From: Nitrospirota bacterium
GTDB taxonomy: Bacteria; Nitrospirota; Nitrospiria; Nitrospirales; Nitrospiraceae
NCBI GenBank assembly: GCA_039932735.1
Contig: JBDTPK010000001.1
Coordinates: 1 to 59,529 of the forward strand
Length of the DNA stretch: 59,529 nt
Direction: 5' to 3'
The notes beneath the pieces were generated by a model. It was not told the DNA's origin, did not search any database, and saw nothing but the letters and a program-made list of their open reading frames with translations. The first letter of the stretch is position 1; the number at the start of each line of letters is the position of its first letter. The translations under genes were made by a program, and so were the position numbers. Positions 1 to 59,529 of this stretch are shown piece after piece.

Positions 1-5
1 AAGCC

Positions 6-110
6 TTACTCAGTAGTCAGTAATTAAGACGACAGCACCGCCAATAAACCCGCTTAGAATAAGGGTCACCGAAGATGTTGTGTTTTCAAAATTACCACCT
101 TGTGAGTAAG
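6..110. repeat. Left copy of a ~105-bp imperfect inverted repeat (partner at 10436..10540)
   Basis: The reverse complement of 6..110 aligns base by base with 10436..10540. I count about 6 substitutions and two compensating 1-nt indels. The outer ~45 nt (ttggcggtgctgtcgtcttaattactgactactgagtaa) are identical. The copy may extend left of the window. Confidence 0.85.
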
Positions 111-184
111 CCCAAAACCGGATCTTCTTTGCTCTCAACAATCCGAATTAGGATCAATTCTGCCAAACGAAAAAAACAGCACTG

Positions 185-439
185 TCAACCAAACCAGGCA
201 CAGCCAGAAAAAGAAAGAGCTAATATATTACTGGTTACCATCGGTTCCGTGAGAATCGGTGCAGAGAGTAGCGCTGTTCCCCCGTGGACTAAGATGACTC
301 CCACCTTTCCTCCGAGCATCAGTTCATACGCTCGGGCGATTGCTGCCGGATTATCTGAGGTGAAGAAAGGTGAGCTAAACCCAATGATTGGGTATTGGAT
401 TTCCAAGACACCAAACAAGGCGACGATGCATATCGCCAT
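185..439 (-). pseudogene. Possible 5'-truncated remnant of a membrane-protein gene
   Basis: The minus-strand frame is open from about 530 to the stop at 185 and encodes hydrophobic segments (LWGYFGRSAIAMAICIVALFGV..., ...GGTALLSAPIL). There is no credible N-terminus, and the frame abuts the IS remnant at 587. I recognise no family. Confidence 0.25.
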
Positions 440-586
440 GGCTATAGCTGAACGACCAAAATACCCCCAGAGCGTTGTGACTTTAGCAACCCAGTTAGAG
501 GGGGCCCCAAAAATTCGGACAGTGTGCTACGTGGTAGCCTGGCTTCACCGACGCCCTCGAAGGAGGGCGAACCAGAGGGCGAGGCG

Positions 587-706
587 ATGAAGCGAACGAG
601 ACGCAATCACGGGGCGGCCTTCAAGGCGCAGGTGGCCTTCGCCGCGGTCAAAGGCGAGCAGACGCTGGTGGAGTTGGCGACACAATTTGGCGTGCATCCC
701 ACCAGT
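587..706 (+). mobile_element. IS3-family transposase OrfA N-terminal remnant (~40 codons, truncated)
   Basis: MKRTRRNHGAAFKAQVAFAAVKGEQTLVELATQFGVHPT matches the conserved helix-turn-helix N-terminus of IS3/IS911-type OrfA proteins. Similarity stops after HPT, and no OrfB or terminal inverted repeats follow. Confidence 0.6.
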
Positions 707-833
707 GGTGTACTAATCGCGCTAGGAGCGATAACGAAGGCGCTGCTAGGCAAATAGTCAAAGGATGTCTAATGCCGCGAGGGACCCGCCAATCGGCGAT
801 TCTCGCGAGGGCAAATTCACCCTGCGGCAGGGC

Positions 834-874
834 TTGACAGGGATAGGTCGTACCGTGTAATGATATCAGTTATC
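834..874 (+). promoter_or_regulatory. Candidate sigma70-type promoter (-35 TTGACA at 834..839) overlapped by a Fur-box-like site (856..874)
   Basis: There is a perfect TTGACA hexamer. About 17-19 nt downstream lies tgTAATGATAtcagTTATC, which matches GATAATGATAATCATTATC at about 13 of 19 positions and covers the expected -10 region. The -10 hexamer itself is weak. Confidence 0.35.
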
Positions 875-946
875 AGAATCAACAAATTGCCGGTGCTGTT
901 GGTTACATAAAGCATTCGGTAAGAGGCCAGAGCACTTCGATTCCAG

Positions 947-986
947 AGCCCAAAGTTGCCGATTGGCGGCTTTGGGCTTTTTTATT
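947..986 (+). terminator. Rho-independent terminator
   Basis: A 14-bp stem (agcccaaagttgcc / ggcggctttgggct, including two G-U pairs) with tetraloop gatt is followed by tttttatt. The reverse-strand context has no T-tract, so it is + oriented. Confidence 0.7.
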
Positions 987-1139
987 GTGACGAGGGCCGA
1001 TATGAACAGGTTACATCCGAGCTTTCAAGTCGTTTCCCGTCTCGGGGTGGGGAATTCAACGCTTCAAGTAGAAGCCCGCATTGCTGGGCAGCAGACCTGT
1101 CGGCGACCTCCGAATCTCGGGAAATCTGGACGAGGAGTG

Positions 1140-2057
1140 ATGGTATCACCTTTTCGAGCGCAATCATCCCTGGTTACCCAACGAACAATATCTCGATCAT
1201 GCAGGGAAGAAGAGTATGAAGCTGAGCAGGCAATTCTTTTAGGTTGGGGTATTTCGGTGCTGTTACATAGCCTCGCGTTGGTTGTCGTGGCCGTATTCAA
1301 TCTTCATGTGACCCTTCCACGAGTGACGCCAGAGAAAGAACCGTTTCGCTGGGAAATATCGCTCATGGCGGCTCCACGAACAGAAGCGGTTGTTGCTGAT
1401 GGTGTCCAGTCCCAAGAGGTTCTCCAGGCTGCAGAGGACTATCCTGAGGAGACAGGAGAACGAGTAACCGACTTATCTGCCCAACCGGTAGAATTCTCGC
1501 ACCTGCCAGAGATAATTCAGACTGTGTCCTCCTCTGACAAGAAGTACCCACAGGTGCCCGTTCTTGAAAAGGGTATCAAGAGAACAGAGGGATTTAAGAA
1601 TGCGACAGCGATGTCTGTTGCCAATCCCGCCGTGTCCGTCTTGCCCCCTCCTGACGTTGAGAGCCAGGTCGATTCGAAATTGTTCCAAATCGAGACGGAA
1701 TTGGAAAATCCTGTTGTTCTTCAACGCCCCCAAAGGGTGATTCGAACCCTATTCAGCAAGGCCGTTCTCCCTGATTACGCTTGGCTGATGGATACGCTCC
1801 GAACGAAGCTTGAGAGTGTTAAGACCTATCCATCGTTGGCAAAGGCCAACCACTGGCAGGGGCGCGTGGTTGTTCAGATCAGAGTTGACGGAGATGGTCG
1901 CATTGCGAATCCAGAAATCGAGGAAAGTTCGGGATACCCTGTTCTCGATCAAGCTGCGCTCGATGCGTTGCAAGCGGCGTCGCCCTTGACGCTCAGTTAC
2001 CGGTTGGATGGACCGCCCATCGTAATGCTGATTCCCCTGAATTATCAACTGGAGTAA
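1140..2057 (+). CDS. tonB: TonB-family energy transducer, paralog 1
   Basis: One N-terminal TM helix (ILLGWGISVLLHSLALVVVAVF) and a C-terminal TonB domain (YPSLAKANHWQGRVVVQIRVDGDGRI...SSGYPVLDQAALDAL...). The ORF is open from 963, but that start lies inside the terminator hairpin. ATG 1140 is preceded by gaggag; ATG 1002 is an alternative. Confidence 0.75.
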   Translation: MVSPFRAQSSLVTQRTISRSCREEEYEAEQAILLGWGISVLLHSLALVVVAVFNLHVTLPRVTPEKEPFRWEISLMAAPRTEAVVADGVQSQEVLQAAEDYPEETGERVTDLSAQPVEFSHLPEIIQTVSSSDKKYPQVPVLEKGIKRTEGFKNATAMSVANPAVSVLPPPDVESQVDSKLFQIETELENPVVLQRPQRVIRTLFSKAVLPDYAWLMDTLRTKLESVKTYPSLAKANHWQGRVVVQIRVDGDGRIANPEIEESSGYPVLDQAALDALQAASPLTLSYRLDGPPIVMLIPLNYQLE

Positions 2058-2062
2058 CACCC

Positions 2063-2599
2063 ATGCATGATCAGCGTCTGAGCCTCGAAACCTCGCTCTT
2101 TCATCAGTACTCCGGTGAACTGCTACGATTTCTGACCGCCAAACTAGGCTGCAGAGAACAGGCGGCTGATGTGGTGCAGGACACGTTCGTCCGTATCCGC
2201 TGCCTGAAAGATTTGGCAGCCGTTGCCCAGCCGCGCGCATTTCTATACAAGACTGCCCTCAATCTTACGGTCGATCTGTTTCGGCGGCAACGAGTCCGCT
2301 CCGAACGGATTGTCCAGCTGGAGGCGACCGAGGAAATGCCATCCACGATGCCGAGCCAGGAGGTCGAAGTCGAGGCAAAAGAGCGCGTTCGGCTCATGCA
2401 CGAAGCGATCGCGAACCTCCCGCCCAAATGTCGGCAGGTCTTTCTGCTCCATAAGTTCATGGAACTTCCGCATGCGGAGATCGCCGTTCGTCTTGGGATT
2501 TCGAAGAATATGGTGGAAAAGCATGTGATCAAAGCTATGTCTCGATGCAGGGATCGAGTTGAAGGTCTTGGAGACAACGGACACACCAATCCCTCGTAG
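2063..2599 (+). CDS. ECF sigma-70 factor, FecI/PvdS-like iron-starvation type
   Basis: Region 2 (DVVQDTFVRI...AFLYKTALNLTVDLFRRQ) and region 4 HTH (CRQVFLLHKFMELPHAEIAVRLGISKNMVEKHVIKAM). It starts 6 nt after the tonB stop and is followed by a FecR-type gene. Confidence 0.9.
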   Translation: MHDQRLSLETSLFHQYSGELLRFLTAKLGCREQAADVVQDTFVRIRCLKDLAAVAQPRAFLYKTALNLTVDLFRRQRVRSERIVQLEATEEMPSTMPSQEVEVEAKERVRLMHEAIANLPPKCRQVFLLHKFMELPHAEIAVRLGISKNMVEKHVIKAMSRCRDRVEGLGDNGHTNPS

Positions 2600-2709
2600 T
2601 AGCACGACATATCTGAGGCAGACGGGGTCAGGTTTTTTCGGACTCTTGCGTCATACCATAATAGGGAAGCAGGAGTTGGATGGAGTGATCTGTGCGTACA
2701 GGCTGAGCA

Positions 2710-3756
2710 GTGGATCAGAAGAAAATTTTGCATGCCGTAACAGATCACCAGTTATCGATTGCTGATCAAGCACTTCGATGGTTCGTGCGGTTTCGGTCAG
2801 GCGATGCGACGATCGCCGATACGCGGCAGTTTGAGTCCTGGGTCAAGTCAGACCTGTCTCACCAACAGGAGTTCGAGAAGATTTCCAGGCTTTGGGTAGA
2901 CCTAGATGAAACAAAACCGTTGCTCGTCGAGGAGCTGATTCGTGTCGTTGGCGATGGAAAATTCGAGGCTCATCGATCGCTTGAGCGGTGTGCCGGACGA
3001 TGGATCACCTATGGACTTTCGACCGCACTAGCAGCCTCTCTCATGTTATTCATCGCGGTGGGGTGGTGGATGGTTGATCGTCCAGAGACCGCGGGGTATC
3101 GGACTGCCAAGGGCGAACAGCGAACGGTTGCGTTTCCGGATGGATCCAGGATGATATTGAATACCGATACCGCGGTCACGACTCGATTGTCCTCCTCTCG
3201 GAGCGCGGTGATTTTGCACAGAGGAGAGGCCTTCTTCGTCGTGTCGCATGACAAGCAGAAATCATTCGAAGTGGAGGCGGGCCGCGGAGTAGTTCGGGAT
3301 ATCGGTACACAGTTTACCGTCCGTCGGCAGTTGGACCAGGTGACGGTGACTGTTGTCGAGGGTGCAGTAGAGGTACAGGGCCCATCGGAAAAAATAGGGA
3401 TAGAGCCCGGTCGTCTCCTGACGGCGGGGGACAAGACATCCTATGGAGCAGGTGGCTCGCTCGCTCCGGTTGAAAAGATCGACATTGCCGCATCCACCGC
3501 ATGGATGGAAGGCAAACTGCTGTTCGACCATCGTCCTTTAACCGAGGTGATTCAGGAAATCGGCCGCTATCAAGAGGGGGAAATACGGGTTCTAGATCCC
3601 CGATTGAACGATCTCAAAGTCAGCGGCGTATTTGGCGTCGGTGATCGTGACGGGTTTCTGCTGGCCCTTGAGACTGCAATTCCTGTGAAATCGACCCGTG
3701 TAAACACAGACTTAGTTATTTTGGAGAAGAACGATTTCCCCTTCGCTCGACGATGA
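2710..3756 (+). CDS. FecR-family transmembrane anti-sigma / sigma regulator
   Basis: N-terminal anti-sigma segment (ALRWFVRFRSGDATIADTRQFESWVKSD...HQQEFEKISRLW), a central TM helix (GLSTALAASLMLFIAVGWWMV) and a FecR periplasmic domain. GTG start. Confidence 0.85.
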   Translation: MDQKKILHAVTDHQLSIADQALRWFVRFRSGDATIADTRQFESWVKSDLSHQQEFEKISRLWVDLDETKPLLVEELIRVVGDGKFEAHRSLERCAGRWITYGLSTALAASLMLFIAVGWWMVDRPETAGYRTAKGEQRTVAFPDGSRMILNTDTAVTTRLSSSRSAVILHRGEAFFVVSHDKQKSFEVEAGRGVVRDIGTQFTVRRQLDQVTVTVVEGAVEVQGPSEKIGIEPGRLLTAGDKTSYGAGGSLAPVEKIDIAASTAWMEGKLLFDHRPLTEVIQEIGRYQEGEIRVLDPRLNDLKVSGVFGVGDRDGFLLALETAIPVKSTRVNTDLVILEKNDFPFARR

Positions 3757-3832
3757 GGGTTCATCGGTTTCATTCGTCTAGCCGTAAGCGACCGAAGCAA
3801 TTCGTCCGCCGATTATTTATGTCATGAGGTGA

Positions 3833-4264
3833 TTGATCATGGAAGCGCTCGAATATGTGGTGAATTATGGTGTCATTGGGTTACTTGTGGCCTTAAGCCT
3901 GTGGGCATTGGCCGTGGCTGTGGAGCGGTGGCTCTTCTATCGGCGAGTCACGCTGAACCAGTTTGACAATATTCAAAGCATGGAGATTGCGTTGACCAGA
4001 CGGCTTGTCGTCATTGGCACCGTCGCGGCCAATGCGCCCTATATCGGATTGCTTGGGACGGTCTTAGGCATCATGTTGACCTTTCATACCATGGGTACTT
4101 CTGGCACGATGGCCGTTGGGACTATCATGGTGGGCCTCAGTTTGGCTCTCAAGGCGACAGCGGTGGGATTGTTTGTTGCGATTCCCTGTGTGGTGCTCAA
4201 TAACACGCTACGTCGACGAGTCTCCGAACTTCTGACGCTCTACAAGGTGCAGCATGGAACGTGA
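3833..4264 (+). CDS. exbB: ExbB/TolQ/MotA-family proton channel (short form)
   Basis: Three TM helices and the APYIGLLGTVLGIMLTF signature. It overlaps the exbD start. Confidence 0.85.
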   Translation: MIMEALEYVVNYGVIGLLVALSLWALAVAVERWLFYRRVTLNQFDNIQSMEIALTRRLVVIGTVAANAPYIGLLGTVLGIMLTFHTMGTSGTMAVGTIMVGLSLALKATAVGLFVAIPCVVLNNTLRRRVSELLTLYKVQHGT

Positions 4265-4628
4265 GCTCAATCAGATCAACGTTATTCCACTGGTTGATGT
4301 CATGCTCGTGCTGTTGGTCATTGTCTTGACCACCGCGACCTTTATCTCGACCGGTCAAGTACCGGTAGAATTGGCCAAGGCGAAAGAAGCCAGCAACCAC
4401 AAGGAGGCGCCGTTGGTGATTACACTCACCGCAGATGGGCGGATGTTCATCAACGATCAACCAGTAGGGGACGATGGTTTGAAGATGGTGCTGACACCGC
4501 ATCCGAGAGAATCGTTTGTTGTGGTACGCGCCGACCGGGTAACTGTGCTGGAACGGTTCGTAGGTGTGGTCGATGAGGTCCGAGGGTTGGGATTTCGGCA
4601 GGTGAGCCTCGAGGTTGGTCGGTCATGA
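4254..4628 (+). CDS. exbD: ExbD/TolR-family protein
   Basis: INVIPLVDVMLVLLVIVL TM signature followed by a periplasmic domain. Its stop overlaps the next start in an ATGA junction. Confidence 0.85.
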   Translation: MERELNQINVIPLVDVMLVLLVIVLTTATFISTGQVPVELAKAKEASNHKEAPLVITLTADGRMFINDQPVGDDGLKMVLTPHPRESFVVVRADRVTVLERFVGVVDEVRGLGFRQVSLEVGRS

Positions 4629-5470
4629 CGGCGGTCGAGATTAGCCCGTTGGCCCAAAGCCATGAGTCTCATCACGCTCAGGGCTGGATAGTCTCGATGT
4701 TCTGTCACGCGTTCGGCATCGGGGGCGTACTCTTGCTTTTGGCAGACTTTGAAACGCCCGTGCGCCCGAACACATTTCAGTGGGAAGTTGCCATGGTGGA
4801 GGCTCCTCCGACAGTAGAGCCGCCGCCTGCTCCATCAACGCCGACCCCCGTTCCTCAGCGCCAGGTTGAACGGTCGATCGACCCTCTCCCTCCTGTCAAA
4901 ACCATAGAAGCGGTTCCGCAAACGGTGCACGATGTTGTCACTCCGAATGAGGCGATTTTGGAGCGCTCAATCGCGCAGACTACGGAAAGTTCCACGGTAG
5001 TGACTCAGGCAGTCACCACCAACCACGAATCGGTGGCAGAGCAGGCAACTGTCGAATACGCGCCGATCGTGAGACAGAAAGAACTGGTGGCGCAAGAATC
5101 TCCTCGTTCCGACTCACAGTCATTCGAGGTTGAGCATCGAGTCGTCCAGCATCGGTTGGTCACGGTTCGCGAGACACAAACTGACTATGGCTGGCTTCGA
5201 GATGCGCTCTGGGGCCGCATCCATGAGCTGAAGCGCTATCCGTCGCAAGCCAAGGAGCACCATTGGGAAGGGAAAGTCGTGGTGCAAGCAGTTATTCGCG
5301 CCGACGGCACAATCGTCGAGTGTGAAGTTGCAGAAAGCTCTGGCCGGGCCATCCTGGATCAGGAAGCCCTAGCAGTCATGAAAAAAGCCTCCCCCTTGAC
5401 GCTCAAGCATCCGTTGGGGAAGGCGAATATCACGCTTCTTATTCCAATCAACTACAAGTTGGAGGGCTAG
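4625..5470 (+). CDS. tonB: TonB-family energy transducer, paralog 2
   Basis: TM helix, a Pro-rich spacer (APPTVEPPPAPSTPTPVPQ) and a TonB C-terminal domain (YPSQAKEHHWEGKVVVQAVIRADGTI...SSGRAILDQEALAVM). Confidence 0.85.
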   Translation: MTAVEISPLAQSHESHHAQGWIVSMFCHAFGIGGVLLLLADFETPVRPNTFQWEVAMVEAPPTVEPPPAPSTPTPVPQRQVERSIDPLPPVKTIEAVPQTVHDVVTPNEAILERSIAQTTESSTVVTQAVTTNHESVAEQATVEYAPIVRQKELVAQESPRSDSQSFEVEHRVVQHRLVTVRETQTDYGWLRDALWGRIHELKRYPSQAKEHHWEGKVVVQAVIRADGTIVECEVAESSGRAILDQEALAVMKKASPLTLKHPLGKANITLLIPINYKLEG

Positions 5471-5550
5471 CAATAGGGCCCTCCTTGACCGCGGTGATCG
5501 GAGAGGCGGAGAAGACGTCACGTGACAGAACGATAACCAGGAGAATCGTG

Positions 5551-6009
5551 ATGATGAATCACTCAATGAGCTGGCGCATATCGATGTTGTGCCGCGTGCT
5601 GTGTGTGATGTTGGCGTGTTCTGTGATGGGAAATTCTGTCTGGGCGCAAACCAAGACGGACAAAGTCTTCCATGCCGTGGCGATGGATGCCAAGGGGGTC
5701 GAAACAGACATGAAAAACGTCATGTTCTATTGGGAGGAGAAAATCAGTGAGACGGCGTTCGTCCCGCATGAGACCAGGGAGGTGCCGGTCAAACGCGGCA
5801 CGGCTACGATCAAGATCAAGTTCGAGGCTATTAAACATATTGATCTCAAACCATCCGGGAACGGTGCTCTGCCGAATGTCACGATTATGCTCAACGACGG
5901 CAAGACGGGAGACTTTGTCCTCGCTATTGCGGGGAGTTTCAAGGGCCAATCAGACTTCGGAGAGGTTGAGCTTCCGGCGACTGAACTGAGGAAGCTCAGC
6001 TTTAGATAG
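5551..6009 (+). CDS. Hypothetical exported protein (~130-aa mature form)
   Basis: Signal peptide (MMNHSMSWRISMLCRVLCVMLACSVMGNSVWA|QT) with an AxA-type cleavage site and aggag upstream of ATG 5551. I recognise no family. The ORF is open from 5485. Confidence 0.5.
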   Translation: MMNHSMSWRISMLCRVLCVMLACSVMGNSVWAQTKTDKVFHAVAMDAKGVETDMKNVMFYWEEKISETAFVPHETREVPVKRGTATIKIKFEAIKHIDLKPSGNGALPNVTIMLNDGKTGDFVLAIAGSFKGQSDFGEVELPATELRKLSFR

Positions 6010-6254
6010 CGCTGCAATGGGCCGTCGGTCAGACATTTGTGTACGTTCATTCGTTTCTGAACTTCGGCCTTTCCGGATTCTGAAGGTGAACAGGGTTGGT
6101 ATCCCTGGTCTAGAGCTATCGCCAGTTGGCGATCTTTCCGACGGAGAAGTCAGGTTTTTCACTTCTCATGCGTCTAACACACCGTGGATGGAAATTCGGT
6201 CTGTGCGCTCTCGCTGAACAGGAAATAAATTTTGGGCCAGGGCTCGGTGAGGCA

Positions 6255-6443
6255 ATGAGTGAACAGCGTGCGCCGGTGCCAGCTGCCATGGATGTTCGAT
6301 GTCACTGTGGCAGGCTGATTGCTCGATGGGAGGGACGCAGTCTCGTCATTAAGTGCGCTCGGTGCGGGCGTTTCGTACAGATTCACTCTTCGGCCATCGG
6401 TGGAACTCCGCCCCCTGATATGAGCTTAAAGCCCCACCGGTAG
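6255..6443 (+). CDS. Small zinc-ribbon protein, Mu Com-like CxxC...CxxC pattern (62 aa)
   Basis: RCHCGRLIARWEGRSLVIKCARCGRFVQI has two Cys pairs with the spacing seen in Com-type zinc ribbons. The start codon is uncertain (ORF open from 6126). Confidence 0.35.
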   Translation: MSEQRAPVPAAMDVRCHCGRLIARWEGRSLVIKCARCGRFVQIHSSAIGGTPPPDMSLKPHR

Positions 6444-6494
6444 CCCCATCCACAGACAGACGTTCATCTACGCGAGGCCAACGGAACTTGAGTC

Positions 6495-6539
6495 CAGAGC
6501 CCACGGCTGCTTAAGCAGCCGTGGGCTCTGTTATTTCTG
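6495..6539 (+). terminator. Perfect 16-bp stem hairpin, probably an intrinsic terminator or RNA-stabilising element
   Basis: cagagcccacggctgc-ttaa-gcagccgtgggctctg followed by ttatttct. It lies between the zinc-ribbon ORF and the receptor gene. Confidence 0.6.
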
Positions 6540-6580
6540 AGGCGATAAGAACACGCCAGTGAAGAGGGGGAGAAACCATA

Positions 6581-9073
6581 ATGACATGGCGCGAGATGGG
6601 AATTGGGCTAGGAGTGTTCGTATTGTTGATAGTATTGGCCTTCGCGGTGGTACATTCCGCATTTGCGCAGTCGGACGCGGCAACCATTACCATTCCACCT
6701 CAAGAGTTGTCGACAGCGCTGACAGCGTTGGCCGAACAAGCGAATCTACAAGTACTCTATGCGTCGGAACTGACGAGCGGGAAAATGACGAAAGGACTCA
6801 CCGGCACGGTCACCCCGGAGGAGGCCGTCCAACAGCTGTTAGACGGCACCGGCCTGGGCTATACGTTTACCGATGCCAAGACCGTGACGCTTCAGGCTGC
6901 GGCGCCGGTTGTTACGAGCCCGGGCGATCTTTCTGCTCCCACGGAACCGAGGACGATCAAACAGAAACCGATAAAAGTTCCAGAAGTCATGGTGCGAGAC
7001 GTTAAAGAACGCAGCTATACCGCCGACGAAGCATCGAGCGCCACGCGCATCCCGGTGCCCATTCAAGAGACGCCCCGATCAGTTGAAGTGGTCACGCAAC
7101 AGGTGATCGAAGACCAAAAGATCATTCGGATGAGCGATGCGCTGTTAAACGTGAGCGGCACGTCCCAGTTCAGCACACAGGGCGGTCAAGGCGGGAGCTT
7201 CATGATACGCGGATTCGCGTCCGACCTGAATGTGTTCAAGAACGGCTTTCGGGATGACAGTACGTTTAGCTCCCGTGCTCAGCGCGACATTATCAATCTC
7301 GAGAGCATCGAAGTGGTGAAGGGTCCGCCGTCCTACCTCTATGGTCGCTCCGATCCGGGCGGTATCATCAATCAGATTACGAAAGCTCCTTTGAGGAATC
7401 CGTATTATTCAGGTGAGATGATCATCGGCAGTTACGGGCTCTATCGCCCGACGGTCGACATCGGGGGGTCGCTGAACGAGAGCAAGACGTTGACCTATCG
7501 GTTCAACGGCATGTACGAATCTGCCGGGAGTTATCGGGACGGGGTAGACTCGAAACGCATCTTCCTCGCGCCGACACTTGGATGGGAAATTGGGCCACGA
7601 ACAACGTTCCGCTTTGAAGGCGAGTATCTCTACGATCGATTACCTATCGATCGAGGCTTGGTGGCAATCGGCGACGGGGTCGCACCCATTCCAATCAGCC
7701 GTTTCTTAGGGGACCCGACGAGAAAAATCGAGACGAATCATGGGAAGGCCACGTTGACGTTGTTACATGAATTTAATGACATGTTCAAATGGCGCACCGC
7801 ATTCAGAGGGGCTGCGACCCACAGCCGATACTCCAGCCTGGAGTCCAATTTTCTGGTGGGTGACGAAAACGATGGAATCCTTGACTTAGCGCGATATGAG
7901 ATTCCGACGACGGTTCAAAGTCACTACTTGCAAAATGAATTGCACGGCCTGTTCTCAACCGGCTCGATCAAGCATAAGACCATTCTTGGCATCGAACTGG
8001 GCCGAGAGGTCTCCTCGGCATCAGCATCCGGTGATTTCGGCGGCGATACATCCACACCGGGAGCGTTCAGCTTCATTAATATCTTCAACCCGAATGACAG
8101 GCTGTTTTTAAACTCGACCCTGACGAAATTCAGCAATACCAAGCAAACCAATAACATTATCGGCCTCTATTTCGGGGATCACATCAGTCTTCTGGAAAAT
8201 CTTCATCTACATGGAGGGGGTCGGTTCGACATTTTCGAACAGAACCTGACCAATCGCCCGGACGATTTTGTGGCAACCCAGACCGAAACCAGTCAAACCA
8301 ATAGAAAGTTCAGCCCATCCATCGGGCTGACATACCAACCGTGGAAGCCCGTAGCCCTCTACGCCAACTACACAGAGTCCTTTGCGCCTCAAGCCTCAGG
8401 ATCAAAAAGCACCACTGGGGCGCTGTTCGACCCGGAAACCGGGAAGGCCTATGAAGGCGGCGTCAAATTCCAGGCATTTGAAAACAGATTGCGGTCAACC
8501 ATCGCCGTGTTCGACATCAAGAAGAAGAATGTATTGACGAACGATCCGCTGAATGGGTTCTTATTTTCTGTCTCGACGGGCCAGCAGCGCAGCAAAGGCA
8601 TCGAATTCGACGTGGCGGGAAGAATACTGCCCGGGTGGGAGATCATCGCCAATTATGCCTATATTGATGCGCGGATCGACAAGGATGTGTTGTTTCTTGA
8701 AGGGAGTCGCGTGTCCAACTCGGCCTTACACCAAGGCAGGGTGTGGACAACCTATTTTTTCCAGGAAGGAGTTGTGAAGGGCTTCGGCGCGGGGATCGGC
8801 ATGTTGGCGCAAGGCAGTCGGAACGGAGTGTTTCAATGCCAGGACCCCGCGAACTGCCAAGCACCCTTCGAGCTTCCTGGCTATGTGAGAATGGACGGCG
8901 CATTGTATTACCGGAAGCAGGATATATTTGATCGAACCAATCTGCTGGCCGCGTTGAACTTTACGAACCTTCTGGATCACCAGTACTTTACCGGCACTCA
9001 AAATTTCAGAGAAATCATCTATACGGGAGCGCCCTTTACCGTGATCGGCTCGCTGAAGCTGGAGTTTAATTAA
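6581..9073 (+). CDS. TonB-dependent siderophore receptor, transducer type with N-terminal signalling (STN) domain
   Basis: Signal peptide, an STN-like segment (ITIPPQELSTALTALAEQANLQVLYASELTSGKMTKGLTGTVTPEEAVQQLLDGTGL), a plug (ETPRSVEVVTQQVIEDQ..., IEVVKGPPS) and a long beta-barrel. A gggggag RBS precedes the ATG. Confidence 0.95.
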   Translation: MTWREMGIGLGVFVLLIVLAFAVVHSAFAQSDAATITIPPQELSTALTALAEQANLQVLYASELTSGKMTKGLTGTVTPEEAVQQLLDGTGLGYTFTDAKTVTLQAAAPVVTSPGDLSAPTEPRTIKQKPIKVPEVMVRDVKERSYTADEASSATRIPVPIQETPRSVEVVTQQVIEDQKIIRMSDALLNVSGTSQFSTQGGQGGSFMIRGFASDLNVFKNGFRDDSTFSSRAQRDIINLESIEVVKGPPSYLYGRSDPGGIINQITKAPLRNPYYSGEMIIGSYGLYRPTVDIGGSLNESKTLTYRFNGMYESAGSYRDGVDSKRIFLAPTLGWEIGPRTTFRFEGEYLYDRLPIDRGLVAIGDGVAPIPISRFLGDPTRKIETNHGKATLTLLHEFNDMFKWRTAFRGAATHSRYSSLESNFLVGDENDGILDLARYEIPTTVQSHYLQNELHGLFSTGSIKHKTILGIELGREVSSASASGDFGGDTSTPGAFSFINIFNPNDRLFLNSTLTKFSNTKQTNNIIGLYFGDHISLLENLHLHGGGRFDIFEQNLTNRPDDFVATQTETSQTNRKFSPSIGLTYQPWKPVALYANYTESFAPQASGSKSTTGALFDPETGKAYEGGVKFQAFENRLRSTIAVFDIKKKNVLTNDPLNGFLFSVSTGQQRSKGIEFDVAGRILPGWEIIANYAYIDARIDKDVLFLEGSRVSNSALHQGRVWTTYFFQEGVVKGFGAGIGMLAQGSRNGVFQCQDPANCQAPFELPGYVRMDGALYYRKQDIFDRTNLLAALNFTNLLDHQYFTGTQNFREIIYTGAPFTVIGSLKLEFN

Positions 9074-9118
9074 TTACGGCGGAACGCATGGGCCTCACCG
9101 TCTGATTGAGACCGACAC

Positions 9119-10324
9119 ATGAGTCATCCGGCATGGCAGAAAATGTGGCTGCGCACCCATTGGTGTCTCGGTTTGTTCGTGGGGTTTGTGTTTGTCTTGA
9201 GCGGTGTGACTGGCAGCACACTGGTGTTTTACCAGGCCATCGATGAGTGGTTGAACCCCGAGCGGCTCATCGTAGCAGGCAGCGGCCCCTATCGGTCGTT
9301 CGATGAGATGGTAGCCGCTGCCAGAGCTGCCCGTCAGGATCTCATAGGGCCAGATGATCTCCTCATGCCGGTCGACGGGCACGGCGTCGTTGTCGCGGAG
9401 TTCAGATCTCCAGCTGAACGACCTCACCGTTTCCACACCATTGAAGTCACAATTGATCCGTATACGGCTACAGTGTTGAGCCACGACCGAGTGTGGGGTG
9501 ACACTTTCGTGTCCGTGTTGTATGAGGTGCACAGGGGGTGGTTGCTTGAAGAAACCGGCGAAACCCTCGTGGGAATCTGTGGGTTACTGTTACTTCTGTC
9601 GGTCGGGACGGGCCTGTATCTGTGGTGGCCTAAGGCGGGGAGAGGTCGGCAAGCGATCACGTTCAACCCTAACGGAAGCACGATCCGTCGATGCTATGAT
9701 CTGCACAAGCTCAGCGGAGTTGTCGGCTCGATTGTGCTGCTGGTGCTCGCCTTCACCGGTCTGTATCTCGAATTTCCGGACTATTTCATTGCTCTCGTCG
9801 AAATCGTTTCCCCCGTTTCCGAAGAGGTTACGTGGCATTCAACGGTGAGCCAAGAAGCGCGCCCTATTACGGTCGATCATGCCGTGGCCATCGCCAAGGA
9901 GCGGTTTCCTACCGCTGAATTGAAGTGGATCGGACTGCCGCAACATGCGGACGACGTAGTTCAAATCGGTCTGCGCCAGCCAGAAGAAGTTCGCCGCACG
10001 AGCGGTGAAAGCATCGTATGGCTCGACCAATACAACGGCGCAGTGTTGGGGGTGCGCGACTGGCGGCTGCTCGCGGGTGGCACAACTTTTCTTGCCTGGC
10101 TGTTTCCCCTGCACAACGGGGAAGCCCTGGGCATCATAGGACGAATCATAGTATTCGTCACCGGTTTCGTCCCACTCATTCTTTATGTCACAGGCGTCCG
10201 CATGTGGTGGTTGAAACGAGTCGCACGCCGACGACAAAAACAAGCACCAGAAGTTGGAATGACCAGAATAAGTATCAATGCATCCCCTACGAGTGAGGAA
10301 CGGCTCACGGTATCTCACAGGTAA
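9119..10324 (+). CDS. PepSY-associated TM-helix protein (PiuB/FoxB-like, putative ferric-siderophore reductase)
   Basis: WLRTHWCLGLFVGFVFVLSGVTGSTLVFYQAIDEWLNPE at the N-terminus, four TM segments, and PLHNGEALGIIGRIIVFVTGFVPLILYVTG near the C-terminus. Confidence 0.85.
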   Translation: MSHPAWQKMWLRTHWCLGLFVGFVFVLSGVTGSTLVFYQAIDEWLNPERLIVAGSGPYRSFDEMVAAARAARQDLIGPDDLLMPVDGHGVVVAEFRSPAERPHRFHTIEVTIDPYTATVLSHDRVWGDTFVSVLYEVHRGWLLEETGETLVGICGLLLLLSVGTGLYLWWPKAGRGRQAITFNPNGSTIRRCYDLHKLSGVVGSIVLLVLAFTGLYLEFPDYFIALVEIVSPVSEEVTWHSTVSQEARPITVDHAVAIAKERFPTAELKWIGLPQHADDVVQIGLRQPEEVRRTSGESIVWLDQYNGAVLGVRDWRLLAGGTTFLAWLFPLHNGEALGIIGRIIVFVTGFVPLILYVTGVRMWWLKRVARRRQKQAPEVGMTRISINASPTSEERLTVSHR

Positions 10325-10435
10325 CGCGTGCCAGACGGTCTTGCATCGGTCTTCCTGCATCTCCGCAGATGCGTAACGGAAGTGTGTACATCCATCAGCA
10401 TCAAGTCATGGTCAGGGTAGACGTCTCTTCTGCGT

Positions 10436-10540
10436 CTTACTCACAAGTTGGTAATTTGGAAAACACAACGTCTTCGTTGACCTTATTCTAAGCCGGTTTT
10501 GTTGGCGGTGCTGTCGTCTTAATTACTGACTACTGAGTAA
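10436..10540. repeat. Right copy of the ~105-bp imperfect inverted repeat (partner at 6..110)
   Basis: See the left copy. This copy lies 28 nt upstream of the first possible start of the NRPS operon. Confidence 0.85.
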
Positions 10541-10609
10541 TCACAGTGAGACATCCCTCGCGTCGAGTTGCTTCTACGAGCTACCTTGAGAAAGAACGGA
10601 CTCCTATCG

Positions 10610-13600
10610 ATGGGCGCTGAATACGAAACCTTCGTCGATCTTTTACAGTGGCGGGTACGTCTGAATCCGAAGCAACTGGCATATACCTTTTTGGTAGATG
10701 GTGAAACAGACGCACTTCACCTTACCTACGGGGAGTTGGATCGCCAGGCTCGGTCCATAGGTGCACGGCTGCAATCATTGGGCGGTATTGGGGAGCGCGC
10801 ACTCTTGCTGTATCCTCCCGGATTGGACTATATCGCCGCCTTTTTCGGCTGCTTGTACGCAGGAGTCATTGCCGTACCGGCCTATCCTCCGCAACGCAGG
10901 CGCACAATGCCCAGACTGCAAGCCATCCTGGAAGACTCGCAGGCCACGCTGGCGCTGACGACGACACAGATCCATGCAAGAGTCCAGCGTCTCTGCAATC
11001 AGGATCCCGGCTTGGATTATTTGCAAAGACCGCAATGGCTGAACACTGATGTGCCGGCACGGGATCTCGAAACAAGCTGGTGCAGGCCTGAGATCAACGG
11101 TCTGACGCTCGCGTTTCTTCAGTACACGTCAGGGTCGACAGGCATACCGAAGGGCGTCATGGTCAGCCACAGCAACCTTCTGGACAACGAGCGGATGATC
11201 ACGCAGGCATTCGGTCATACGGAAGGAACGACTGTGCTCGGATGGTTGCCCCTCTATCACGATATGGGATTGATCGGAAACGTTCTTCAACCGCTCTATC
11301 TCGGTGTGCCGTGCGTGCTCATGTCCCCTATTCACTTTCTCCAGAAGCCTTTCCGATGGCTATCCGCAATCTCGCGATATCGTGCGACGACCAGCGGAGG
11401 GCCGAATTTCGCCTATGACCTGTGTGTGCGTCAGACGACGCCCGAGCAGCGTGCGTCGTTGGATCTCAGTTGCTGGACGGTCGCGTTCAATGGAGCGGAA
11501 CCGATCCACGCCGGCACGCTCGATCGATTCACGGACGCGTTCAGCGCGTCCGGATTCCGTCGCGAGGCGTTTTATCCCTGCTACGGGTTGGCGGAGGGGA
11601 CCTTGCTGGTTTCCGGCGGAGACAGGACGACTCCTCCGGTGCTTCGAACGATCAAAAAGGCGGAATTGCAGCAGCACTGCGTCCTCGCTGCAACTGGAGC
11701 CGATAGAGAGACGCAGCAGTTGGTCGGGTGCGGGTATCCTCGATTTCACCAACAGATCCGCATCGTGAACCCCGAGTCGTTACGAATCTGTCCGGCAGGT
11801 CGTGTCGGAGAAGTGTGGGTGAAGGGCCCAAGTATAGCGGGGGGCTATTGGAATCGACCGGAAGAAACGTCCCAGACGTTCGAGGGCTACACCTCGGACA
11901 GCAGCGAGGGGCCGTTCCTTCGCACGGGTGACCTCGGGTTTGTGCAGGACGGCGAACTGTTCATCACCGGGCGTTTGAAAGACCTCATCATCATCCGTGG
12001 CCGTAATCATTATCCTCACGACATCGAACTGACGGTACAACTGAGTCATGCAAGTCTTCGACCGGAAGGCGGAGCCGCATTCTCTATCGAGCTGCAAGAA
12101 AAGGAATGGCTGGTCGTGGTCCATGAAGTGGAGTCCTGTCGTGTACCATTCGATGGCGAGACGGTAATAGCCGCGATTCGCCAGGCCGTCGCCGAATACC
12201 ATGAAGTGCAAGTCGCCGCGGTTGTCCTCATCAAGGCTGGGACTCTCCCCAAAACGTCGAGCGGAAAGGTCCAGCGGAGTCTGTGCCGCATGAAGTTTCT
12301 CGCCCGGGAATTCGATGTGATCGAGCAGTCCGTTTCGCCGCCTTCTCTTATTGGAGGTGGAAACGAAGCGGGTGAGCGGGCGGCCGTTGTGCAAGGGGAT
12401 GATCTTGAAAAGATCGTCGTCGAGATTTGGTCGAAAGTGTTGCAGCAGCCGACGATCCGGCCGCAGGACAATTTTTTTGCCATGGGCGGGGACTCATTGC
12501 GTGGCACGCAGGTGCTAGCCCGTTTGCAGGAAACCTGTCGGATCGATGTGCCATTGGACGCGCTCTTCGACTATCCGACCGCGGCTGAATTCGCCGCCCA
12601 TATCGAGACCCTCACGCCCCCTGCTGGCGCGTCCTCGGATGTCACCATCCACGCCGCGTCGCGGGAGGGGGCAGTGCCTCTATCGTTTGCGCAGGAACGG
12701 TTCTGGTTTCTCGAACAGCTGTCACCGGGAACTCCGTTCAACAATATTCCCATCGCCCTGCGGCTGAACGGCTCGCTCGATGTGGAGGTGCTTCGTCGAT
12801 CACTCGACGAAATCGTTCGACGCCATGAGATTCTCCGTGCCTCCTTCGTGCTGCACAACGGCCAACCGGCCCAGATTATTGCTCCCCGTCTCGACATTCC
12901 GTTTTCGACCGAAGACCTGAATCGTGCCTCCGAGTCAAGCCGGGAAGAGCAGCTCCAACGCCTGGTCGAAGAGGAAGCCCGCCGTCCGTTTGATTTCATG
13001 AGGGAGCCACTTCTTCGCCTTCGATTGTTCCGAATCAGCGAAACAGACCATGTGCTGTCGTTGACTGTCCACCATATCGTCGCGGACGGCTGGTCCATGG
13101 GTCTTCTCAGCCGGGAACTGGCGGCGTTGTATCACGCATTCATCGAGGGCCGTGTTTCTCCGTTGCCGGCTCTTCCGATCCAGTATCTCGATGTGGCGCT
13201 TCATCAGAGACAAGGCGTCCGAGAGGAAGAGTTCCAGCGGCAAGCGACCTACTGGCAGCAGCGTCTTGATCATGTTTCGAACATACTGAGTCTGCCGTTC
13301 GATTATCCCCGCCCGGAAGTACAGGGGTATCGAGGGGCGCGCCATGATTGGACGCTGGAGGCATCGGTCGTGCAGCAGTTGCGGACGGTGGGGTCTCGAC
13401 ATCGGACGACGTTGTTCATGACGCTGCTGGCAGCCTTCAACATCCTGTTGTTCCGCTATAGCGGCCAATCCGATTTCTGTGTCGGTACGCCGGTGGCCAA
13501 TCGCAACCGAATCGAGTGCGAACCGCTGATCGGCTGCTTCGTCAACACGGTGGCCTTGGGCGCCGATCTTTCCGGCAATCCGTCCCTTCCTGAGTTTCTC

Positions 13601-16333
13601 GATCAGGTTCGGGCGACCGTCCTGGGCGCGCAGGCGAACCAGGAGATTCCATTCGAACGATTAGTCGATGAGTTGAAGGTGGCCAGAGACTTGGGGCATA
13701 CACCGATTTTTCAAGTCATGTTCGTCCTGGAGGACCGTCTGTCGGATGTACGTTCCTTGGGAGATCTGGAGGCGTACAGGATGAATGTGAACACGCAGAC
13801 ATCCGTGTTCGACCTCACGTTGGAGATGGCGGAGAAAGCCGACGGAAGTCTGACGGCCGTGTTCGAATACAGTACCGATCTGTTTGCCGGCCCCACAATC
13901 GTTCGCATGGCCGAACATCTTCACGTCTTGCTGACTCAAATCGTCGCCTTCCCGGAGTCCCGCGTGAGCGAACTACCGATGCTGACGGCGAACGAACGCG
14001 CGTATGTCCTCGCAGACTGCAACGAGACGCAGGCGCTCTATCCATCTGAGTCTTGTCTGCATCAATTGGTTGAGGCACGGACAGCCGGCAGTCCGGACGC
14101 CGTGGCGCTGCTGTGCGAGGGGCGTTCGTATACCTATGCCTCCATTAACAGCAGAGCGAATCAACTCGCCCGATATTTACGGGCACAAGGGGTTGGTCCG
14201 GAGATTCCCGTGGCGCTGTGCGTGGATCGGTCCCTCGAAATGGTGGTCGGTCTCCTGGGAATCCTCAAGGCCGGTGCGGCCTATGTGCCCATGGATCCGG
14301 CCTACCCCAAGGAACGGAAGTCCGTCATTCTCAAGGATGTTCAGCCACGGCTGCTCTTGACGCGAGGGAAGTTTGCCGGAGGATTGCCGGATCAAGCGGC
14401 ACCGGTCTTCGCGCTCGATGAAGATTGGACGGTGGTGGCCCGCTTCCCGGACACCAATCTGCCGATTCTCACCAGCCCGGACAATTTGGCCTACATTCTC
14501 TATACCTCCGGGACGACCGGTCGGCCCAAGGGGACCGGCATCTCCCATCGGGCCTTGGTGAATCACGGCACCGCGATGGTGATGCAGTACGGCCTTGCTT
14601 CGACGGATCATGTGCTTCAGTTCGCGTCCGTCAGCTTCGATGTAGCCGCCGAAGAATGTTTCCCAACATGGATTGCGGGGGCGACGGTGGTGTTGCGTCC
14701 CAATGAGCCTGTGCCTGCATGTGCGGATTTTCACGCATTTCTTCGCGAGCAGGGTCTTACGGTACTGAACCTTCCGACGCCCTACTGGGCCGGATGGGTC
14801 GAGGAGCTCGAGCGAACCGGCCTGCCGCTTCCACCGTTGATCAGACTCGTCATCGTGGGGAGCGAGAAGGCGTTGCCCGACTGTCTGGTCCGCTGGCAAC
14901 GCGTGGCGGGAGGGCAGATTGTCTGGTGCAATTCGTATGGGCCGACGGAAGCCACGATTACCGCCAGCAGTTATGTGCCGGGACCCGAGATGGATTGGCG
15001 CACTGCAGTCACCGTGCCGATCGGACGACCGATTGCCAACGTCGAACTGTTTGTCCTCGATTCGCATCTTCACCCTGTTCCACTCGGTGTACCGGGTGAC
15101 CTCTTCATCGGAGGCGCGGGGCTCGCACGCGGGTATCACCGCATGCCGGCCCTCACTGCCGAGAAATTCATTCCGCATCCCTTCAGCCGGCGACGGGGGG
15201 AACGGTTGTATGGAACCGGTGATCGCGTCCGCCGTCGGCCGGACGGCCAGGTGGAGTTTCTGGGTCGGCGGGATGAACAGGTGAAGATCCGGGGGTTCCG
15301 TATCGAGCTCTCTGAAATTGAAGTCCATGCGCGCCAACACCCGCAGGTGAAGGAAGCCAGAGTGTTTTTGGAGTCGGGGGGGGCTCGCGGGTGGACCGCG
15401 CTCATCGGCGGCCTCAGCGAGGTCGAGCAAGACCGGATGCTACGGGATGTCGAGTGTTTGACGGCGGTGGAAGCGCAGTGGGTCTACGATTTGGAATCGG
15501 ATGCTGAGGAACGGAGGAAGACCGTGATCCAACGAAAGCCGGAGTTCGATGTGTACCTGAAGGTCAACAAAGGAGAATTCTTGACCCCTCCGCGTGAAAA
15601 CCAGCGCAACTGGCTCTTGCGCCGGGCGCTCGATGAGTTCTCGGACGATCTCGTCGCTCTCGACGCTATTTCCAAGCGGTTTGTTTCCGGATCCGACCGG
15701 GTCAGCATCGAACAGAGCTGGACGGGGAGTCGGGCGGAATATACGCCGTCTGAACTGATCATCGAGGGGCAACAAGTCATGCAGGATTGGGAGGCGCCTT
15801 TGATGAAGGCGATGGCGAACATCGCCACGGAATCCCGCGGCGATGTGCTCGAGGTCGGATTCGGAATGGGTATCTCAGCGTCCTACATTCAGGCCGGCCA
15901 GCCCCGCTCGCATACTATCATCGAGTGCAATCGTGAGGTGATGACCGCTTTTGCGGACTGGACCGGCCGCTACCCCGATCGGGACATCCGTCTAGTGCAA
16001 GGACGATGGCAGGAAGCGGTGGGGGCACTCTCTGAATTTGATGCCGTATTTTTCGATACGTACCCGGCGAGTGAAGCGGAATTCGAAGAGTCGGTGATCA
16101 ACAGCATCAACTTTGCCGAAGCATTCATTCCTGCGGCCGCGAAACTATTGCGACCCGGCGGTGTGTTTACCTATTACACGAATGAGATCGATTCCTTCAG
16201 CCGACGGCATCAACGCTTCCTGTTCCAGCACTTCAGCTCGTTCACGCTCAGCATCGTGCGCTCGCTCCTTCCGCCGGAGGATTGTCACTATTGGTGGGCG
16301 GACTCGATGGCTGTCGTCAAGGCGGTGAAGTGA
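10610..16333 (+). CDS. Loading/first-module megasynthase: FAAL - ACP - C - A (through motif A8) - GAMT/RMT2-like methyltransferase
   Basis: FAAL (YTSGSTGIPKGVMVSH...GDLGF...KTSSGKVQR), carrier (FFAMGGDSL), C (HHIVADGWS), and A (LYTSGTTGRPKG...SFDVAAEE...NSYGPTEAT...YGTGDRV...KIRGFRIELSEIE). After A8 comes a ~130-aa linker and then a GAMT-like domain. The ORF is open from TTG 10568; ATG 10610 is the likelier start. Confidence 0.9.
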   Translation: MGAEYETFVDLLQWRVRLNPKQLAYTFLVDGETDALHLTYGELDRQARSIGARLQSLGGIGERALLLYPPGLDYIAAFFGCLYAGVIAVPAYPPQRRRTMPRLQAILEDSQATLALTTTQIHARVQRLCNQDPGLDYLQRPQWLNTDVPARDLETSWCRPEINGLTLAFLQYTSGSTGIPKGVMVSHSNLLDNERMITQAFGHTEGTTVLGWLPLYHDMGLIGNVLQPLYLGVPCVLMSPIHFLQKPFRWLSAISRYRATTSGGPNFAYDLCVRQTTPEQRASLDLSCWTVAFNGAEPIHAGTLDRFTDAFSASGFRREAFYPCYGLAEGTLLVSGGDRTTPPVLRTIKKAELQQHCVLAATGADRETQQLVGCGYPRFHQQIRIVNPESLRICPAGRVGEVWVKGPSIAGGYWNRPEETSQTFEGYTSDSSEGPFLRTGDLGFVQDGELFITGRLKDLIIIRGRNHYPHDIELTVQLSHASLRPEGGAAFSIELQEKEWLVVVHEVESCRVPFDGETVIAAIRQAVAEYHEVQVAAVVLIKAGTLPKTSSGKVQRSLCRMKFLAREFDVIEQSVSPPSLIGGGNEAGERAAVVQGDDLEKIVVEIWSKVLQQPTIRPQDNFFAMGGDSLRGTQVLARLQETCRIDVPLDALFDYPTAAEFAAHIETLTPPAGASSDVTIHAASREGAVPLSFAQERFWFLEQLSPGTPFNNIPIALRLNGSLDVEVLRRSLDEIVRRHEILRASFVLHNGQPAQIIAPRLDIPFSTEDLNRASESSREEQLQRLVEEEARRPFDFMREPLLRLRLFRISETDHVLSLTVHHIVADGWSMGLLSRELAALYHAFIEGRVSPLPALPIQYLDVALHQRQGVREEEFQRQATYWQQRLDHVSNILSLPFDYPRPEVQGYRGARHDWTLEASVVQQLRTVGSRHRTTLFMTLLAAFNILLFRYSGQSDFCVGTPVANRNRIECEPLIGCFVNTVALGADLSGNPSLPEFLDQVRATVLGAQANQEIPFERLVDELKVARDLGHTPIFQVMFVLEDRLSDVRSLGDLEAYRMNVNTQTSVFDLTLEMAEKADGSLTAVFEYSTDLFAGPTIVRMAEHLHVLLTQIVAFPESRVSELPMLTANERAYVLADCNETQALYPSESCLHQLVEARTAGSPDAVALLCEGRSYTYASINSRANQLARYLRAQGVGPEIPVALCVDRSLEMVVGLLGILKAGAAYVPMDPAYPKERKSVILKDVQPRLLLTRGKFAGGLPDQAAPVFALDEDWTVVARFPDTNLPILTSPDNLAYILYTSGTTGRPKGTGISHRALVNHGTAMVMQYGLASTDHVLQFASVSFDVAAEECFPTWIAGATVVLRPNEPVPACADFHAFLREQGLTVLNLPTPYWAGWVEELERTGLPLPPLIRLVIVGSEKALPDCLVRWQRVAGGQIVWCNSYGPTEATITASSYVPGPEMDWRTAVTVPIGRPIANVELFVLDSHLHPVPLGVPGDLFIGGAGLARGYHRMPALTAEKFIPHPFSRRRGERLYGTGDRVRRRPDGQVEFLGRRDEQVKIRGFRIELSEIEVHARQHPQVKEARVFLESGGARGWTALIGGLSEVEQDRMLRDVECLTAVEAQWVYDLESDAEERRKTVIQRKPEFDVYLKVNKGEFLTPPRENQRNWLLRRALDEFSDDLVALDAISKRFVSGSDRVSIEQSWTGSRAEYTPSELIIEGQQVMQDWEAPLMKAMANIATESRGDVLEVGFGMGISASYIQAGQPRSHTIIECNREVMTAFADWTGRYPDRDIRLVQGRWQEAVGALSEFDAVFFDTYPASEAEFEESVINSINFAEAFIPAAAKLLRPGGVFTYYTNEIDSFSRRHQRFLFQHFSSFTLSIVRSLLPPEDCHYWWADSMAVVKAVK
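15755..16330 (+). other. GAMT/RMT2-like SAM methyltransferase domain embedded after A-domain motif A8
   Basis: Colinear with my recollection of guanidinoacetate N-methyltransferase: VMQDWEAPLMKAMA (GAMT VMERWETPYMHALA), VLEVGFGMGISAS (VLEVGFGMAIAAS), IIECN (same), FDAVFFDTYP (FDGILYDTYP), LLRPGGVFTYY (LLKPGGVLTYC), LLPPEDCHYW (LVPPADCRYY). Confidence 0.75.
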
Positions 16334-16334
16334 T

Positions 16335-16988
16335 ATGGAGGATCTTCTCCAGCGGATCGATCGTCTGACCGAACCGCAGCGGAAACTTCTCCGTCTCAGA
16401 CTAGGAGGCAGGAGAGAGGAACGGGAAAGCGAGTCTCGATTGGTGGGGTATGTCGTGCTTCGTGCGCATGACGCGTCGACCGTTCATGGTCTCCGGGGAT
16501 TTCTGGCCGAACGTTTGCCGGATTATATGATGCCGGCGACCTGGATCGTCCTCGATTCCTTCCCACTGACGTCTCGCGGAAAAGTGGACCATAAGGCTTT
16601 GCAGGGTATGGTTCAGCCGGCGCCGGACACGGCGGCTCGGCAGGGAGCACCTCGCAACGACTGCGAGCGAGCCATTGCGACGATTTGGGCAGAGGCGCTG
16701 GGTCTCCACGACGTCGGACTCCACGACAATTTCTTCGATCTGGGAGGGCATTCCCTTCTGTTGCCGAAGGTCCTTACGCAGGTACGGACCGTAACCCGGC
16801 GCGAGGTATCGATGGTCGATCTCTTTCGTTATCCGACGGTACAGGCATTGGCCGCATATATGGCGGCGGACCAGGTGCCGGTCGCCGAAGAGCCGGTGAT
16901 TCAACAGGTCAAGGATAAGCGGGAAGCGGGCGTGCGCCGGATGAAACAGCAACGACGCCAGAGACAAGAAGCCGTGAGGGGCAAATGA
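16335..16988 (+). CDS. Stand-alone A-domain C-terminal subdomain (motifs A9-A10) fused to a T domain
   Basis: RLVGYVV...LPDYMMPATWIVLDSFPLTSRGKVDHKAL (A9/A10 with the catalytic Lys), then FFDLGGHSLL (T). The ATG lies 1 nt after the upstream TGA, and the stop overlaps the PKS start (ATGA). Confidence 0.85.
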   Translation: MEDLLQRIDRLTEPQRKLLRLRLGGRREERESESRLVGYVVLRAHDASTVHGLRGFLAERLPDYMMPATWIVLDSFPLTSRGKVDHKALQGMVQPAPDTAARQGAPRNDCERAIATIWAEALGLHDVGLHDNFFDLGGHSLLLPKVLTQVRTVTRREVSMVDLFRYPTVQALAAYMAADQVPVAEEPVIQQVKDKREAGVRRMKQQRRQRQEAVRGK

Positions 16989-19900
16989 CGGCGGCCGCCG
17001 ATCGAGCGAGCGAGAGTCAAGCCGAAGACGGCTTGGATGTGGCCATCGTCGGGATGGCCGGCCGGTTTCCAGGTGCAAACAATCTGGATGTGTTCTGGCG
17101 CAATCTTCAGGGCGGTGTTGAGTCCGTCTCCACGCTCAGCCGGGAAGAACTGTTGGAGTCGGGAGTGGAGCCGAAGGTCTTGGATCGGACGAATTATGTC
17201 CGGGCTCGCGCGGTTCTGGCGGATGTCGATCTCTTCGATGCCAGGTTTTTCAACATGACTCCGAGAGAAGCCGACATCATGGACCCCCAGCAGCGGCTGT
17301 TTCTCGAATGTGCGTGGGAAACGCTGGAACGGGCGGGGTACGACCCGGAGCGATACTCCGGATCGATCGGCGTCTATGCGGGATCGAGCACCAGCGGGTA
17401 TCTCTTCAATTTATTTCCTCGCCGGGTACTCCTACAGTCGGCCGCCGACATGGCGGCGATGCTAGGCGTGGAGAAGGATTCGCTCTCGACGCGTGTGTCG
17501 TACAAGTTGAACCTTGAAGGGCCGAGTCTGGCGGTGCAAACGGCTTGTTCGACGTCTCTGGTCGCAGTCCACCTGGCGTGCCAGGCATTGCTGAGCGGGG
17601 AATGTGATATGGCCCTGGCGGGCGGCGTCTCCGTCAATGTGCCGCAGAAAGTGGGCTATCTCTATCAGGAGGGCGGTATCGCCTCGCCGGACGGTCATTG
17701 CCGCACCTTCGATGCCGGCGCGGAAGGCACCGTCGGCGGGAGCGGTGTGGGCCTCGTGTTGCTCAAGCGGTTGCAGGAGGCCGAAGCAGACGGCGATCAG
17801 ATCCTGGCTGTAATCAAGGGCTCCGCGATCAATAACGACGGGGCAGCCAAGGTCGGCTACACAGCACCCCGCATCGAAGGCCAGGCGAAAGTCATCAGAG
17901 CGGCGCACCTGACCGCCGGCGTGACGCCGGACTCAATCTCCTATGTCGAGGCTCACGGAACAGGTACACCGATGGGGGACCCGATTGAAGTGGCGGCGTT
18001 GACCCAGGCCTTTCGGGCCTCGACGGCCCGTACCGGATTCTGCGCGCTCGGATCAGTCAAGACCAATATCGGTCATCTGGATGCCGCGGCCGGCATCGCC
18101 GGTCTGATCAAGACGGTACTGGCGCTCTCCCATCGACAGATCCCGGCGAGTTTGCATTACGTCCGCCCCAATCCCGCCATCGATTTCCCCGCCACACCGT
18201 TTTATGTGAACAGGGCTCTGGCGGATTGGGCGCGTGGTGAGTCGCCGCGTCGTGCCGGCGTCAGCTCGTTCGGGCTCGGCGGCACGAATGCACACGTGGT
18301 GCTGGAAGAGGCGCCTGCGAATCACGAGGCGTCCGTGGTGGAGGACGAAACTCGCTGTCAGTTGCTTCTGTTGTCCGCCCGGTCGGAAGCGGCGTTGAGC
18401 GAAGCGACGAATAGGCTTTTGGCGCATTTCCATGAACATCCGAATCTCTGTCTTGCCGACGTCGCCCATACCCTTCAATCGGGTCGGAAAGCCTTCCCGT
18501 ATCGTCGCTGGCTGACGGCTGTGAATGCGGAGGAAGCCGGACGGCTGCTCTCTCACCCGATGGTTGCGGCAGCAACGGCCGGCCCTGTGACAGGAGAGCG
18601 GCGGGTCGCCTTCATGTTTTCCGGGCAGGGCTCGCAGTATCCGCACATGGGGCGATCGCTCTATCGGCAGCAGCCCGTGTTTCGGGATCATGTCGATCGG
18701 TGCGCGTCGATCTTGAGTCGGCATCTCGGTCGGGATATCCGGACGGTGCTGTTTCCGGTCTCTGCAACGGAACAGGACCTGATTCATCGCACCGTCCTGA
18801 CTCAGCCGGCATTGTTCGTGTTCGAATATGCCCTTGCGCAACTGTGGAAGACATGGGGGGTTCACCCGTATGCCATGATCGGTCATAGCATCGGGGAGTA
18901 CGTCGCGGCCTGCCTATCCGGAGTGTTTTCGCTTCAAGACGCGTTGGCCATCGTGGCGATGCGGGGGCGACTGATGCAGGATCTTCCTTCCGGAAGCATG
19001 CTGGCCGTTCCGCTCACGGAAGCAGGCGTGATGCCGTTTCTGCGCGGGAATCTGGATCTCGCCGCAGTCAATGCGCCTGCGCAGTGCGTGGTCTCCGGTT
19101 CCGATGAACAGATCGCTGCATTGGACCGCGAATTGGCGGCTCAGAACATACAAGGGCGGCGCCTCAAGACATCGCACGCGTTTCATTCATCCATGATGGA
19201 CTCGATTCTGAAACCCTTTGAGTCTTTTCTTGCCGGGATCGCGGTACAGGCCCCTGAGGTTCCCTGGGTGTCTAATGTGAGCGGCACGTGGATTCAACGC
19301 GAAGAAGCGATGGATCCGGCTTACTGGTCGCGCCATTTGCGCTCGACGGTGCGCTTTTCCGAGGGGGTTCGGACGTTGCTGGAACAGTCTGCGCCGGTGT
19401 TGTTGGAGATTGGTCCCGGACGTACGTTGCAGAACCTGGCCCGGCGGCATCCCACTCAGTCCAGCTTGTCCGCACTGGCTTCATTCAATGGACTCGACCA
19501 GACAGAATCCGGACAGGACGAAATGCCCGCCATCCTGACGACGCTCGGTTCTCTCTGGGGAGCCGGTGTTCGAGTGGACTGGACCGGTCTGCACAGCGGG
19601 TACCGGCGGCGACGGGTTGCTCTGCCGACCTATCCATTTGAGCGGCAACGTTATTGGGTGGAGCCTGTTCAGGTTGATCCAGCTCAGGCGCCGGCGTCCG
19701 GCGACAGGCAGGCCGATCTCTCGACGTGGTTCTACCAACCGTCGTGGAAACGGTCGGCGCTGGTCGGGAAGGGCGAACGATGTCCCGACGAACAGTGGCT
19801 TGTTTTTCTCGATGAGCAGCCGACCGGCACGGCACTCGTCAAGGATCTGGAACGACAAGGCCGGTCGGTCGTCAGGGTGTCGACCGGAAATGGATTTGAA

Positions 19901-21535
19901 CGGCGTTCCGACGGGACCTATCGAGTCAGACCCGACTCCCAGGACGATCATGAGTTGTTGCGGCGAGATTTGACCAGCCGAGATCAGCTCCCATCCTGTC
20001 TCGTGCATGCCTGGACAATCGGCGATGAACCGAGAGGGACAACCGCTGCCTTGCGCATGCAGATGGCGCAAGAAAGAGGATTCCTCCACCTGCTCCTTCT
20101 CGCGCAGATATTCGGGCGCCGGCGTAGCGCTAGACTCTCGATTCTCGTGCTTTCTCACGGGTTGCATGATGTCACCGGGGAGGAAACGTTATGTCCTGAA
20201 CAGGCCACGTTGCTGGGGGCCTGTCGTGTCATTCCGCAAGAGTACCCGGGCGTGACATGTCGTGTGATCGACCTGGAAAGATCGTCCGCGGGTAAGCCGC
20301 ACCCGGATGCGCTCCACGATCGCCTGATCGCTGAAGCCAGCAGTCCCGATGCCGAGCCGGTTGTGGCGTACCGAGGTCCGCACCGATGGGTGCAGACGTT
20401 CGAGCCACTTATCCTTGAGAAAAAAGGTGCCGGACCTTCTCTGCTGCGTGAGGAAGGTGTGTATCTCATTACAGGCGGTGTGGGAGGGGTCGGACTCTGC
20501 CTTGCCGAGTATCTCATTCGTACCGTGCGTGCACGGGTGATTCTCACGAGCCGGACGCTTCCGACTCCTAAGCAGCGTGAGCATGTGGCCTGTCTGGAGC
20601 GATCGGGCGGGCGCATTCTGACTCTTCAAGCCGATGTCGCCGATCTTGCACACATGCAGGGAGTGATTGCCGAAGCCTGTCGACAGTTCGGCCGGATTCA
20701 TGGGGTGTTTCATGCCGCGGGGGTCGCCGGCGGCGGACTCCTGGAGTTGAAGACGGCGGAAGCCGTATGGGAGGAATTCCGGCCGAAAGTTTCCGGAGCC
20801 TTGGTGCTCGAAGAGGCGTTTCGAGATGTCCAACCGGAGTTTGTGATGTTCTGTTCTTCCTTGACGGCGGTGGTCGGAGGGGTGGGGCAGGGCGCCTATT
20901 GCGCGGCCAATGCCTTTCTGGACGCCACTGCCCATGCCAGAACGAAACAGGGAACACGCGTCATCTCCGTGAATTTCGATCGGTGGCGTCAGGTCGGCAT
21001 GGCGGTTCAAGCAGAAGCCTGGCTCAAGACATTGCGGGTCGCTGATGCGGAATTAGTCGGCATGACCCCGCAGGAAGGTCAAGAAACAGTCCATCGGATT
21101 CTTCGCGGTCCGAACCTGCCGCAGATCGCCGTGTCCATTCGCGATCTGCCTACGGTGGCTGCGTCCGTCGCTCGGATATCGATGACACAATCGCAGGCTG
21201 CTCAGCCGGCAGCTCCGTCGGTCATCGCAGAGGCAGGGGAGTCGTTGGAACGAGAGATGGGGGACTTGTGGCGACAGATTTTGGGCGCCGAACGCGTGGG
21301 GCTGGAGGATGATTTTTTTCGGCTGGGGGGCGAATCCTTGAGCGCCCTTCAACTGTTGAACCGCGTTCAAGAACTCTACGACCTCGAGCTGTCGCTTCGC
21401 GATTTTTTCGACACGCCGACGGTTTTAGGATTGGTCCGGCAGATTCGCGCGGCGCGAGCCGCTGGGGTACAGCAAGAGGCCAGAATCGTTCCCCTTCCCC
21501 GCGAAGCAAGGCAGTTGCGCGGGGCCTCGGCATGA
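16985..21535 (+). CDS. Type I PKS module KS-AT-KR-ACP
   Basis: KS (TACSTSL, EAHGTGT, NIGH), AT (GHSIGE, HAFHS indicating malonyl), KR (YLITGGVGGVG, YCAAN) and ACP (LGGESLSA). No DH or ER motifs seen. Confidence 0.95.
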   Translation: MTAAADRASESQAEDGLDVAIVGMAGRFPGANNLDVFWRNLQGGVESVSTLSREELLESGVEPKVLDRTNYVRARAVLADVDLFDARFFNMTPREADIMDPQQRLFLECAWETLERAGYDPERYSGSIGVYAGSSTSGYLFNLFPRRVLLQSAADMAAMLGVEKDSLSTRVSYKLNLEGPSLAVQTACSTSLVAVHLACQALLSGECDMALAGGVSVNVPQKVGYLYQEGGIASPDGHCRTFDAGAEGTVGGSGVGLVLLKRLQEAEADGDQILAVIKGSAINNDGAAKVGYTAPRIEGQAKVIRAAHLTAGVTPDSISYVEAHGTGTPMGDPIEVAALTQAFRASTARTGFCALGSVKTNIGHLDAAAGIAGLIKTVLALSHRQIPASLHYVRPNPAIDFPATPFYVNRALADWARGESPRRAGVSSFGLGGTNAHVVLEEAPANHEASVVEDETRCQLLLLSARSEAALSEATNRLLAHFHEHPNLCLADVAHTLQSGRKAFPYRRWLTAVNAEEAGRLLSHPMVAAATAGPVTGERRVAFMFSGQGSQYPHMGRSLYRQQPVFRDHVDRCASILSRHLGRDIRTVLFPVSATEQDLIHRTVLTQPALFVFEYALAQLWKTWGVHPYAMIGHSIGEYVAACLSGVFSLQDALAIVAMRGRLMQDLPSGSMLAVPLTEAGVMPFLRGNLDLAAVNAPAQCVVSGSDEQIAALDRELAAQNIQGRRLKTSHAFHSSMMDSILKPFESFLAGIAVQAPEVPWVSNVSGTWIQREEAMDPAYWSRHLRSTVRFSEGVRTLLEQSAPVLLEIGPGRTLQNLARRHPTQSSLSALASFNGLDQTESGQDEMPAILTTLGSLWGAGVRVDWTGLHSGYRRRRVALPTYPFERQRYWVEPVQVDPAQAPASGDRQADLSTWFYQPSWKRSALVGKGERCPDEQWLVFLDEQPTGTALVKDLERQGRSVVRVSTGNGFERRSDGTYRVRPDSQDDHELLRRDLTSRDQLPSCLVHAWTIGDEPRGTTAALRMQMAQERGFLHLLLLAQIFGRRRSARLSILVLSHGLHDVTGEETLCPEQATLLGACRVIPQEYPGVTCRVIDLERSSAGKPHPDALHDRLIAEASSPDAEPVVAYRGPHRWVQTFEPLILEKKGAGPSLLREEGVYLITGGVGGVGLCLAEYLIRTVRARVILTSRTLPTPKQREHVACLERSGGRILTLQADVADLAHMQGVIAEACRQFGRIHGVFHAAGVAGGGLLELKTAEAVWEEFRPKVSGALVLEEAFRDVQPEFVMFCSSLTAVVGGVGQGAYCAANAFLDATAHARTKQGTRVISVNFDRWRQVGMAVQAEAWLKTLRVADAELVGMTPQEGQETVHRILRGPNLPQIAVSIRDLPTVAASVARISMTQSQAAQPAAPSVIAEAGESLEREMGDLWRQILGAERVGLEDDFFRLGGESLSALQLLNRVQELYDLELSLRDFFDTPTVLGLVRQIRAARAAGVQQEARIVPLPREARQLRGASA

Positions 21536-21575
21536 GATCGACTGTGGCGAGACAGGGGCGAAGGAACGGATAGCG

Positions 21576-23318
21576 ATGAGCTTGATCAGATTTTTGATAC
21601 GGAGTTCTTGGCGATTGCTGCTGGGTTCCGTTCTGGCCGGTGTGGTCAGCGGTTTGGCAGGGGCCGCGATCATTGCCGTCATTCATAAGGGAATGAACGG
21701 GACCGACTCGTCGTATACGCTTGCCTGGAGTTTTCTGGCGCTCGCGTTGCTGGTCGCCTTGTCCAAAGCGCTGTCGGAGATTCTACTGACCAGGCTGGGG
21801 CAAACCACTATTTCAGAGTTGCGCATGCAGCTGAGTCGCCTCATTTTGCAGGCCCCGCTGCGTCAGGTTGAGGAACTGGGCTCCCACCGATTGCTGGCCG
21901 CACTGAGCGACGACACCGACGTGATCGCGCAGGCCTATGTGCAGCTGCCGCTCATTTGCGTCAACCTGGCGACGACGATCGGCTGTCTTGCGTATCTGGG
22001 ATGGCTGTCCTGGCCGCTGCTGGTTCTCGTCCTGGCATGCATGGGGCTCGGCAGCGTCACATTCCAAATGCAGGAGCAGCGCGCCTTGCGCTATTTCAAA
22101 CGAGCGCGCGAAACGAACGATGCCCTCTTCCGGCATTTCCGCTCCATCACGGCCGGGATCAAAGAGCTCAAATTACATCGTCCGCGGCGGCAAGCGTTTC
22201 TCGGGACGCTGCTGCAGCGAACCGTGAACGAGTATCAGCGGGACTTCGTCAGCGGCATGACGGTGTATTCCATCGCGTCCAGCTGGGGTACGTTTCTCTT
22301 TTATGCGGTTATCGGAGTCGTCCTTTTCCTATGGCCGTCCTTGCGGCACTTACCTATCGAGACCGTGGTCGGCGGGACATTGGTGCTTCTATATATGATG
22401 AGCCCGTTTGCTCAGATCGTAGAATTGCTGCCCGGTGTCGGTCGGGCGAATATTGCCCTGAAGAAAATTGAGTCGCTGGGTCTTTCGTTGGCCGCCCCTG
22501 CGGCGACTCTTGGCGATGAAGATGGCCACAGCACTGCACTTGGCATAGACCTCGCTGGTTGGAGGCGGCTGGAGCTGTCGGGCGTTACACATCGCTATTA
22601 TCGTGAGACGGAAGATTCCAACTTTTCCATGGGCCCGATCGATCTCAGTTTTTCCCCCGGCGAAGTAACCTTTCTCATCGGCGGAAACGGGAGCGGCAAG
22701 ACCACGCTGGCGATGGTGCTGTTGGGGCTCTATACGCCTGAGTCGGGAACAATCCGCCTCGACGGTGTTCCGATTGACGATGCCAATCGTGAAGCCTATC
22801 GGCAATTGTTCTCGACGGTGTTTTCGGATTACTACCTGTTCGATTCCCTACTGGGACTTCAGAAGGACGATCTGGATGCGGAGGCGCTGGGCTATTTGGC
22901 GCGATTGCAACTCCAGTCCAAGGTGCAGATCGAACAAGGCGCGTTCTCCACCCAAGCGCTATCTCAAGGGCAGCGGAAGCGGCTCGCTCTATTGACGGCG
23001 TATGTCGAAGACCGTCCGTTCTACGTCTTTGATGAATGGGCGGCCGATCAGGACCCTCTATTTCGAAAAGTGTTTTACACGGAGCTTTTGCCGGATCTGA
23101 AGGCGCAGGGCAAGGCAGTCTTCGTCATTACACATGACGATCAATACTTCCCGCTCGCCGATCGATGCGTTCGAATGGATTACGGCCGGATCGTGAACGT
23201 CTCCACGCCATCCATGGTGCTCGGCGAGCACGATTTCGCGCTGTCTCAATCCCGGGCATCAGGTATTGACGCGGGCCCGGTACGGGCGGGTTCTTTGTCC
23301 AAGGAGGAACAAACATGA
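21576..23318 (+). CDS. Cyclic-peptide/siderophore-precursor export ABC transporter (PvdE-like, fused TMD-NBD)
   Basis: Six-helix TMD, Walker A GGNGSGKTT, signature LSQGQRKRL, Walker B YVFDEWAADQD. Size and architecture match PvdE/SyrD-type exporters. Confidence 0.85.
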   Translation: MSLIRFLIRSSWRLLLGSVLAGVVSGLAGAAIIAVIHKGMNGTDSSYTLAWSFLALALLVALSKALSEILLTRLGQTTISELRMQLSRLILQAPLRQVEELGSHRLLAALSDDTDVIAQAYVQLPLICVNLATTIGCLAYLGWLSWPLLVLVLACMGLGSVTFQMQEQRALRYFKRARETNDALFRHFRSITAGIKELKLHRPRRQAFLGTLLQRTVNEYQRDFVSGMTVYSIASSWGTFLFYAVIGVVLFLWPSLRHLPIETVVGGTLVLLYMMSPFAQIVELLPGVGRANIALKKIESLGLSLAAPAATLGDEDGHSTALGIDLAGWRRLELSGVTHRYYRETEDSNFSMGPIDLSFSPGEVTFLIGGNGSGKTTLAMVLLGLYTPESGTIRLDGVPIDDANREAYRQLFSTVFSDYYLFDSLLGLQKDDLDAEALGYLARLQLQSKVQIEQGAFSTQALSQGQRKRLALLTAYVEDRPFYVFDEWAADQDPLFRKVFYTELLPDLKAQGKAVFVITHDDQYFPLADRCVRMDYGRIVNVSTPSMVLGEHDFALSQSRASGIDAGPVRAGSLSKEEQT

Positions 23319-24715
23319 CGATTCATGTCGATGAAATATGGGAACCGATCGGGGTGACCCCACCGATAGAAAATCTCGGCGCCAATCCCTATCTGGAACG
23401 GCAAGCGTTGAGAGAGTCGAACGCGCGCAGTTATCCGCGCCGGCTGCCGCTGGCGCTCAAGAAAGGGAAAGGTATTTACGTTCAAGATACCGAGGGGAGG
23501 ACCTATATCGATTGTCTGGCTGGTGCCGGGGCATTGGTCCTCGGACACAACCATCCCGTCGTCGTCGAGGCGATCAGCCGGATGCTGCGAGACGGACTCC
23601 CGCTACAGCTGCTGGATTTGACGACGCCGCTCAAAGACCGCTTCGTCGAGAAGTTGTTCGAGTGTCTGCCGAAGAAGTTTGCCGACGGGGCAAAAATTCA
23701 GTTCTGCGGACCATCGGGAGCGGATGCGGTAGAGGCGTCGATCAAGCTGGTAAAAATCGCCCGTGCTCGACGTTCCATTCTGGGGTTTCAAGGTGCCTAT
23801 CATGGGATGACGCATGGCACGCTGGCGTTGACAGGCCATCTGGCTCCCAAAAATGCCATCAGCGGGCTCATGGCTGATGTCCATTTCTTACCCTACCCTT
23901 ATACGTATCGTTGCCCGTTCGGCGTGGGCGGTGAAGAGGGGCATCGTCTCTCCAGTGCCTATATCGAGCGGCTCTTGGACGACCCTAACAGCGGGATCGT
24001 GGAACCGGCCGGGATGATTTTGGAGGTGGTCCAGGGGGAAGGTGGCGTCATTCCGGCGTCACTCAGCTGGCTGCAGGAAATCCGCCGCATCACTCGTGAG
24101 CGTGGCATTCCGTTGATTGTCGACGAGATACAAACCGGCTTGGGGCGAACCGGTACGCTGTTCGCGTTCGAACAGGCTGACATCGTACCGGATGTCGTCG
24201 TCTTGTCCAAAGCGATCGGCGGCGGATTGCCGTTGAGCGTGGTGGTGTATCGACCTGAATTAGATCAATGGACCGCGGGGGCACACGCCGGCACATTCAG
24301 GGGCAATCAATTGGCTATGGCGACCGGGGAAGCCACCATCGATTTCATTTGCCGCGAGCATGTGGCGCTGCATGCCGCCCGGATGGGGGAACGGCTGATG
24401 AGCCACTTGCATGGGATACAGGCGAACTCACGGAGTTTCGGCGATGTGCGGGGGCGGGGCCTGATGATCGGAGTGGAAATCGTCAATACCGAAAATCCTC
24501 CGGATCAGTCTGGGGCATTTGCTGCCGCGCCGGCTGTCGCGACCAGGATCCAGCGCGAAGCGTTGCTGCGCGGCCTGATTCTGGAGCTCGGCGGGCGGAA
24601 TAACAGCGTGGTGCGGTTTCTCCCGCCCTTGATCGTCACAGCAGAACAGGTCGACACGATCGCGATGATTTTCTCCGAGGCCGTCAAGGCGGCAGAGCAG
24701 GATTGCACAGCATGA
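23315..24715 (+). CDS. Class III aminotransferase, diaminobutyrate-2-oxoglutarate transaminase type (PvdH/EctB-like)
   Basis: CGPSGADAVEASIKL, AYHGMTHGTLALTG, DEIQTGLGRTGTLFAFE, and LSKAIGGGLP with the PLP Lys. ATGA overlap with the ABC gene. Confidence 0.85.
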   Translation: MTIHVDEIWEPIGVTPPIENLGANPYLERQALRESNARSYPRRLPLALKKGKGIYVQDTEGRTYIDCLAGAGALVLGHNHPVVVEAISRMLRDGLPLQLLDLTTPLKDRFVEKLFECLPKKFADGAKIQFCGPSGADAVEASIKLVKIARARRSILGFQGAYHGMTHGTLALTGHLAPKNAISGLMADVHFLPYPYTYRCPFGVGGEEGHRLSSAYIERLLDDPNSGIVEPAGMILEVVQGEGGVIPASLSWLQEIRRITRERGIPLIVDEIQTGLGRTGTLFAFEQADIVPDVVVLSKAIGGGLPLSVVVYRPELDQWTAGAHAGTFRGNQLAMATGEATIDFICREHVALHAARMGERLMSHLHGIQANSRSFGDVRGRGLMIGVEIVNTENPPDQSGAFAAAPAVATRIQREALLRGLILELGGRNNSVVRFLPPLIVTAEQVDTIAMIFSEAVKAAEQDCTA

Positions 24716-27129
24716 CACCTTTCCGTGGCGTGGCCATTGCCACTGCCGTAATTGTGACGGTCGTGGGCGGATGGGGTGTGCTGGTGCTCCGCGCCTCCCT
24801 GCCGGTCTTGGACGGCGACGTCAAAATGCAGGGGTTACAGGCGCCGGTGACAGTGACTTCTGACAAACAAGGAATTCCTTCGATTACGGCCGACTCACGG
24901 ATGGATGCGCTGAGAGCGCTCGGTTTCGTGACCGCGCAAGACCGCCTATTTCAGATGGATCTGTTGCGTCGAAGCAGCGCCGGACGGCTTGCCGAGGTGC
25001 TCGGAGAGTCGGTCGTGAACATGGACCTCAAGCAACGAACGGTCGGATTCATGCAGGTGGCGGACGCCGTCATGCGCCGCTTGCCCGGAGAGCAGAGAGC
25101 GGCGTTGGAGGCCTACGCGGAAGGAGTCAACGCATTCCTCGCACAGATGAAGGGGCTTCCAGTCGAATGTGTGCTGCTTGGCTATCGGCCATCGGTATGG
25201 CGGCCGGAAGACAGTTTGTTAGTCGTATTGGGAATGTTTCAGATGCTGAATGGATATGACGACGATGAACGTATGCGCACCGTCATGCGCAGCACTTTTC
25301 CGGATGACGTCTTGGCGTTTCTCATCCCGGCCATCGATCCATACACCGACATGCTGCTGCGTGGGGCCACGTCATTGGCCGCTTCGTCTCCTATTCCGGT
25401 GCAGAGTTTGGCGACGGTTCGTCGCCCCCTCGATCTGAATAGGCCGTCACAGGCGTCCATGATCATTTCCGATAATCCCGTTGTGGGATCGAATGCCTGG
25501 GCGGTCGGGGGATCCAGAACAGCAGACGGCCGCGCCATTCTCGCCAACGATATGCATCTCGACGTGGCGGTTCCCAATATCTGGTATCGCGTCCAGCTTC
25601 GGTATGAGGACGTCGACATGGCTGGCATGGTCGTGCCAGGAATTCCTATCATGATCACGGGATCGAACGGCTACGTCGCGTGGGGCTTGACCAATGTGGA
25701 GGGAGATTTTCTCGATCTCGTGCAGGTGGAACTGAATCCTCGTAATGCGCATGAGTATGCGACGGCAGACGGCTGGCGTTCTTTTGCGATCAGGCGAGAA
25801 ACGATTATGGTCAAGGGTGGAGACGACCGACAGTTGGATGTGAAGGAAACGATCTGGGGTCCCCTGGCAGCCGAGCCCTTGCTCGGTCGATCAGTGGCAA
25901 TTCGCTGGACCGCCCTCGATCCGGATGCAGTGGACGTGGGGTTGCTGTACATGGATCGGGTTCGTTCTCTGCAGGAGGCGATTTCTGTTGCAAATCGGGC
26001 CGCCGGTCCTGCGAACAACGTGCTGCTCGCGGATGTCAACGGTGACATCGCCTGGACGTATACGGGAAGAATTCCCATTCGTCATGGATTCGACGGTTCC
26101 GTCAGTCTCTCATGGGCAGATGGCCGGGCCGGTTGGTCGGGATTCATTGAACCAGATCGGCTGCCGCGGATTGTGAACCCTCCGTCCGGGTTTCTCGTGA
26201 GCGCGAACCAGCGCATGGTGGCCGGCGACTATCCCTATGTGATCGGACATTCATTCGCTGGCGGGTATCGGGCATATCGAATTACGGAGCGTCTGCGCAC
26301 CATGATCCCGGCGCGTGAACAGGATTTGTTCGCTCTTCAACTGGATACGACGACAGAGATCTATGAGTTTTACCGGAACCTCGCGTTGCAGTTGTTGAGT
26401 AAGACCGTACTCCAGCAGAACCCCCATCTATCGGAAATCCATCACGTGCTCCAGATGTGGAGTGGAAAGGCTGATGTTGAGAGCAGAGGATTCGGGCTGT
26501 TGGTGGAATTCAGAAAATCGTTGGCGCGGTCGGTCTTCGCTCCGTTTTTAGAAATGTGCCGTGAGAAAGACGAACGATTCGTCTACGACGGCGATCTGGA
26601 TACCCCGTTGCGGGCACTTCTGACAGCACAAGTACCGCAGCTATTGCCCGATCAGGAGCACTTCGCGGACTGGCATGCCTTCCTCTTGCAAGTGCTGGAA
26701 AAAAGCGCCGAGGACCTGATGGGGAAATATCATGTGGCGACGCTGGGTGAATTGACCTGGGGAACCATGAATCTAGTTCAGATGGCCCATCCGTTGGCGG
26801 ATGCACTCCCGGGATTGAGATTCTTATTGAACATGCCGAATGAAGAAGTGCCCGGGTGCGGCCAGTGTGTGCGAGTCGCCAGCGGGAGTCTCACTGCGAG
26901 CCAGCGACTGGTGGTGTCTCCGGCTCATCACGGGGACGGGATTTTTCATATGCCTGGGGGCCAGTCAGGACATCCGTTTTCGCCCCACTACCGCGATCAG
27001 CATCCCTACTGGAGCAAAGGGATTTCCTCGCCGTTGTTGGCAGGTCCGGCCACGCATCGACTTACATTGACGCCCGTTGCCGTGGCAGATGTAACGGCTG
27101 CAGCAGTCCACGGTGGGCAAGGGACCTAA
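24712..27129 (+). CDS. Ntn-hydrolase acylase of the penicillin amidase / PvdQ family
   Basis: N-terminal signal/anchor, DRLFQMDLLRR, and the autoprocessing site VVGSNAWAVGG followed by ANDMHL. ATG 24712 overlaps the upstream stop; the ORF is open from TTG 24703. Confidence 0.9.
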   Translation: MTPFRGVAIATAVIVTVVGGWGVLVLRASLPVLDGDVKMQGLQAPVTVTSDKQGIPSITADSRMDALRALGFVTAQDRLFQMDLLRRSSAGRLAEVLGESVVNMDLKQRTVGFMQVADAVMRRLPGEQRAALEAYAEGVNAFLAQMKGLPVECVLLGYRPSVWRPEDSLLVVLGMFQMLNGYDDDERMRTVMRSTFPDDVLAFLIPAIDPYTDMLLRGATSLAASSPIPVQSLATVRRPLDLNRPSQASMIISDNPVVGSNAWAVGGSRTADGRAILANDMHLDVAVPNIWYRVQLRYEDVDMAGMVVPGIPIMITGSNGYVAWGLTNVEGDFLDLVQVELNPRNAHEYATADGWRSFAIRRETIMVKGGDDRQLDVKETIWGPLAAEPLLGRSVAIRWTALDPDAVDVGLLYMDRVRSLQEAISVANRAAGPANNVLLADVNGDIAWTYTGRIPIRHGFDGSVSLSWADGRAGWSGFIEPDRLPRIVNPPSGFLVSANQRMVAGDYPYVIGHSFAGGYRAYRITERLRTMIPAREQDLFALQLDTTTEIYEFYRNLALQLLSKTVLQQNPHLSEIHHVLQMWSGKADVESRGFGLLVEFRKSLARSVFAPFLEMCREKDERFVYDGDLDTPLRALLTAQVPQLLPDQEHFADWHAFLLQVLEKSAEDLMGKYHVATLGELTWGTMNLVQMAHPLADALPGLRFLLNMPNEEVPGCGQCVRVASGSLTASQRLVVSPAHHGDGIFHMPGGQSGHPFSPHYRDQHPYWSKGISSPLLAGPATHRLTLTPVAVADVTAAAVHGGQGT

Positions 27130-27152
27130 CCGTAACCACATAAGGAGGCACC

Positions 27153-27389
27153 ATGGGAAACGACGAACGGGAAGATACGACGGTCTACAAAGTGGTGATG
27201 AATCATGAAGAGCAATATTCCATCTGGCCGTCCTACCGGGACAATCCTCTCGGGTGGACGGATGCGGGGAAGACCGGTCTCAAGCAAGAGTGCTTGAACT
27301 ACATCAAGGAGGTGTGGACGGACATGCGGCCGTTGAGTTTGCGCAAGTGGATGGCTGAACAGGTGGACAAGACGATCCCGTCATGCTGA
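27153..27389 (+). CDS. MbtH-like protein
   Basis: [26 protein letters not shown]...[17 protein letters not shown] contains the three conserved Trp residues. An aaggagg RBS is present. Confidence 0.95.
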
Positions 27390-28135
27390 CCGCTGCGCGA
27401 TCACAATCGTGGTTTGTCACCCGCCGTCAGACGGCTGGGATACGGCTGTTGTGTTTCCCCTATGCAGGCGGAGGACCCGCAGTGTTTCGCAGTTGGCCGC
27501 AATATCTTTCGCCGGATATCGAGCTCTGTGCCGTTCAGTTGCCGGGGAGAGGGGCGCGAATGAATGATGCGTCAATCGGAGAACTCCGGCGTTTGGTCGC
27601 CGAGCTGGCGGAGGTCATCGAGCCGAGTCTCGATCGGCCGATCGCGCTGTTCGGACACAGCATCGGCGGGCTGATCGCATTCGAACTTGCGCGCGAGATA
27701 CGACGGCGCTATGGCGTCGAACCGGCGCATCTTTTCGTATCGGGCTGTCCCGCGCCTCAGATTCTCGACAATGATCCGCTCTTCGATATGCCGGAGGAGG
27801 AATTCCTCGATCGCATCCGGCGATTCAACGGGACCCCATGGGAAGTGCTGGAAAATCCGGAAATGATGCAACTCGTTCTCCCTGCGCTCCGTGCGGATTT
27901 CTCGTTGCGTGATACGTATGTGCATGCCGCGGAACCTCCCTTTCGCTGTGCGATCTCGGCCTTCGGCGGCATGGACGACGAGGGTGTGGGAACAGAGAAA
28001 CTTGAGCAATGGAGAGACCATACGTCCGATGTGTTTCAATTGTGTTTGTTTCAAGGGGACCATTTTTTTCTACGGACCGCGCAAGCCGCCGTGGTCGAAT
28101 CCGTCGCCGTGACATTGCAGCGGTATGGACATTGA
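27383..28135 (+). CDS. Type II (editing) thioesterase
   Basis: [23 protein letters not shown] (GxSxG) and GDHFFL. 250 aa. Confidence 0.9.
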
Positions 28136-28244
28136 TGAGGAGCATGCCGGACCGACAGGCCTCGGTACTCATCGCTCCCTGTCCAATTCGAACGGGTGGA
28201 CCGGTCCGGCGAGCAAGAATTCAGGATGATCCGGAGGAGCACAG

Positions 28245-29282
28245 ATGAACAATGATCTTCGGACGGGTTGTTCCCTACCGCTTCAGTCAGGTGAGGAGAT
28301 CGACGCGAAGCTGTTGTTTTCGACGGAGTCGCTCTCCCCAGGAGTACGTCTCCCGTTGTTGATGACGGCGAGGGAGGCACGGGGATTGAGTGAATATTCG
28401 GCGGCTGCGCGTCGCGGCGCCGACAAGCACTTGTCGATTCATGGCGGCGTCCTGTTTCGAGGATTACCGGTGGCGTCGCCGTTGGACTTCGAAGCATTTG
28501 TGAGTGTCTTTACGCCCTCGATGATTTCCTATGAATTCGGATCTACACCGCGCTCGCAGGTTCATCACCAGGTCTACACGTCGACGGAATATCCTCCGCA
28601 TCAAAGTATTCCGTTGCACAACGAGCAGGCGTACACGACGGAATGGCCGATGAAGATCTGGTTTTACTGCGGCCAGGTTGCCGAAGAGGGCGGGTATACG
28701 CCCATTGCGGACAGCCGGGAGGTCTTTGCACGGATTCCGACGCGTATCCGGGAACGGTTTATCAGGAAGCAGGTGATGTATGTGCGTAATTTCGGCAACG
28801 GGCTTGATGTGCCATGGCAGAAGGTGTTCAACACCGTGGATCGTGCCGCGGTTGAACTGTATTGCCGTAAGAACAGGATCCTGTTCGAGTGGAAGCCGGA
28901 CGGCGAACTGAGGACGCGACAGATTGCGCAGGCGGTGGCGACGCATCCCAGGACTCAGGATCAGGTATGGTTCAACCAAGCGCATTTGTTTCACGTGTCG
29001 AATTTGGAACCGGCCGTGCGCGAGGCGCTCTTGTCCGCCGTGAACGAAGAGGATCTTCCGAGACACGCCTATTACGGAGACGGCTCTGCCATCGAGACCG
29101 ATATATTGGATGAAATTCGAGATGTGTATCGTTGTCTCGCGGTTCAGTTCTCCTGGCAGAAGGGAGATGTGTTGATGCTGGACAATATGTTGGCGGCGCA
29201 CGGGCGTACGCCCTTCAAGGGCCGGCGACAGATCCTGGTCGCGATGGCGGAGTCGTCGGGAGCGTCGACCGAATGCCGATGA
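28245..29282 (+). CDS. Stand-alone TauD/TfdA-family Fe(II)/2-oxoglutarate hydroxylase (SyrP-like, putative aspartyl beta-hydroxylase)
   Basis: PLHNEQAY (HxE of the facial triad), GGYTPIADSR, and LDNMLAAHGRTPF (distal His). A ggaggag RBS is present. Confidence 0.85.
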   Translation: MNNDLRTGCSLPLQSGEEIDAKLLFSTESLSPGVRLPLLMTAREARGLSEYSAAARRGADKHLSIHGGVLFRGLPVASPLDFEAFVSVFTPSMISYEFGSTPRSQVHHQVYTSTEYPPHQSIPLHNEQAYTTEWPMKIWFYCGQVAEEGGYTPIADSREVFARIPTRIRERFIRKQVMYVRNFGNGLDVPWQKVFNTVDRAAVELYCRKNRILFEWKPDGELRTRQIAQAVATHPRTQDQVWFNQAHLFHVSNLEPAVREALLSAVNEEDLPRHAYYGDGSAIETDILDEIRDVYRCLAVQFSWQKGDVLMLDNMLAAHGRTPFKGRRQILVAMAESSGASTECR

Positions 29283-32200
29283 ACGACGAAGCCGCACAAA
29301 GCGAGGCGCTGCAATCCGAGGGCGCGGAGACAGAACACTATGTGTTCCCGATGAGCTTTGCGCAGCGTCGATTGTGGTTTCTGTCGCACCTTGAGCCGGA
29401 GAGTGCATCCTATAACACAGCGATCGCCGTGCGGATACAGGGTGTGCTCGACCGGCAGGCCGTCGAGGGCGCGTTCAATGACATCGTGAGACGTCATGAA
29501 GTCTTGCGGACGACTTTCGCTTCACTGGATGGCAATCCCGTGCAGATCATCGCGGTGGAGCGGGAAGTCGATCTCAGGGTGATCACCATCGCCGGGAGCG
29601 ACGACAGGATCGAACGAGCAATCGTCGAAGAAGCACAGCATCCGTTCGATCTTTCACGCGGCCCATTGATTCGCCTGTGTTTGCTGCAGAAGCAAGAGGA
29701 GGAGCACGTCCTTGTCGTCACCCTCCATCATATTGTGTGTGACGGGTGGTCTGCGCAAATCCTGGCCCGGGAATTCGCCTTGTTGTATGCGGCCAGGATG
29801 GCCGGATCGGTGTCTCCCTTGCCGGCGTTGCCAATCCAGTATGCAGATTATGGAGAATGGCAACGGCAATGGTTGCAAGGGCCGGTGCTGGAGCGCCAGT
29901 TGGCCTATTGGACGCGCCAACTGAGCGGTGATTTGCCGGTGTTGGAACTCCCGACCGGCCGGCCGAGAACTGGAGTCCAAGCGTCGTCTGGAAGCCGGCA
30001 TACCTTTGTGGTGCCGGCGAAGGTTGCGCAGGCGCTGATCGCGCTCAGCCGCCGGGAAGGCGTGACGCTGTTTATGACGCTGCTGGCCGCCTTTCAAGTG
30101 CTCTTGCTCCGGTATACGGGAATCGACGATGTCTGTGTCGGCACGTCGGTCGCCTGCCGGACCAGACGCGAGACCGAGGATTTGATCGGCTTCTTCGCCA
30201 ATACCCTCGTCTTGCGCGCCGATCTCTCCGGGAATCCGCCGTTTTCCCGGTTGCTCGCACGGGTACGTGAGGTGGTCATCGGCGCTCAAGCGCATCAAGA
30301 CCTTCCATTCGAAGAACTGGTTGACGCGCTGAAGCCTGTGCGCGACTTGAGTCACTCTCCGTTGTTTCAGGTCATGTTCGTTCTTCAGACCACGCTGTCT
30401 CAGGCTATCAGGCTTCAGGGCCTTTCCGTCGAGATACAGGAAGTGGATATTGCCTCTGCCAAGTTCGACCTCTCGCTCGACATGGCTGAAACGGAGCAAG
30501 GACTGGAAGGCGCATTCGAGTACAACACCGACCTCTTCGAGCAATCGACGATCCTCAGAATGACGGATCAGCTGCTACGGCTGCTTCAAGGGATCGTCGA
30601 TCGCCCTGAGGCGCGTGCACACGAATTGCCGTTCATGGCGGCATCGGAATGGCATCACGTTGTGACTGAGAGTCACGGCCGAGAATCGAGTTTGCCTGTG
30701 ACTACCGGATATGCAGATTTGTTCGAGGCACAGGTGGAGAGGTGTCCCGAGGCTATTGCCGTCGTCTGTCAGGGACAGTCACTGACCTATCGGGAATTGA
30801 ATGCGGCTGCCAATCAGGTGGCACACGCACTGGGCCGAACGGGAGTGGGCGCAGAATCGATCGTGGCGGTGCTCGATCAACGCGGGATTCCCTTTTTGGC
30901 CATGTTGATCGGGGTCCTCAAGGCCGGTGGCGTTTACATGCCGCTCGATCCGACCCATCCGGTCGCGCGTTGGAGCCGACTCATTGAATTGAGCCATGCC
31001 GAGGTCGTCTTGACCACAGAGCCCTATCGGGCATGGCTGCTTGGCGCATCTTCGAGGCTGTCGCAGTCGCAAGACATTCCTGTGCTGACGATGGAACACA
31101 TCCGGGCACTGAGTGCGCCAGAATGTCATCCACCTCGACAGTCGTCGCCGGATCAACTCGCGTACGTCATCTATACGTCCGGGTCCACCGGGGTGCCGAA
31201 AGGCGCGATGGTGACGCAGCAGGGCATGGTCAATCACCTGATGAGCAAGATCGCGGTTTTGGGCTTGGATGCCCAAGCTGTCGTCGCGCAAACGGCATCG
31301 TCCTGTTTCGACATTTCGGTCTGGCAATTTCTTACGGCGCTGCTGTGCGGTGGCCGTACGTTGATTGTCCCTGACGATATCGCACGCGATCCGGCCGCGC
31401 TATTGACGTGTCTGAATGAATCGGGCGCCACGGTCGCCGAAACCGTTCCGGTGGTCCTGCAAGGCATGCTCGATACTGCAGCCGGCTCCACCGCCTATCC
31501 GTTGCACAGGCTCCGCTGGATGCTTCCGACCGGCGAGGCGCTTCCGCCGCAACTCTGCCGCAACTGGCTTCAGCAATTTCCGCACATCCCGCTGATGAAT
31601 GCCTATGGGCCGGCGGAGTGTGCCGATGATGTGGCCATGGCTCCGATCACCGTGCCTCCCGCGCGTGCGCGAATCTGCATGCCCATCGGTTTGCCCATTC
31701 AGAACGTTCGGCTCTATGTATTGGATCGATGGTTGGAACCGACGACGATTGAGGTTCCCGGCGAAATCTGTGTCGGGGGCATCGCGGTCGGGCGTGGGTA
31801 TCTACAAGACTCTGCGCGGACCGCCGAATCGTTTGTGCCTGATCCTTTCGGAAAAGACCCGGGGATGCGTCTCTATCGCACAGGTGACCGCGCGTGCAGG
31901 CGTGCCGACGGGAGTCTGGAATTTCTCGGGCGGTTCGATCACCAGGTCAAACTGCGGGGGGTGCGAATCGAGGTAGGGGAAATCGAGGCCCGTCTTCGCG
32001 AACTCCCGGGCATTCGAGACGCTGTTGTGGCCTTGCGTGAGGATTGCCCTGGGCAAAAGCGGTTGACCGCCTATGTGGTGACGTCAATCGAAGGCGACAA
32101 TCAGCGCGAATCATGGCGCGCGGCGTTGCGAATGTCTCTGCCCGACGCGATGATTCCTGCTTGCTTCGTCCTTATGGACTCGCTTCCTTGCACACCCAAC

Positions 32201-35200
32201 GGCAAGGTAGACCGGCAGTCCTTGCCCATTCCAGAACAGAAGAGCACGCGCGAATATGTGCCGCCTCGGACGGCCGTGGAGGAGGCCCTGGCTGGAATTT
32301 GGGCCGACCTTTTGGGAGTTGAGCGAGTCGGAGCAGAGGATAATTTTTTCGAGCTTGGCGGAGATTCCATCCTCAGTTTGCAGGTGGTGAGCCGCGCGAG
32401 ACAGAAAGCCATCCTGCTCACTCCTCGGCAGCTCTTCCAATATCAAACCGTTGGGGAATTGGCCGCCCATGCGTCCTCCTCATCCTTGACAACGGAGGTA
32501 TCTTCCCTGACATGGAATGCGTCCACGTTTGTCGATGAAGTCACTGCCGGCATAGTTCGGCATGCCTGCCCGGATCTGGAGGATCTCTATCCGCTGAGTC
32601 ATTTACAGCAGGGGCTGTTGTTTCATAGCGCGTATGCGCCGAAATCGGGCGTCTACATTGAGCAGATGCGCTGCCGATTGCGGGGAGCGTTGGATGGACA
32701 GGCGTTCCGCAAGGCCTGGCAGCGGCTCGTGGCCAGGCACGCGGTGCTTCGAACGAAATTCATGTGGCGGAGCGTGCCGTTACCGGTACAGATCGTAATG
32801 CCTTCGGCAGACCTCCCTTGGCTGGAACTCGACTGGCAGGAATATTCGGGCAGCGAGCAAGAGGCTCGCTTGCGACAATTTGTGCAGGAAGACCGGCGGC
32901 TCGACTTCGACTTCGAGCATCCTCCCTTGATGCGCTTGGCGCTGATCCTTGTTGCGCCGGAGATGTATGAAGTGGTCTGGACTCACCATCACATCCTCAT
33001 GGACGGCTGGTGTTTGCCGATCCTGCTGAACGAAGTTCTAACCTCCTACCAAGCGCTTCGATCCGGAGAAGAACCGGCGCAAGACCTTCCCGTTCCCTAT
33101 CGGCGTTACATTGCCTGGCTCCTGCAACAGGATCCAGGCGCTGCGGAAGCGTTTTGGCGTGCCACCCTCAAAGGTTTTACCGCGCCGACCCTGTTGGGAG
33201 GCGATGCGAAGGAGGAGGAGTCCGATGGAGTTGTGGACTACGGTGTGTTCACACTGACGATTTCGTCGACGACGACTGCAGCGATTCGGGCATGCGCCCA
33301 ACGGTGCCTTGTGACAGAAAACACGCTGGTACAGGGGGTCTGGGCGCTGTTGCTGAGTCGATACTGTGGTGAGACGGACATCGTCTTCGGCACGACGGTT
33401 TCCGGTCGTGCGGCCGAGATCCCTGGAATCGAATCGATGGTCGGTCTGTTCATCAATACGCTGCCGCTTCGTCTCTCGGTGCCGCCTGAGGCCGTCGTGC
33501 ATCAATGGTTGCGGGAGCTGCTCATGCGGAACAGCGCCCTGCGGGAGTATGAACAGACCCCTCTAGCCCAGGTTCAAGGATGGAGCGAGATGCCGCGCGG
33601 TCAATCGTTGTTCGAGAGCCTGATCGTATTCGACAATCATCCGACGGATGAAACGTTGGAGCAAGGGGCTTCCGGGCTTGTGGTAGAGCAGGCGACGCTT
33701 CAGGGACAAACGAACTATCCCTTAACTCTCAACGTGTTGCCCGGAAAGGACCTGACTGTTGCATTCTGGTATCAACGGCGGCGGTTCCATGATGATGCCA
33801 TAGCCCGTATCGCATGCCATTTTGAAGGTCTGATGACTGCGATGATCGAGACACCCCAGGCGCGCTTGTCGGCCTTACCGCTGATGGGGGCGGCGGAGCG
33901 GGCGATGGTAGTGGCGGGGTGGAACGCGACGGCGCAGGCCTATCCGACAGATCGGACGGTGCCGGAGCTGATCGCGGCGCAGGCCGCGCGGACTCCGGCG
34001 GCCATTGCGGTGCGTGATGGCGCCGGCACGCTGACCTATGGCGCATTGCTGGCGCGAGCCAACCAAGTGGCGCAGACCCTGCGGGCCCAGGGCGTCGGCC
34101 CAGAGACTCTCGTGGGGATTGCGATGGCGCGCTCCCTCGATCTGGTGGTCGGCCTGCTGGGCATCCTCCAAGCAGGCGCGTCCTACGTCCCGCTCGATCC
34201 GACCTATCCCACTGACCGGCTCGCGTTCATGCTGGCCGACAGTCAAGTGGCGGCCTTGCTGACCCACGAGGCGCTCATTGCCCCGCTGGGCTTTGCCGGG
34301 TATACCCTCTGTCTCGATCGTGACAGGACGACGATCGCCCGGCAGCCGATCACCGCGCCGCCCGGCCGATTCACCGCCTCGCAGCTGGCCTATACCATCT
34401 ATACCTCCGGCTCCACCGGCCAACCCAAAGGCGCCAGTAACACCCACGGTGGGTTGCGCAACCGCCTGCAGTGGATGCAAGAAGCCTATCCTCTGAACGC
34501 CGCCGACCGGGTGCTGCAGAAAACCCCGATCAGTTTCGACGTCTCCGTGTGGGAATTCTTCTGGCCCCTCTCGGCCGGCGCCGAACTCATCCTGGCCGCG
34601 CCGGAGGAACACAAAGACCCGGCGGCATTGATCGCCCGCATCGTGAGCGCGGGCGTGACCACGCTGCATTTCGTGCCGCCGATGCTGCAGGCGTTCCTCG
34701 ACAGTCCCGGCGTCGCGCGCTGCACCTCGCTCCGGCAGATCATCTGTAGCGGCGAAGCTCTGCCGGCGTCCCTGCCGCCACGGGTGGCGGCCCAGTGGCC
34801 GACCGTCCGGCTGCACAATCTCTATGGCCCCACGGAAGCGGCTATCGACGTGACGGCCTGGACCTGTCCGCAGACCCCTGAGATCAGCACCGTGCCCATA
34901 GGCCGGCCGATCGCCAACACGCAGATCTATGTGCTCGATCCACAGGGCCAGCCGGTGCCGGTGGGGGTGCCGGGCGAGCTCTATATTGGTGGGGTCGGGG
35001 TGGCGCGGGGGTATCACCGCCGCCCGGCGCTCACCGCCGAGCGGTTCGTGCCTGATCCGTTCAGCGCGTCCGCGGGGCAGCGCCTCTATCGCACCGGCGA
35101 CCTCGTCCGGTTCCGGGCGGATGGCGTGCTCGACTATCTGGGACGTCTGGACCATCAAGTCAAGATCCGAGGATTCCGGATCGAGCTGGGCGAGATCGAA

Positions 35201-35809
35201 CAGACATTACGGCAGCAACCGGGCGTGCGCGAGGCGGTGGTGGTGGCGCGGGCGGAAACGTCGGGGACGACGCGGCTCGTGGGCTATGTGACAACCGACG
35301 CGGGTACCGCAATTGAGAATGGGAGGTTGCAGCAGGGGCTGGCGCGCCGGTTGCCTGAGTACATGGTGCCGGCCGCGATCGTGCTGTTGGAGGAGCTGCC
35401 GTTGAGTCCGAACGGCAAGGTGGACCGCAAGGCGTTGCCGGCGCCGGACGCCGAGCGCCAGCGGACGACGGCCTATGAGGCGCCGCAGACGGAGCCGGAG
35501 CAGACCTTGGCGGCGATCTGGGCCCAGGTGCTCGGGCTCCCCCGAATCGGCCGCTACGACAACTTCTTTGAACTCGGCGGCGATTCGATCAACAGCCTGC
35601 AGATCCTGGCGCGAGCCCATCAAACAGGAATCCAATTGACGCCGAAGCAACTCTTCGACAACCCAACGATTGCGTCTGCTGCCGCTGTTGCGGTAATCGG
35701 CAGCGTGACAATGGAAGGATTCTTGTCGGACGCCGGCGCCCCAACTCGTATTGCGGATGTGGAACTGACGGATGACGACATGCAGAGCTTATTGGAAGAA
35801 ATCGGGTAG
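29279..35809 (+). CDS. NRPS 1: C(LCL)-A-T-C(DCL/dual type)-A-T
   Basis: C1 HHIVCDGWS; A1 code read as DIWELTADDK; T1 FFELGGDSIL; C2 YPLSHLQQGLLFH...HHHILMDGWC; A2 code read as DVWHISLIDK (Ser-like); T2 FFELGGDSIN. ATG 29279 overlaps the TauD stop. The ORF-track start at 29132 overlaps the TauD gene by 150 nt. Confidence 0.95.
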   Translation: MNDEAAQSEALQSEGAETEHYVFPMSFAQRRLWFLSHLEPESASYNTAIAVRIQGVLDRQAVEGAFNDIVRRHEVLRTTFASLDGNPVQIIAVEREVDLRVITIAGSDDRIERAIVEEAQHPFDLSRGPLIRLCLLQKQEEEHVLVVTLHHIVCDGWSAQILAREFALLYAARMAGSVSPLPALPIQYADYGEWQRQWLQGPVLERQLAYWTRQLSGDLPVLELPTGRPRTGVQASSGSRHTFVVPAKVAQALIALSRREGVTLFMTLLAAFQVLLLRYTGIDDVCVGTSVACRTRRETEDLIGFFANTLVLRADLSGNPPFSRLLARVREVVIGAQAHQDLPFEELVDALKPVRDLSHSPLFQVMFVLQTTLSQAIRLQGLSVEIQEVDIASAKFDLSLDMAETEQGLEGAFEYNTDLFEQSTILRMTDQLLRLLQGIVDRPEARAHELPFMAASEWHHVVTESHGRESSLPVTTGYADLFEAQVERCPEAIAVVCQGQSLTYRELNAAANQVAHALGRTGVGAESIVAVLDQRGIPFLAMLIGVLKAGGVYMPLDPTHPVARWSRLIELSHAEVVLTTEPYRAWLLGASSRLSQSQDIPVLTMEHIRALSAPECHPPRQSSPDQLAYVIYTSGSTGVPKGAMVTQQGMVNHLMSKIAVLGLDAQAVVAQTASSCFDISVWQFLTALLCGGRTLIVPDDIARDPAALLTCLNESGATVAETVPVVLQGMLDTAAGSTAYPLHRLRWMLPTGEALPPQLCRNWLQQFPHIPLMNAYGPAECADDVAMAPITVPPARARICMPIGLPIQNVRLYVLDRWLEPTTIEVPGEICVGGIAVGRGYLQDSARTAESFVPDPFGKDPGMRLYRTGDRACRRADGSLEFLGRFDHQVKLRGVRIEVGEIEARLRELPGIRDAVVALREDCPGQKRLTAYVVTSIEGDNQRESWRAALRMSLPDAMIPACFVLMDSLPCTPNGKVDRQSLPIPEQKSTREYVPPRTAVEEALAGIWADLLGVERVGAEDNFFELGGDSILSLQVVSRARQKAILLTPRQLFQYQTVGELAAHASSSSLTTEVSSLTWNASTFVDEVTAGIVRHACPDLEDLYPLSHLQQGLLFHSAYAPKSGVYIEQMRCRLRGALDGQAFRKAWQRLVARHAVLRTKFMWRSVPLPVQIVMPSADLPWLELDWQEYSGSEQEARLRQFVQEDRRLDFDFEHPPLMRLALILVAPEMYEVVWTHHHILMDGWCLPILLNEVLTSYQALRSGEEPAQDLPVPYRRYIAWLLQQDPGAAEAFWRATLKGFTAPTLLGGDAKEEESDGVVDYGVFTLTISSTTTAAIRACAQRCLVTENTLVQGVWALLLSRYCGETDIVFGTTVSGRAAEIPGIESMVGLFINTLPLRLSVPPEAVVHQWLRELLMRNSALREYEQTPLAQVQGWSEMPRGQSLFESLIVFDNHPTDETLEQGASGLVVEQATLQGQTNYPLTLNVLPGKDLTVAFWYQRRRFHDDAIARIACHFEGLMTAMIETPQARLSALPLMGAAERAMVVAGWNATAQAYPTDRTVPELIAAQAARTPAAIAVRDGAGTLTYGALLARANQVAQTLRAQGVGPETLVGIAMARSLDLVVGLLGILQAGASYVPLDPTYPTDRLAFMLADSQVAALLTHEALIAPLGFAGYTLCLDRDRTTIARQPITAPPGRFTASQLAYTIYTSGSTGQPKGASNTHGGLRNRLQWMQEAYPLNAADRVLQKTPISFDVSVWEFFWPLSAGAELILAAPEEHKDPAALIARIVSAGVTTLHFVPPMLQAFLDSPGVARCTSLRQIICSGEALPASLPPRVAAQWPTVRLHNLYGPTEAAIDVTAWTCPQTPEISTVPIGRPIANTQIYVLDPQGQPVPVGVPGELYIGGVGVARGYHRRPALTAERFVPDPFSASAGQRLYRTGDLVRFRADGVLDYLGRLDHQVKIRGFRIELGEIEQTLRQQPGVREAVVVARAETSGTTRLVGYVTTDAGTAIENGRLQQGLARRLPEYMVPAAIVLLEELPLSPNGKVDRKALPAPDAERQRTTAYEAPQTEPEQTLAAIWAQVLGLPRIGRYDNFFELGGDSINSLQILARAHQTGIQLTPKQLFDNPTIASAAAVAVIGSVTMEGFLSDAGAPTRIADVELTDDDMQSLLEEIG
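33862..35589 (+). repeat. Copy 1 of a 1,728-bp perfect direct repeat (A domain plus start of T domain)
   Basis: Offset 6,528 nt to copy 2. All lines I compared are identical, and ORF-track translations in five frames are identical. Identity starts in the C-A linker and ends 2 nt after the carrier Ser codon. Confidence 0.9.
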
Positions 35810-35824
35810 AGGATTTACGCGAAC

Positions 35825-38800
35825 ATGATCGATGCATTGAAGGCCGATTCGACCAAGGACGGCGCCGCAAAACATATCGAAGCCATTTACCAGCTCTCGC
35901 CGATGCAGGAAGGCATGCTGTTCCACACGCTGATGAATCCAGGAACGGGCATTTATCTGATGCAGAACCGGTATTACGTGGAGGGAGACGTGGATGCCGC
36001 GGTCTTTCGTCTGGCGTGGGAACAGGTGATCGCGCGTCATTCGATCTTGCGCACGTCCTTTGTGTGGAAGAGTCAAAAGCGTCCGCTGCAGGCTGTGCAC
36101 AAACAGGTAGAAGTTCCTCTCGATGTGATGGATTGGCGTGGAACTGATCGGGTGGAACAAATCACCCGTCTTGACGCCCTGTTGCAAAGCGAACTGGAAA
36201 CAGGATTCGACTTTGCCAAAGCACCGTTGATGCGATTGCGTCTAATTCGCTTGACCGATCACACGTATCAGTTCGCCCACAGTTTTCATCATATTCTTTT
36301 AGATGAATGGTGCATTTCGCCGCTGCTCATGGATTTTCTGGCTCATTATGAAGCCTGTGCCCAGGGACGGGACTGCCAGGCAGATAAGCCGCGCCCCTAT
36401 CGGGACTACATCGCATGGCTGCAAAAGCAGGACTTGGAGACTGCGCAAACATTTTGGCGCGACTATCTCCGTGATTTCCCGACGCCCACGCCGCTGGCGT
36501 ACGACCGACTGCCGGAAGGTCTCGCCGATCAGAATGAAGACGCAGCGGATCATTGCGTCCATCTGAACGCCGATACGACAGCGGCGCTGGTCTCATTGGC
36601 CCAACGGCATCGACTGACGCCGAACACGTTCGTGCAAGGCGCATGGGCGATCCTCTTGAGTTATTACAGCGGTGATCAGGACATTCTGTTCGGTGTGACC
36701 GTCGCCGGCCGACCGCCAGGCCTGCTGGGTGTGGAATCCGTGCTCGGGCTGTTCATCAATACACTTCCCCTACGCGTAAGGGTTTCGCCGGACCGTCACT
36801 TCCTTCCGTGGCTCACAGATCTGATGGCGGAGAATATTCGGCTGCGGGAGTTTGAATACACGCCACTCGTCCAGATTCAGCGCTGCAGCGAAGTCCCGCG
36901 GGGAGAAGCGCTGTTTCACAGCCTGTTTGTCTTCGAGAATGCGCCGGTCGATCCCGCGCTCTTCGAAGGCCGGATCATGTTTCGCGCCGAAGAAGAACAA
37001 TACAGGGTTCATACCAACTACCCCATGACGGTGATGGGATGGCCGGGGAAAGAACTGGGACTGAAACTGTCCTATGACCGTCAGCTGTTCGATTCGGAAA
37101 CGGTCGTCAGAATGATCGGACATTTGAAGCGGTTGCTGGAAGCGATGGTGCAGCAGCCTGACGCGCGAATCGGCGAATTGCCGCTGCTCGGACAGGATGA
37201 ACGCGCACAGCTATTATCGACCTGGGTCGAGACGGCAACGCAGGAGCCGGACGACAGGAGTTTCAATGTCCGGTTCGAAGAACAGGTCCGACGGGCGCCG
37301 CATTCGTCAGCGGTTTCCTGCCGGGGCGAAGCCTTGAGTTATTGCGAACTGAACCGGCGGGCCAACCGCCTGGCCCACGCCTTGGTGTCGACGGGGGTCG
37401 GCCCTGAATCCATCGTCGGCCTGCTGGACGAACGAAGCCCCGCTCTCCTCGCGATGATCGTGGGTGTATTCAAAGCCGGCGGCGCCTATCTTCCGCTGGA
37501 TCCTCATCATCCCACGTCGCGTCTGGTGCGTGTTCTCGAACTAAGTCGGGTAGCGGTGCTCGTGACGTCGGCGGGACTGTTCGAGCGGATGACTCTAGCA
37601 TTAGCTTCCATGCCGCCGGAATCTCGCCCCCGCCTGTTGTCGCTGGATACCGTATTGGCTGAACCGGGCCTCGAGTATGATCTTCCGACACGCGCGCGTC
37701 CGGAACATCTCGCCTATGTCATTTACACGTCCGGCTCGACCGGCGTTCCCAAGGGAGCAATGGTCACGCAAGGCGGCATGCTCAACAACATGTCGAGCAA
37801 ACTCTCGTCCTTGCCCATCTCCTCGACAGACGTCATCGCGCAGACGGCATCGCAATGTTTTGATATTTCAGTCTGGCAATTTCTGACGGCGCTCTTGTCC
37901 GGCGCACGTACGCATATCGTGCCCGACGAGATCGTCCGCGATCCCGCCAAGCTGCTGCCGCATCTTGAAGAGGCGGGGATTAGTGTTTTCGAGACCGTTC
38001 CCGCCCTTCTACAGGCGTTGCTGGAGTCCGGCCGCGCGATGGCTTCGCCGCCCGCTTTGTCCAGGCTCCGCTGGGTCTTGCCGACGGGCGAAGCTCTGCC
38101 ACCGGCATTATGTCGTCAATGGTTCGTGCAGTATCCGCAGATTCCCCTGATGAACGCGTATGGACCGGCGGAATGTGCCGATGATGTCGCGGTGTATCCG
38201 ATCCTGACCGCTCCTCCCGAGGATCTCCCCCGTGTTCCGATCGGACGCGCGATCCCCAACATCCGGCTCTATATTGTGAATACGTGTCTCTCGCCGGTTC
38301 CGGTCGCGGTGCCGGGAGAGCTGTGTATCGGAGGCATCGGTGTCGGGCGAGGATATTTGCATGATCCGGCGCGCACCGCCGAATCGTTCGTGCCCGATCC
38401 CTTCTGGAAGGAACAGGGAGCGCGGCTGTACCGCACGGGCGATCTGGCGCGATATCGGCGAGACGGCACGATCGAGTACTTGGGACGCTTGGATCATCAA
38501 GTCAAAATCAGGGGATTTCGGATCGAACTCGGTGAAATCGAGACCCATCTGAACCGGCATCAATCTGTTCGAGAAGCCGTGGTCGTGGTGCGCGAAGATC
38601 GGTCGGGAGACCGGCGATTGGTCGCCTATATCGTCAATCGTGAAACGGAGCCGGCCGATGCCGCCGCCTTGCGGCAGTTTCTGGAGGCCCAGCTACCTGA
38701 ATATATGGTTCCCGCGTTGTTCGTGCAGCTCGACACGTTGCCGCGGACCGTCAACGGGAAAGTAGACCGTCGGGCTTTGCCGGCTCCCGGCGCCGATGAT

Positions 38801-41800
38801 CACCTTGCACAGCGCTACGTCGCGCCCCGCACGACGACGGAGGAGTTGTTAGCCGGCATGTGGGTGAACATTCTTGCTGTGGATCGTGTGGGAGTACACG
38901 ACCATTTCTTCGAGCTAGGGGGACATTCGCTGCTCGCGACTCAAATCGTGTCGCGAATCCGTAGCGCCTTTCATATCGAGCTGCCACTCAGGACCCTGTT
39001 CGATGCTCCCACGGTGTCGGAGCTAGCCGAAGCCGTGGACGAGATGCGGGCAAAAGGGGTCGGAGCGCAACCTCCATCGATAGTTCCCGTCCCCAAGGAA
39101 GGACCGCTCCCACTTTCATTTGCACAACAGCGGCTTTGGTTTTTGACGCAACTGGAACCGGATAGCTGGTTCTATAACCTCGCCTTCGGTATTCGAGTGG
39201 CCGGTCCGCTGGACGTCGCAGCATTGCAGGCGAGTTTTGACGCCGTGGCTCGTCGTCACGATATGTTGCGCACGATATTTACGGCGAACGATGGGCGGCC
39301 GTCGCAGATGATCGATGAATCTCTGCCGACTCCCTTCGTCTGTATATCCACGACACCCTCGGTCGACGGCGATATGGAGCAGGAGGTACAGCGGCTGGCC
39401 GCCGAAGAAGCCCGGCACGCATTCAAGATCGAAGGCGGGTTGCTGTGGCGGGCGCGATTATTTCAACTGAATGTGCAGGATCATGTCTTGATGGTGACAC
39501 TGCACCATGTCATCGCCGACGGCTGGTCTCTGAATCTCTTGCTGGCCGATATGATCTCCTCATACGTTGCATTGCAGGCTGGCCAGCCGTCTCCGCTCCC
39601 GTCTCCGCGACTGCAGTATGTCGACTATGCACAGTGGCAGCGTGGGTGGCTCGCCGGGGAGGTGCTAGAGCGGCAGCTCGATTACTGGAAACAGGCACTC
39701 AGTGGGGCTCCCGCCGTCCTGGCATTGCAGACCGATCATCCTCGTCCGTCCGTGCAAACGTTTCACGGCGCTCGGCAGTCCATCACGATATCGCCCACCT
39801 TGACGGCCGGGCTGCACACCGTCGGTAGGCGGCAAGAGGCGACATTGTTCATGACCTTGTTGGCGGCATTTCAGGTGCTGTTGCATCGATATAGCGGAGA
39901 AACCGATCTCTCGATCGGTACGCCGATTGCGAATCGGACCAGCCTTGAGACGGAGGATCTCATCGGGTTCTTCGTCAACACGCTGGTCCTCCGGACCGAT
40001 CTCGTTGGTAATCCGCGCTTCATCGACCTGTTGGACCGTGTCCGGGAGGTCGTTCTGGGGGCACAGAGTCATCAGGATCTGCCGTTCGAGCATATCGTCG
40101 ATGCCTTGCGTCCGACCCGCGATTTGAGCCATTCACCGCTCTTCCAGGTGATGTTTGCCCTTCAAACACTGGCTCCTCAGACGCTCGACCTCCCGGATCT
40201 GAAACTTGAGATGCTCGAGATTGATCCTGGCAGCGCCAAGTTCGATCTGTCGTTGGAAATGACGCTTGAGCCGGACGGACTCACGGGGTTTTTCGAGTAC
40301 AACACGGATTTGTTCGAGGCTGTCACCATTGTTCGGATGGCCGGTCATTTTCAAACTCTTTTGGAAGCGATCGTGGTACAGCCTGAACAGCGCTTGTCGG
40401 CCTTACCGCTGATGGGGGCGGCGGAGCGGGCGATGGTAGTGGCGGGGTGGAACGCGACGGCGCAGGCCTATCCGACAGATCGGACGGTGCCGGAGCTGAT
40501 CGCGGCGCAGGCCGCGCGGACTCCGGCGGCCATTGCGGTGCGTGATGGCGCCGGCACGCTGACCTATGGCGCATTGCTGGCGCGAGCCAACCAAGTGGCG
40601 CAGACCCTGCGGGCCCAGGGCGTCGGCCCAGAGACTCTCGTGGGGATTGCGATGGCGCGCTCCCTCGATCTGGTGGTCGGCCTGCTGGGCATCCTCCAAG
40701 CAGGCGCGTCCTACGTCCCGCTCGATCCGACCTATCCCACTGACCGGCTCGCGTTCATGCTGGCCGACAGTCAAGTGGCGGCCTTGCTGACCCACGAGGC
40801 GCTCATTGCCCCGCTGGGCTTTGCCGGGTATACCCTCTGTCTCGATCGTGACAGGACGACGATCGCCCGGCAGCCGATCACCGCGCCGCCCGGCCGATTC
40901 ACCGCCTCGCAGCTGGCCTATACCATCTATACCTCCGGCTCCACCGGCCAACCCAAAGGCGCCAGTAACACCCACGGTGGGTTGCGCAACCGCCTGCAGT
41001 GGATGCAAGAAGCCTATCCTCTGAACGCCGCCGACCGGGTGCTGCAGAAAACCCCGATCAGTTTCGACGTCTCCGTGTGGGAATTCTTCTGGCCCCTCTC
41101 GGCCGGCGCCGAACTCATCCTGGCCGCGCCGGAGGAACACAAAGACCCGGCGGCATTGATCGCCCGCATCGTGAGCGCGGGCGTGACCACGCTGCATTTC
41201 GTGCCGCCGATGCTGCAGGCGTTCCTCGACAGTCCCGGCGTCGCGCGCTGCACCTCGCTCCGGCAGATCATCTGTAGCGGCGAAGCTCTGCCGGCGTCCC
41301 TGCCGCCACGGGTGGCGGCCCAGTGGCCGACCGTCCGGCTGCACAATCTCTATGGCCCCACGGAAGCGGCTATCGACGTGACGGCCTGGACCTGTCCGCA
41401 GACCCCTGAGATCAGCACCGTGCCCATAGGCCGGCCGATCGCCAACACGCAGATCTATGTGCTCGATCCACAGGGCCAGCCGGTGCCGGTGGGGGTGCCG
41501 GGCGAGCTCTATATTGGTGGGGTCGGGGTGGCGCGGGGGTATCACCGCCGCCCGGCGCTCACCGCCGAGCGGTTCGTGCCTGATCCGTTCAGCGCGTCCG
41601 CGGGGCAGCGCCTCTATCGCACCGGCGACCTCGTCCGGTTCCGGGCGGATGGCGTGCTCGACTATCTGGGACGTCTGGACCATCAAGTCAAGATCCGAGG
41701 ATTCCGGATCGAGCTGGGCGAGATCGAACAGACATTACGGCAGCAACCGGGCGTGCGCGAGGCGGTGGTGGTGGCGCGGGCGGAAACGTCGGGGACGACG

Positions 41801-43690
41801 CGGCTCGTGGGCTATGTGACAACCGACGCGGGTACCGCAATTGAGAATGGGAGGTTGCAGCAGGGGCTGGCGCGCCGGTTGCCTGAGTACATGGTGCCGG
41901 CCGCGATCGTGCTGTTGGAGGAGCTGCCGTTGAGTCCGAACGGCAAGGTGGACCGCAAGGCGTTGCCGGCGCCGGACGCCGAGCGCCAGCGGACGACGGC
42001 CTATGAGGCGCCGCAGACGGAGCCGGAGCAGACCTTGGCGGCGATCTGGGCCCAGGTGCTCGGGCTCCCCCGAATCGGCCGCTACGACAACTTCTTTGAA
42101 CTCGGCGGCGATTCGATTCTCGCGCTGCAAGTGATCTCTCAAGCGAAACAGGAGGGTTTCTCACTCACGCCACGGCACCTGTTCCAGCACCAGACCATTG
42201 CGGAACTCTGCACGGCAGAAGATATCGAGAAGCACGTCGCCAGGCAAATTCATGCGGAGCAGGGGATTGTCACGGGAGCATTGACCGTCACTCCTGTGCA
42301 ACAGTGGTTTTTCGAACAAGACCTGCCGAATCCGCACCATTGGAATCAATCCATTCTGGTTACGGTGCAGAATTCTCTCGACCAATCAGCCTTGGAATGT
42401 GCGGTGGACCATGTTCTTGCGCATCACGATATCCTGCGAGCGCGCTTTTCCAAAAGAGCTGCCTGGAGCCAGAGGATCGACACGCCGCAAAACGGCACAA
42501 CGATTCCTCGCATAGATCTCTCCCAGTTGCCGGAAGGTCGGCAAGCGGAGGCTCTGGCATCCAGCGCGAGCGAATATCAGCGGAACCTTCATCTGGAGCA
42601 AGGTCCTATTTTTCAAGTCGTGAGGTTCGATTTCGGAGAAACTCGTCCGGCCAGACTGTTGCTGATCGCGCATCATCTGGTCATCGACGGCGTGTCATGG
42701 CGAATTATTTTAGAAGATCTTCAGACGGCCTATGTGCAACAGCAGGAAGGATGGTCCATCCGCCTCCCGGGAAAGACCAGTTCGTACAAGCAATGGGCAG
42801 AACGAATGCAGACCTTCGCTCAGTCAGACACGCTCCGGCATGAACTCGAATATTGGGATCATCCTGGAAGACGGGTGTCTTCACCGGTTCCAGTTGACCA
42901 TCCTGAGGGCGACCGGATGGAGCAGACGGTAGAGGCGATCGCATGCTCGCTCACTGAAGATGAGACGGAAGCCTTATTGCGGAATGCCCCCGCTGCCTAT
43001 CAGACACAGATCAACGACCTCCTGCTGACGGCGCTGGTCCAGACCTTCACGGGCTGGACGGGCAGTGACCGGCTGCTTATCGACCTTGAAGGACATGGGC
43101 GCGAAGATCTTTTTCCAGATCTGGATCTGTCCCGAACCGTCGGATGGTTTACGAGTATCTATCCGGTTGCCCTCACGCTCCCGCAAGGATCCCTAGGGAA
43201 TGTGTTAAAGAGCATTAAGGAACAGCTGCGAAAAATTCCCTCTGGCGGAGTCGGGTATGGGGCTCTCCGATATCTGGAATCCTCCGCCGGCGCGGACCGG
43301 TTGCGAACTCAATTGCCGGCACAGGTCTGCTTCAACTATCTGGGCCAACTCGACCAAGGTGTCGTCGATCGTCGCCTCTTCGCGCTCGCGCACGAATCGA
43401 CCGGAAGCGAACATGCTCCGGATAATCCAATGCGGTACGAATTGACGATCAGCGCGGAGATTGCGGAGGGGAAACTGGGCATGACGTGGAGCTACAGCGG
43501 CGCGCGCTATCGACGGACGACCATTGAGAGGCTCAGTGCGTCCTATCAGTCACATCTGCGGATATTGATTGCCCATTGTCTCTCGATCGACGCCGGAGGC
43601 TATACGCCGTCTGATTTTCCGGATGTTGATATCGAACAGGACGCCCTCGACGCAATTCTAGAGAAAGTGGAACGGAGCCATGCGCAATAG
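35825..43690 (+). CDS. NRPS 2: C(DCL-type, HHxxxDE)-A-T-C(LCL)-A-T-E
   Basis: C1 YQLSPMQEGMLFH...FHHILLDEWC; A1 code DIWELTADDK; T1 FFELGGHSLL; C2 HHVIADGWS; A2 identical to NRPS 1 A2; T2 FFELGGDSIL; E domain (TPVQQWFFE...HHLVIDGVSWRI). Confidence 0.95.
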   Translation: MIDALKADSTKDGAAKHIEAIYQLSPMQEGMLFHTLMNPGTGIYLMQNRYYVEGDVDAAVFRLAWEQVIARHSILRTSFVWKSQKRPLQAVHKQVEVPLDVMDWRGTDRVEQITRLDALLQSELETGFDFAKAPLMRLRLIRLTDHTYQFAHSFHHILLDEWCISPLLMDFLAHYEACAQGRDCQADKPRPYRDYIAWLQKQDLETAQTFWRDYLRDFPTPTPLAYDRLPEGLADQNEDAADHCVHLNADTTAALVSLAQRHRLTPNTFVQGAWAILLSYYSGDQDILFGVTVAGRPPGLLGVESVLGLFINTLPLRVRVSPDRHFLPWLTDLMAENIRLREFEYTPLVQIQRCSEVPRGEALFHSLFVFENAPVDPALFEGRIMFRAEEEQYRVHTNYPMTVMGWPGKELGLKLSYDRQLFDSETVVRMIGHLKRLLEAMVQQPDARIGELPLLGQDERAQLLSTWVETATQEPDDRSFNVRFEEQVRRAPHSSAVSCRGEALSYCELNRRANRLAHALVSTGVGPESIVGLLDERSPALLAMIVGVFKAGGAYLPLDPHHPTSRLVRVLELSRVAVLVTSAGLFERMTLALASMPPESRPRLLSLDTVLAEPGLEYDLPTRARPEHLAYVIYTSGSTGVPKGAMVTQGGMLNNMSSKLSSLPISSTDVIAQTASQCFDISVWQFLTALLSGARTHIVPDEIVRDPAKLLPHLEEAGISVFETVPALLQALLESGRAMASPPALSRLRWVLPTGEALPPALCRQWFVQYPQIPLMNAYGPAECADDVAVYPILTAPPEDLPRVPIGRAIPNIRLYIVNTCLSPVPVAVPGELCIGGIGVGRGYLHDPARTAESFVPDPFWKEQGARLYRTGDLARYRRDGTIEYLGRLDHQVKIRGFRIELGEIETHLNRHQSVREAVVVVREDRSGDRRLVAYIVNRETEPADAAALRQFLEAQLPEYMVPALFVQLDTLPRTVNGKVDRRALPAPGADDHLAQRYVAPRTTTEELLAGMWVNILAVDRVGVHDHFFELGGHSLLATQIVSRIRSAFHIELPLRTLFDAPTVSELAEAVDEMRAKGVGAQPPSIVPVPKEGPLPLSFAQQRLWFLTQLEPDSWFYNLAFGIRVAGPLDVAALQASFDAVARRHDMLRTIFTANDGRPSQMIDESLPTPFVCISTTPSVDGDMEQEVQRLAAEEARHAFKIEGGLLWRARLFQLNVQDHVLMVTLHHVIADGWSLNLLLADMISSYVALQAGQPSPLPSPRLQYVDYAQWQRGWLAGEVLERQLDYWKQALSGAPAVLALQTDHPRPSVQTFHGARQSITISPTLTAGLHTVGRRQEATLFMTLLAAFQVLLHRYSGETDLSIGTPIANRTSLETEDLIGFFVNTLVLRTDLVGNPRFIDLLDRVREVVLGAQSHQDLPFEHIVDALRPTRDLSHSPLFQVMFALQTLAPQTLDLPDLKLEMLEIDPGSAKFDLSLEMTLEPDGLTGFFEYNTDLFEAVTIVRMAGHFQTLLEAIVVQPEQRLSALPLMGAAERAMVVAGWNATAQAYPTDRTVPELIAAQAARTPAAIAVRDGAGTLTYGALLARANQVAQTLRAQGVGPETLVGIAMARSLDLVVGLLGILQAGASYVPLDPTYPTDRLAFMLADSQVAALLTHEALIAPLGFAGYTLCLDRDRTTIARQPITAPPGRFTASQLAYTIYTSGSTGQPKGASNTHGGLRNRLQWMQEAYPLNAADRVLQKTPISFDVSVWEFFWPLSAGAELILAAPEEHKDPAALIARIVSAGVTTLHFVPPMLQAFLDSPGVARCTSLRQIICSGEALPASLPPRVAAQWPTVRLHNLYGPTEAAIDVTAWTCPQTPEISTVPIGRPIANTQIYVLDPQGQPVPVGVPGELYIGGVGVARGYHRRPALTAERFVPDPFSASAGQRLYRTGDLVRFRADGVLDYLGRLDHQVKIRGFRIELGEIEQTLRQQPGVREAVVVARAETSGTTRLVGYVTTDAGTAIENGRLQQGLARRLPEYMVPAAIVLLEELPLSPNGKVDRKALPAPDAERQRTTAYEAPQTEPEQTLAAIWAQVLGLPRIGRYDNFFELGGDSILALQVISQAKQEGFSLTPRHLFQHQTIAELCTAEDIEKHVARQIHAEQGIVTGALTVTPVQQWFFEQDLPNPHHWNQSILVTVQNSLDQSALECAVDHVLAHHDILRARFSKRAAWSQRIDTPQNGTTIPRIDLSQLPEGRQAEALASSASEYQRNLHLEQGPIFQVVRFDFGETRPARLLLIAHHLVIDGVSWRIILEDLQTAYVQQQEGWSIRLPGKTSSYKQWAERMQTFAQSDTLRHELEYWDHPGRRVSSPVPVDHPEGDRMEQTVEAIACSLTEDETEALLRNAPAAYQTQINDLLLTALVQTFTGWTGSDRLLIDLEGHGREDLFPDLDLSRTVGWFTSIYPVALTLPQGSLGNVLKSIKEQLRKIPSGGVGYGALRYLESSAGADRLRTQLPAQVCFNYLGQLDQGVVDRRLFALAHESTGSEHAPDNPMRYELTISAEIAEGKLGMTWSYSGARYRRTTIERLSASYQSHLRILIAHCLSIDAGGYTPSDFPDVDIEQDALDAILEKVERSHAQ
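40390..42117 (+). repeat. Copy 2 of the 1,728-bp perfect direct repeat
   Basis: See copy 1 (33862..35589). Confidence 0.9.
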
Positions 43691-46600
43691 ACCGAACATC
43701 GAGTCGATGTATTACCTGTCCCCACTTCAGCAGGGATTGTTGTTCCATCGTATCGCGGATGCCGAGGAAGACCCGTATTTTTATCAGCATGTTTACTCGC
43801 TGAAGGGTGCCTTGCGTCCGGATGCCTTCGAAAGGGCCTGGCAGCTCGTCGTGGAGCGCCATCCCATTCTTCGTACTGCCTTCATCTGGGAAGGAGTGGA
43901 CAGGCCGATGCAGGTCGTGCGTCGTCAGGCGTCCCTGTCGATTGAACGATACGATTGGCGTGAGGCGCTGGCAGTGGAGCACCGCCAAATGCTCCACTCG
44001 CTGCTGGATCGGGACCGTTCGGCTGGCTGGGATTTTCTCGTGCCTCCCCTGATGCGGCTGCATCTGATCCGTACGACGGAGGAGGAATGGCTCTTCATCA
44101 ACAGTCACCATCATATCCTGCTGGACGGATGGAGCATGGCGCTGGTGCTCAAAGATATGATGGCTGCCTATGATGCGACCGTGCAGGGTCGAGATCACGC
44201 GCTCCCGATACCGCGGCCCTATCGAGACTATATTGGCTGGCTGAACCGACAGGATGTGCAGCAGGCTGAGTCCTATTGGCGTGAAGCCTTGAAGGGATTT
44301 TCGACGCCGACGGCACTGTCCATCGAGCCGCCTCAGGATCGAGGAGCAAAGGATTCGCTTCCTTTCGCCGAGCAGTCCCTGCGGATCTCATCCGAGCGGA
44401 CGTCCACCCTCCAGTCTTTTTCGAGGCAATTGCGGATCACGATGAATACGATGATCCAAGGTGCCTGGGCGTTGTTGCTCCATCGATACAGCGGAGAGTC
44501 CGACGTATTGTTCGGGGCAACGGTATCGGGTCGACCGGCTGATCTGTCCGGAGTCGCGGATATGGTCGGGCTGTTCATAAACACGGTACCGATTCGAGTG
44601 GCGGTCCATTCCGACATGCCTCTCTCCTCATGGCTTCGAGGTATACAAGAACAGAATAGTCTCCTCCGCCAGTACGAGTGGACCCCGCTCGCGAGCATTC
44701 AACGGTGGGGTGATAATCCAGGAGGCCGCGCGCTGTTCGACAGTCTGGTGGTCTTCGAAAGTTATCCTGAAGTGGAAGCCGACGGTTTGCCGCAGGCACT
44801 GACGGTCGAACCCGTTTTTCTCCACAAGAATGAGCCCTACACACGGACGACCGGCCGCAATAACTATCCCATGTCGCTGATGGTCGAACCGGGCAGGGAG
44901 ACGAAGCTGATCGTCTCCTATATGCATCGTCGCTTCGCGCATGCCGCAGTGTCCAGGCTCTTACGCCATTTCGACACCCTACTCGAGAACATGAGAGCCG
45001 CACCCGAGAGACCACTTCGGGAGATTTCTCTCCTCCCTGAAGCAGAGCGCCGGCAATTGATGGCATGGAATCGATCCGCTTCGCCGTCGCCTGCATCCGA
45101 TGTCTGCATGCATGCGTTGATCGAGACACAGGTTCAGGAACGGCCCGATGCCACTGCGGTGGTGACCGAAACCGACCGGCTGAGTTATCGGGAATTGGAC
45201 CGTCGCGCCAATCGCCTCGCACATTATCTTCAAGAACGGGGCGTGGGGCCGGAGAAACGAGTGGCGATCTGCTTCGAACGGTCGCTGGATCTGGTGATTG
45301 CGCTGCTGGCGGTGCTCAAGGCCGGGGGAGCCTATGTTCCGCTGGATCCAGGTTTCCCCAAAGAACGTCTCGCGCACATGGTGACTGACAGCGGTGCGGT
45401 GATCGTGCTCAGCAACAGTAGTCAGGCAGAGGGCGTTTCCGGGTTTAAGGCCAGCCTCGTGCTGCTCGATCGACAGGCACGAGAGATTGCACAACGGGAT
45501 GACCATCGCCCAACGACTGAGGTCACGCCGCAGAATCTGGCCTATATCATTTATACGTCCGGCTCGACCGGCCAGCCCAAAGGCGTCGCGGTGGAGCATC
45601 GGCAGATTGTGCAGTATGTGCGCACGGTGTTGGATCGTCTGACGCTTCCGGCCGAAGCCAGCATTGCTGCCGTCTCGACGGTGGCGGCAGATCTTGGCAA
45701 TACCGCGCTGTTCGGTGCGCTTTGCTCGGGGCGCCCTCTTCATCTACTTTCGGCGGACCATGGATTTGATCCCAATGCGATGGCGGCCTATATGCACGAT
45801 CATGCGGTTGATGTGCTGAAGATCGTGCCCAGTCATTTGAACGGTCTGCTCAGCGCCGAATATCCCGAACGGGTCTTGCCGAGGCGCTGTCTCATTTTGG
45901 GTGGAGAAGCCGTCCGTCAAGACTTGATCCAACGGGTCAGAGCCCTAGCGCCGGCCTGTGCCATCGTCAATCACTACGGTCCCACTGAAACGACGGTCGG
46001 TGTGTTGACGCACAGGGTAGAAGAAGGCGTGGGTGGTGGCGGCACAGGAGTGCCCATCGGCCGGCCGTTGCCGTTCACGCAAGTCTATGTGCTGGATCCT
46101 GGCGGACGGCAGGTTCCGATCGGCATGCTCGGTGAATTGTATATTGGTGGAGGACATGTCACCCGCGGCTATCTTGGACACCCCGACCTCACTGCCGAGC
46201 GGTTTCTTCCCGATGTCTTCGGCGGAGAGACTGGGAGTCGCCTCTATCGGACAGGCGATCGGGTGCGCGTGCGCGCCGACGGCGCGATCGAATTCATCGG
46301 ACGTGTCGACAACCAGGTCAAGGTCCGTGGTTTCCGCATCGAGCTCGGCGAGATCGACTCCCATCTTCGACATGAACCGTCCATTGCAGAAGCCGTGACT
46401 GTGGTTCATGAAACACAGGACGGCGTGCAGCAACTGGTGAGCTATCTCGTAGGAGCTTCGCCTATTGACACGTCCGCGATACGAACCAGGCTTGCGCGCC
46501 GGCTTCCCGACTATATGGTGCCGCAGGCGATCGTCGTGCTTGACGCATTCCCGTTGACCGCCAACGGCAAACTGGACCGGACGGCGTTCCCTGATCCGCA

Positions 46601-49600
46601 ACAACAGCACAGATCCGTTGGCGAAGCGTCATACGTTGCCCCGCGCAATCCCATTGAAGCGGTTCTGGCCGCCGTCTGGACGGACGTGCTCCGTATCGAA
46701 CGAGTCGGAGTTCACGACAACTTCTTTGCGCTGGGCGGAGACTCGATTCGAACGTTGCAAGTGATCGCGCGCGCTAATCAGCAGGGTGTGAAACTGACTC
46801 CTAAACAATTGTTCGAGCATCAGACCGTTGCAACGGCCGCCGCCGTCGCGCACTGGAAAGACGCGGCGACTCCAGACATCAGCCCCGTACCGGACGCATC
46901 CCAGTCCGATAGGACACCTGTCCATGGTCGGGCTGCGGGCGAGAGCATCCAACCGATTCCGCCCCAACCTGCCGCTGAGAAGGCTCTTCCGGCATTTCCT
47001 TTGACGGGGATCGAACCGGAGCGATTGCTCGAATTGCGCGACGACTGGGATGGCATCGAAGATTGTTACCCGTTGTCGCCGATGCAGGAAGGGATGCTGT
47101 TTCACACGTTGATGAATCCAGGATCCGGCATGTATCTGATGCAGCAACACTATGTCTGGGAAGGGCGGATGGACCGGGACGCGTTTGGCCTGGCTTGGCA
47201 GCGCGTGATCGACCGGCATCCTATTCTGCGCACGTCGTTCATGTGGAAAGATCTCGATCGGCCGTTGCAACTCGTGCACCGTCGCGTGAATGCGCGGGAT
47301 GTGATCAAGGACGTGGATTGTTCGCATTTGGGCGAGGATGAGCAGCGGTCGCAGATGGTGAAGGCGCTGGAGCAGGAGTTGGCCGATGGCTTGGCATTCA
47401 CCCGGGCCCCGCTCATGAGGATCCGTCTCGTGCGACAGGGTGCCGGTCGGTGGACCATTGTGCGCAGCTTCCATCACATTCTCACCGATGACTGGTGTTT
47501 CTCCCTCCTGATGATGGACTTCATGACGCATTACGAAGCCTTCGTGGAAGGCCGGGATCTGAATGTCATCTCGCCGCCTCCCTATCGAGAGTACATTGCG
47601 TGGCTTCAGCGACAGGATCTTGGCGCTGCTCAGCAGTTCTGGAAAACGGAGTTGGCTGGATTCACCAACCCGACTCCGCTCGGCATTGACCATGTGGAGC
47701 GCACTACTCCTGTGACAGAGTCGTCCGTGGGGGATGTGTATATGGAATTGTCATCGGAGGTCTCTGGGCAGCTGAGGTTCCTGGCACAGACCTATCAACT
47801 GACTCCCAACACGTTTGTCCAAGGGGCGTGGACCCTCCTCTTGTCCAGATATAGCGGTGAAGAAGACGTGCTATTCGGAGTGACCGTCGCCGGACGCCCG
47901 CCCGACCTTCCGGGTGTCGAAGCGATCATGGGCTTGTTCATCAACACCCTGCCGCTTCGCGTGACGGTACCTCCCGAGGCTTCATTGATGGGCTGGCTCA
48001 AAGATCTACTGGCCGCGAATTATCGGATCCGCCAGTACGAGTATGCGCCGCTGGTTCAGATTCAACAATGGAGTGAGGTTCCTCCGGGGCAAGCGCTGTT
48101 CCAGAGTTTGCTGGTGTTTGAAAATGCCCCGAAGGACCCGCGGTTGGGCGAGGATCATCATGACCGCGTCGTGTCGTATGAACACGACCGTGTGCATACG
48201 AACTATCCGGTGACGGTGGTCGGCTATCCCGGAGACACGATGGGTGTTCGGCTCTCGTACGACCGGACACTCTTAGAGCATGGCGCGGTCGACCGCATGT
48301 TGGGGCACCTCAAGACATTGCTGGAAGGGATGGCGGCTGCTCCCGATGCCAAGCTCCATGAGCTTGAAATGGTCGGAGAAGCAGAACTGCGACGTGTCCT
48401 GACGGATTGGAACGATACCGATCGGGTGGAAGAGTGTGATGAACGGTTCCCGGCGTTGTTCGAAGCCCAAGTGTTGCGGACGCCTGAGGCGATTGCCGTA
48501 CAAAGCGGAAGCCATGCGTTCAGCTACGAGGCCCTCAATCGTGCCGGAAACCGAATTGCCCATGCCCTACGCGCTCTGGGTACGGGGCCCGACACGATCG
48601 TGGCAGTGCTCGATGAGCGCGGGCTCGCGCTCCTGTCGATGATCGTCGGCGTCCTGAAGGCGGGTGGCGCATACGTTCCATTGGATCTGCATCACCCCGT
48701 CGAGCGTCTCGCGCATGTGCTCGACGTCAGCCGGACACGGGTCATTGTGAGTCGGGACGTACATGCCGGGTTGCTGGCTGAGGTGATTGCGCTTCTGCCG
48801 GAGGAACGGCAGCCGAAAATCCTTTCAGTGGAACGGATGGCCATGGAGGACTGGCCTGAGGAGAATCCCTGTCCGATCAACGCGCGGAGCCATCTAGCGT
48901 ATGTCATCTATACCTCGGGATCGACCGGTCTCCCGAAGGGCGCCATGGTCGATTGCAAGGGAATGCTGAATCATCTCACCAGCAAGATACCGACGTTGCG
49001 CCTCGGCGCTGAGGATGTGGTGGCGCAGACGGCGTCACAATGTTTCGATATTTCTGTGTGGCAGTTTCTCAGCCCTATTTTGTGCGGCGCTCGAGTTCAG
49101 ATCGTTACCGACGACGTGGTTCGTGATCCTCAACGGCTTCTGCAGGAAGTTGCTAACCGGAATGTGACGGTGTTGGAGGTCGTGCCATCCCTCCTGTCCA
49201 GCATGCTGGACTGTTCACCGCTGTCGTTGCCACACCTACGCTGGCTGCTTCCGACGGGAGAGGCTCTGTCTCCCGAATTGTGCCGCCGGTGGTTTACCCG
49301 ATATCCGAACATCCCGCTTGTCAATGCCTATGGCCCGGCGGAATGTTCCGACGATGTGGCTATCGCGTGCATTGAGCATATGCCGGATGAACATGTGACT
49401 CGGATGCCGATCGGGAGGCCGATCGATCGGGTGCGTTTGTACATCGTCGATCGCCATCTCGAACCTGTGCCGGCAGGTGTCGTCGGCGAACTCTGTGTGG
49501 GCGGCGCGGCCGTGGGGCGCGGGTATATGCATGACCCCGCGCGCACCGCCGAAGCATTCGTGCCGGACCCCTTTTGTATGGAGGGCAGCGGACGTCTCTA

Positions 49601-52600
49601 TCGAACAGGCGATCTTGCGCGTCATCGATCCGACGGGATGATTGAATTCGTCGGCCGCCGCGACTATCAGGTAAAGATCCGCGGCTTCCGTATTGAATTG
49701 AGTGAGATCGAAGCGCGGTTATCGCAGCATCCGGACATCGCTAGAAGTGTCGTGCTCGTTAGAGAAGACCAGCCGGGACGCAGACAATTGGTCGCTTATG
49801 CCGTGACGACTCAGGCTCTAACCGGTGAAGCGATTCGAATGTTTGTCAAACAGGTGCTGCCGGACTATATGGTTCCCGCCGCCGTCGTGTTTCTCGCCGC
49901 TCTGCCGTTGACCCCCAACGGAAAAATCGATCGGAAGGCTCTGCCTGTGCCGGAGGATGATCGAACCGAAGAGAGAGTAGAGGCGCCAAGCACGCCGACA
50001 CAGGATCTCGTCGCAGGGATTTGGTCCGAAATTCTGGGGACGGAACGCGTCGGGCGGCACGATCAGTTTTTCGACCTCGGCGGCCATTCCTTGTTGGCGA
50101 CTCAAGTCATTTCGCGCGTGCGTGCGGCCTTTCAGATCGAGCTTCCACTGCGGAGTCTGTTCGACTTTCCCACGGTGGAAGGGTTTGCTGCCGCCATCAA
50201 TCGTGCCGCTGCGCAGGATATAGGGGCGTCGGCTCCTCCGATCGTGCCGGTTGCGCGCACGGAACGTCTCCCGCTCTCGTTCGCACAACAGAGGCTGTGG
50301 TTCCTCGCTCAAATGGATCCGGCAAGCGGAGCCTACAATCTTCCATTTGCATTGAAGTTACAGGGCGCATTGAACTGCGCGGCGTTGGAGAAGAGTTTCA
50401 GCGAACTCGTCCGTCGTCACGAAACGTTGCGGACCACGTTTCCCTCGCTCGATGGTGAGCCCAGTCAGGTCATTGTGAGTCCGGAACGTTTTGCCTTCGT
50501 GACAGAAGACCTGACGGGCCTTCCCGACGAGGATCGTGAAGCGTCCGTCATGCGCTGTGCGGAGGAAGAAGCGCATCGCCCGTTCGCATTGGAGCGCGAC
50601 CTGCCGATTCGTGCCCGGCTGTTGAAGGTACAAGATGACGAGCACATCCTACTGGTCACGGTCCATCACATTGCGGCGGATGCATGGTCGCTCGCGGTCG
50701 TGACGAACGAAGTGGCAGCAGTCTATAGGGCCCTCGCGGGCGCATCGACCCAGCCGGACGACGGCGTCTCGACGGCGCTGGAGCGCATCCTTCCAGAATT
50801 GCCCGTTCAGTATATCGATTTTTCGTTCTGGCAACGGGAGTGGCTCCAAGGAGCGGTGTTAGAGCAGGAAGTCGGGTATTGGAAACAGCGCCTGGGGTCC
50901 AATCCTCCTCAGCTCGCGCTACGGACTGACCGTCCTCGCCCGGAGATCAACACATATCGCGGCGGTCGCCACGCGTTTCTCGTTCCGAAAGAGGTGGCCG
51001 ACGCGTTGCGGACCTTGAGCCGCCGGCAGGGTGCGACGGTGTTCATGACGCTCCTGTCGGCATTCAATGTGCTGCTGTCCCGCGCGACCGGCCAGACCGA
51101 CATTCTTGTGGGAACGGACGTCGCGAATCGAAATCGCCATGAAACCGAACACCTGATCGGATTCTTCGTCAATCTCCTCCCGCTGCGCACGGACGTGAGC
51201 GGAAATCCCTCATTTATCGAAGTGTTGAAGCGGGTGCGAGAAGTGGCGCTTGGGGCCTATGCTCATCAGGATTTGCCGTTCGAAAAGATCGTCGAGGCGT
51301 TGAAACTGTCGCGGGATCTCAGTCGAAACCCATTGGTTCAAGTGCTGTTCGTCTTGCAGAACGTTCCGCCGCCTTCGTTGCAGCTTCCTGATTTGAACGT
51401 GGAATCATTGGAGTTCGAACACGAAGTCTCGCGGTTCGACCTTGGACTGTTCATGGAAGAAACTGAAGATGGATTGTCTGGTCTATGGAAGTTCAGTCGC
51501 GATCTCTTCGAGCCGGAGACCATCGCCGGTATGGCACGAAATTTCGTCACTCTGCTCGGAAAGATCGTTGCGGCGCCGGAGCGTGGGATAGACCAGTTGG
51601 ATATGCTGAGCGTGGAGGAAAAGGAGGCGCGTGTCATGGAAACGAAACAACGGGAAGAAGGAAAGCTCCAACGGTTCAAGAGCATCAAACCGAAGACGGT
51701 CGCATTGTCACAACGGACGTTGGTGACGAGCCGACTGCTGTCTTCCGACCGATCGCTTCCCTTGATGTTCATGCCCGCGGTGGACGATGTGGACCTGATC
51801 GATTGGGCCAAGGAGAACCGATCGCCCCTTCAGCGCGATCTCTTGAAGCACGGGGCGCTCCTTTTCAGGGGGTTTGCGGCACGAACGGTCTCGGATTTCG
51901 AAGCGGTCGCGCAAGCAGTCTGTCCGGAGTTGTTCGGTGAATACGGAGATCTGCCGCGAGAGAAAAGCGGCCGTCATGTCTATGGATCCACTCCCTATCC
52001 CCCCGACAAGGCCATTCTCTTTCATAATGAAAGCTCACACATGCATCGCTGGCCGCAAAAACAATTCTTTTTTTGCGTGGAAGCGGCCCAGGAGGGTGGC
52101 GAGACGCCGATTGTCGATTGTCGAGCGATGTACCAAGCCCTTCGTCCGAACATCCGCGAGGCTCTTCAGTCGAAACAGCTGATGTACGTGCGAAACTTCA
52201 CTCCCGGCGTCGATGTCAGTTGGCAGGATTTCTTTCGAACCTCCGATAGGGCTGTCGTCGAGGAGATGTGCGCTCAGAATGGAATGGAATGCATATGGGT
52301 GGAAAAAGATTCGTTGCGTACCCGGCAGTTCTGCCCGGCCGTGATCGAACATCCGACGACGGGCGAGTGGGTGTTCTTCAATCAGATTCAACTGCATCAC
52401 GTATCCTGTCTGGAACCGGCTGTCCGGGAGTCTCTGTTGTCGATGCTCGGGATGGAGTCGATTCCGCGCAACGTCTATTTCGGTGACGGCTCCCCCATCG
52501 ACGACGCGATCGTCGCGGAGATCGGCGAATTGTATGAACGAACTGCCGTGCGATTCCACTGGCAAAATGGAGACCTTCTGATGTTGGACAACATGCTGGT

Positions 52601-52697
52601 GGCGCATGCGCGGGATCCGTTTGCCGGCCCTCGCAAGATCGTCGTCGCGATGGGTGACATGATCAGCCACGCCTCGCTTCGCTCTGTCACCGTATAG
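43680..52697 (+). CDS. NRPS 3: C(DCL)-A-T-C(DCL-type, HHxxxDD)-A-T-C(LCL)-TauD
   Basis: C1 YYLSPLQQGLLFH...HHHILLDGWS; A1 code DLTKIGHVGK (Asp-like); T1 FFALGGDSI; C2 FHHILTDDWC; A2 code DIWELTADDK; T2 FFDLGGHSLL; C3 HHIAADAWS. A TauD domain follows C3 directly, with no A-T after it. Confidence 0.95.
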   Translation: MRNRPNIESMYYLSPLQQGLLFHRIADAEEDPYFYQHVYSLKGALRPDAFERAWQLVVERHPILRTAFIWEGVDRPMQVVRRQASLSIERYDWREALAVEHRQMLHSLLDRDRSAGWDFLVPPLMRLHLIRTTEEEWLFINSHHHILLDGWSMALVLKDMMAAYDATVQGRDHALPIPRPYRDYIGWLNRQDVQQAESYWREALKGFSTPTALSIEPPQDRGAKDSLPFAEQSLRISSERTSTLQSFSRQLRITMNTMIQGAWALLLHRYSGESDVLFGATVSGRPADLSGVADMVGLFINTVPIRVAVHSDMPLSSWLRGIQEQNSLLRQYEWTPLASIQRWGDNPGGRALFDSLVVFESYPEVEADGLPQALTVEPVFLHKNEPYTRTTGRNNYPMSLMVEPGRETKLIVSYMHRRFAHAAVSRLLRHFDTLLENMRAAPERPLREISLLPEAERRQLMAWNRSASPSPASDVCMHALIETQVQERPDATAVVTETDRLSYRELDRRANRLAHYLQERGVGPEKRVAICFERSLDLVIALLAVLKAGGAYVPLDPGFPKERLAHMVTDSGAVIVLSNSSQAEGVSGFKASLVLLDRQAREIAQRDDHRPTTEVTPQNLAYIIYTSGSTGQPKGVAVEHRQIVQYVRTVLDRLTLPAEASIAAVSTVAADLGNTALFGALCSGRPLHLLSADHGFDPNAMAAYMHDHAVDVLKIVPSHLNGLLSAEYPERVLPRRCLILGGEAVRQDLIQRVRALAPACAIVNHYGPTETTVGVLTHRVEEGVGGGGTGVPIGRPLPFTQVYVLDPGGRQVPIGMLGELYIGGGHVTRGYLGHPDLTAERFLPDVFGGETGSRLYRTGDRVRVRADGAIEFIGRVDNQVKVRGFRIELGEIDSHLRHEPSIAEAVTVVHETQDGVQQLVSYLVGASPIDTSAIRTRLARRLPDYMVPQAIVVLDAFPLTANGKLDRTAFPDPQQQHRSVGEASYVAPRNPIEAVLAAVWTDVLRIERVGVHDNFFALGGDSIRTLQVIARANQQGVKLTPKQLFEHQTVATAAAVAHWKDAATPDISPVPDASQSDRTPVHGRAAGESIQPIPPQPAAEKALPAFPLTGIEPERLLELRDDWDGIEDCYPLSPMQEGMLFHTLMNPGSGMYLMQQHYVWEGRMDRDAFGLAWQRVIDRHPILRTSFMWKDLDRPLQLVHRRVNARDVIKDVDCSHLGEDEQRSQMVKALEQELADGLAFTRAPLMRIRLVRQGAGRWTIVRSFHHILTDDWCFSLLMMDFMTHYEAFVEGRDLNVISPPPYREYIAWLQRQDLGAAQQFWKTELAGFTNPTPLGIDHVERTTPVTESSVGDVYMELSSEVSGQLRFLAQTYQLTPNTFVQGAWTLLLSRYSGEEDVLFGVTVAGRPPDLPGVEAIMGLFINTLPLRVTVPPEASLMGWLKDLLAANYRIRQYEYAPLVQIQQWSEVPPGQALFQSLLVFENAPKDPRLGEDHHDRVVSYEHDRVHTNYPVTVVGYPGDTMGVRLSYDRTLLEHGAVDRMLGHLKTLLEGMAAAPDAKLHELEMVGEAELRRVLTDWNDTDRVEECDERFPALFEAQVLRTPEAIAVQSGSHAFSYEALNRAGNRIAHALRALGTGPDTIVAVLDERGLALLSMIVGVLKAGGAYVPLDLHHPVERLAHVLDVSRTRVIVSRDVHAGLLAEVIALLPEERQPKILSVERMAMEDWPEENPCPINARSHLAYVIYTSGSTGLPKGAMVDCKGMLNHLTSKIPTLRLGAEDVVAQTASQCFDISVWQFLSPILCGARVQIVTDDVVRDPQRLLQEVANRNVTVLEVVPSLLSSMLDCSPLSLPHLRWLLPTGEALSPELCRRWFTRYPNIPLVNAYGPAECSDDVAIACIEHMPDEHVTRMPIGRPIDRVRLYIVDRHLEPVPAGVVGELCVGGAAVGRGYMHDPARTAEAFVPDPFCMEGSGRLYRTGDLARHRSDGMIEFVGRRDYQVKIRGFRIELSEIEARLSQHPDIARSVVLVREDQPGRRQLVAYAVTTQALTGEAIRMFVKQVLPDYMVPAAVVFLAALPLTPNGKIDRKALPVPEDDRTEERVEAPSTPTQDLVAGIWSEILGTERVGRHDQFFDLGGHSLLATQVISRVRAAFQIELPLRSLFDFPTVEGFAAAINRAAAQDIGASAPPIVPVARTERLPLSFAQQRLWFLAQMDPASGAYNLPFALKLQGALNCAALEKSFSELVRRHETLRTTFPSLDGEPSQVIVSPERFAFVTEDLTGLPDEDREASVMRCAEEEAHRPFALERDLPIRARLLKVQDDEHILLVTVHHIAADAWSLAVVTNEVAAVYRALAGASTQPDDGVSTALERILPELPVQYIDFSFWQREWLQGAVLEQEVGYWKQRLGSNPPQLALRTDRPRPEINTYRGGRHAFLVPKEVADALRTLSRRQGATVFMTLLSAFNVLLSRATGQTDILVGTDVANRNRHETEHLIGFFVNLLPLRTDVSGNPSFIEVLKRVREVALGAYAHQDLPFEKIVEALKLSRDLSRNPLVQVLFVLQNVPPPSLQLPDLNVESLEFEHEVSRFDLGLFMEETEDGLSGLWKFSRDLFEPETIAGMARNFVTLLGKIVAAPERGIDQLDMLSVEEKEARVMETKQREEGKLQRFKSIKPKTVALSQRTLVTSRLLSSDRSLPLMFMPAVDDVDLIDWAKENRSPLQRDLLKHGALLFRGFAARTVSDFEAVAQAVCPELFGEYGDLPREKSGRHVYGSTPYPPDKAILFHNESSHMHRWPQKQFFFCVEAAQEGGETPIVDCRAMYQALRPNIREALQSKQLMYVRNFTPGVDVSWQDFFRTSDRAVVEEMCAQNGMECIWVEKDSLRTRQFCPAVIEHPTTGEWVFFNQIQLHHVSCLEPAVRESLLSMLGMESIPRNVYFGDGSPIDDAIVAEIGELYERTAVRFHWQNGDLLMLDNMLVAHARDPFAGPRKIVVAMGDMISHASLRSVTV
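51747..52694 (+). other. C-terminally fused TauD/TfdA-type hydroxylase domain of NRPS 3
   Basis: LFHNESSH (HxE), GGETPIVDCR and LDNMLVAHARDPF. It is a paralog of the stand-alone enzyme at 28245..29282. Confidence 0.85.
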
Positions 52698-52705
52698 GAA
52701 GATTC

Positions 52706-55700
52706 ATGCAACAAGAGGTCGAGGTACAGGGATTCCGCCTTTCCCCGCAACAAAAGCGGCTGTGGGGGTTTCAGCAACACGGTGCGGTGTCCTACGCGCA
52801 AGCGGTCATTCGTCTTGATGGTGTCATCGACGGCAGCCGGTTGAGAACTGCGCTCCGCAAGGTGGTGGCCCGCCACCAAAGTCTCCGGACGAACTTTTAT
52901 CGCGAGGCAGGCGTCAAGATCCCTTTTCAAGTCATTTCCGAACAGGTCGAGGTTCCGTGGCGGAGCCTCGATCTTCGGTGCCTTGAGGACAGCCGGCATC
53001 ATGAGTCCGTCGAAGCCGAGCTGGCAGCGGGACGTGCGGCCTCGGTCTCGTGGGAATGCGGCTCATTGTTGAGCGCCACATGGTGCATTTTTTCGCCTGA
53101 ACGTTCCGTGCTGCTCCTTGATATTCCGGCGCTCTGCGCTGATCGATGCTCCCTGCAGAATCTTGCGAGTGAGCTAGCCCGGTGGTATAGGGACCCGGAC
53201 GCCGAAGAAATTGCGGACGAGCCGGTGCAGTACGCTCAATTTTCCGAATGGCAGAATGAACTGCTCGCAGAAGGAGAGGCCGAGGCTGGTCGCGGATGGT
53301 GGGCGAAGCAACAGTTGGCCTCCTATCCAGCCCTGACATTGCCGTTCGAACGCCCATCTGACGCACCGGGCTCCTGCTTTTCTCTGCACTCGATCCAACA
53401 AGATGTGCCTCAAGATGTGGTGGTGCGCTTGGAACAGATTGCGCACGACCGGCAGGTGTCGCTGGAAGTGGTCCTCTACGTATGTTGGCAGGTGTGGCTG
53501 GCGCGAGTCACGCGGCAGCGGGATCTGGTCTGTTGGTGGCGGTGTCATGGCCGGCCATACGAAGAATTGAGAGAGGGGATCGGGCTGTTTGAAAGATGGC
53601 TACCTGTGTATGGGCTGTTGGACCCGCAGATATCCGCTCATGATCTGATTTCACGAGCGGTCAAGGCCCATGCGCACGCTATTGAGTGGCAGGAGTATTT
53701 TCCCAGTGAAACGAACAGCGCTCAACTCAATGCGCTGACGGACCCCATCGGATTTGAGTATGAGCGGATAGAAGGGCCGTGTCGAATCGAGCAAGGGACG
53801 CTGACGCTTGAACGATCCATCCTCTCCACTGAACCATTTAAATTGCGGCTGACCTGTTCGCAACGGGATAGGGTTCTTCGTCTCACCTGGCACTATTCTC
53901 TCGACCGGATTCCGCACGAATCGCTGCAATATTTTGCCGATCAGTTTACGGCGCTGCTTCGCAGCGTACCCGAACATGTGAACGATCCAATCGAAATTCT
54001 GGACATGGTCGGCATGCAAGAGCGGCAGCGGCTGATCCGCACCTTGAATGATACGGTGCGCTCTTACGATGGGTTGGCACCGTTGCATCGGCTATTCGAA
54101 GGGCAGGCGGGTCGGCAGCCGGACGCGCCTGCCCTCGTTGCCGCCGACTGTGCCTTGACCTATGCAGAATTAAACGTCAGGGCCAACCGTGTGGCGCATG
54201 GCCTTATTCGCCGAGGCGTGAAGCGGGGGGATTGCGTCGGCCTCTGTTTGGAACGTTCAGGCGAGATGATCATTGGACTGTTGGGAGTCCTCAAAGCGGG
54301 AGCGGCGTATGTGCCTGTGGACCCAGCGCACGCCGCTGTTCGGCTGGTGCCGCAAATGACCCAGAGCGGTGCGACGATCGTTCTGGCACAGAGTGAGTCG
54401 ACCCAACTCTGGCCGGGATTCGTTGGAACGGTCTTGGGGATTGGGGAGTCTTCGTCGGTTTTTGCAACAGAGCCCGATACCGATCCGACCCTGCCAATGT
54501 CGCTTGATGATCTCGCCTATGTGATTTACACCTCAGGATCGACCGGTGTTCCGAAAGGTGTCGCGATTACCCATGGAAATGTGGTGAATTACACCCGTGC
54601 GCTCTGTCGACAGTTGGATATGCAGGAGCCGTTGCAGTTCGCGACGGTCTCGACGTTGAGCGCCGATTTGGGGAATACCGCCATTTTCCCCAGTCTGGCT
54701 TCAGGTGGATGCCTCCATATCATCACCTATGAGACGGCGACGGATGGACAGTTGTTCAGTGCTTATCTGGTACGGCATCCCATCGATGTGTTGAAGATCG
54801 TACCCTCCCACTTCAAAGCCTTGATGGTCACTGCCACTGGAGCTCACATCTTTCCCAGGAAGTATTTGATCATGGGCGGGGAGCGGCTGTCGTGCGAGTT
54901 GGCGGATCAGGTGACGCGACAGGCGTCCTGTGCGGTGATGAATCATTATGGACCGACCGAGACGACGATCGGTGCGTTGACATGTCCGGTTCTTCAAGCA
55001 GAGGAGAGGCGGTTATCCATCAACGTTCCTATCGGTCGCCCCATCGACAATCTAGAGGCGTACATCCTCGACAAGCGTCTGGAAACGGTGCCCGTGGGCG
55101 TACCAGGAGAACTCTATCTTGGCGGGGAAGGATTGGCTCGGGGCTACCTTGGTCAGCCGGACCGGACTGCCGAACGATTCGTTCCTCATCTCCATACGTC
55201 GCAGTCCGGTGCACGTCTCTATAGAACGGGTGATGTCGCTCGTTTCTGGCCGGACGGCAGGATCGAGTTTCTTGGGCGGGTCGATCATCAAGTAAAAATA
55301 CGAGGATTCCGGATCGAACTGGGAGAAATCGAGGCGGCACTGGCTCAGCATCCTGCCGTTCAGGATGCCGTCGTGACGGCGCATGAGGACCGACACGGCG
55401 AAGACAATTTGGCCGCGTACCTTGTGATGCGAGGACCGGAGGCCGACGGCCGTACGATTCAGGACTTCCTTCGATCACGCCTTCCCGATTACATGATTCC
55501 CACGATGGTGATGTTTCTGCCGGCCATGCCGCTTAGTGCAAACGGCAAAGTCGATCGACATGCGTTACCGGAGCCGGACCAAGGCCGAGGCGGCGAGCGG
55601 ATGTTTGTCACCCCCCGTACAGCGACCGAAGAAATCCTTGCGGGCCTATGGAGCGAGGTCCTCAAAAGAGACGCTGTGGGAGTCCAGGATAATTTTTTTG

Positions 55701-58700
55701 ACCTCGGCGGACATTCTCTTCTTGCTACGCAAGTCATGTCCCGATTGCGTCAAGCTTTTCGCGTCGATTTGCCGTTACGAACTCTGTTCGACGCTCCGAG
55801 CATTGCGCAGTTGGCGGACGTGGTCGACGCGGCCAGAGCCCTCGGCTCTTCCGACGAGTCTCCGGCGATGCCTCCGGTCCCGCGCAGCGGACCAATTCCG
55901 CTCTCGTTCGCACAACAACGGTTGTGGATTCTGGCGCAGTTAGACCCCGATAGCGCGGCCTATAATATTCCAATCGCCTTGCGTGTGCTGGGGCCGCTGG
56001 ATACGGTGGCATTGCAACAGAGCTTCGACGAAGTCGTGCGACGCCATGAGGTGCTGCGGACAACATTCAAGGCAATCAATGGAGAACCGATCCAGGTCAT
56101 CACGCCGTCGCTGATAATCCCATTGCCTGTCGTCGATTTACAGCATGTGTCAGAACACGATCGGCAGGCGGCCGCCGTTCGGCTGGCCACTGCCGAAGCA
56201 CAGCGGCCGTTCGATCTCCAATATGGGCCGCTGTTGCGCATCAACGCGCTTCGGCTGAATCCCGACGAACATGTCTTGCTTCTGACCCTACACCATATTG
56301 TGTCGGACGCCTGGTCTGCACATGTGCTGGTTCGAGAAGTGACCGCATTGTACAGTGCATTTATAGAGGGACGTCCTTTGCCGCTCTCCGATCTTCCCAT
56401 TCAGTATGCCGATTTTTCCCAATGGCAGCATGCATGGTTGTCCGGCTCTGTTTTGGAGCGAGAATTAGGATATTGGAAAGACGTGTTGAGCGGCGAATTG
56501 CCGATCCTGCATCTCCCCACGGATCGACCACGCCCGGTCATTCAATCATCACATGGGGCGATAGAAACGTTGGTGCTTTCGAGTGAGATATCGGCGGCCA
56601 GCAAAGAGTTAAGCAGACGGACGAGCGCCACAATCTATATGACGCTGTTGACGGCATGGTATCTATTGCTGTTCCGTTATACGGGTCAAAAGGATCTGAT
56701 CATTGGAACTCCGATAGCCAATCGGACCAGAAGAGAAGTGGAAAACCTCATCGGTTTTTTCGTGAATACGCTGGCGATGCGTATGCAGGTGGACGGATAT
56801 GCACCCGTATCGGAAATAATTGCAAACGTTCGCGAGGCTTGTCTGGAGGCCTATGCGCATCAGGAGACGCCGTTCGAAAAATTAGTGGAGGTGCTGCAGC
56901 CGAGACGGGATGTCGGCCGAGCGCCGATTTTTCAAGTGATGTTCGATCTTCAAAATGCGCCGTCATCGGAACTGGACGTGCAGTCCCTGGAGTTTCTTCC
57001 GCTCGAAGTCGACAGTCGTACCGCCAAATTCGATTTATCGATGACCGTTCAGGAGTTGGATCACCAGTTCGCAATTTCAATCGAGTACAACAGCGACCTG
57101 TTTGACGCGGTGACTATTCAGCGGATGCTGAGGCATTACGAGCTGCTGCTCAACGGAATGGCCACGAGTCCTGAGACTCGCGTGATTGATGTACCCTTGC
57201 TGACTCAAGAGGAGCGGCAGCATGTGATCGCCATCAATAGAGCGAGCGAGCCAGCACCGGTCGTACGGTGCGTGCATGAAATGTTTGAGGCCCAAGTCGG
57301 GTGCACGGCGGATGCCACGGCGGTAGTGTGGCAAGAACAGTCGTTGTCCTACCGGGAGCTCAATGCGAAGTCCAATCAGCTTGCGCGATTCCTTCGTGAA
57401 CAAGGGATTGGGCCGGAGAAGCGGGTTGGAATCTGCATGGATCGATCATTGGATATGGTGGTGACGCTACTCGGAATTATGAAAGCCGGAGGCGTCTATG
57501 TTCCGATCGATCCCCGGTCTCCGGTGCACCGTCGATCCGCGTTGTCGCTCGACGCAGAGCTGGATATGCTGGTGGTTGATAGTCATGCTGCATCAGGACT
57601 GGATAAACTTCCGGTCAATAGGTTGAGTCTTGACGAGAGTCGAGATGAGATCGCACGATTCGGGGAACAGGATCTTGTGTCGGGGGCGACGGCCCATAAT
57701 GCAGCATACGTTATCTATACGTCGGGTTCGACCGGTAAACCTAAGGGAGTTGTCATTTCCCATCGAGCCTTATCCCTCCACGTTGTCGCCGCCGCTGCGC
57801 GGTACGGCGTCCGATCGTCCGATCGAGCGCTTCAGTTTGCAGGGCTGAGTTTCGACGTCGCGACAGAAGAATTATTTTCGACGTGGTTGTCTGGCGCAAC
57901 AGTTGTCTTGCAGCCGTGCAGGCTCTTTGATTCTATTCCTGCTTTTGTGGATTTTGTCGCGCAACAACACATTAGTATCGTCGGGTTACCCGCCTCGTAT
58001 TGGCAAAGCTGGGTGGCACAGATGGAGGAGACGGCGGCAGCCGCTGTTCCTTCGAACGTGCGAGTTCTCATTGTCGGCAATGAACCCGTCTCCTCGGTCT
58101 CCCTCGCCGTATGGCAGCGACATTTAGGGTCACGTGTGCGGTGGTTGAACGCCTATGGACCGACTGAAGCCACTATTACTGCAACGGTGTATGAGCCGGA
58201 TCTCGAACAACCGCTGATCGAACCGCGTACGGTGCCGATCGGAAGACCGATGCCCACCCGGTCGATGTATGTCTTGGATGCTGCGCTTCAGCCGGTTCCA
58301 ATGGGTATCTCCGGAGAGCTGTATCTCGGCGGTGAAAGTCTTTCACGCGGTTACCTGCATTGTCCCGAATTGACCGCTGAGAAGTTTTTGCCGGACTTCC
58401 TTGGAGGTGTGCCTGGCACGAGGCTCTATAAAACGGGAGATCGTGTACGGCTACGGCCGGATGGCATCATCGAGTTTCTCGGCCGTCTCGACGATCAAGT
58501 TAAATTGCGCGGGTATCGCATCGAGTTGGGCGAGATCGAGGCCGAGCTTCGTCAACATCCAGATGTACAGGAAGCCGTGGTGGTGACTCTGGAAGATGCC
58601 GAGACGGTACAGCGGCTGGTAGCCTATGTCGTCTATCGAAATGATGGGAGGTCTGAGAGCGGATCGCTACTCCGGTGGCTCGGAGAGTCTCTCCCCGACT

Positions 58701-59529
58701 ACATGATTCCTTCGCGCATCGTCTCCATACCGCATGTTCCCAGGACCTCAGGAGGGAAGGTCGATCGAACTGCACTGCCGACTCCCGAGTGGTCGAAAGG
58801 AGGTGTGGAAGCATACGCGGTCCCGCACACTCCGATGCAAATACAGCTCGCGAAGATATGGAGCGAGCTGCTTGGTGTCGAGAGGGTTGGAATCCATGAC
58901 AATTTTTTTGATCTGGGTGGGCATTCTCTTCTTGCCGTGCAACTGATCTCGCGTATTCAGAGAATGGCCGACCATCCTCTCTCGCTCATGGATCTGTTTC
59001 AGGCTCCCACCGTGGAGCGCCTGGCGACTATGGTGAAAAAGGAGCATCGGACGGTCGCGCCGGAGATTGTGACGTTACGTACCGGGGGCGGGCTTCCTCC
59101 AGTCTATTGTTTTGATCCGACCGGTACTCATGTGCAGGCCTATCGACCGCTTGCATCGTCTCTCGCAGCCGAACAGCCGGTTTACGGGCTCTCGTTGAAC
59201 CATATCTTTTCCCTGAAATGGCAAGAGGTCTCGTTGAATGCCATTGCTGAACAACATGCGCGTTTGATTCATGATCAACAGCCGCGAGGGCCGTATCGTC
59301 TTCTGGGATGGTCGAACGGAGGGGTGCTTGCATTTGCCACTGCGCGAGTGTTGGAGCGGAGAGGGGAGGCCGTCGATTTTCTGGGTGTATTGGATACTCA
59401 GCCGGATGTGGCAGTCTATGCCTCTGATAATCCAACGCCTGTAGACGAACTCGTGGCATATATTCGGCGGGATCGCGAAGAGGCGTTTAACTCGATTTCT
59501 GAGCGGGAACGTGACGCATTGCAACAGGA
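52706..59529 (+). CDS. NRPS 4 (3'-partial, absent from the ORF track): degenerate C-like domain - A - T - C(LCL) - A - T - TE
   Basis: I translated 2,274 codons from ATG 52706 (aggaag RBS) to the window end with no stop. The N-terminal C-like domain has LLDIPALCADRCS where HHxxxDG is expected. A1 code DLTKIGHIGK (Asp-like); T FFDLGGHSLL; C HHIVSDAWS; A2 code about DVEGIGAITK; T FFDLGGHSLL; TE LLGWSNGGVLAFA. Confidence 0.9.
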   Translation, partial: MQQEVEVQGFRLSPQQKRLWGFQQHGAVSYAQAVIRLDGVIDGSRLRTALRKVVARHQSLRTNFYREAGVKIPFQVISEQVEVPWRSLDLRCLEDSRHHESVEAELAAGRAASVSWECGSLLSATWCIFSPERSVLLLDIPALCADRCSLQNLASELARWYRDPDAEEIADEPVQYAQFSEWQNELLAEGEAEAGRGWWAKQQLASYPALTLPFERPSDAPGSCFSLHSIQQDVPQDVVVRLEQIAHDRQVSLEVVLYVCWQVWLARVTRQRDLVCWWRCHGRPYEELREGIGLFERWLPVYGLLDPQISAHDLISRAVKAHAHAIEWQEYFPSETNSAQLNALTDPIGFEYERIEGPCRIEQGTLTLERSILSTEPFKLRLTCSQRDRVLRLTWHYSLDRIPHESLQYFADQFTALLRSVPEHVNDPIEILDMVGMQERQRLIRTLNDTVRSYDGLAPLHRLFEGQAGRQPDAPALVAADCALTYAELNVRANRVAHGLIRRGVKRGDCVGLCLERSGEMIIGLLGVLKAGAAYVPVDPAHAAVRLVPQMTQSGATIVLAQSESTQLWPGFVGTVLGIGESSSVFATEPDTDPTLPMSLDDLAYVIYTSGSTGVPKGVAITHGNVVNYTRALCRQLDMQEPLQFATVSTLSADLGNTAIFPSLASGGCLHIITYETATDGQLFSAYLVRHPIDVLKIVPSHFKALMVTATGAHIFPRKYLIMGGERLSCELADQVTRQASCAVMNHYGPTETTIGALTCPVLQAEERRLSINVPIGRPIDNLEAYILDKRLETVPVGVPGELYLGGEGLARGYLGQPDRTAERFVPHLHTSQSGARLYRTGDVARFWPDGRIEFLGRVDHQVKIRGFRIELGEIEAALAQHPAVQDAVVTAHEDRHGEDNLAAYLVMRGPEADGRTIQDFLRSRLPDYMIPTMVMFLPAMPLSANGKVDRHALPEPDQGRGGERMFVTPRTATEEILAGLWSEVLKRDAVGVQDNFFDLGGHSLLATQVMSRLRQAFRVDLPLRTLFDAPSIAQLADVVDAARALGSSDESPAMPPVPRSGPIPLSFAQQRLWILAQLDPDSAAYNIPIALRVLGPLDTVALQQSFDEVVRRHEVLRTTFKAINGEPIQVITPSLIIPLPVVDLQHVSEHDRQAAAVRLATAEAQRPFDLQYGPLLRINALRLNPDEHVLLLTLHHIVSDAWSAHVLVREVTALYSAFIEGRPLPLSDLPIQYADFSQWQHAWLSGSVLERELGYWKDVLSGELPILHLPTDRPRPVIQSSHGAIETLVLSSEISAASKELSRRTSATIYMTLLTAWYLLLFRYTGQKDLIIGTPIANRTRREVENLIGFFVNTLAMRMQVDGYAPVSEIIANVREACLEAYAHQETPFEKLVEVLQPRRDVGRAPIFQVMFDLQNAPSSELDVQSLEFLPLEVDSRTAKFDLSMTVQELDHQFAISIEYNSDLFDAVTIQRMLRHYELLLNGMATSPETRVIDVPLLTQEERQHVIAINRASEPAPVVRCVHEMFEAQVGCTADATAVVWQEQSLSYRELNAKSNQLARFLREQGIGPEKRVGICMDRSLDMVVTLLGIMKAGGVYVPIDPRSPVHRRSALSLDAELDMLVVDSHAASGLDKLPVNRLSLDESRDEIARFGEQDLVSGATAHNAAYVIYTSGSTGKPKGVVISHRALSLHVVAAAARYGVRSSDRALQFAGLSFDVATEELFSTWLSGATVVLQPCRLFDSIPAFVDFVAQQHISIVGLPASYWQSWVAQMEETAAAAVPSNVRVLIVGNEPVSSVSLAVWQRHLGSRVRWLNAYGPTEATITATVYEPDLEQPLIEPRTVPIGRPMPTRSMYVLDAALQPVPMGISGELYLGGESLSRGYLHCPELTAEKFLPDFLGGVPGTRLYKTGDRVRLRPDGIIEFLGRLDDQVKLRGYRIELGEIEAELRQHPDVQEAVVVTLEDAETVQRLVAYVVYRNDGRSESGSLLRWLGESLPDYMIPSRIVSIPHVPRTSGGKVDRTALPTPEWSKGGVEAYAVPHTPMQIQLAKIWSELLGVERVGIHDNFFDLGGHSLLAVQLISRIQRMADHPLSLMDLFQAPTVERLATMVKKEHRTVAPEIVTLRTGGGLPPVYCFDPTGTHVQAYRPLASSLAAEQPVYGLSLNHIFSLKWQEVSLNAIAEQHARLIHDQQPRGPYRLLGWSNGGVLAFATARVLERRGEAVDFLGVLDTQPDVAVYASDNPTPVDELVAYIRRDREEAFNSISERERDALQQ
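52727..54010 (+). other. Catalytically degenerate condensation-superfamily domain (candidate interface domain)
   Basis: It has the length and flanking motifs of a C domain (RLSPQQKRLW..., VQYAQFSEWQ), but both His residues of the HHxxxDG motif are absent. It sits directly after the C-TauD fusion and before an Asp-like A domain. Confidence 0.6.
59078..59529 (+). other. Thioesterase (release) domain, truncated by the window end
   Basis: PPVYCFDPTG...YRLLGWSNGGVLAFA (GxSxG). The Asp/His region lies beyond the window. Confidence 0.75.

Follow-up and report, generated by a model that had tools for sequence, protein, structure and literature searches.

A predicted fatty-acid-primed hydroxy-aspartate peptide siderophore system in a Nitrospira-type nitrite oxidiser

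Background

The peptide core of the corrugatins from Pseudomonas runs Dab-Ser-Dab/Orn-Ser-OHAsp-Dab-OHAsp over residues 2 to 8. Cupriachelin, from Cupriavidus necator, is reportedly an acylated peptide siderophore whose cluster encodes Asp beta-hydroxylases of two sorts, one stand-alone and one fused to an NRPS; unlike the locus described here, it contains a hydroxamate residue and is not known to have a PKS, Dab or acylase. Members of the corrugatin family (corrugatin, ornicorrugatin, histicorrugatin; MIBiG BGC0002422, BGC0003174) are N-acylated linear peptides of eight units, made without a PKS module, and start with octanoyl-beta-OH-His, which serves as a third iron ligand. The composition attributed to ornicorrugatin fits the reported m/z of 1012.46 in a mass check (PMC12971057). 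The variochelins of Variovorax (BGC KT900023), photoreactive lipopeptide siderophores with TauD-made beta-OHAsp, combine a fatty-acyl-Arg starter with one KS-AT-KR module, and their starter unit is 4-acylamino-7-guanidino-3-hydroxy-heptanoate (PMC10999976). Reports from 2026 describe deacylases encoded within the clusters of non-pyoverdine siderophores with beta-OHAsp (PMC13592322; bioRxiv 10.64898/2026.07.24.740629).

Here we describe a ~58-kb island of a Nitrospira-type nitrite oxidiser that is predicted to serve iron uptake through a fatty-acid-primed hydroxy-aspartate peptide siderophore, and that appears to unite biosynthesis genes with those for an exporter, a lipid-removing enzyme, a receptor and regulators. 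Its predicted core follows the residue order of corrugatin positions 2 to 8, also on an N-acylated linear peptide, and Dab is supplied in-cluster in both cases. However, nine units are predicted instead of eight: the first is a methylated, PKS-extended Arg-like unit and the chain closes with an additional Arg-like residue, while neither a His A domain nor a His hydroxylase was found in the locus. Since the synthetases are only ~37% identical to Pseudomonas NRPSs, the likeness to corrugatin is one of product and not orthology. The start of the line recalls the variochelins, in which methylmalonate provides a C2 methyl, the TauD domain is embedded in the PKS protein and two N-acetyl-N-hydroxy-Orn hydroxamates are present; here, in contrast, the AT is of malonyl type, the methyl would be supplied by the GAMT-like domain inserted within the A domain, and hydroxamate genes are absent. 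An acylase gene lies within the operon, whereas the words 'acylase' and 'FAAL' are absent from the variochelin paper text (PMC10999976).

Cyanochelin C, from Myxacorys, is likewise made by a FAAL-primed NRPS and, as predicted here, binds iron through two beta-OHAsp; its last beta-OHAsp module is split between C-TauD and the next ORF, a transporter cassette adjoins the cluster, and the lipid is removed by CcsQ, a cluster-associated Ntn acylase that is closer to the cephalosporin/GL-7-ACA acylases than it is to PvdQ (bioRxiv 10.64898/2026.07.24.740629). Its peptide differs (Val, methyloxazoline, D-Lys, beta-Ala, Gly) and comes from another phylum, PKS, Dab and methylated Arg are lacking, and ccsQ is divergently transcribed, whereas the acylase gene here lies inside the operon. 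The pandorachelins of Pandoraea share the FAAL-primed lipopeptide precursor and a TauD domain; a dedicated acylase, PdnM, turns the precursor into a better chelator, and once delipidated, the cyclic depsipeptide undergoes an O-to-N acyl shift (PMC13592322), but their ligands are diazeniumdiolates (graminine, made by GrbD/E), for which the present locus has no genes.

With pyoverdine (PvdL, PvdE, PvdH, PvdQ), the island shares a predicted acylated precursor, a TIGR01194 exporter, a Dab transaminase, MbtH and a putatively periplasmic Ntn acylase, as well as the logic of the FpvA/FpvR/PvdS-FpvI loop (ECF sigma factor, anti-sigma factor, STN receptor). As the initial annotation had stated, Glu-Tyr-Dab chromophore modules and hydroxamate genes are missing from the window; they are also missing from the regions downstream of the orthologues, and catechol, OH-His and graminine genes are absent from both. 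Because the called products match only the families listed below, PvdM/N/O/P and PvdA/PvdF are probably absent too. The pairing of a stand-alone with an NRPS-fused TauD resembles cupriachelin. All parts have a precedent: the core in corrugatin, the acyl-Arg-PKS start in the variochelins, and the deacylase in cyanochelin C and pandorachelin. The earlier view that this is not a described family was therefore too strong. The kind of system is already known, whereas the molecule it is predicted to make, and one methylating domain, are undescribed. What is new is the detailed examination of such a cluster in Nitrospira, together with a device for side-chain methylation that is so far uncharacterised.

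Results

Uptake, signalling and promoter motifs

The window (the whole stretch of 59,529 nucleotides analysed) had been annotated from position 10568 onwards. This position, or 10610, is the start of the first synthetase gene, but the system as a whole begins near 963 with uptake and regulation genes, which strengthen the siderophore reading proposed earlier. All features are on the forward strand (+), and the upstream genes run in the following order:

963..2057, +, TonB-like protein (Pfam TonB_C, E=2.7e-14)
2063..2599, +, ECF sigma factor, FecI/PvdS type (Pfam Sigma70_r2 and Sigma70_r4_2)
2710..3756, +, FecR-type anti-sigma factor / signal transducer (Pfam FecR and DUF4880)
3833..4264, +, ExbB (Pfam MotA_ExbB, E=1.2e-26)
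4254..4628, +, ExbD (Pfam ExbD, E=2e-20)
4625..5470, +, TonB (Pfam TonB_C, E=3.9e-17)
5485..6009, +, small protein, N-terminal stretch hydrophobic and signal-peptide-like by eye
6581..9073, +, TonB-dependent siderophore receptor with N-terminal STN signalling domain (Pfam STN, Plug, beta-barrel)
9119..10324, +, PepSY_TM membrane protein, candidate FoxB-like ferric-siderophore reductase (Pfam PepSY_TM, E=2.9e-63)

The receptor scored 332.7 bits against TIGR01783 (cut-off 223.5) and has an 81% identical, syntenic counterpart in the orthologous locus L004. The sole PDB relative of the PepSY_TM protein, matched over its full length (E=5.9e-11), is 7ABW, which we take to be FoxB. One ECF-type promoter motif, defined post hoc, recurs in the window:

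2627..2653, +, GTCAGG-N15-GCGTCA, upstream of fecR
6149..6175, +, GTCAGG-N15-GCGTCT, upstream of the receptor gene
10411..10437, +, GTCAGG-N15-GCGTCT, upstream of the first synthetase gene

These were the only three exact matches (0.07 expected) and all precede relevant genes. In L004 and L002, the N1 orthologues are preceded by variants (GTGAGG / GTACGG ... CGTCT) in which the spacing is unchanged; the motif was not found upstream of N1 in L003. The system is probably regulated by iron and by signal.

Starter line

The remaining genes form one co-directional, tightly packed acyl-primed NRPS-PKS block, whose gene and domain order, as read initially, was reproduced with tools. The ATGA or short overlaps at 16985, 23315, 24712, 27383, 29279 and 43680 are all present, and these overlapping junctions favour the single operon proposed earlier, as does the finding of no terminator signal above chance. 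The line begins with:

10610..16333 (alternative start 10568), +, N1: FAAL-ACP-C-A(core)-GAMT-like MT (Pfam)
16335..16988, +, N2: rest of the A sub-domain (A9, A10 with Lys517) and carrier (Pfam AMP-binding_C and PP-binding)
16985..21535, +, PKS module KS-AT(malonyl)-KR-ACP (Pfam)

The FAAL matched PDB 7r7g (E=7e-189) and FadD32/23/28 and is of the FadD32 / PKS-loading type, with no match to the PvdL acyl-ligase domain. The methyltransferase is not a backbone N-methyltransferase but guanidinoacetate-N-methyltransferase-like, which points to methylation of the side chain and not of the backbone. It matched rat and human GAMT (E=3e-26), and the alignment shows conservation of the SAM motif (VLEVGFGM), of IIECN and of the residues WE and DTYP. 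Across this methyltransferase family, the A domains that precede the methyltransferase have codes exclusively of the His or Arg/basic-like sort, and that of N1 (DVENIGSITK) is Arg-like. As the methyltransferase ends the N1 protein, the A domain is split across N1 and N2; their junction is TGA-N-ATG, N2 contains LPDYMMP ... SRGKVD, and the same split occurs in L002, L003 and L004. The PKS active-site motifs (TACS, HGTGT, NIGH) and AT motifs (GHSIG, HAFH) are present, and the AT is, judging by sequence, malonyl-specific, which the initial annotation had left unsaid.

Accessory genes

21576..23318, +, ABC exporter, cyclic-peptide (PvdE/SyrD) subfamily (TIGR01194, 496 bits, cut-off 286)
23315..24715, +, class-III aminotransferase, diaminobutyrate--2-oxoglutarate transaminase, Dab supply (NF005393, 759 bits, cut-off 671)
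24712..27129, +, Ntn-hydrolase acylase, candidate periplasmic deacylase (Pfam Penicil_amidase, E=1.6e-168)
27153..27389, +, MbtH-like protein (Pfam MbtH, E=4.4e-23)
27383..28135, +, type II thioesterase (Pfam Thioesterase, E=3e-51)
28245..29282, +, stand-alone TauD-family Fe(II)/2OG dioxygenase, trans-acting Asp beta-hydroxylase candidate (Pfam TauD, E=2e-47)

The PvdE-like exporter and Dab aminotransferase named earlier both score above their family cut-offs, and Pfam agreed on MbtH and the type II thioesterase. The acylase had been called PvdQ-like; it reached only 49 bits against the PvdQ equivalog cut-off of 950, is an Ntn penicillin-amidase relative, and would be at most a functional analogue of PvdQ, not its orthologue. 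It has an N-terminal membrane or signal segment, its beta-chain begins at S263 (SNAW), and its nearest solved relatives in the PDB are D-succinylase (5e-58), GL-7-ACA acylase (3.5e-40) and penicillin G acylase. No acylase with demonstrated activity on a siderophore is close to it. The stand-alone TauD had been overlooked; its HNE...H motif is intact and it is kept in all orthologous loci.

Peptide line

29279..35809, +, N3: C-A(Dab)-T-C-A(Ser)-T
35825..43690, +, N4: C-A(Dab)-T-C-A(Ser)-T-E, E motif HHLVIDGVS
43680..52697, +, N5: C-A(Asp)-T-C-A(Dab)-T-C-TauD, integrated beta-hydroxylase
52706..59529, +, N6: interface C-like, A(Asp)-T-C-A(Arg-like)-T-TE, truncated at its 3' end by the window

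The orthologues of N6 are ~2390 aa long (range 2385-2440 aa), so it is cut ~120 aa before its end. Its first C-like domain, marked as unusual but left unnamed before, lacks the HHxxxDG motif (catalytic His) and is of interface type; the N5-fused TauD, like the stand-alone one, is intact.

Alignment to GrsA-PheA, whose control code was returned as DAWTIAAICK, recovered exactly all nine codes read by hand: DVENIGSITK, DIWELTADDK (three times), DVWHISLIDK (twice), DLTKIGHVGK, DLTKIGHIGK and DVEGIGAITK. There are thus nine amino-acid A domains plus the FAAL, and not eight A domains. Compared with D[AV]ED[IVL]GA[VI][TD]K, the published consensus for Arg, the two Arg-like codes agree in 8 and 9 of the 10 positions, and the Asp assignment compares DLTKIGH[VI]GK with the published DLTKVGHVGK (PMC12283262). 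Assignment of Dab relies on the identical acidic-pocket code in three domains and on the transaminase above its NCBIfam cut-off. The backbone proposed earlier, acyl-[basic aa(Me)+C2, beta-OH]-Dab-Ser-Dab-D-Ser-OHAsp-Dab-OHAsp-basic aa, is supported as a prediction. Such a product would offer only four obvious oxygen donors, those of the two beta-OHAsp, and a positive net charge, which is unusual for a ferric chelator.

Conservation

Synteny of the cluster extends to at least five lineages of Nitrospira (60-90% identity), the conserved block including acylase, ABC exporter, transaminase, MbtH, type II thioesterase and TauD. L004 also retains the receptor-PepSY pair in synteny, and in strain T9 the cluster is flanked by TonB/ExbBD. 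Genome analyses of N. marina and Ca. N. alkalitolerans reported no siderophore synthesis (bioRxiv 10.1101/2020.07.02.185504; 10.1101/2020.03.05.977850), and the trait therefore appears lineage-restricted.

Discussion

We consider it likely that the window holds the complete siderophore system of a Nitrospira-type nitrite oxidiser, with export of an acylated precursor, deacylation, uptake and signalling as proposed here. A fatty acid would be loaded by the FAAL and coupled by the starter C domain to an Arg-like residue, which the GAMT-like domain inserted in the split A domain would methylate, most likely on a guanidino nitrogen; malonyl-specific KS-AT-KR extension would then give a 4-acylamino-3-hydroxy-7-(methylguanidino)heptanoyl unit. 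The four NRPSs would add Dab-Ser-Dab-D-Ser-Asp-Dab-Asp-(Arg-like), with Dab from the transaminase and support from MbtH and the type II TE, and the TE would release the chain. Both Asp may be beta-hydroxylated on their carriers, one by the stand-alone TauD and the other by the N5-fused TauD acting with the interface domain at the N6 start. By analogy, the PvdE/SyrD-type ABC pump could move the acylated precursor to the periplasm, where the membrane-anchored Ntn acylase would remove the fatty acid. The STN-type TonB-dependent receptor might take the ferric complex back up with energy from the adjoining TonB-ExbB-ExbD, and the FoxB-like PepSY_TM protein might free the iron by reduction; receptor occupancy would signal through FecR and the ECF sigma factor to the promoters of fecR, the receptor gene and the biosynthetic operon.

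The mature siderophore may instead be an amphiphilic acylated peptide comparable to marinobactins, cupriachelin and variochelin, the acylase being no obligatory maturase or having other N-acyl compounds as targets; it could serve remodelling, post-uptake recycling or a switch between membrane-bound and diffusible forms, or act on acyl-homoserine lactones. Many FAAL- or Cs-primed beta-OHAsp siderophores do remain acylated (PMC10999976; introduction of bioRxiv 10.64898/2026.07.24.740629), marinobactin deacylation is optional and its acylases also cleave AHLs (same preprint), and pandorachelin exists in both forms with differing functions (PMC13592322). The relationship of the acylase to D-succinylase, GL-7-ACA acylase and penicillin acylases, and not to PvdQ, points the same way. 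We nevertheless regard this as unlikely: the acylase gene shares 4 nt with the Dab transaminase gene within the operon, keeps its position in 5/5 orthologous clusters, and lies near a PvdE/SyrD-type pump, as do deacylases in pyoverdine-type logic.

A palette of Ser, Dab, Arg and beta-OH-Asp together with a SyrD-type pump also occurs in syringomycin-type toxins. The product could accordingly be mainly a cationic membrane-active lipopeptide (an antibiotic or surfactant resembling syringomycin or polymyxin) beside an unrelated iron-uptake locus; three Dab, two Arg-like residues and an N-terminal lipid are predicted, the TIGR01194 subfamily of the exporter also holds SyrD of syringomycin, and variochelins and pandorachelin B are antimicrobial or surfactant (PMC10999976, PMC13592322). 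What makes this very unlikely is the single promoter motif shared by fecR, the receptor gene and N1, the receptor-PepSY pair directly upstream in two lineages with TonB/ExbBD flanking in a third, and an in-operon deacylase, which would abolish lipopeptide membrane activity. The split C-TauD / interface-A-T arrangement is, moreover, said to be typical of siderophore lines. It is that of the C-terminal beta-OHAsp of cyanochelin C, which binds iron with two beta-OHAsp (bioRxiv 10.64898/2026.07.24.740629). This last observation, a receptor above the cut-off for TonB-dependent siderophore receptors and the adjoining FoxB-type reductase homologue leave little probability to a metallophore chiefly for a non-iron metal, such as copper or molybdenum (both needed by nitrite oxidisers), or to a dual-purpose chelator, even though two bidentate alpha-hydroxy-carboxylates with Dab amine/amidine nitrogens could suit Cu(II) and no gene for a third classical Fe(III) ligand was found in the window or downstream of the orthologues.

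Two minor features accompany the siderophore locus. A weak Fur-box-like candidate site (856..874, +; 13/19 matches to GATAATGATAATCATTATC) lies upstream of the first TonB/sigma genes and is among only five sites in the window with six or fewer mismatches. The small protein at 5485..6009 matched no Pfam or NCBIfam family; a 51% identical homologue adjoins TonB/ExbBD in L040, and a 43% identical homologue of the neighbouring TonB (4625..5470) is found beside the cluster in Nitrospira sp. T9. The small protein travels with TonB.

Organization of the synthetase block

All long ORFs of the window lie on the + strand. Domain scans reproduced the domain order that the initial annotation had proposed for the assembly line, which is distributed over six NRPS proteins (N1 to N6, in gene order) and one PKS:

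N1, first synthetase: FAAL-ACP-C-A-MT (Pfam and alignment)
16335-16988, N2, after N1: Asub-T
PKS, after N2: KS-AT-KR-ACP
Between PKS and N3, in this order: ABC exporter, class-III aminotransferase, Ntn acylase, MbtH, type II thioesterase, stand-alone TauD
N3: C-A-T-C-A-T
N4: C-A-T-C-A-T-E
N5: C-A-T-C-A-T-C-TauD
N6: C*-A-T-C-A-T-TE, cut by the window about 120 residues short (orthologues 2385-2440 aa)

The genes that had been named were all found, and the stand-alone TauD gene, omitted at the time, has to be added to them. The gene overlaps placed at 16985, 23315, 24712, 27383, 29279 and 43680 are real, the gaps at the other junctions of the block measure 8-109 nt, and terminator-like hairpins occurred at chance frequency in the window scan, with none located in intergenic gaps.

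Alignment of the A domains to GrsA-PheA, for which the extraction returned DAWTIAAICK as a control, recovered exactly the ten-residue codes previously read by hand; nine amino-acid A domains were counted instead of eight. DIWELTADDK, which we take to be the Dab code of PvdL, was assigned to Dab because of this likeness and of the co-encoded Dab transaminase. A full-text literature search for this code and for the Arg-like, Ser and Asp codes yielded a single relevant paper (PMC12283262), which gives a His code as well as consensus sequences for Arg, Asp and OH-Orn codes. Its Arg consensus, D[AV]ED[IVL]GA[VI][TD]K, is fitted by DVENIGSITK at eight of ten positions and by DVEGIGAITK at nine. For the last residue, a cyclic N-hydroxy-Orn in the style of serobactin and cupriachelin, or graminine, was also considered. 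These readings were rejected because neither the window nor the stretches following two of the orthologues contained hydroxylase or GrbD/E-like genes; the code itself matches the Arg consensus at 9/10 positions, versus 6/10 for the published OH-Orn code DVETLGGISK.

Lipid loading, polyketide extension and hydroxylation

The best structural match of the N1 loading domain was PDB entry 7r7g (E=7e-189), followed by the FAAL-like domain of saframycin Mx1, FadD23, FadD32 and FadD28. On these similarities the domain is assigned as a genuine FAAL; PF23024, an ACP and a starter C domain come after it, which completes the features of lipid initiation. Solved PvdL chains match N1 solely through the amino-acid A domain; the lipid loader therefore does not match the acyl-ligase domain of PvdL. 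In the PKS, the KS motifs TACS, HGTGT and NIGH are present, the AT motifs GHSIG and HAFH correspond to the malonyl signature and the KR lacks the LDD motif, from which a polyketide unit -CH(OH)-CH2-CO- devoid of C-methyl group is deduced.

Condensation domains fell into an LCL-like group (N1_C, N3_C1, N4_C2, N5_C3 and N6_C2) and a DCL- or dual-E/C-like group (N3_C2, N4_C1, N5_C1 and N5_C2). Within the latter, N5_C1 follows the E domain, as expected of a DCL domain, and the three others have no E domain upstream. These three would by inference be dual E/C domains, in which case Dab(2), Ser(3) and the first beta-hydroxy-aspartate (OHAsp) would be D-configured.

The first domain of N6 (C*) scored 155 bits against the Condensation superfamily, versus about 350 for the other C domains, and reads IPALCADRC at the HHxxxDG position. 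The terminal C domain of N5 is normal-looking (HHIAADA) and is fused to TauD. Reitz et al. in 2019 are said to have described an 'integrated hydroxylase plus interface domain' arrangement, which the N5/N6 split matches. C* is regarded as a candidate interface-type domain on the basis of its C-like character and missing HHxxxDG motif. A split between C-TauD and X-A(Asp)-T has been reported for the C-terminal OHAsp of cyanochelin C (bioRxiv 10.64898/2026.07.24.740629). With 45% identity to each other, the stand-alone TauD and the one fused to N5 each have an intact HxE...H iron site. The two Asp codes pair with two predicted TauD-type Asp beta-hydroxylases in the cluster; the stand-alone enzyme is the likely hydroxylase of the first Asp, on N5-T1.

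A split adenylation domain with a GAMT-like methyltransferase

A Pfam scan of N1 found no methyltransferase (MT) family, and the region after motif A8 matched guanidinoacetate N-methyltransferase (GAMT) structures in the PDB (1xcj, 3e-26; 3orh, 1e-25). The SAM motif VLEVGFGM and the segments IIECN, WE and DTYP are conserved between both, the substrate-binding acidic residues being kept, and homologues of the domain carry the newer Pfam family PF27704 (GuanidinoAc_N-MeTrfase). Motif A8 (GRRDEQVKIRG) lies at residue 1566 of N1 and is followed by the MT, while A9 and A10 are found in N2. The MT is therefore inserted between motifs A8 and A9, as in interrupted A domains with a backbone N-methyltransferase, but assignment to this usual type is ruled out by the stop codon after the MT and by the best matches to GAMT. 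The C-terminus of N1 occupies positions 15380-16333 and N2 positions 16335-16988, the junction consisting of TGA, one base and ATG; N2 supplies the remainder of the A sub-domain (LPDYMMP and the SRGKVD lysine) and a carrier domain.

This split is kept in the orthologues. On the Nitrospira-type contig L004, N2 is fused to the PKS in a single ORF of 1748 aa (9806-15052) and the stop after the N1 MT is retained; the conserved break is therefore that between MT and Asub and not that between N2 and PKS.

Searching 1.84 billion representative proteins for the MT returned 1602 relatives; position and code counts were drawn from the proteins listed. The MT stood at the extreme C-terminus in 120 of 122 long proteins. 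The A domain preceding it had the code DSALIAEVW, known as a His code (PMC12283262), in 59 of 97 cases, and nearly all others had Arg- or basic-type codes with an acidic pocket; the closest relatives of the window MT belonged to this basic-type group. For one His-type example, the gene starting one base past the stop encodes carrier (PP-binding) and thioesterase domains. The split architecture was also listed on contig L041 (8001-16902).

Strict guanidino specificity of the GAMT-like MT was initially considered and was dropped, most family members following His-type A domains. In view of this majority, the claim was softened to an amidine-type side-chain nitrogen of Arg or His. We infer that the MT methylates such a nitrogen, which here would belong to the guanidino group of an Arg residue held on the carrier; if the analogy to GAMT extends this far, the methylated position may be the delta nitrogen. 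As judged from the sequences, the split A domain with a GAMT-like MT is a recurrent architecture, represented by at least 120 cluster representatives, and the A domains associated with it are nearly all of His or Arg type. The searchable literature contained no description of this architecture, nor any relevant paper on GAMT-like domains in NRPSs. Such a device may generally serve to make Arg or His building blocks that are methylated on a side-chain nitrogen.

Export, precursor supply and deacylation

The ABC exporter scored 496 bits against TIGR01194 (cyclic-peptide exporter subfamily; cut-off 286), whose members presumably include PvdE and SyrD, and the aminotransferase scored 759 bits against NF005393 (diaminobutyrate--2-oxoglutarate transaminase; cut-off 671). 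The PvdE-like exporter and PvdH-like Dab aminotransferase of the initial annotation are thus upheld at subfamily level, without being specific to pyoverdine. Its PvdQ-like acylase had to be abandoned, since the NF051460 equivalog gave a local match only (49 bits for a cut-off of 950). The protein is a full-length Ntn hydrolase (Penicil_amidase, E=1.6e-168) with an N-terminal hydrophobic segment and a beta-chain starting at Ser263 (SNAW). Its nearest solved relatives in the PDB are D-succinylase (5e-58), GL-7-ACA acylase and penicillin G acylase, far above PvdQ, which displayed a local match of about 1e-9. The acylase is possibly a functional analogue of PvdQ, not an orthologue.

Acylase homologues of the Penicil_amidase family, 26-28% identical, were observed no more than 10 kb away from PKS homologues in a Lysobacter MAG (L016), Ruminiclostridium hungatei (L023) and a Bacillota MAG (L024); in the first, a related ABC exporter is present as well. 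Lipid-primed PKS-NRPS clusters in other phyla may therefore often contain an Ntn acylase.

Uptake and signalling genes

Family scans and synteny placed linked TonB-dependent uptake genes beside the synthetase block. Unless otherwise stated, the following assignments come from the Pfam/NCBIfam scan:

963-2057, +, TonB-like protein
2063-2599, +, ECF sigma factor
2710-3756, +, FecR-type anti-sigma factor
3833-4264, +, ExbB
4254-4628, +, ExbD
4625-5470, +, TonB
5485-6009, +, small protein of 174 aa with a hydrophobic, signal-peptide-like N-terminus, in no Pfam/NCBIfam family
6581-9073, +, TonB-dependent siderophore receptor with an N-terminal STN signalling domain (TIGR01783, 333 bits; cut-off 223.5)
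9119-10324, +, PepSY_TM protein

The sole solved relative of the PepSY_TM protein was 7ABW (PDB; full-length match, E=6e-11), which we take to be the siderophore reductase FoxB. The 5485-6009 protein is 51% identical to the product of a gene at 18206-18667 of contig L040, beside the TonB-ExbD-ExbB genes adjoining the cluster of Nitrospira sp. T9, and is a conserved partner of the TonB system.

The motif GTCAGG-N15-GCGTC(T/A), defined post hoc from data already seen, occurs in exactly three copies in the window, for 0.07 expected from shuffled sequences. All three are intergenic and on the + strand, at 2627 (before fecR), 6149 (before the receptor gene) and 10411 (before N1). A relaxed version of the motif revealed no further + strand site in the window. 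Upstream of N1 orthologues, it had one site on L004 and two on L002 (Nitrospira sp. T9) and was absent from L003. The layout resembles that of ECF-type promoters with a CGTC -10 element. Together with the trio formed by the sigma factor, FecR and the STN receptor, it suggests a cell-surface signalling system that would link receptor occupancy to biosynthesis. A Fur-like site at 856-874 is a weak candidate only.

The two copies in strain T9 (GTACGG-N15-CCGTCT, at 3726-3752 and 3847-3873) are about 121 bp apart and lie where the promoter region preceding the N1 orthologue has undergone a nearly perfect tandem duplication. Another minor observation concerns a small ORF (6126-6443, +) between the receptor gene and the ECF-type motif at 6149. 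It contains a CxCG...CxxCG zinc ribbon that falls just short of the Pfam threshold for Zn_ribbon_Com (Mu Com translational activator; 22.6 bits for a cut-off of 22.9, E=7e-5). Its product might be a small protein regulating expression of the receptor, or the frame might be open by chance.

Conservation among Nitrospira

The closest genomic relatives of the PKS were found in Nitrospira sp. T9 (82%), a MAG fragment labelled 'Nitrosospira' (82%) and a MAG labelled Nitrospira defluvii (62%), with further relatives on two additional Nitrospira-type contigs. A fragment with 99% identity carries the annotation 'Nitrospirota bacterium' (MAG protein P0005). Based on a tblastn table and on the genomic contexts of N6 orthologues, the block N1, N2, PKS, ABC, transaminase, acylase, MbtH, TEII, TauD and N3-N6 was conserved in at least five lineages, at 56-90% identity. 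The receptor-PepSY pair stands directly upstream on L004 (81% and 75% identical), and in Nitrospira sp. T9, whose cluster is on contigs JBQKUP010000019 and JBQKUP010000036, the genes flanking its far end encode TonB, ExbD, ExbB and the counterpart of the 5485-6009 protein. Neither an Orn/Lys N-hydroxylase nor a graminine gene was found downstream of the N6 orthologues.

On the 1.23-Mb contig L039 (ERZ25039485), a methyltransferase-like gene of 245 aa (17301-18038; weak Methyltransf_4 and Methyltransf_25 matches) overlaps the stop of the N6 orthologue. Strain T9 has no such gene at this position, and the window ends before that point.

Genome papers have described N. marina and Ca. N. alkalitolerans as devoid of siderophore synthesis and probably pirating siderophores (bioRxiv 10.1101/2020.07.02.185504; 10.1101/2020.03.05.977850). 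NRPS and NRPS-PKS clusters were noted without analysis in activated-sludge Nitrospira MAGs (PMC9765116), and of the 307 Nitrospirota genomes covered by a survey from 2026, 15 had NRP-metallophore clusters (PMC12971057).

Predicted product and comparison with known systems

Taken together, the assignments predict acyl-[4-amino-7-(N-methylguanidino)-3-hydroxyheptanoyl]-Dab-Ser-Dab-D-Ser-OHAsp-Dab-OHAsp-Arg, for which the linear molecule without its acyl chain has a computed [M+H]+ of 1125.561 and [M+2H]2+ of 563.284. Each Dab amidine ring, or a cyclic release, would lower the mass by 18.011 and a missing methyl group by 14.016; forms with C8-C16 acyl chains would give [M+2H]2+ values of 626.34-682.40, and an Fe(III) adduct would add 52.91. 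As predicted, the molecule would have no third classical iron ligand; ring closure of its Dab residues to amidines, a feature of corrugatins, may occur. If the pathway resembles those of cyanochelin C, pyoverdine and pandorachelin (PMC13592322), the ABC pump would export an acylated precursor, which the Ntn acylase would deacylate in the periplasm; the TonB-dependent receptor would then take up the ferric complex and the FoxB-like protein would release iron by reduction.

Several known systems share parts of this design. Pyoverdine relies on PvdL-type Glu-Tyr-Dab chromophore modules, whereas the nine A-domain codes include no Glu- or Tyr-like one, which bears out the earlier statement that no chromophore module is present. 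Pfam and NCBIfam scans covering the genes called in the window detected no periplasmic maturation enzyme of the chromophore (PvdM/N/O/P) and no hydroxyornithine enzyme (PvdA/PvdF), and none occurred downstream of the N6 orthologues. With chromophore modules, PvdQ orthology and maturation and hydroxamate enzymes all missing, the cluster is not a pyoverdine system; functionally, it would belong to the class of acylated beta-OHAsp siderophores that includes cupriachelin, serobactin, variochelin and cyanochelin.

The corrugatin family starts with octanoyl-beta-OH-His and has eight residues and no PKS, whereas the window cluster has no His-type code, an Arg-like first unit with PKS extension and nine amino-acid units. 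Collinear reading of the codes predicts a core order Dab-Ser-Dab-Ser-OHAsp-Dab-OHAsp, to be compared with what we take to be the order in corrugatin, Dab-Ser-Dab/Orn-Ser-OHAsp-Dab-OHAsp. For the latter, composition alone agrees with the m/z of 1012.46 of ornicorrugatin (PMC12971057). Variochelin has the same start logic, FA-Arg followed by a KS-AT-KR module (PMC10999976), but it uses a methylmalonyl extender and N-hydroxy-Orn hydroxamates, in contrast with the malonyl AT and different methyl source of the window cluster; Orn hydroxylase and acetylase genes were found neither in the window scans nor downstream of the N6 orthologues. Cyanochelin C shares with the window cluster an in-cluster non-PvdQ acylase and a split C-TauD module, as well as the predicted set of two OHAsp ligands. 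Pandorachelin biosynthesis (PMC13592322) shows that maturation can consist in delipidation.

The overall logic (lipid priming, OHAsp ligands, PvdE-type export, Ntn deacylase and ECF/FecR/receptor signalling) is thus already established. Pyoverdine-style export and deacylation in a non-pyoverdine cluster, the combination noted in the initial annotation, has by now been published for other phyla. What is predicted to be new is a conserved, self-contained siderophore system in Nitrospira and a widespread split-A/GAMT-like methylation device. We tentatively propose, as a reading that falls a little short of probable, that some Nitrospira nitrite oxidizers make a deacylated cationic OHAsp siderophore of their own, whose first block, a gamma-amino-beta-hydroxy unit derived from side-chain N-methyl-Arg and not described before, would be installed by this device, with Asub and carrier on the next, translationally coupled ORF. 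Nitrite oxidation by Nitrospira is heavily iron-dependent and the guild has been viewed as a user of foreign siderophores. If such a system is conserved in several Nitrospira lineages, models of iron competition in nitrifying communities of wastewater plants, soils and biofilters would change, and the cluster gives a concrete molecule to search for.

Left edge of the window

Two further ORFs precede the iron-uptake block. The first (75-590, +, 171 aa), at the left end, is basic and of low complexity, matches no Pfam or NCBIfam model and is perhaps not a genuine gene. The second (586-762, +; MKRTRRNHGAAFKAQVAFAAVKGEQTLVELATQFGVHPT...), at the left edge of the block, ends early at a stop and by eye resembles what we take to be the N-terminal helix-turn-helix part of an IS3-family transposase OrfA; a Pfam scan of this fragment returned no match. 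The G+C content rises from about 0.53 at the left of the window to 0.58-0.63 in the synthetase genes.

What the first reader, a model, noticed from the sequence alone, without database searches (positions are those of the whole stretch)
15365..16333. Guanidinoacetate/RMT2-type methyltransferase inserted into an adenylation domain
After motif A8 (KIRGFRIELSEIE) the A domain is interrupted by ~130 aa of unassigned sequence and then ~190 aa that are colinear with guanidinoacetate N-methyltransferase. The shared blocks include VLEVGFGMGISAS, IIECN, FDAVFFDTYP, LLRPGGVFTYY and LLPPEDCHYW. Interrupted A domains with methyltransferases between a8 and a9 are known, but to my knowledge those inserts are backbone N-, O- or S-methyltransferases of a different class I lineage. 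The GAMT/RMT2 lineage methylates the alkyl-attached nitrogen of a guanidino group: GAMT makes creatine, and yeast RMT2 makes delta-N-methylarginine. The host A domain has an acidic, Arg-like pocket (E at position 239, N at 278). My inference is that this module loads Arg or a related guanidino amino acid and methylates the guanidino group on the assembly line. The downstream KS-AT-KR-ACP would then extend it to a 4-amino-3-hydroxy-7-(N-methylguanidino)heptanoyl unit.
Basis: partly seen in the sequence, partly recalled or inferred. Interest (0 to 1): 0.85.

Follow-up and report, generated by a model that had tools for sequence, protein, structure and literature searches.

The report
Creatine-type methyltransferase splitting an NRPS module
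A Nitrospira siderophore-type assembly line carries a methyltransferase related to the creatine-making enzyme GAMT, fused after motif A8 of an arginine-type adenylation domain whose remaining part sits on a separate small protein; this conserved, apparently undescribed arrangement most likely methylates the arginine guanidino group.

Summary
Residues encoded by about 15515..16330 are a full-length member of the guanidinoacetate N-methyltransferase family. The evidence is phmmer against GAMT (E 2e-26), a profile search (3e-39), the Pfam PF27704 tag on all homologues, and an AlphaFold model (pLDDT 90) whose five best PDB matches are all GAMT. It is not an ordinary NRPS N-, O- or S-methyltransferase.

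The host A domain has the code DVENIGSIT(K). It is closest to ApnA A1, which activates Arg, and to CmnG.

Two refinements:
- This is not a continuous insertion. The protein ends with the methyltransferase (TGA at 16331..16333). A 217-aa protein (16335..16988) supplies a conserved N-terminal helix motif, the rest of the A C-terminal subdomain (A9/A10) and the PCP. The split is conserved in 17 Nitrospira genomes, Acidobacteriota, Nostoc, a Kofleriaceae MAG and Massilia.
- About half of the "unassigned" 130 aa is a family-specific N-terminal extension of the methyltransferase.

Every A domain coupled to this methyltransferase has an acidic pocket. Actinobacterial relatives sit in 4-guanidinobutyrate starter cassettes. 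One module carries this methyltransferase and a canonical N-MT together.

Best reading: guanidino N-methylation of carrier-bound arginine. This is unproven, and the regiochemistry is open. I rate it a new variant of a known kind.

The parts
10568..16333 (+). ORF1, 1921 aa: FAAL-ACP-C-A(A1 to A8)-GAMT-like methyltransferase. The listed start is TTG 10568; an ATG at 10610 is an alternative.
10628..12319 (+). Fatty acyl-AMP ligase domain (lipo-initiation)
   Evidence: NCBIfam FAAL models, E 1e-152; Pfam AMP-binding and DIP2-like domains
12416..12604 (+). Acyl carrier domain
   Evidence: Pfam PP-binding, aa 617-679
12665..14002 (+). Condensation domain
   Evidence: Pfam Condensation, aa 700-1145
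14072..15139 (+). Adenylation core (A1-A7). Specificity code DVENIGSIT(K), Arg-like.
   Evidence: Best single-stretch PDB match is ApnA A1 (4d4g). The pocket segment 14621..14995 hits only ApnA A1 and CmnG.
15140..15388 (+). First part of the A C-terminal subdomain: A8 motif (15284..15322) and the strand that follows it (VKEARVFLES)
   Evidence: colinear with GrsA and with uninterrupted A domains of the window
15389..15514 (+). Linker between the A subdomain fragment and the methyltransferase
   Evidence: No homology to freestanding methyltransferases, whose matches start at query residues about 50-57
15515..15712 (+). N-terminal extension specific to the bacterial GAMT-like family (two strands and a long helix in the model)
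   Evidence: Present in freestanding 270-aa homologues; the extension lies in blocks of mean pLDDT 78-95; absent from GAMT
15713..16330 (+). GAMT-homologous catalytic core: VMQDWE, VLEVGFGMG (motif I), IIECN, FFDTYP, PPEDCHY
16331..16337 (+). TGA stop, one base, then the ATG of the next gene. This junction is conserved in 17 Nitrospira genomes.
16335..16988 (+). ORF2, 217 aa. It has a conserved N-terminal helix motif (RIDRLTEPQRKLLRLRL, 16335..16406), the rest of the A C-subdomain (RLVGYVV strand, A9 LPDYMMP, A10 GKVDHK; 16437..16601) and a PCP (16671..16859).
16985..21535 (+). PKS module KS-AT(malonyl-type, GHSIG/HAFH)-KR-ACP, which would extend the aminoacyl unit
27150..27383 (+). MbtH-like protein, a likely partner of the A domains
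   Evidence: Pfam MbtH, E 4e-23
52658..59529 (+). Fifth NRPS gene, which runs off the window. It has an Asp-code module, then an uninterrupted Arg-like A domain (DVEGIGAIT)-PCP-TE. It serves as an internal comparison: a similar pocket with no methyltransferase and no split.

Best explanation
ORF1 and ORF2 together form one NRPS module in two pieces.

ORF1 carries FAAL-ACP-C, the A core, the first part of the A C-terminal subdomain (through A8 and the next strand) and a C-terminal GAMT-family SAM-dependent methyltransferase. ORF2 brings a conserved N-terminal helix, the missing strands and motifs A9/A10 of the subdomain, and the PCP.

Proposed sequence of events (all inferred except where noted):
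1. The two proteins associate so that a complete A domain forms. The ORF2 helix is a likely docking element.
2. The A domain activates L-arginine or a very close basic guanidino amino acid and loads it on the ORF2 PCP.
3. The tethered methyltransferase transfers a methyl group from SAM to a guanidino nitrogen of the carrier-bound residue. By analogy with GAMT and blasticidin BlsL, the internal delta-N is the most likely site.
4. The C domain N-acylates the residue with the FAAL-loaded fatty acid.
5. KS-AT-KR-ACP extends it with malonate to a 4-acylamino-3-hydroxy-7-(N-methylguanidino)heptanoyl starter of a beta-hydroxyaspartate-type lipopeptide siderophore.

Shown: family membership, intact catalytic positions, purifying selection, the conserved split, and the association with acidic-pocket A domains. 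Inferred: substrate identity, timing on the carrier, regiochemistry, and docking.
For: GAMT family membership:
- Sequence, profile, Pfam tag and fold all agree.
- All 69 bacterial homologues taken from genomes, and the window, keep the positions equivalent to human GAMT E46, D135, Y222, G68, G70 and E90.
- dN/dS of the methyltransferase among Nitrospira genomes is 0.03-0.06.

Arg-type A domain:
- The code is DVENIGSIT. ApnA A1 codes DVEDIGAIEK and DVESIGAIEK are linked to Arg (PMC5311044 Table 2).
- ApnA A1 is the best single-stretch solved relative (E 5e-119).
- The pocket segment hits only ApnA A1 and CmnG in the PDB.
- A second, uninterrupted A domain in the same cluster has the near-identical code DVEGIGAIT.

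Association across genomes:
- Every A domain directly coupled to this methyltransferase whose code could be read has E239 and/or D/E278. This holds in Nitrospirota, Acidobacteriota, Cyanobacteria, Myxococcota, Massilia and Actinomycetota. Neighbouring uncoupled A domains give ordinary Asp, Ser, Thr and Pro codes.

Guanidino chemistry of the family:
- In four Allokutzneria species and in Actinokineospora the freestanding homologue lies beside a carbon-nitrogen hydrolase, an AMP ligase, a flavin amine oxidase and a PKS.
- These are the enzyme families of the arginine to 4-guanidinobutyryl-CoA starter pathway (PMC5082578).

Not backbone N-methylation:
- Locus L021 has this methyltransferase and a canonical Methyltransf_12-type N-MT in the same module.

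The split is real:
- In the 68 genome loci where the methyltransferase homology is complete (L067 is frameshifted; L069 and L070 stop at contig ends), the ORF reaches its stop within nine codons of the end of the homology, and exactly at it in 63.
- A small Asub-PCP protein with a conserved N-terminal motif follows in about 40 loci.

Scaffold precedent: variochelin has a fatty acyl-Arg-polyketide unit (PMC10999976).
Against: - No product is known for this cluster or for any family member that I could find, so nothing chemical supports methylation.
- Substrate prediction from 9-10 pocket residues is fallible. Lys, Orn or homoarginine are not excluded. The D278-type codes (DSWD.., DAAD.., DVLD..) have no characterised counterpart that I could check.
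- Some freestanding family members follow terminal modules with non-basic codes (L037 DVWSLSLVD, L074 DLYTNAL-T). Adjacency therefore does not always point to an Arg module.
- The roles I assign to GAMT E45, D134 and Y221 and to the carboxylate loop come from memory of the rat GAMT structures. I did not re-read those papers.
- The known methylguanidines of marginolactones carry the methyl, as I recall, on the terminal nitrogens. The family's regiochemistry may therefore not follow GAMT.
- Complementation of the split subdomain was not modelled.
Confidence: 0.6

Rival explanations
1. The methyltransferase acts off-line. Either it methylates free arginine first and the A domain then selects N-methylarginine, or it methylates the released or later-stage peptide. 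In this reading the fusion only ensures stoichiometry and proximity.
For: - Most family members are freestanding 270-aa proteins.
- Some lie after complete terminal modules (L034, L036, L037, L074).
- GAMT acts on a free small molecule. BlsL acts on a free late intermediate (PMC5572114).
Against: - The methyltransferase sits exactly inside the A C-subdomain that delivers the PCP. This arrangement is conserved across phyla.
- The segment that in GAMT holds the substrate carboxylate is 13 residues shorter in all 69 bacterial sequences. That argues against a small free acid, though less so against a larger free peptide.
- A second Arg-like module in the same cluster has no methyltransferase. This suggests position-specific, in-cis action.
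Confidence: 0.17
2. The methyltransferase has been recruited to methylate a different nucleophile of the loaded residue. Candidates are the alpha-amine (backbone N-methylation) or the side-chain amine of Lys, Orn or Dab, rather than a guanidino nitrogen.
For: - Its position in the A C-subdomain resembles that of backbone N-MT domains.
- An acidic pocket fits any basic amino acid.
- Bacitracin Lys and Orn codes, as I remember them, also carry E239 or E278.
Against: - L021 has a canonical N-MT in the same module, which makes a second backbone N-MT redundant.
- The GAMT positions that, from memory, bind and deprotonate the guanidinium are invariant in all 69 homologues.
- Family members are embedded in guanidinobutyrate starter cassettes.
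- The closest solved A domains activate guanidino amino acids.
Confidence: 0.13
3. The methyltransferase is catalytically silent and serves only as a structural or docking platform for the split A domain.
For: No activity data exist. Silent tailoring domains are known in assembly lines (general knowledge).
Against: - Motif I, the acidic ribose-binding residue and all GAMT catalytic positions are intact.
- dN/dS is 0.03-0.06.
- Freestanding homologues with the same motifs exist in large numbers.
Confidence: 0.05
4. The stop codon after the methyltransferase is a sequencing error or a recent pseudogenising mutation, and the module is really a normal continuous interrupted A domain.
For: Only one base separates the stop and the next ATG. 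Some long-read MAG loci (L067, L014) do show frameshifts.
Against: - The same TGA-N-ATG junction occurs in 17 Nitrospira genomes, including the complete Ca. N. defluvii chromosome.
- A stop follows the methyltransferase in other phyla too, and the downstream ORF sits in varying frames and at varying distances.
- The downstream proteins share a conserved N-terminal motif that begins at their own start codon.
Confidence: 0.01

Closest known systems
Guanidinoacetate N-methyltransferase (GAMT; PDB 1xcj, 3orh, 1khh)
   Same: - Same fold and family.
- About 30-36% identity over the core.
- Conserved SAM motif I, the ECN acidic residue, the WE and D(T)YP positions and PP.DC.Y.
   Different: - The bacterial family has a roughly 65-aa N-terminal extension.
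- It is 13 residues shorter in the segment after TY(C)N, which in GAMT (from memory) holds the guanidinoacetate carboxylate.
- Here it is fused to an NRPS A domain, so the presumed substrate is a tethered arginine side chain and not a free small acid.
Interrupted adenylation domains with methyltransferases between a8 and a9 (for example TioS A4-M, PDB 5wmm; KtzH) - from general knowledge
   Same: - A methyltransferase lies between motifs A8 and A9 of an A domain, positioned to act on the residue loaded on the following PCP.
- Canonical examples occur in the related loci L018 and L021.
   Different: - Different methyltransferase lineage: PF27704 rather than Methyltransf_11/12/25.
- The polypeptide ends after the methyltransferase, and the rest of the subdomain is a separate protein.
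- The break lies before the LVAYVV strand, whereas the canonical N-MT in L021 lies after it.
- The predicted target is a side-chain guanidino nitrogen.
BlsL, the guanidine N-methyltransferase of blasticidin S biosynthesis (PMC5572114)
   Same: - A bacterial natural-product methyltransferase reported to resemble GAMT (33% identity).
- It methylates the guanidino group of an arginine-derived residue.
- It requires the neighbouring amine to be acylated. That is a possible parallel to an N-acyl-Arg-S-PCP substrate here.
   Different: - BlsL is freestanding and acts on a free peptidyl-nucleoside intermediate.
- I had no BlsL sequence, so its relationship to this family was not tested.
Variochelin-type lipopeptide siderophore assembly lines (Variovorax; PMC10999976)
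   Same: - FAAL-initiated.
- An Arg-type module is followed directly by a PKS module, giving a 4-acylamino-7-guanidino-3-hydroxyheptanoate-type unit.
- TauD-type Asp beta-hydroxylases and a TonB-dependent receptor are present.
   Different: - The paper reports no methyltransferase in or after the Arg A domain.
- Variochelin uses methylmalonate. Here the AT has the malonyl signature HAFH.
- The host is Nitrospira.
- A PvdQ-type acylase and a class-III aminotransferase are also present.
4-Guanidinobutyryl-CoA starter pathway of marginolactones such as azalomycin and kanchanamycin (PMC5082578)
   Same: Freestanding members of this methyltransferase family sit beside the three enzyme families of that pathway and a PKS in Allokutzneria and Actinokineospora. 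Azalomycins are methylated on the guanidino group, and the responsible enzyme is reported as unidentified.
   Different: This is a polyketide context with a freestanding enzyme. It bears on the family's chemistry, not on the window's module architecture.

Membership tests
GAMT family (Pfam PF27704 GuanidinoAc_N-MeTrfase) | Significant sequence or profile similarity over the whole catalytic domain | tested here: met
   phmmer gives 1.8e-26 and the family profile 3.2e-39 against GAMT, covering residues 18-228 of 235. PF27704 is precomputed on all listed homologues.
GAMT family (Pfam PF27704 GuanidinoAc_N-MeTrfase) | GAMT-like class I methyltransferase fold | tested here: met
   The model has pLDDT 90.4. 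The top five Foldseek PDB matches are all GAMT, with TM 0.77-0.81.
GAMT family (Pfam PF27704 GuanidinoAc_N-MeTrfase) | SAM-binding motif I (E.G.G) and the acidic residue at the end of strand 2 | tested here: met
   VLEVGFGMG and IIECN are present. G68, G70 and E90 (human numbering) are invariant in 69 of 69 homologues.
GAMT family (Pfam PF27704 GuanidinoAc_N-MeTrfase) | Guanidino-binding and catalytic residues (rat E45, D134, Y221; roles from memory of the GAMT structures) | tested here: met
   The equivalents are present in the window and invariant in 69 of 69 homologues.
GAMT family (Pfam PF27704 GuanidinoAc_N-MeTrfase) | Guanidinoacetate carboxylate-binding loop (CNLTSW..., role from memory), that is, specificity for guanidinoacetate | tested here: not met
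   This segment is 13 residues shorter in all bacterial sequences. The domain is a family member but probably not a guanidinoacetate enzyme.
GAMT family (Pfam PF27704 GuanidinoAc_N-MeTrfase) | Methyl transfer to a guanidino nitrogen | not testable with these tools
   Needs an enzyme assay or the product structure.
Interrupted A domains (a8-a9 methyltransferase type) | Methyltransferase located between motifs A8 and A9 | tested here: met
   A8 is at 15284..15322, the methyltransferase at 15515..16330, and A9/A10 are in ORF2.
Interrupted A domains (a8-a9 methyltransferase type) | One continuous polypeptide, with the A domain resuming after the insert | tested here: not met
   There is a stop at 16331..16333. 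In the 68 genome loci with a complete methyltransferase match the ORF ends within nine codons of the end of the homology (exactly at it in 63), and A10 lies in a separate ORF.
Interrupted A domains (a8-a9 methyltransferase type) | Methyltransferase of the usual NRPS lineage (Pfam Methyltransf_11/12/25-like) | tested here: not met
   The window methyltransferase hits Methyltransf_25 at only E 0.022. Canonical inserts in L018 and L021 score 1e-14 to 1e-18.
Interrupted A domains (a8-a9 methyltransferase type) | Same insertion point in the C-terminal subdomain | tested here: not met
   In L021 the GAMT-type break precedes the RRLVAYIV strand and the canonical N-MT follows it. For AMP-binding_C profile positions, window ORF2 starts at 24 of 76, whereas the part after the canonical N-MT in L021 starts at 42 of 76.
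Variochelin-like lipopeptide siderophore pathways | FAAL-ACP-C initiation, a basic amino acid module, then a KS-AT-KR-ACP module | tested here: met
Variochelin-like lipopeptide siderophore pathways | Iron-related context: TonB-dependent receptor, beta-hydroxyaspartate machinery | tested here: met
   TBDR 6581..9073, FecR, TonB, PepSY_TM, two TauD units and Asp-code A domains DLTKIGH[VI]G
Variochelin-like lipopeptide siderophore pathways | Methylmalonate extender (2-methyl branch) | tested here: not met
   The AT motifs GHSIG and HAFH are the malonyl signature by established rule.
BlsL-type guanidine N-methyltransferases | Sequence relationship to BlsL | not tested
Only the paper's statement of 33% identity to GAMT is on hand.

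The most novel reading that the evidence does not exclude
This may be the first recognised example of a widespread but undescribed class of two-protein NRPS modules. A GAMT-family methyltransferase caps a truncated A domain, and a small 'helix-Asub-PCP' partner completes it. Together they install N-methylarginine on the assembly line.

The same methyltransferase family would then be the general bacterial guanidino N-methyltransferase of natural-product pathways. That would include the so-far unidentified guanidino methyltransferase type of guanidino-polyketides. Nitrite-oxidising Nitrospira would make a methylguanidino lipopeptide siderophore.
Probability: 0.45. Interest if true: 0.75.

Novelty: new variant of a known kind. 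Interest (0 to 1): 0.62.

Why it matters
- **Tailoring chemistry.** Methyltransferases embedded in A domains are a recognised way in which NRPSs diversify products. The known ones are backbone N-, O- or S-methyltransferases of one lineage within a continuous polypeptide. Here a different lineage is used, the creatine/GAMT family, which in animals methylates a guanidino nitrogen.
- **Architecture.** The A domain's C-terminal subdomain is physically split between two proteins, and this is conserved from Nitrospira to Acidobacteriota, Cyanobacteria, Myxococcota and Actinomycetota. If confirmed, it adds a new on-line tailoring reaction (guanidino methylation), a natural split-A-domain interface that could be used for engineering, and a domain that current genome-mining rules do not name. 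The local Pfam copy and NCBIfam gave no family-level call.
- **Candidate enzyme for polyketides.** The family is a candidate for the unidentified guanidino methylation step of guanidino-polyketides.
- **Ecology.** It points to a modified siderophore in Nitrospira, key nitrite oxidisers of soils and wastewater plants.

Tried and rejected
- **Wrong code position.** My first Stachelhaus extraction read GrsA residue 282 instead of 278. It wrongly suggested P at 278 and several 'non-acidic' exceptions. I found the error when the ApnA alignment disagreed with the published ApnA code. It is corrected, with textbook Asp, Ser, Thr and Pro codes recovered as a control.
- **Local Pfam and NCBIfam scans** of the insert gave only marginal generic methyltransferase hits. 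The family name came from precomputed PF27704 tags.
- **Literature searches (all 10 used).** I searched for GAMT-like domains in NRPSs, methylarginine in NRPs, Nitrospira siderophores and cyanochelins. No description of this arrangement turned up. Vacidobactin and cyanochelin papers describe other building blocks.
- **Variochelin supplement.** It holds no A-domain codes.
- **Pseudogene or sequencing-error explanation for the split.** Rejected on conservation. Frameshifts in L067 and L014 affect several domains of those MAG contigs and look like assembly errors.
- **Not attempted.** I did not model the ORF1/ORF2 complex, because concatenated or locus-derived sequences are not accepted by the structure tool. 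I did not compare with BlsL or yeast RMT2, because no sequences were at hand.

Full report
**Setting**

The window is Nitrospira DNA. The insert region is 75-92% identical at protein level to 17 Nitrospira genomes, including the complete Ca. N. defluvii chromosome at 81%.

The finding lies in a siderophore-type biosynthetic cluster:
- FecR, TonB, a TonB-dependent receptor (6581..9073) and a PepSY_TM protein
- ORF1 10568..16333: FAAL-ACP-C-A-methyltransferase
- ORF2 16335..16988
- KS-AT-KR-ACP, 16985..21535
- an ABC exporter, a class-III aminotransferase and a penicillin-amidase/PvdQ-type acylase
- an MbtH-like protein (27150..27383), a type II thioesterase and a TauD hydroxylase
- four further NRPS genes; the last runs off the window and ends in a TE

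**Checking the observation**

All quoted sequence blocks are present. The translation of 15365..16330 matches rat and human GAMT at E about 1e-26, and nothing else scores below 0.04. A 40-sequence profile of bacterial homologues matches GAMT at 3e-39 over nearly its full length; the next methyltransferase is at 1e-3.

All 120 best homologues carry Pfam PF27704 'GuanidinoAc_N-MeTrfase'. My local Pfam copy lacks that model, which explains the near-empty scan.

The AlphaFold2 model of 15488..16330 is confident (pLDDT 90.4, pTM 0.88). Its five best PDB matches are all GAMT. Spermidine synthases follow eight orders of magnitude behind, and no NRPS-embedded methyltransferase is near the top. Canonical NRPS N-methyltransferase inserts in related loci hit Methyltransf_12/25/11 at 1e-14 to 1e-18, whereas this domain reaches 0.022.

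The lineage claim therefore stands.

**What the 'unassigned 130 aa' are**

Freestanding homologues are 270-273 aa long and align from about residue 50-57 of the 322-aa query. The stretch after A8 consists of three parts:
- ordinary A C-subdomain sequence (a helix plus the strand VKEARVFLES)
- a linker of about 40 aa
- a family-specific N-terminal extension of about 65 aa, modelled as two strands and a long helix

The GAMT-like core follows.

**The split**

ORF1 ends with the methyltransferase (TGA 16331..16333). One base later ORF2 starts. ORF2 contains the strand RLVGYVV, A9 (LPDYMMP), A10 (GKVDHK) and a PCP.

This is not an error:
- In the 68 genome loci where the methyltransferase homology is complete, the ORF reaches a stop within nine codons of the end of the homology, and exactly at it in 63. 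L067 is frameshifted, and L069 and L070 end at contig ends.
- In about 40 loci a separate 190-220-aa protein follows, in varying frames and at varying distances. It has a conserved N-terminal motif (R[IV]xxL[ST]xxQRxLLxLRL), then the LVAYVV strand, A9/A10 and a PCP. These loci come from Nitrospira, Acidobacteriota, Nostoc, a Kofleriaceae MAG, Massilia and Actinomycetota.
- All 17 Nitrospira loci share the TGA-N-ATG junction.

Four arrangements of the family were seen:
1. A(1-8)-MT followed by a separate Asub-PCP protein, as here.
2. In actinomycetes, three pieces: A(1-8), then MT, then Asub-PCP.
3. A methyltransferase gene directly after a complete terminal module.
4. A methyltransferase beside a PKS.

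In locus L021 the downstream protein is helix-RRLVAYIV-canonical N-MT-A9/A10-PCP. The GAMT-type break therefore lies one strand earlier than the canonical a8-a9 insertion point. One module can also carry both methyltransferases.

**Is the enzyme functional, and on what?**

The window and all 69 bacterial sequences extracted from genomes keep the positions equivalent to human GAMT E46, D135, Y222, G68, G70 and E90. From my memory of the rat GAMT structures, these are the guanidino-binding and catalytic residues and the SAM-binding residues.

All of them are 13 residues shorter in the segment that in GAMT (again from memory) holds the substrate carboxylate. That fits a substrate other than guanidinoacetate. 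Among Nitrospira genomes the methyltransferase has dN/dS 0.03-0.06.

**The A domain**

My earlier codes used a wrong position (see 'tried and rejected').

- Published ApnA A1 genotypes DVEDIGAIEK and DVESIGAIEK incorporate Arg (PMC5311044 Table 2).
- ApnA A1 is the best single-stretch solved relative of the whole A domain.
- The pocket-forming segment hits only ApnA A1 and CmnG in the PDB. From memory, CmnG activates the cyclic guanidino amino acid capreomycidine.
- The last module of the same cluster has an uninterrupted A domain with the near-identical code DVEGIGAIT. The split therefore goes with the methyltransferase, not with the substrate.

Across all loci, every A domain directly coupled to this methyltransferase whose code could be read has E239 and/or D/E278. 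Neighbouring domains give ordinary Asp, Ser, Thr and Pro codes.

**Independent support for guanidino chemistry**

In four Allokutzneria species and in Actinokineospora the freestanding homologue is flanked by a carbon-nitrogen hydrolase, an AMP ligase, a flavin amine oxidase and a PKS. These are the enzyme families of the arginine to 4-guanidinobutyramide to 4-guanidinobutyrate to CoA-ester starter pathway. The pathway is described for azalomycin, whose guanidino methyltransferase is reported as unidentified (PMC5082578). BlsL of blasticidin S is a reported GAMT-like guanidine N-methyltransferase (PMC5572114).

**Mechanism proposed**

ORF1 and ORF2 associate, probably through the ORF2 N-terminal helix, and the two halves of the subdomain complement each other. 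Arg is adenylated and loaded on the ORF2 PCP. The methyltransferase methylates a guanidino nitrogen of the tethered residue, and by homology delta-N is the most likely site. The C domain acylates the residue with the FAAL-loaded fatty acid. The malonyl-specific PKS module (GHSIG/HAFH) extends and reduces it.

The result would be a des-methyl-branch, N-methylguanidino analogue of the variochelin starter unit. Only the anatomy, conservation and family assignments are shown. Substrate, timing and regiochemistry are inferred.

**Novelty**

I found no paper describing a GAMT-family methyltransferase in or beside an NRPS A domain, nor a conserved split of the A C-subdomain of this kind. Nitrospirota NRP-metallophore clusters have been counted by genome mining (PMC12971057), but I found no product.

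The components are known kinds: interrupted A domains, GAMT-like guanidino methyltransferases and variochelin-like pathways. I therefore rate it a new variant of a known kind. It is of solid interest to NRPS enzymologists and of moderate general interest.

Noticed in passing
window 52658..59529 (+): A fifth NRPS gene runs off the end of the window, so the ORF tool does not list it. It has two modules, an Asp code (DLTKIGHIG) and an Arg-like code (DVEGIGAIT), with normal uninterrupted A domains, then a PCP and a TE (GWSNGG). It is probably the terminating synthetase of the pathway.
   Followed up: partly
window 27150..27383 (+): A small MbtH-like gene (Pfam E 4e-23) lies between the acylase and the type II thioesterase.
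   Followed up: yes
window 23315..27129 and A domains at about 37723 and 48908: Pyoverdine-like logic: a class-III aminotransferase (PvdH/EctB-like), a PvdQ-type penicillin amidase, an ABC exporter and two A domains with code DIWELTADD. From memory this is a 2,4-diaminobutyrate code. The fatty acyl group may be removed or trimmed after export.
   Followed up: no
window 43680..52697 (aa 2703-2990) and 28245..29282: One TauD-type hydroxylase is fused to the C-terminus of an NRPS, after a terminal C domain. A second is freestanding. There are two Asp-code A domains, which suggests two beta-hydroxyaspartate iron ligands.
   Followed up: no
L021 10982..12853 (Pyrinomonadaceae MAG): The partner protein of the GAMT-type module carries a canonical Methyltransf_12-type N-MT between the LVAYIV strand and A9. 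This one module therefore has two different methyltransferases at two different points of the same A subdomain.
   Followed up: yes
L050 7380..14831; also L053, L055, L071 (Allokutzneria) and L065 (Actinokineospora): The freestanding family member is flanked by a CN-hydrolase, an AMP ligase and a flavin amine oxidase next to a PKS. This is the 4-guanidinobutyrate starter cassette, and it makes the family a candidate for the unidentified guanidino methyltransferase of guanidino-polyketides.
   Followed up: partly
ORF2 N-terminus, window 16335..16406, and equivalents in about 40 loci: A conserved N-terminal motif R[IV]xxL[ST]xxQRxLLxLRL is present on the small Asub-PCP proteins from Nitrospira to Streptomyces. 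It is probably a docking helix for the A-MT protein.
   Followed up: partly
L067 and L014 (Nitrospiraceae MAGs with MFD names): Several domains, including the methyltransferase in L067, are broken by frameshifts spread over the contig. This looks like assembly error and not loss of the methyltransferase.
   Followed up: partly
L072 and L073 (Micromonospora), L045 (Actinoplanes): A freestanding methyltransferase lies next to a standalone A domain, an MbtH gene, an Asp/Glu racemase and BBE-type oxidases. This is a further, uncharacterised NRPS context for the family.
   Followed up: no
window 10568 vs 10610: The listed TTG start of ORF1 precedes an in-frame ATG 14 codons downstream (MGAEYETF...). 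The true start is uncertain.
   Followed up: no

What the first reader, a model, noticed from the sequence alone, without database searches (positions are those of the whole stretch)
16300..16640. Adenylation domain split across two polypeptides at the methyltransferase boundary
The first megasynthase ends (gtg aag TGA) exactly at the end of the GAMT-like domain. The next ORF starts 1 nt later (tgatATG) in a different frame. It supplies the rest of the same A domain: the A9 region LPDYMMPATW and A10 PLTSRGKVDHK with the catalytic Lys, followed by the T domain. As sequenced, the mobile C-terminal subdomain and the carrier must act in trans on the A core. Deleting one base (the T of the TGA) would fuse the two frames as ...K-D-M-E-D..., so a sequencing indel or a recent frameshift is a real alternative. 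ggtgaag lies 4-10 nt upstream of the ATG and could serve as an SD for coupled reinitiation.
Basis: seen in the sequence. Interest (0 to 1): 0.7.

Follow-up and report, generated by a model that had tools for sequence, protein, structure and literature searches.

The report
Naturally split adenylation domain with GAMT-like methyltransferase
An amino-acid-activating domain of a Nitrospira siderophore-type peptide synthetase is genuinely encoded on two proteins, cut just after an embedded creatine-synthase-like methyltransferase; the same cut is kept in every related gene cluster examined across many bacterial phyla, so it is a built-in design and not a sequencing error.

Summary
ORF1 (10568..16333) ends at TGA right after a complete GAMT-like methyltransferase (MT). 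ORF2 starts 1 nt later (ATG 16335), in the +1 frame. It carries A9, A10 (catalytic Lys) and the carrier domain.

The split is not an artefact:
- An independent contig with 3 SNPs has the same junction.
- All 16 Nitrospira-lineage orthologues have stop + 1 nt + ATG/GTG. The stop is TGA or TAG, and the spacer is any of the four bases.
- In all 80 genome loci carrying this MT, the MT ends its ORF.
- Wherever the MT follows an A domain truncated after A8 (about 55 loci in many phyla), A9-A10-T lie on a separate ORF. None is fused.
- Four loci have three ORFs: A core | MT | A9-A10-T.
- A syntenic Nitrospira cluster without the MT has an unsplit A domain. A 12-residue loop sits where the window carries a roughly 350-residue cassette.

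Best reading: a heteromeric A domain that is translationally coupled. I infer that conserved flanking helices hold the halves together.

The MT probably methylates the side chain of the activated residue. Arg-type A codes go with the GAMT guanidino-binding pair E45/D134, and His-type codes go with Q/H.

There is one experimental precedent, corallorazine Crz1/Crz2 (2024), which uses a different MT. I call this a new variant of a known kind.

The parts
10568..16333 (+). ORF1, the first megasynthase: FAAL - ACP - C - A(A1..A8) - linker - GAMT-like MT. The true start is probably ATG 10610.
   Evidence: Translation. Pfam: AMP-binding, PP-binding aa 617-679, Condensation aa 700-1145, AMP-binding aa 1169-1524. 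Motif coordinates.
15263..15373 (+). First half of the A-domain C-terminal subdomain, kept on ORF1: A8 (GRRDEQVKIRGFRIELSEIE), a helix, and the strand KEARVFLE.
   Evidence: Gapless 63% alignment to the unsplit orthologue P0081, ending at ...KEARVLQE. AF2 shows the A8 hairpin and helix formed, with residues 25-41 of the model unstructured.
15374..15511 (+). Helical linker (aa 1603-1648, ...GGLSEVEQDRMLRDVECLTAVEAQ...). It is a candidate docking element. In the three-ORF relatives the equivalent stretch is the C-terminal tail of the A-core protein.
   Evidence: AF2 places four helices at model residues 42-85. The family consensus is L..L...EAE.LL.E.E. The A-core ORFs of L075, L079, L080 and L084 end in this motif. 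No Pfam match.
15512..16330 (+). GAMT-like SAM-dependent methyltransferase domain (aa 1649-1921). It has the SAM motif VLEVGFGMG and the GAMT E45 (WEAP) and D134/T135 (FFDTYP) equivalents. It ends ...WWADSMAVVKAVK.
   Evidence: The source databases annotate PF27704 GuanidinoAc_N-MeTrfase on homologues. The same C-terminus is seen in 77 homologues.
16331..16334 (+). ORF1 stop codon TGA plus the single spacer base T. The SD-like AAGGCGGTGA lies just upstream at 16319-16328, inside the K-A-V-K codons.
   Evidence: All 16 orthologues have stop + 1 nt + start. The stop is TGA in 15 and TAG in 1. The spacer is T, C, G or A.
16335..16988 (+). ORF2 (217 aa): N-terminal helix motif, second half of the A subdomain (A9, A10), the carrier (T) domain, and a basic C-terminal helix. 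Its stop overlaps the ATG of the PKS gene (ATGA at 16985-16988).
   Evidence: An identical protein is encoded on an independent Logan contig.
16335..16427 (+). ORF2 N-terminal extension (aa 1-31, MEDLLQRIDRLTEPQRKLLRLRLGG...). It is absent from the unsplit orthologue and is a candidate N-terminal docking helix.
   Evidence: Family consensus M.D...RI..LS...R.LL..RL across phyla. ORF2 aligns to P0081 only from aa 32 onward.
16428..16610 (+). Second half of the A-domain C-terminal subdomain: strand RLVGYVV, A9 LPDYMMP, and A10 PLTSRGKVDHK with the catalytic Lys.
16671..16859 (+). Carrier (PCP/T) domain, with Ser in FFDLGGHSL.
   Evidence: Pfam PP-binding, aa 113-175.
16985..21535 (+). Downstream PKS module KS-AT-KR-ACP. 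It receives the ORF2-bound intermediate.
   Evidence: Pfam.

Best explanation
This is a genuine, evolutionarily maintained heteromeric adenylation domain.

The parts:
- ORF1 supplies the A core, the first half of the small C-terminal subdomain (A8 hairpin, helix, one strand), a helical linker, and a complete GAMT-type methyltransferase that keeps its native C-terminus and stop codon.
- ORF2 is translated by coupling: stop, 1 nt, ATG, with an SD-like sequence inside the last MT codons.
- ORF2 supplies an N-terminal helix, the remaining strand and helix of the subdomain with A9 and the A10 lysine, the carrier domain, and a C-terminal helix towards the PKS.

How it works (inferred):
- The two proteins must associate so that the subdomain is completed across the a8-a9 hairpin. 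Only then can the domain adenylate its substrate and load it on ORF2's carrier.
- The conserved helices flanking the MT probably act as a docking pair.
- The substrate is probably Arg-type. The Stachelhaus code is DVENIGSITK.
- The MT then N-methylates the side-chain guanidino group of the tethered residue.

Origin (inferred). A cassette replaces a 12-residue loop of an ordinary A domain. The cassette is linker helix + MT gene with its stop + start + N-helix.

What is shown: the anatomy, the conservation of the split, the cassette boundaries, and the co-variation between MT pocket and A code.
What is inferred: trans-complementation (by analogy with Crz1/Crz2), the docking role of the helices, and the methylation target.
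For: 1. Independent sequence. Logan contig L001 differs by 3 SNPs and has the identical junction.

2. Orthologues. All 16 Nitrospira-lineage genomes have stop + 1 nt + ATG/GTG. Stop codon, spacer base and flanking codons vary synonymously. The ORF2 N-termini diverge in sequence but stay in frame.

3. Family.
- In 80 of 80 genome loci the MT ORF stops 0-7 codons after ..KAVK, using TGA, TAA or TAG.
- By tblastn, 51 loci plus the window have A9-A10-T on the next ORF (44 including the window by strict motifs). The gap ranges from a 4-nt ATGA overlap to about +250 nt, in all three relative frames.
- L003 and L028 have one gene in between.
- L075, L079, L080 and L084 have three ORFs: A core | MT | A9-A10-T.
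- None is fused.

4. Wider search. Of the 150 best representatives among 1.84 billion proteins, only P0212 and P0239 continue past the MT. Both show an out-of-frame MT C-terminus, RLVGRFDG in place of WWADSM.

5. Unsplit orthologue. L086/P0081 has the same synteny and no MT. ORF1 aa 1101-1602 align to P0081 105-606 at 63%, gapless. ORF2 aa 32-215 align to P0081 619-808 at 51%. P0081 has 12 residues in between.

6. Precedent. For Crz1/Crz2 the A domain is inactive alone and active when the two proteins are mixed 1:1 (PMC11342130).

7. MT target.
- The GAMT residues E45 and D134/T135 are conserved.
- The window code matches the Arg consensus at 8 of 10 positions (PMC12283262 section 11).
- All 9 loci with the His code DSALIAEVW have Q/H or H/Q at the pocket positions.
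- About 40 loci with Arg-like codes all have D at position 134, and E at position 45 in all but L037 and L039, which have Q.
Against: - There is no biochemical or expression data for this locus.
- The two-chain complex could not be modelled.
- ORF2 alone folds poorly in single-sequence AF2, pLDDT 44.
- The helices match no known docking-domain family.
- L027 lacks the N-terminal motif.
- The Arg assignment rests on a 10-residue code with two mismatches (N278, S322).
- The pocket/code co-variation may reflect only two or three clades rather than many independent events.
- P0122, a tandem MT-MT, shows the MT C-terminus can be extended. Structure alone therefore does not explain why the MT always ends a protein.
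Confidence: 0.8

Rival explanations
1. Sequencing or assembly indel, or a recent strain-specific frameshift, in what is really one continuous A-MT-A-T polypeptide.
For: Removing one base would fuse the frames. Real frameshift artefacts do occur in such data: the L002 minus-strand NRPS gene is broken inside A6, and P0212, P0239 and P0187 have out-of-frame MT ends.
Against: The same junction is found in an independent contig with SNPs and in 16 of 16 orthologous genomes, with varying stop codon and spacer base. The cut falls exactly at the conserved native MT C-terminus in 80 of 80 loci. Other loci have spacers from -4 to +250 nt in all frames.
Confidence: 0.01
2. Programmed +1 frameshifting or stop-codon read-through makes a fused A-MT-A-T protein from the two frames.
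For: In Nitrospira, ORF2 lies in the +1 frame directly after a UGA, preceded by an SD-like element. This is superficially like the prfB arrangement. A few distant loci have ORF2 in the same frame as the MT: L027, L031, L037, L066 and L080.
Against: There is no slippery codon. AAG/AAA before the stop cannot re-pair in +1. L010 uses TAG. Across the family the spacing and relative frame vary freely. Some loci have an intervening gene or a separate MT ORF. Every ORF2 homologue has its own start codon at the conserved N-terminal motif.
Confidence: 0.03
3. The split inactivated the ORF1 A domain. ORF2 is then just a carrier protein with a vestigial A9-A10 stub, loaded by another enzyme, and ORF1 acts only as FAAL-ACP-C plus a stand-alone-like MT.
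For: Crz1 alone is inactive. Stand-alone GAMT-like MTs and A-T-MT architectures exist, so the MT does not need an interrupted A domain.
Against: A3-A8 in ORF1 and A9 and the A10 Lys in ORF2 are intact. They are conserved across phyla at 31-80% identity. The A core is as conserved as in the unsplit orthologue. The two genes stay adjacent and coupled. Crz1 + Crz2 regain full activity.
Confidence: 0.06
4. Same split architecture, but the MT methylates the alpha-amino group (backbone N-methylation, as in conventional interrupted A domains and in Crz1) rather than the side chain.
For: All characterised a8-a9 interrupted A domains with N-MTs act on the alpha-amine (background knowledge; PMC11342130). 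GAMT itself methylates the nitrogen attached to the glycine carbon.
Against: The guanidino-binding pair E45/D134 of GAMT is kept with Arg-type A codes. It is replaced by Q/H or H/Q in 9 of 9 His-type modules. That pattern is not expected if the target were the common alpha-amine.
Confidence: 0.15

Closest known systems
Corallorazine synthetase Crz1/Crz2 of Corallococcus coralloides B035 (PMC11342130, 2024)
   Same: The A domain is interrupted after A8 by a methyltransferase that terminates with a stop codon. A9 and A10 lie at the start of the adjacent gene, followed by the T domain. Crz1 alone is inactive, and activity returns when the two proteins are mixed.
   Different: The Crz MT is the conventional NRPS type I backbone N-MT, about 410 aa. 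A(Gly)+nMT spans Crz1 aa 1534-2376, shows the Lundy motifs, and ends ...KEQTR. Crz activates Gly. Crz2 carries A9-A10 within its first 65 aa, which leaves little room for the 31-aa N-terminal helix seen here. Here the MT is a roughly 270-aa GAMT homologue ending ...KAVK. It is flanked by conserved helices, the A domain is Arg-type, and the split is universal in a large multi-phylum family that includes a three-gene form.
Interrupted adenylation domains of the a8-a9 type (for example TioS A4-M4, PchF; reviews by Labby 2015 and Lundy 2020; background knowledge)
   Same: An auxiliary SAM-dependent MT sits in the loop between A8 and A9 of the C-terminal subdomain, at the same insertion site.
   Different: Those are single polypeptides, A-M-A. 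Their MT is an internal insert, returning to the A domain, and belongs to a different MT family. Here the polypeptide ends at the MT.
Guanidinoacetate N-methyltransferase (GAMT, PDB 1xcj and 3orh)
   Same: Same fold over the whole chain (TMt about 0.8, 31% identity). It shares the SAM motif, the E45 and D134/T135 substrate-binding and catalytic residues, and a native C-terminus at the same place.
   Different: GAMT is a free enzyme acting on a small molecule. This domain has an extra N-terminal segment of about 60 aa (PEFD...QRNWLL...DDL..LD). It is fused to, or encoded next to, NRPS A domains.
NRPS/PKS inter-subunit docking (COM and docking domains)
   Same: Short terminal helices on consecutive, translationally coupled subunits. 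In the three-ORF relatives the two conserved helices are literally the C-terminus of one protein and the N-terminus of another.
   Different: Known docking pairs join complete domains, for example T/E to C, or ACP to KS. Here they would have to hold together two halves of one subdomain. There is no sequence match to a described docking family. The function is inferred, not shown.

Membership tests
Split adenylation domain of the Crz1/Crz2 kind | The upstream ORF holds A1-A8 followed by an MT and ends with a stop codon directly after the MT. | tested here: met
Split adenylation domain of the Crz1/Crz2 kind | A9 and A10 are encoded at the start of the adjacent ORF, followed by the T domain. | tested here: met
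Split adenylation domain of the Crz1/Crz2 kind | Adenylation activity needs both proteins (trans-complementation). | not testable with these tools
   Shown only for Crz1.2 + Crz2. Here it is inferred from conservation of A9/A10 and gene coupling.
Split adenylation domain of the Crz1/Crz2 kind | The embedded MT is the conventional NRPS type I backbone N-MT. | tested here: not met
   The window MT is GAMT-like. The Crz nMT aligns with the Lundy type I MTs and is about 410 aa. The Crz1 sequence itself was not available for a direct comparison.
Interrupted A domain (a8-a9 type, A-M-A) | An auxiliary domain is inserted between motifs A8 and A9. | tested here: met
   Alignment to the unsplit orthologue P0081: the insert replaces a 12-residue loop.
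Interrupted A domain (a8-a9 type, A-M-A) | A single continuous polypeptide runs through A8 - M - A9 - A10. | tested here: not met
   Stop at 16331-16333. No continuous frame in about 55 loci where the MT follows an A8-truncated A domain, and the MT ends its ORF in 80 of 80 loci.
GAMT-like methyltransferase (PF27704 GuanidinoAc_N-MeTrfase) | Significant sequence and fold similarity to GAMT over the whole domain. | tested here: met
   E = 2e-26 and 5e-33. Foldseek TMt 0.79-0.82. PF27704 is annotated on homologues.
GAMT-like methyltransferase (PF27704 GuanidinoAc_N-MeTrfase) | SAM-binding motif and the E45 / D134-T135 residues. | tested here: met
   VLEVGFGMG, WEAP and FFDTYP align to GAMT VLEVGFGMA, WETP and YDTYP. 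The roles of these residues come from background knowledge of the GAMT ternary-complex structures.
GAMT-like methyltransferase (PF27704 GuanidinoAc_N-MeTrfase) | N-methylation of a guanidino substrate. | not testable with these tools
   Supported only indirectly, by the co-variation of pocket and A code.
Programmed ribosomal frameshift site | A slippery sequence, with conserved spacing and frame between the two ORFs. | tested here: not met

The most novel reading that the evidence does not exclude
A previously undescribed, widespread NRPS building block: a GAMT-type side-chain N-methyltransferase gene that sits inside the a8-a9 loop of Arg- or His-activating A domains and always breaks them into two or three polypeptides. 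Dedicated docking helices re-assemble the pieces. The cassette (helix + MT + stop/start + helix) can be gained or lost as a unit, as in Nitrospira clusters with and without it. It would mark a natural, portable split site for NRPS engineering.
Probability: 0.45. Interest if true: 0.75.

Novelty: new variant of a known kind. Interest (0 to 1): 0.62.

Why it matters
In 2024 a split, still functional A domain was reported as unique, for corallorazine. The data here suggest it is not a curiosity. Hundreds of loci in more than ten phyla carry an obligatorily split A domain built around a different methyltransferase, in two-gene and three-gene forms.

This matters in four ways:
- It gives NRPS engineers a natural cut site with candidate docking helices.
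- It warns annotators and BGC-prediction software not to treat A domains that lack A9/A10 as pseudogenes or frameshifts.
- It predicts N-methyl-guanidino (Arg) and N-methyl-imidazole (His) residues in unknown peptides. One of these is the lipopeptide siderophore-like product of Nitrospira, an environmentally important nitrite oxidiser.
- It offers a clean natural experiment on how an insertion of a gene with its own stop codon becomes fixed inside a domain, because clusters with and without the cassette both exist.

Tried and rejected
Single-sequence AF2 of ORF2 was uninformative, pLDDT 44.
- A homology search with ORF2 aa 1-100 alone returned nothing, because of the word-index limit. ORF2-like proteins were therefore taken from the fetched loci.
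- I looked for direct or inverted repeats flanking the cassette as a trace of insertion. Only short, chance-level matches turned up. The GC dip over the cassette is slight, 0.55-0.58 against 0.60-0.64, and not decisive.
- Pfam scans of the linker, the ORF2 N-helix and the ORF2 tail at E <= 10 gave nothing, apart from a chance-level Sigma70_r4_2 hit.
- Literature searches for a GAMT-like NRPS domain or other split A domains found nothing beyond the corallorazine paper. Paywalled literature is not covered.
- I first recalled DVENAGVVTK as an Arg code. The paper shows it sits at the Ahp position of cyanopeptolin, so I dropped that argument. I used the published Arg consensus instead.
- I considered that Crz1's nMT might itself be GAMT-like, because Gly to sarcosine fits GAMT chemistry. 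I rejected this: the Crz A+nMT segment is 843 aa, aligns with the type I MT motifs, and ends KEQTR.
- The apparent second split A domain in L002 (minus strand) is an ordinary frameshift inside A6.

Full report
**1. Observation**

- ORF1 runs 10568..16333. Its start is probably ATG 10610. It ends ...GTC AAG GCG GTG AAG TGA.
- A single T follows at 16334, and ORF2 starts at ATG 16335 in the +1 frame.
- An in-frame TGA at 16326-16328 makes this ATG the first possible start of ORF2.

Pfam gives these domains:
- ORF1: FAAL, ACP, C and the AMP-binding core.
- ORF2: only profile positions 24-76 of the 76-position AMP-binding_C model, plus PP-binding.
- ORF3 (16985..21535): KS-AT-KR-ACP.

ORF2 carries RLVGYVV, A9 LPDYMMP and A10 PLTSRGKVDHK.

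The last roughly 270 residues of ORF1 are a complete GAMT homologue.
- phmmer against 1xcj gives E = 2e-26. A family profile gives 5e-33.
- An AF2 model has pLDDT 86 and pTM 0.77. Its last beta-strand is the C-terminus.
- Its best Foldseek matches are human and rat GAMT over their whole chains, TMt 0.79-0.82.

The source databases annotate the homologues with PF27704 GuanidinoAc_N-MeTrfase. The local Pfam copy predates that model.

**2. Artefact or real?**

- Independent contig. A Logan assembly of SRR26386622 encodes exactly ORF2. It differs from the window at 3 of 1420 bases and has the same GTGAAGTGATATG junction.
- Orthologues. A scan of one genome per GTDB species with an MT profile returned 80 loci out of 362 confirmed.
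  - The 16 closest are Nitrospira-lineage orthologues with 80-93% MT identity. They include Ca. N. defluvii FP929003, the Nitrospira sp. UBC2 MAG chromosome and Nitrospira sp. T9.
  - All 16 have stop + 1 nt + ATG/GTG.
  - The stop is TGA in 15 and TAG in 1. The spacer is T, C, G or A.
  - Neighbouring codons differ synonymously.
  - The ORF2 N-termini have diverged in sequence but stay in frame.
- This is long-term maintenance of the split, not an error.

**3. The split is a family trait**

- All 77 MT-bearing hits of a junction-spanning query cover only the MT side. They end ...WWADSMVVVKAVK, at most 9 residues further on.
- In 80 of 80 genome loci the MT ORF stops 0-7 codons after that motif, using all three stop codons.
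- Wherever the MT follows an A domain truncated after A8, A9-A10-T are on another ORF.
  - 51 loci plus the window show this by tblastn. 44, including the window, show it by strict motif criteria.
  - The gap ranges from a 4-nt ATGA overlap to about +250 nt, in all three relative frames.
  - The loci come from Acidobacteriota, Verrucomicrobiota, Planctomycetota, Cyanobacteria, Myxococcota, Chloroflexota, Gemmatimonadota, Proteobacteria and others.
- L003/L004 and L028 have one unrelated gene in between.
- L075, L079, L080 and L084 have three ORFs: C-A(..A8)-helix | MT (263-273 aa) | helix-A9-A10-T....
- Other architectures are A(full)-T-MT in Streptomyces, and free-standing MTs.
- No locus has a continuous A8-MT-A9 frame.
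- Among the 150 best of 1590 hits in 1.84 billion representative proteins, the MT lies within 18 residues of the C-terminus in every case except P0212 and P0239. Their MT C-termini are visibly out of frame, and P0187 shows the same signature. P0122 is a tandem MT-MT.
- A true frameshift artefact looks different. The minus-strand NRPS gene of L002 breaks inside motif A6, with out-of-frame residues.

**4. Boundaries of the insert**

A syntenic Nitrospira cluster has no MT and a contiguous C-A-T protein, P0081. This is L086, from GCA_049841075.1. Its gene order is TonB receptors, ECF sigma/FecR, FAAL-ACP, C-A-T, PKS, ABC, aminotransferase, penicillin amidase.
- ORF1 aa 1101-1602 align gaplessly to P0081 105-606 at 63%, ending KEARVFLE / KEARVLQE.
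- ORF2 aa 32-215 align to P0081 619-808 at 51%.
- P0081 has 12 residues in between.

The window-specific cassette is therefore:
- ORF1 aa 1603-1921 (a helical linker of about 46 aa plus the MT);
- the stop, spacer and start;
- ORF2 aa 1-31.

The cut lies in the a8-a9 hairpin loop inside the C-terminal subdomain. The A8 hairpin, a helix and one strand stay on ORF1. In the AF2 model that last strand is unstructured, as expected without its partner.

The window's A core is as close to the MT-less orthologue (63%) as to the more distant MT-bearing Nitrospira orthologues (64-68%). A cores of other phyla are 33-48% identical. The MTs are 50-64% identical across phyla. So the cassette has been gained or lost within one orthologous cluster lineage. 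No flanking repeats were found, and the GC dip is slight.

**5. How it probably works**

Expression.
- The 1-nt spacer here and the ATGA overlaps elsewhere indicate translational coupling.
- AAGGCGGTGA at -16..-7 matches the SD consensus AAGGAGGTGA at 9 of 10 positions.
- Its GCG GTG wobble positions are invariant in 17 of 17 sequences, while nearby Ala and Val codons vary.

Assembly (inferred).
- ORF2-like proteins share an N-terminal motif, M.D...RI..LS...R.LL..RL. A variable spacer follows, then RLVAYVV.
- ORF1-like proteins share a helical L..L...EAE.LL.E.E motif between the subdomain strand and the MT.
- In the three-ORF loci these two elements are the C-terminal tail of the A-core protein and the N-terminus of the A9-A10-T protein. 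That is the layout of a docking pair.
- Neither element matches a Pfam family.

Function.
- The A10 lysine and A9 are conserved in ORF2 homologues.
- The only characterised analogue is Crz1/Crz2. It is inactive without the second protein and almost quantitatively active with it (PMC11342130).

**6. What the MT does (inferred)**

- The window's Stachelhaus code is DVENIGSITK. It matches the published Arg consensus D-[A/V]-E-D-[I/V/L]-G-A-[V/I]-[T/D]-K at 8 of 10 positions (PMC12283262).
- Most family members have similar codes.
- All of these loci keep the GAMT D134/T135 equivalent, and all but two keep E45. L037 and L039 have Q at position 45. By background knowledge of the GAMT ternary complexes, these residues bind and deprotonate the guanidino group.
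- Nine loci carry the His code DSALIAEVW(K). The same paper assigns that code to His.
- All nine have Q/H or H/Q at those two pocket positions.
- This partition argues that the MT acts on the side chain selected by its A domain, guanidino or imidazole. The caveat is that it may reflect only a few clades.

**7. Context**

The window is an iron-regulated, siderophore-type lipopeptide cluster. Its genes, in order:
- TonB, ECF sigma, FecR, TonB;
- a TonB-dependent receptor with an STN domain, and PepSY_TM;
- ORF1, ORF2 and the PKS;
- an ABC exporter and a class III aminotransferase;
- a penicillin-amidase (PvdQ-like) acylase;
- a type II thioesterase and TauD;
- three NRPS genes, the last ending in a C-TauD fusion.

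**8. Comparison and novelty**

- The general phenomenon has one experimental precedent, Crz1/Crz2. There too the A domain is cut after an MT inserted at a8-a9, with A9/A10 on the next gene. Its authors called it unique and the first of its kind.
- The Crz MT is the conventional roughly 410-aa backbone N-MT on a Gly module.
- The present case differs in several ways:
  - MT family (GAMT type, native C-terminus);
  - probable target (side chain);
  - conserved flanking helices;
  - a three-gene form;
  - the split is universal in a large multi-phylum family.
- I found no paper describing this family. The search does not cover paywalled literature.
- Verdict: a real feature, a new variant of a known kind.

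Noticed in passing
window 963-10324 and 21576-52697: The surrounding genes form an iron-regulated, siderophore-type lipopeptide cluster. Upstream lie TonB (two copies), an ECF sigma factor, FecR, an STN-type TonB-dependent receptor and PepSY_TM. Downstream lie an ABC exporter, a class III aminotransferase, a PvdQ-like penicillin amidase, a type II thioesterase, TauD and three multimodular NRPS genes.
   Followed up: partly
window 43680-52697 (TauD at aa 2703-2990, about nt 51786-52649): The last NRPS ends with a TauD/TfdA-type dioxygenase domain fused after a terminal condensation domain, instead of a thioesterase. A free TauD gene also lies at 28245-29282.
   Followed up: no
L086 (Nitrospira MAG GCA_049841075.1), gene 10001-12433: This is a syntenic cluster without the MT cassette. 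Its A domain is contiguous with the T domain, with a 12-residue loop at the insertion site. The preceding FAAL-ACP-C gene and this C-A-T gene appear to share a divided C domain, with a 400-nt gap between them. I did not examine that.
   Followed up: partly
L075 3130-7370; L079 2930-8774; L080 3023-8757; L084 2951-8809: These loci show a three-gene version of the split: C-A(..A8)-helix | free MT of 263-273 aa | helix-A9-A10-T(-C). All four have the His-type code DSALIAEVW and a Q/H MT pocket.
   Followed up: yes
L003 10358-11467 / L004 3871-4980; L028 about +1.4 kb after the MT: In these loci an unrelated gene sits between the A-MT gene and the gene carrying A9-A10-T. In L003/L004 it encodes 369 aa with no Pfam hit. 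There the second gene continues as T-C-A-T.
   Followed up: no
L002 10924-15074, minus strand: Another NRPS gene pair (C-A | A_C-T-TE) looks like a second split A domain but is an ordinary frameshift inside motif A6. Out-of-frame residues are visible. It shows what an artefact looks like in these assemblies.
   Followed up: yes
P0122 (1262 aa); P0212, P0239, P0187: P0122 carries two GAMT-like domains in tandem after one A domain. P0212, P0239 and P0187 have out-of-frame MT C-termini. In P0212 and P0239 this artificially fuses the MT to the downstream A9-A10-T frame.
   Followed up: partly
window 16893-16988 (ORF2 aa 187-217) and 16985: ORF2 ends in a basic helix. It is the only confidently predicted part of the single-sequence model, pLDDT 76-89. 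A similar tail is present in the MT-less orthologues (RLKRQREQRR...). The ORF2 stop overlaps the PKS start (ATGA). It is probably the docking element towards the KS.
   Followed up: no
Streptomyces loci L047, L056, L060-L063 (P0009, P0010): These are stand-alone A(full)-T-MT tridomain proteins of about 870 aa. They have the Arg-like code DVEDNGCITK and the same GAMT-like MT at the C-terminus. So the same MT is used without splitting the A domain when it is placed after the carrier.
   Followed up: partly
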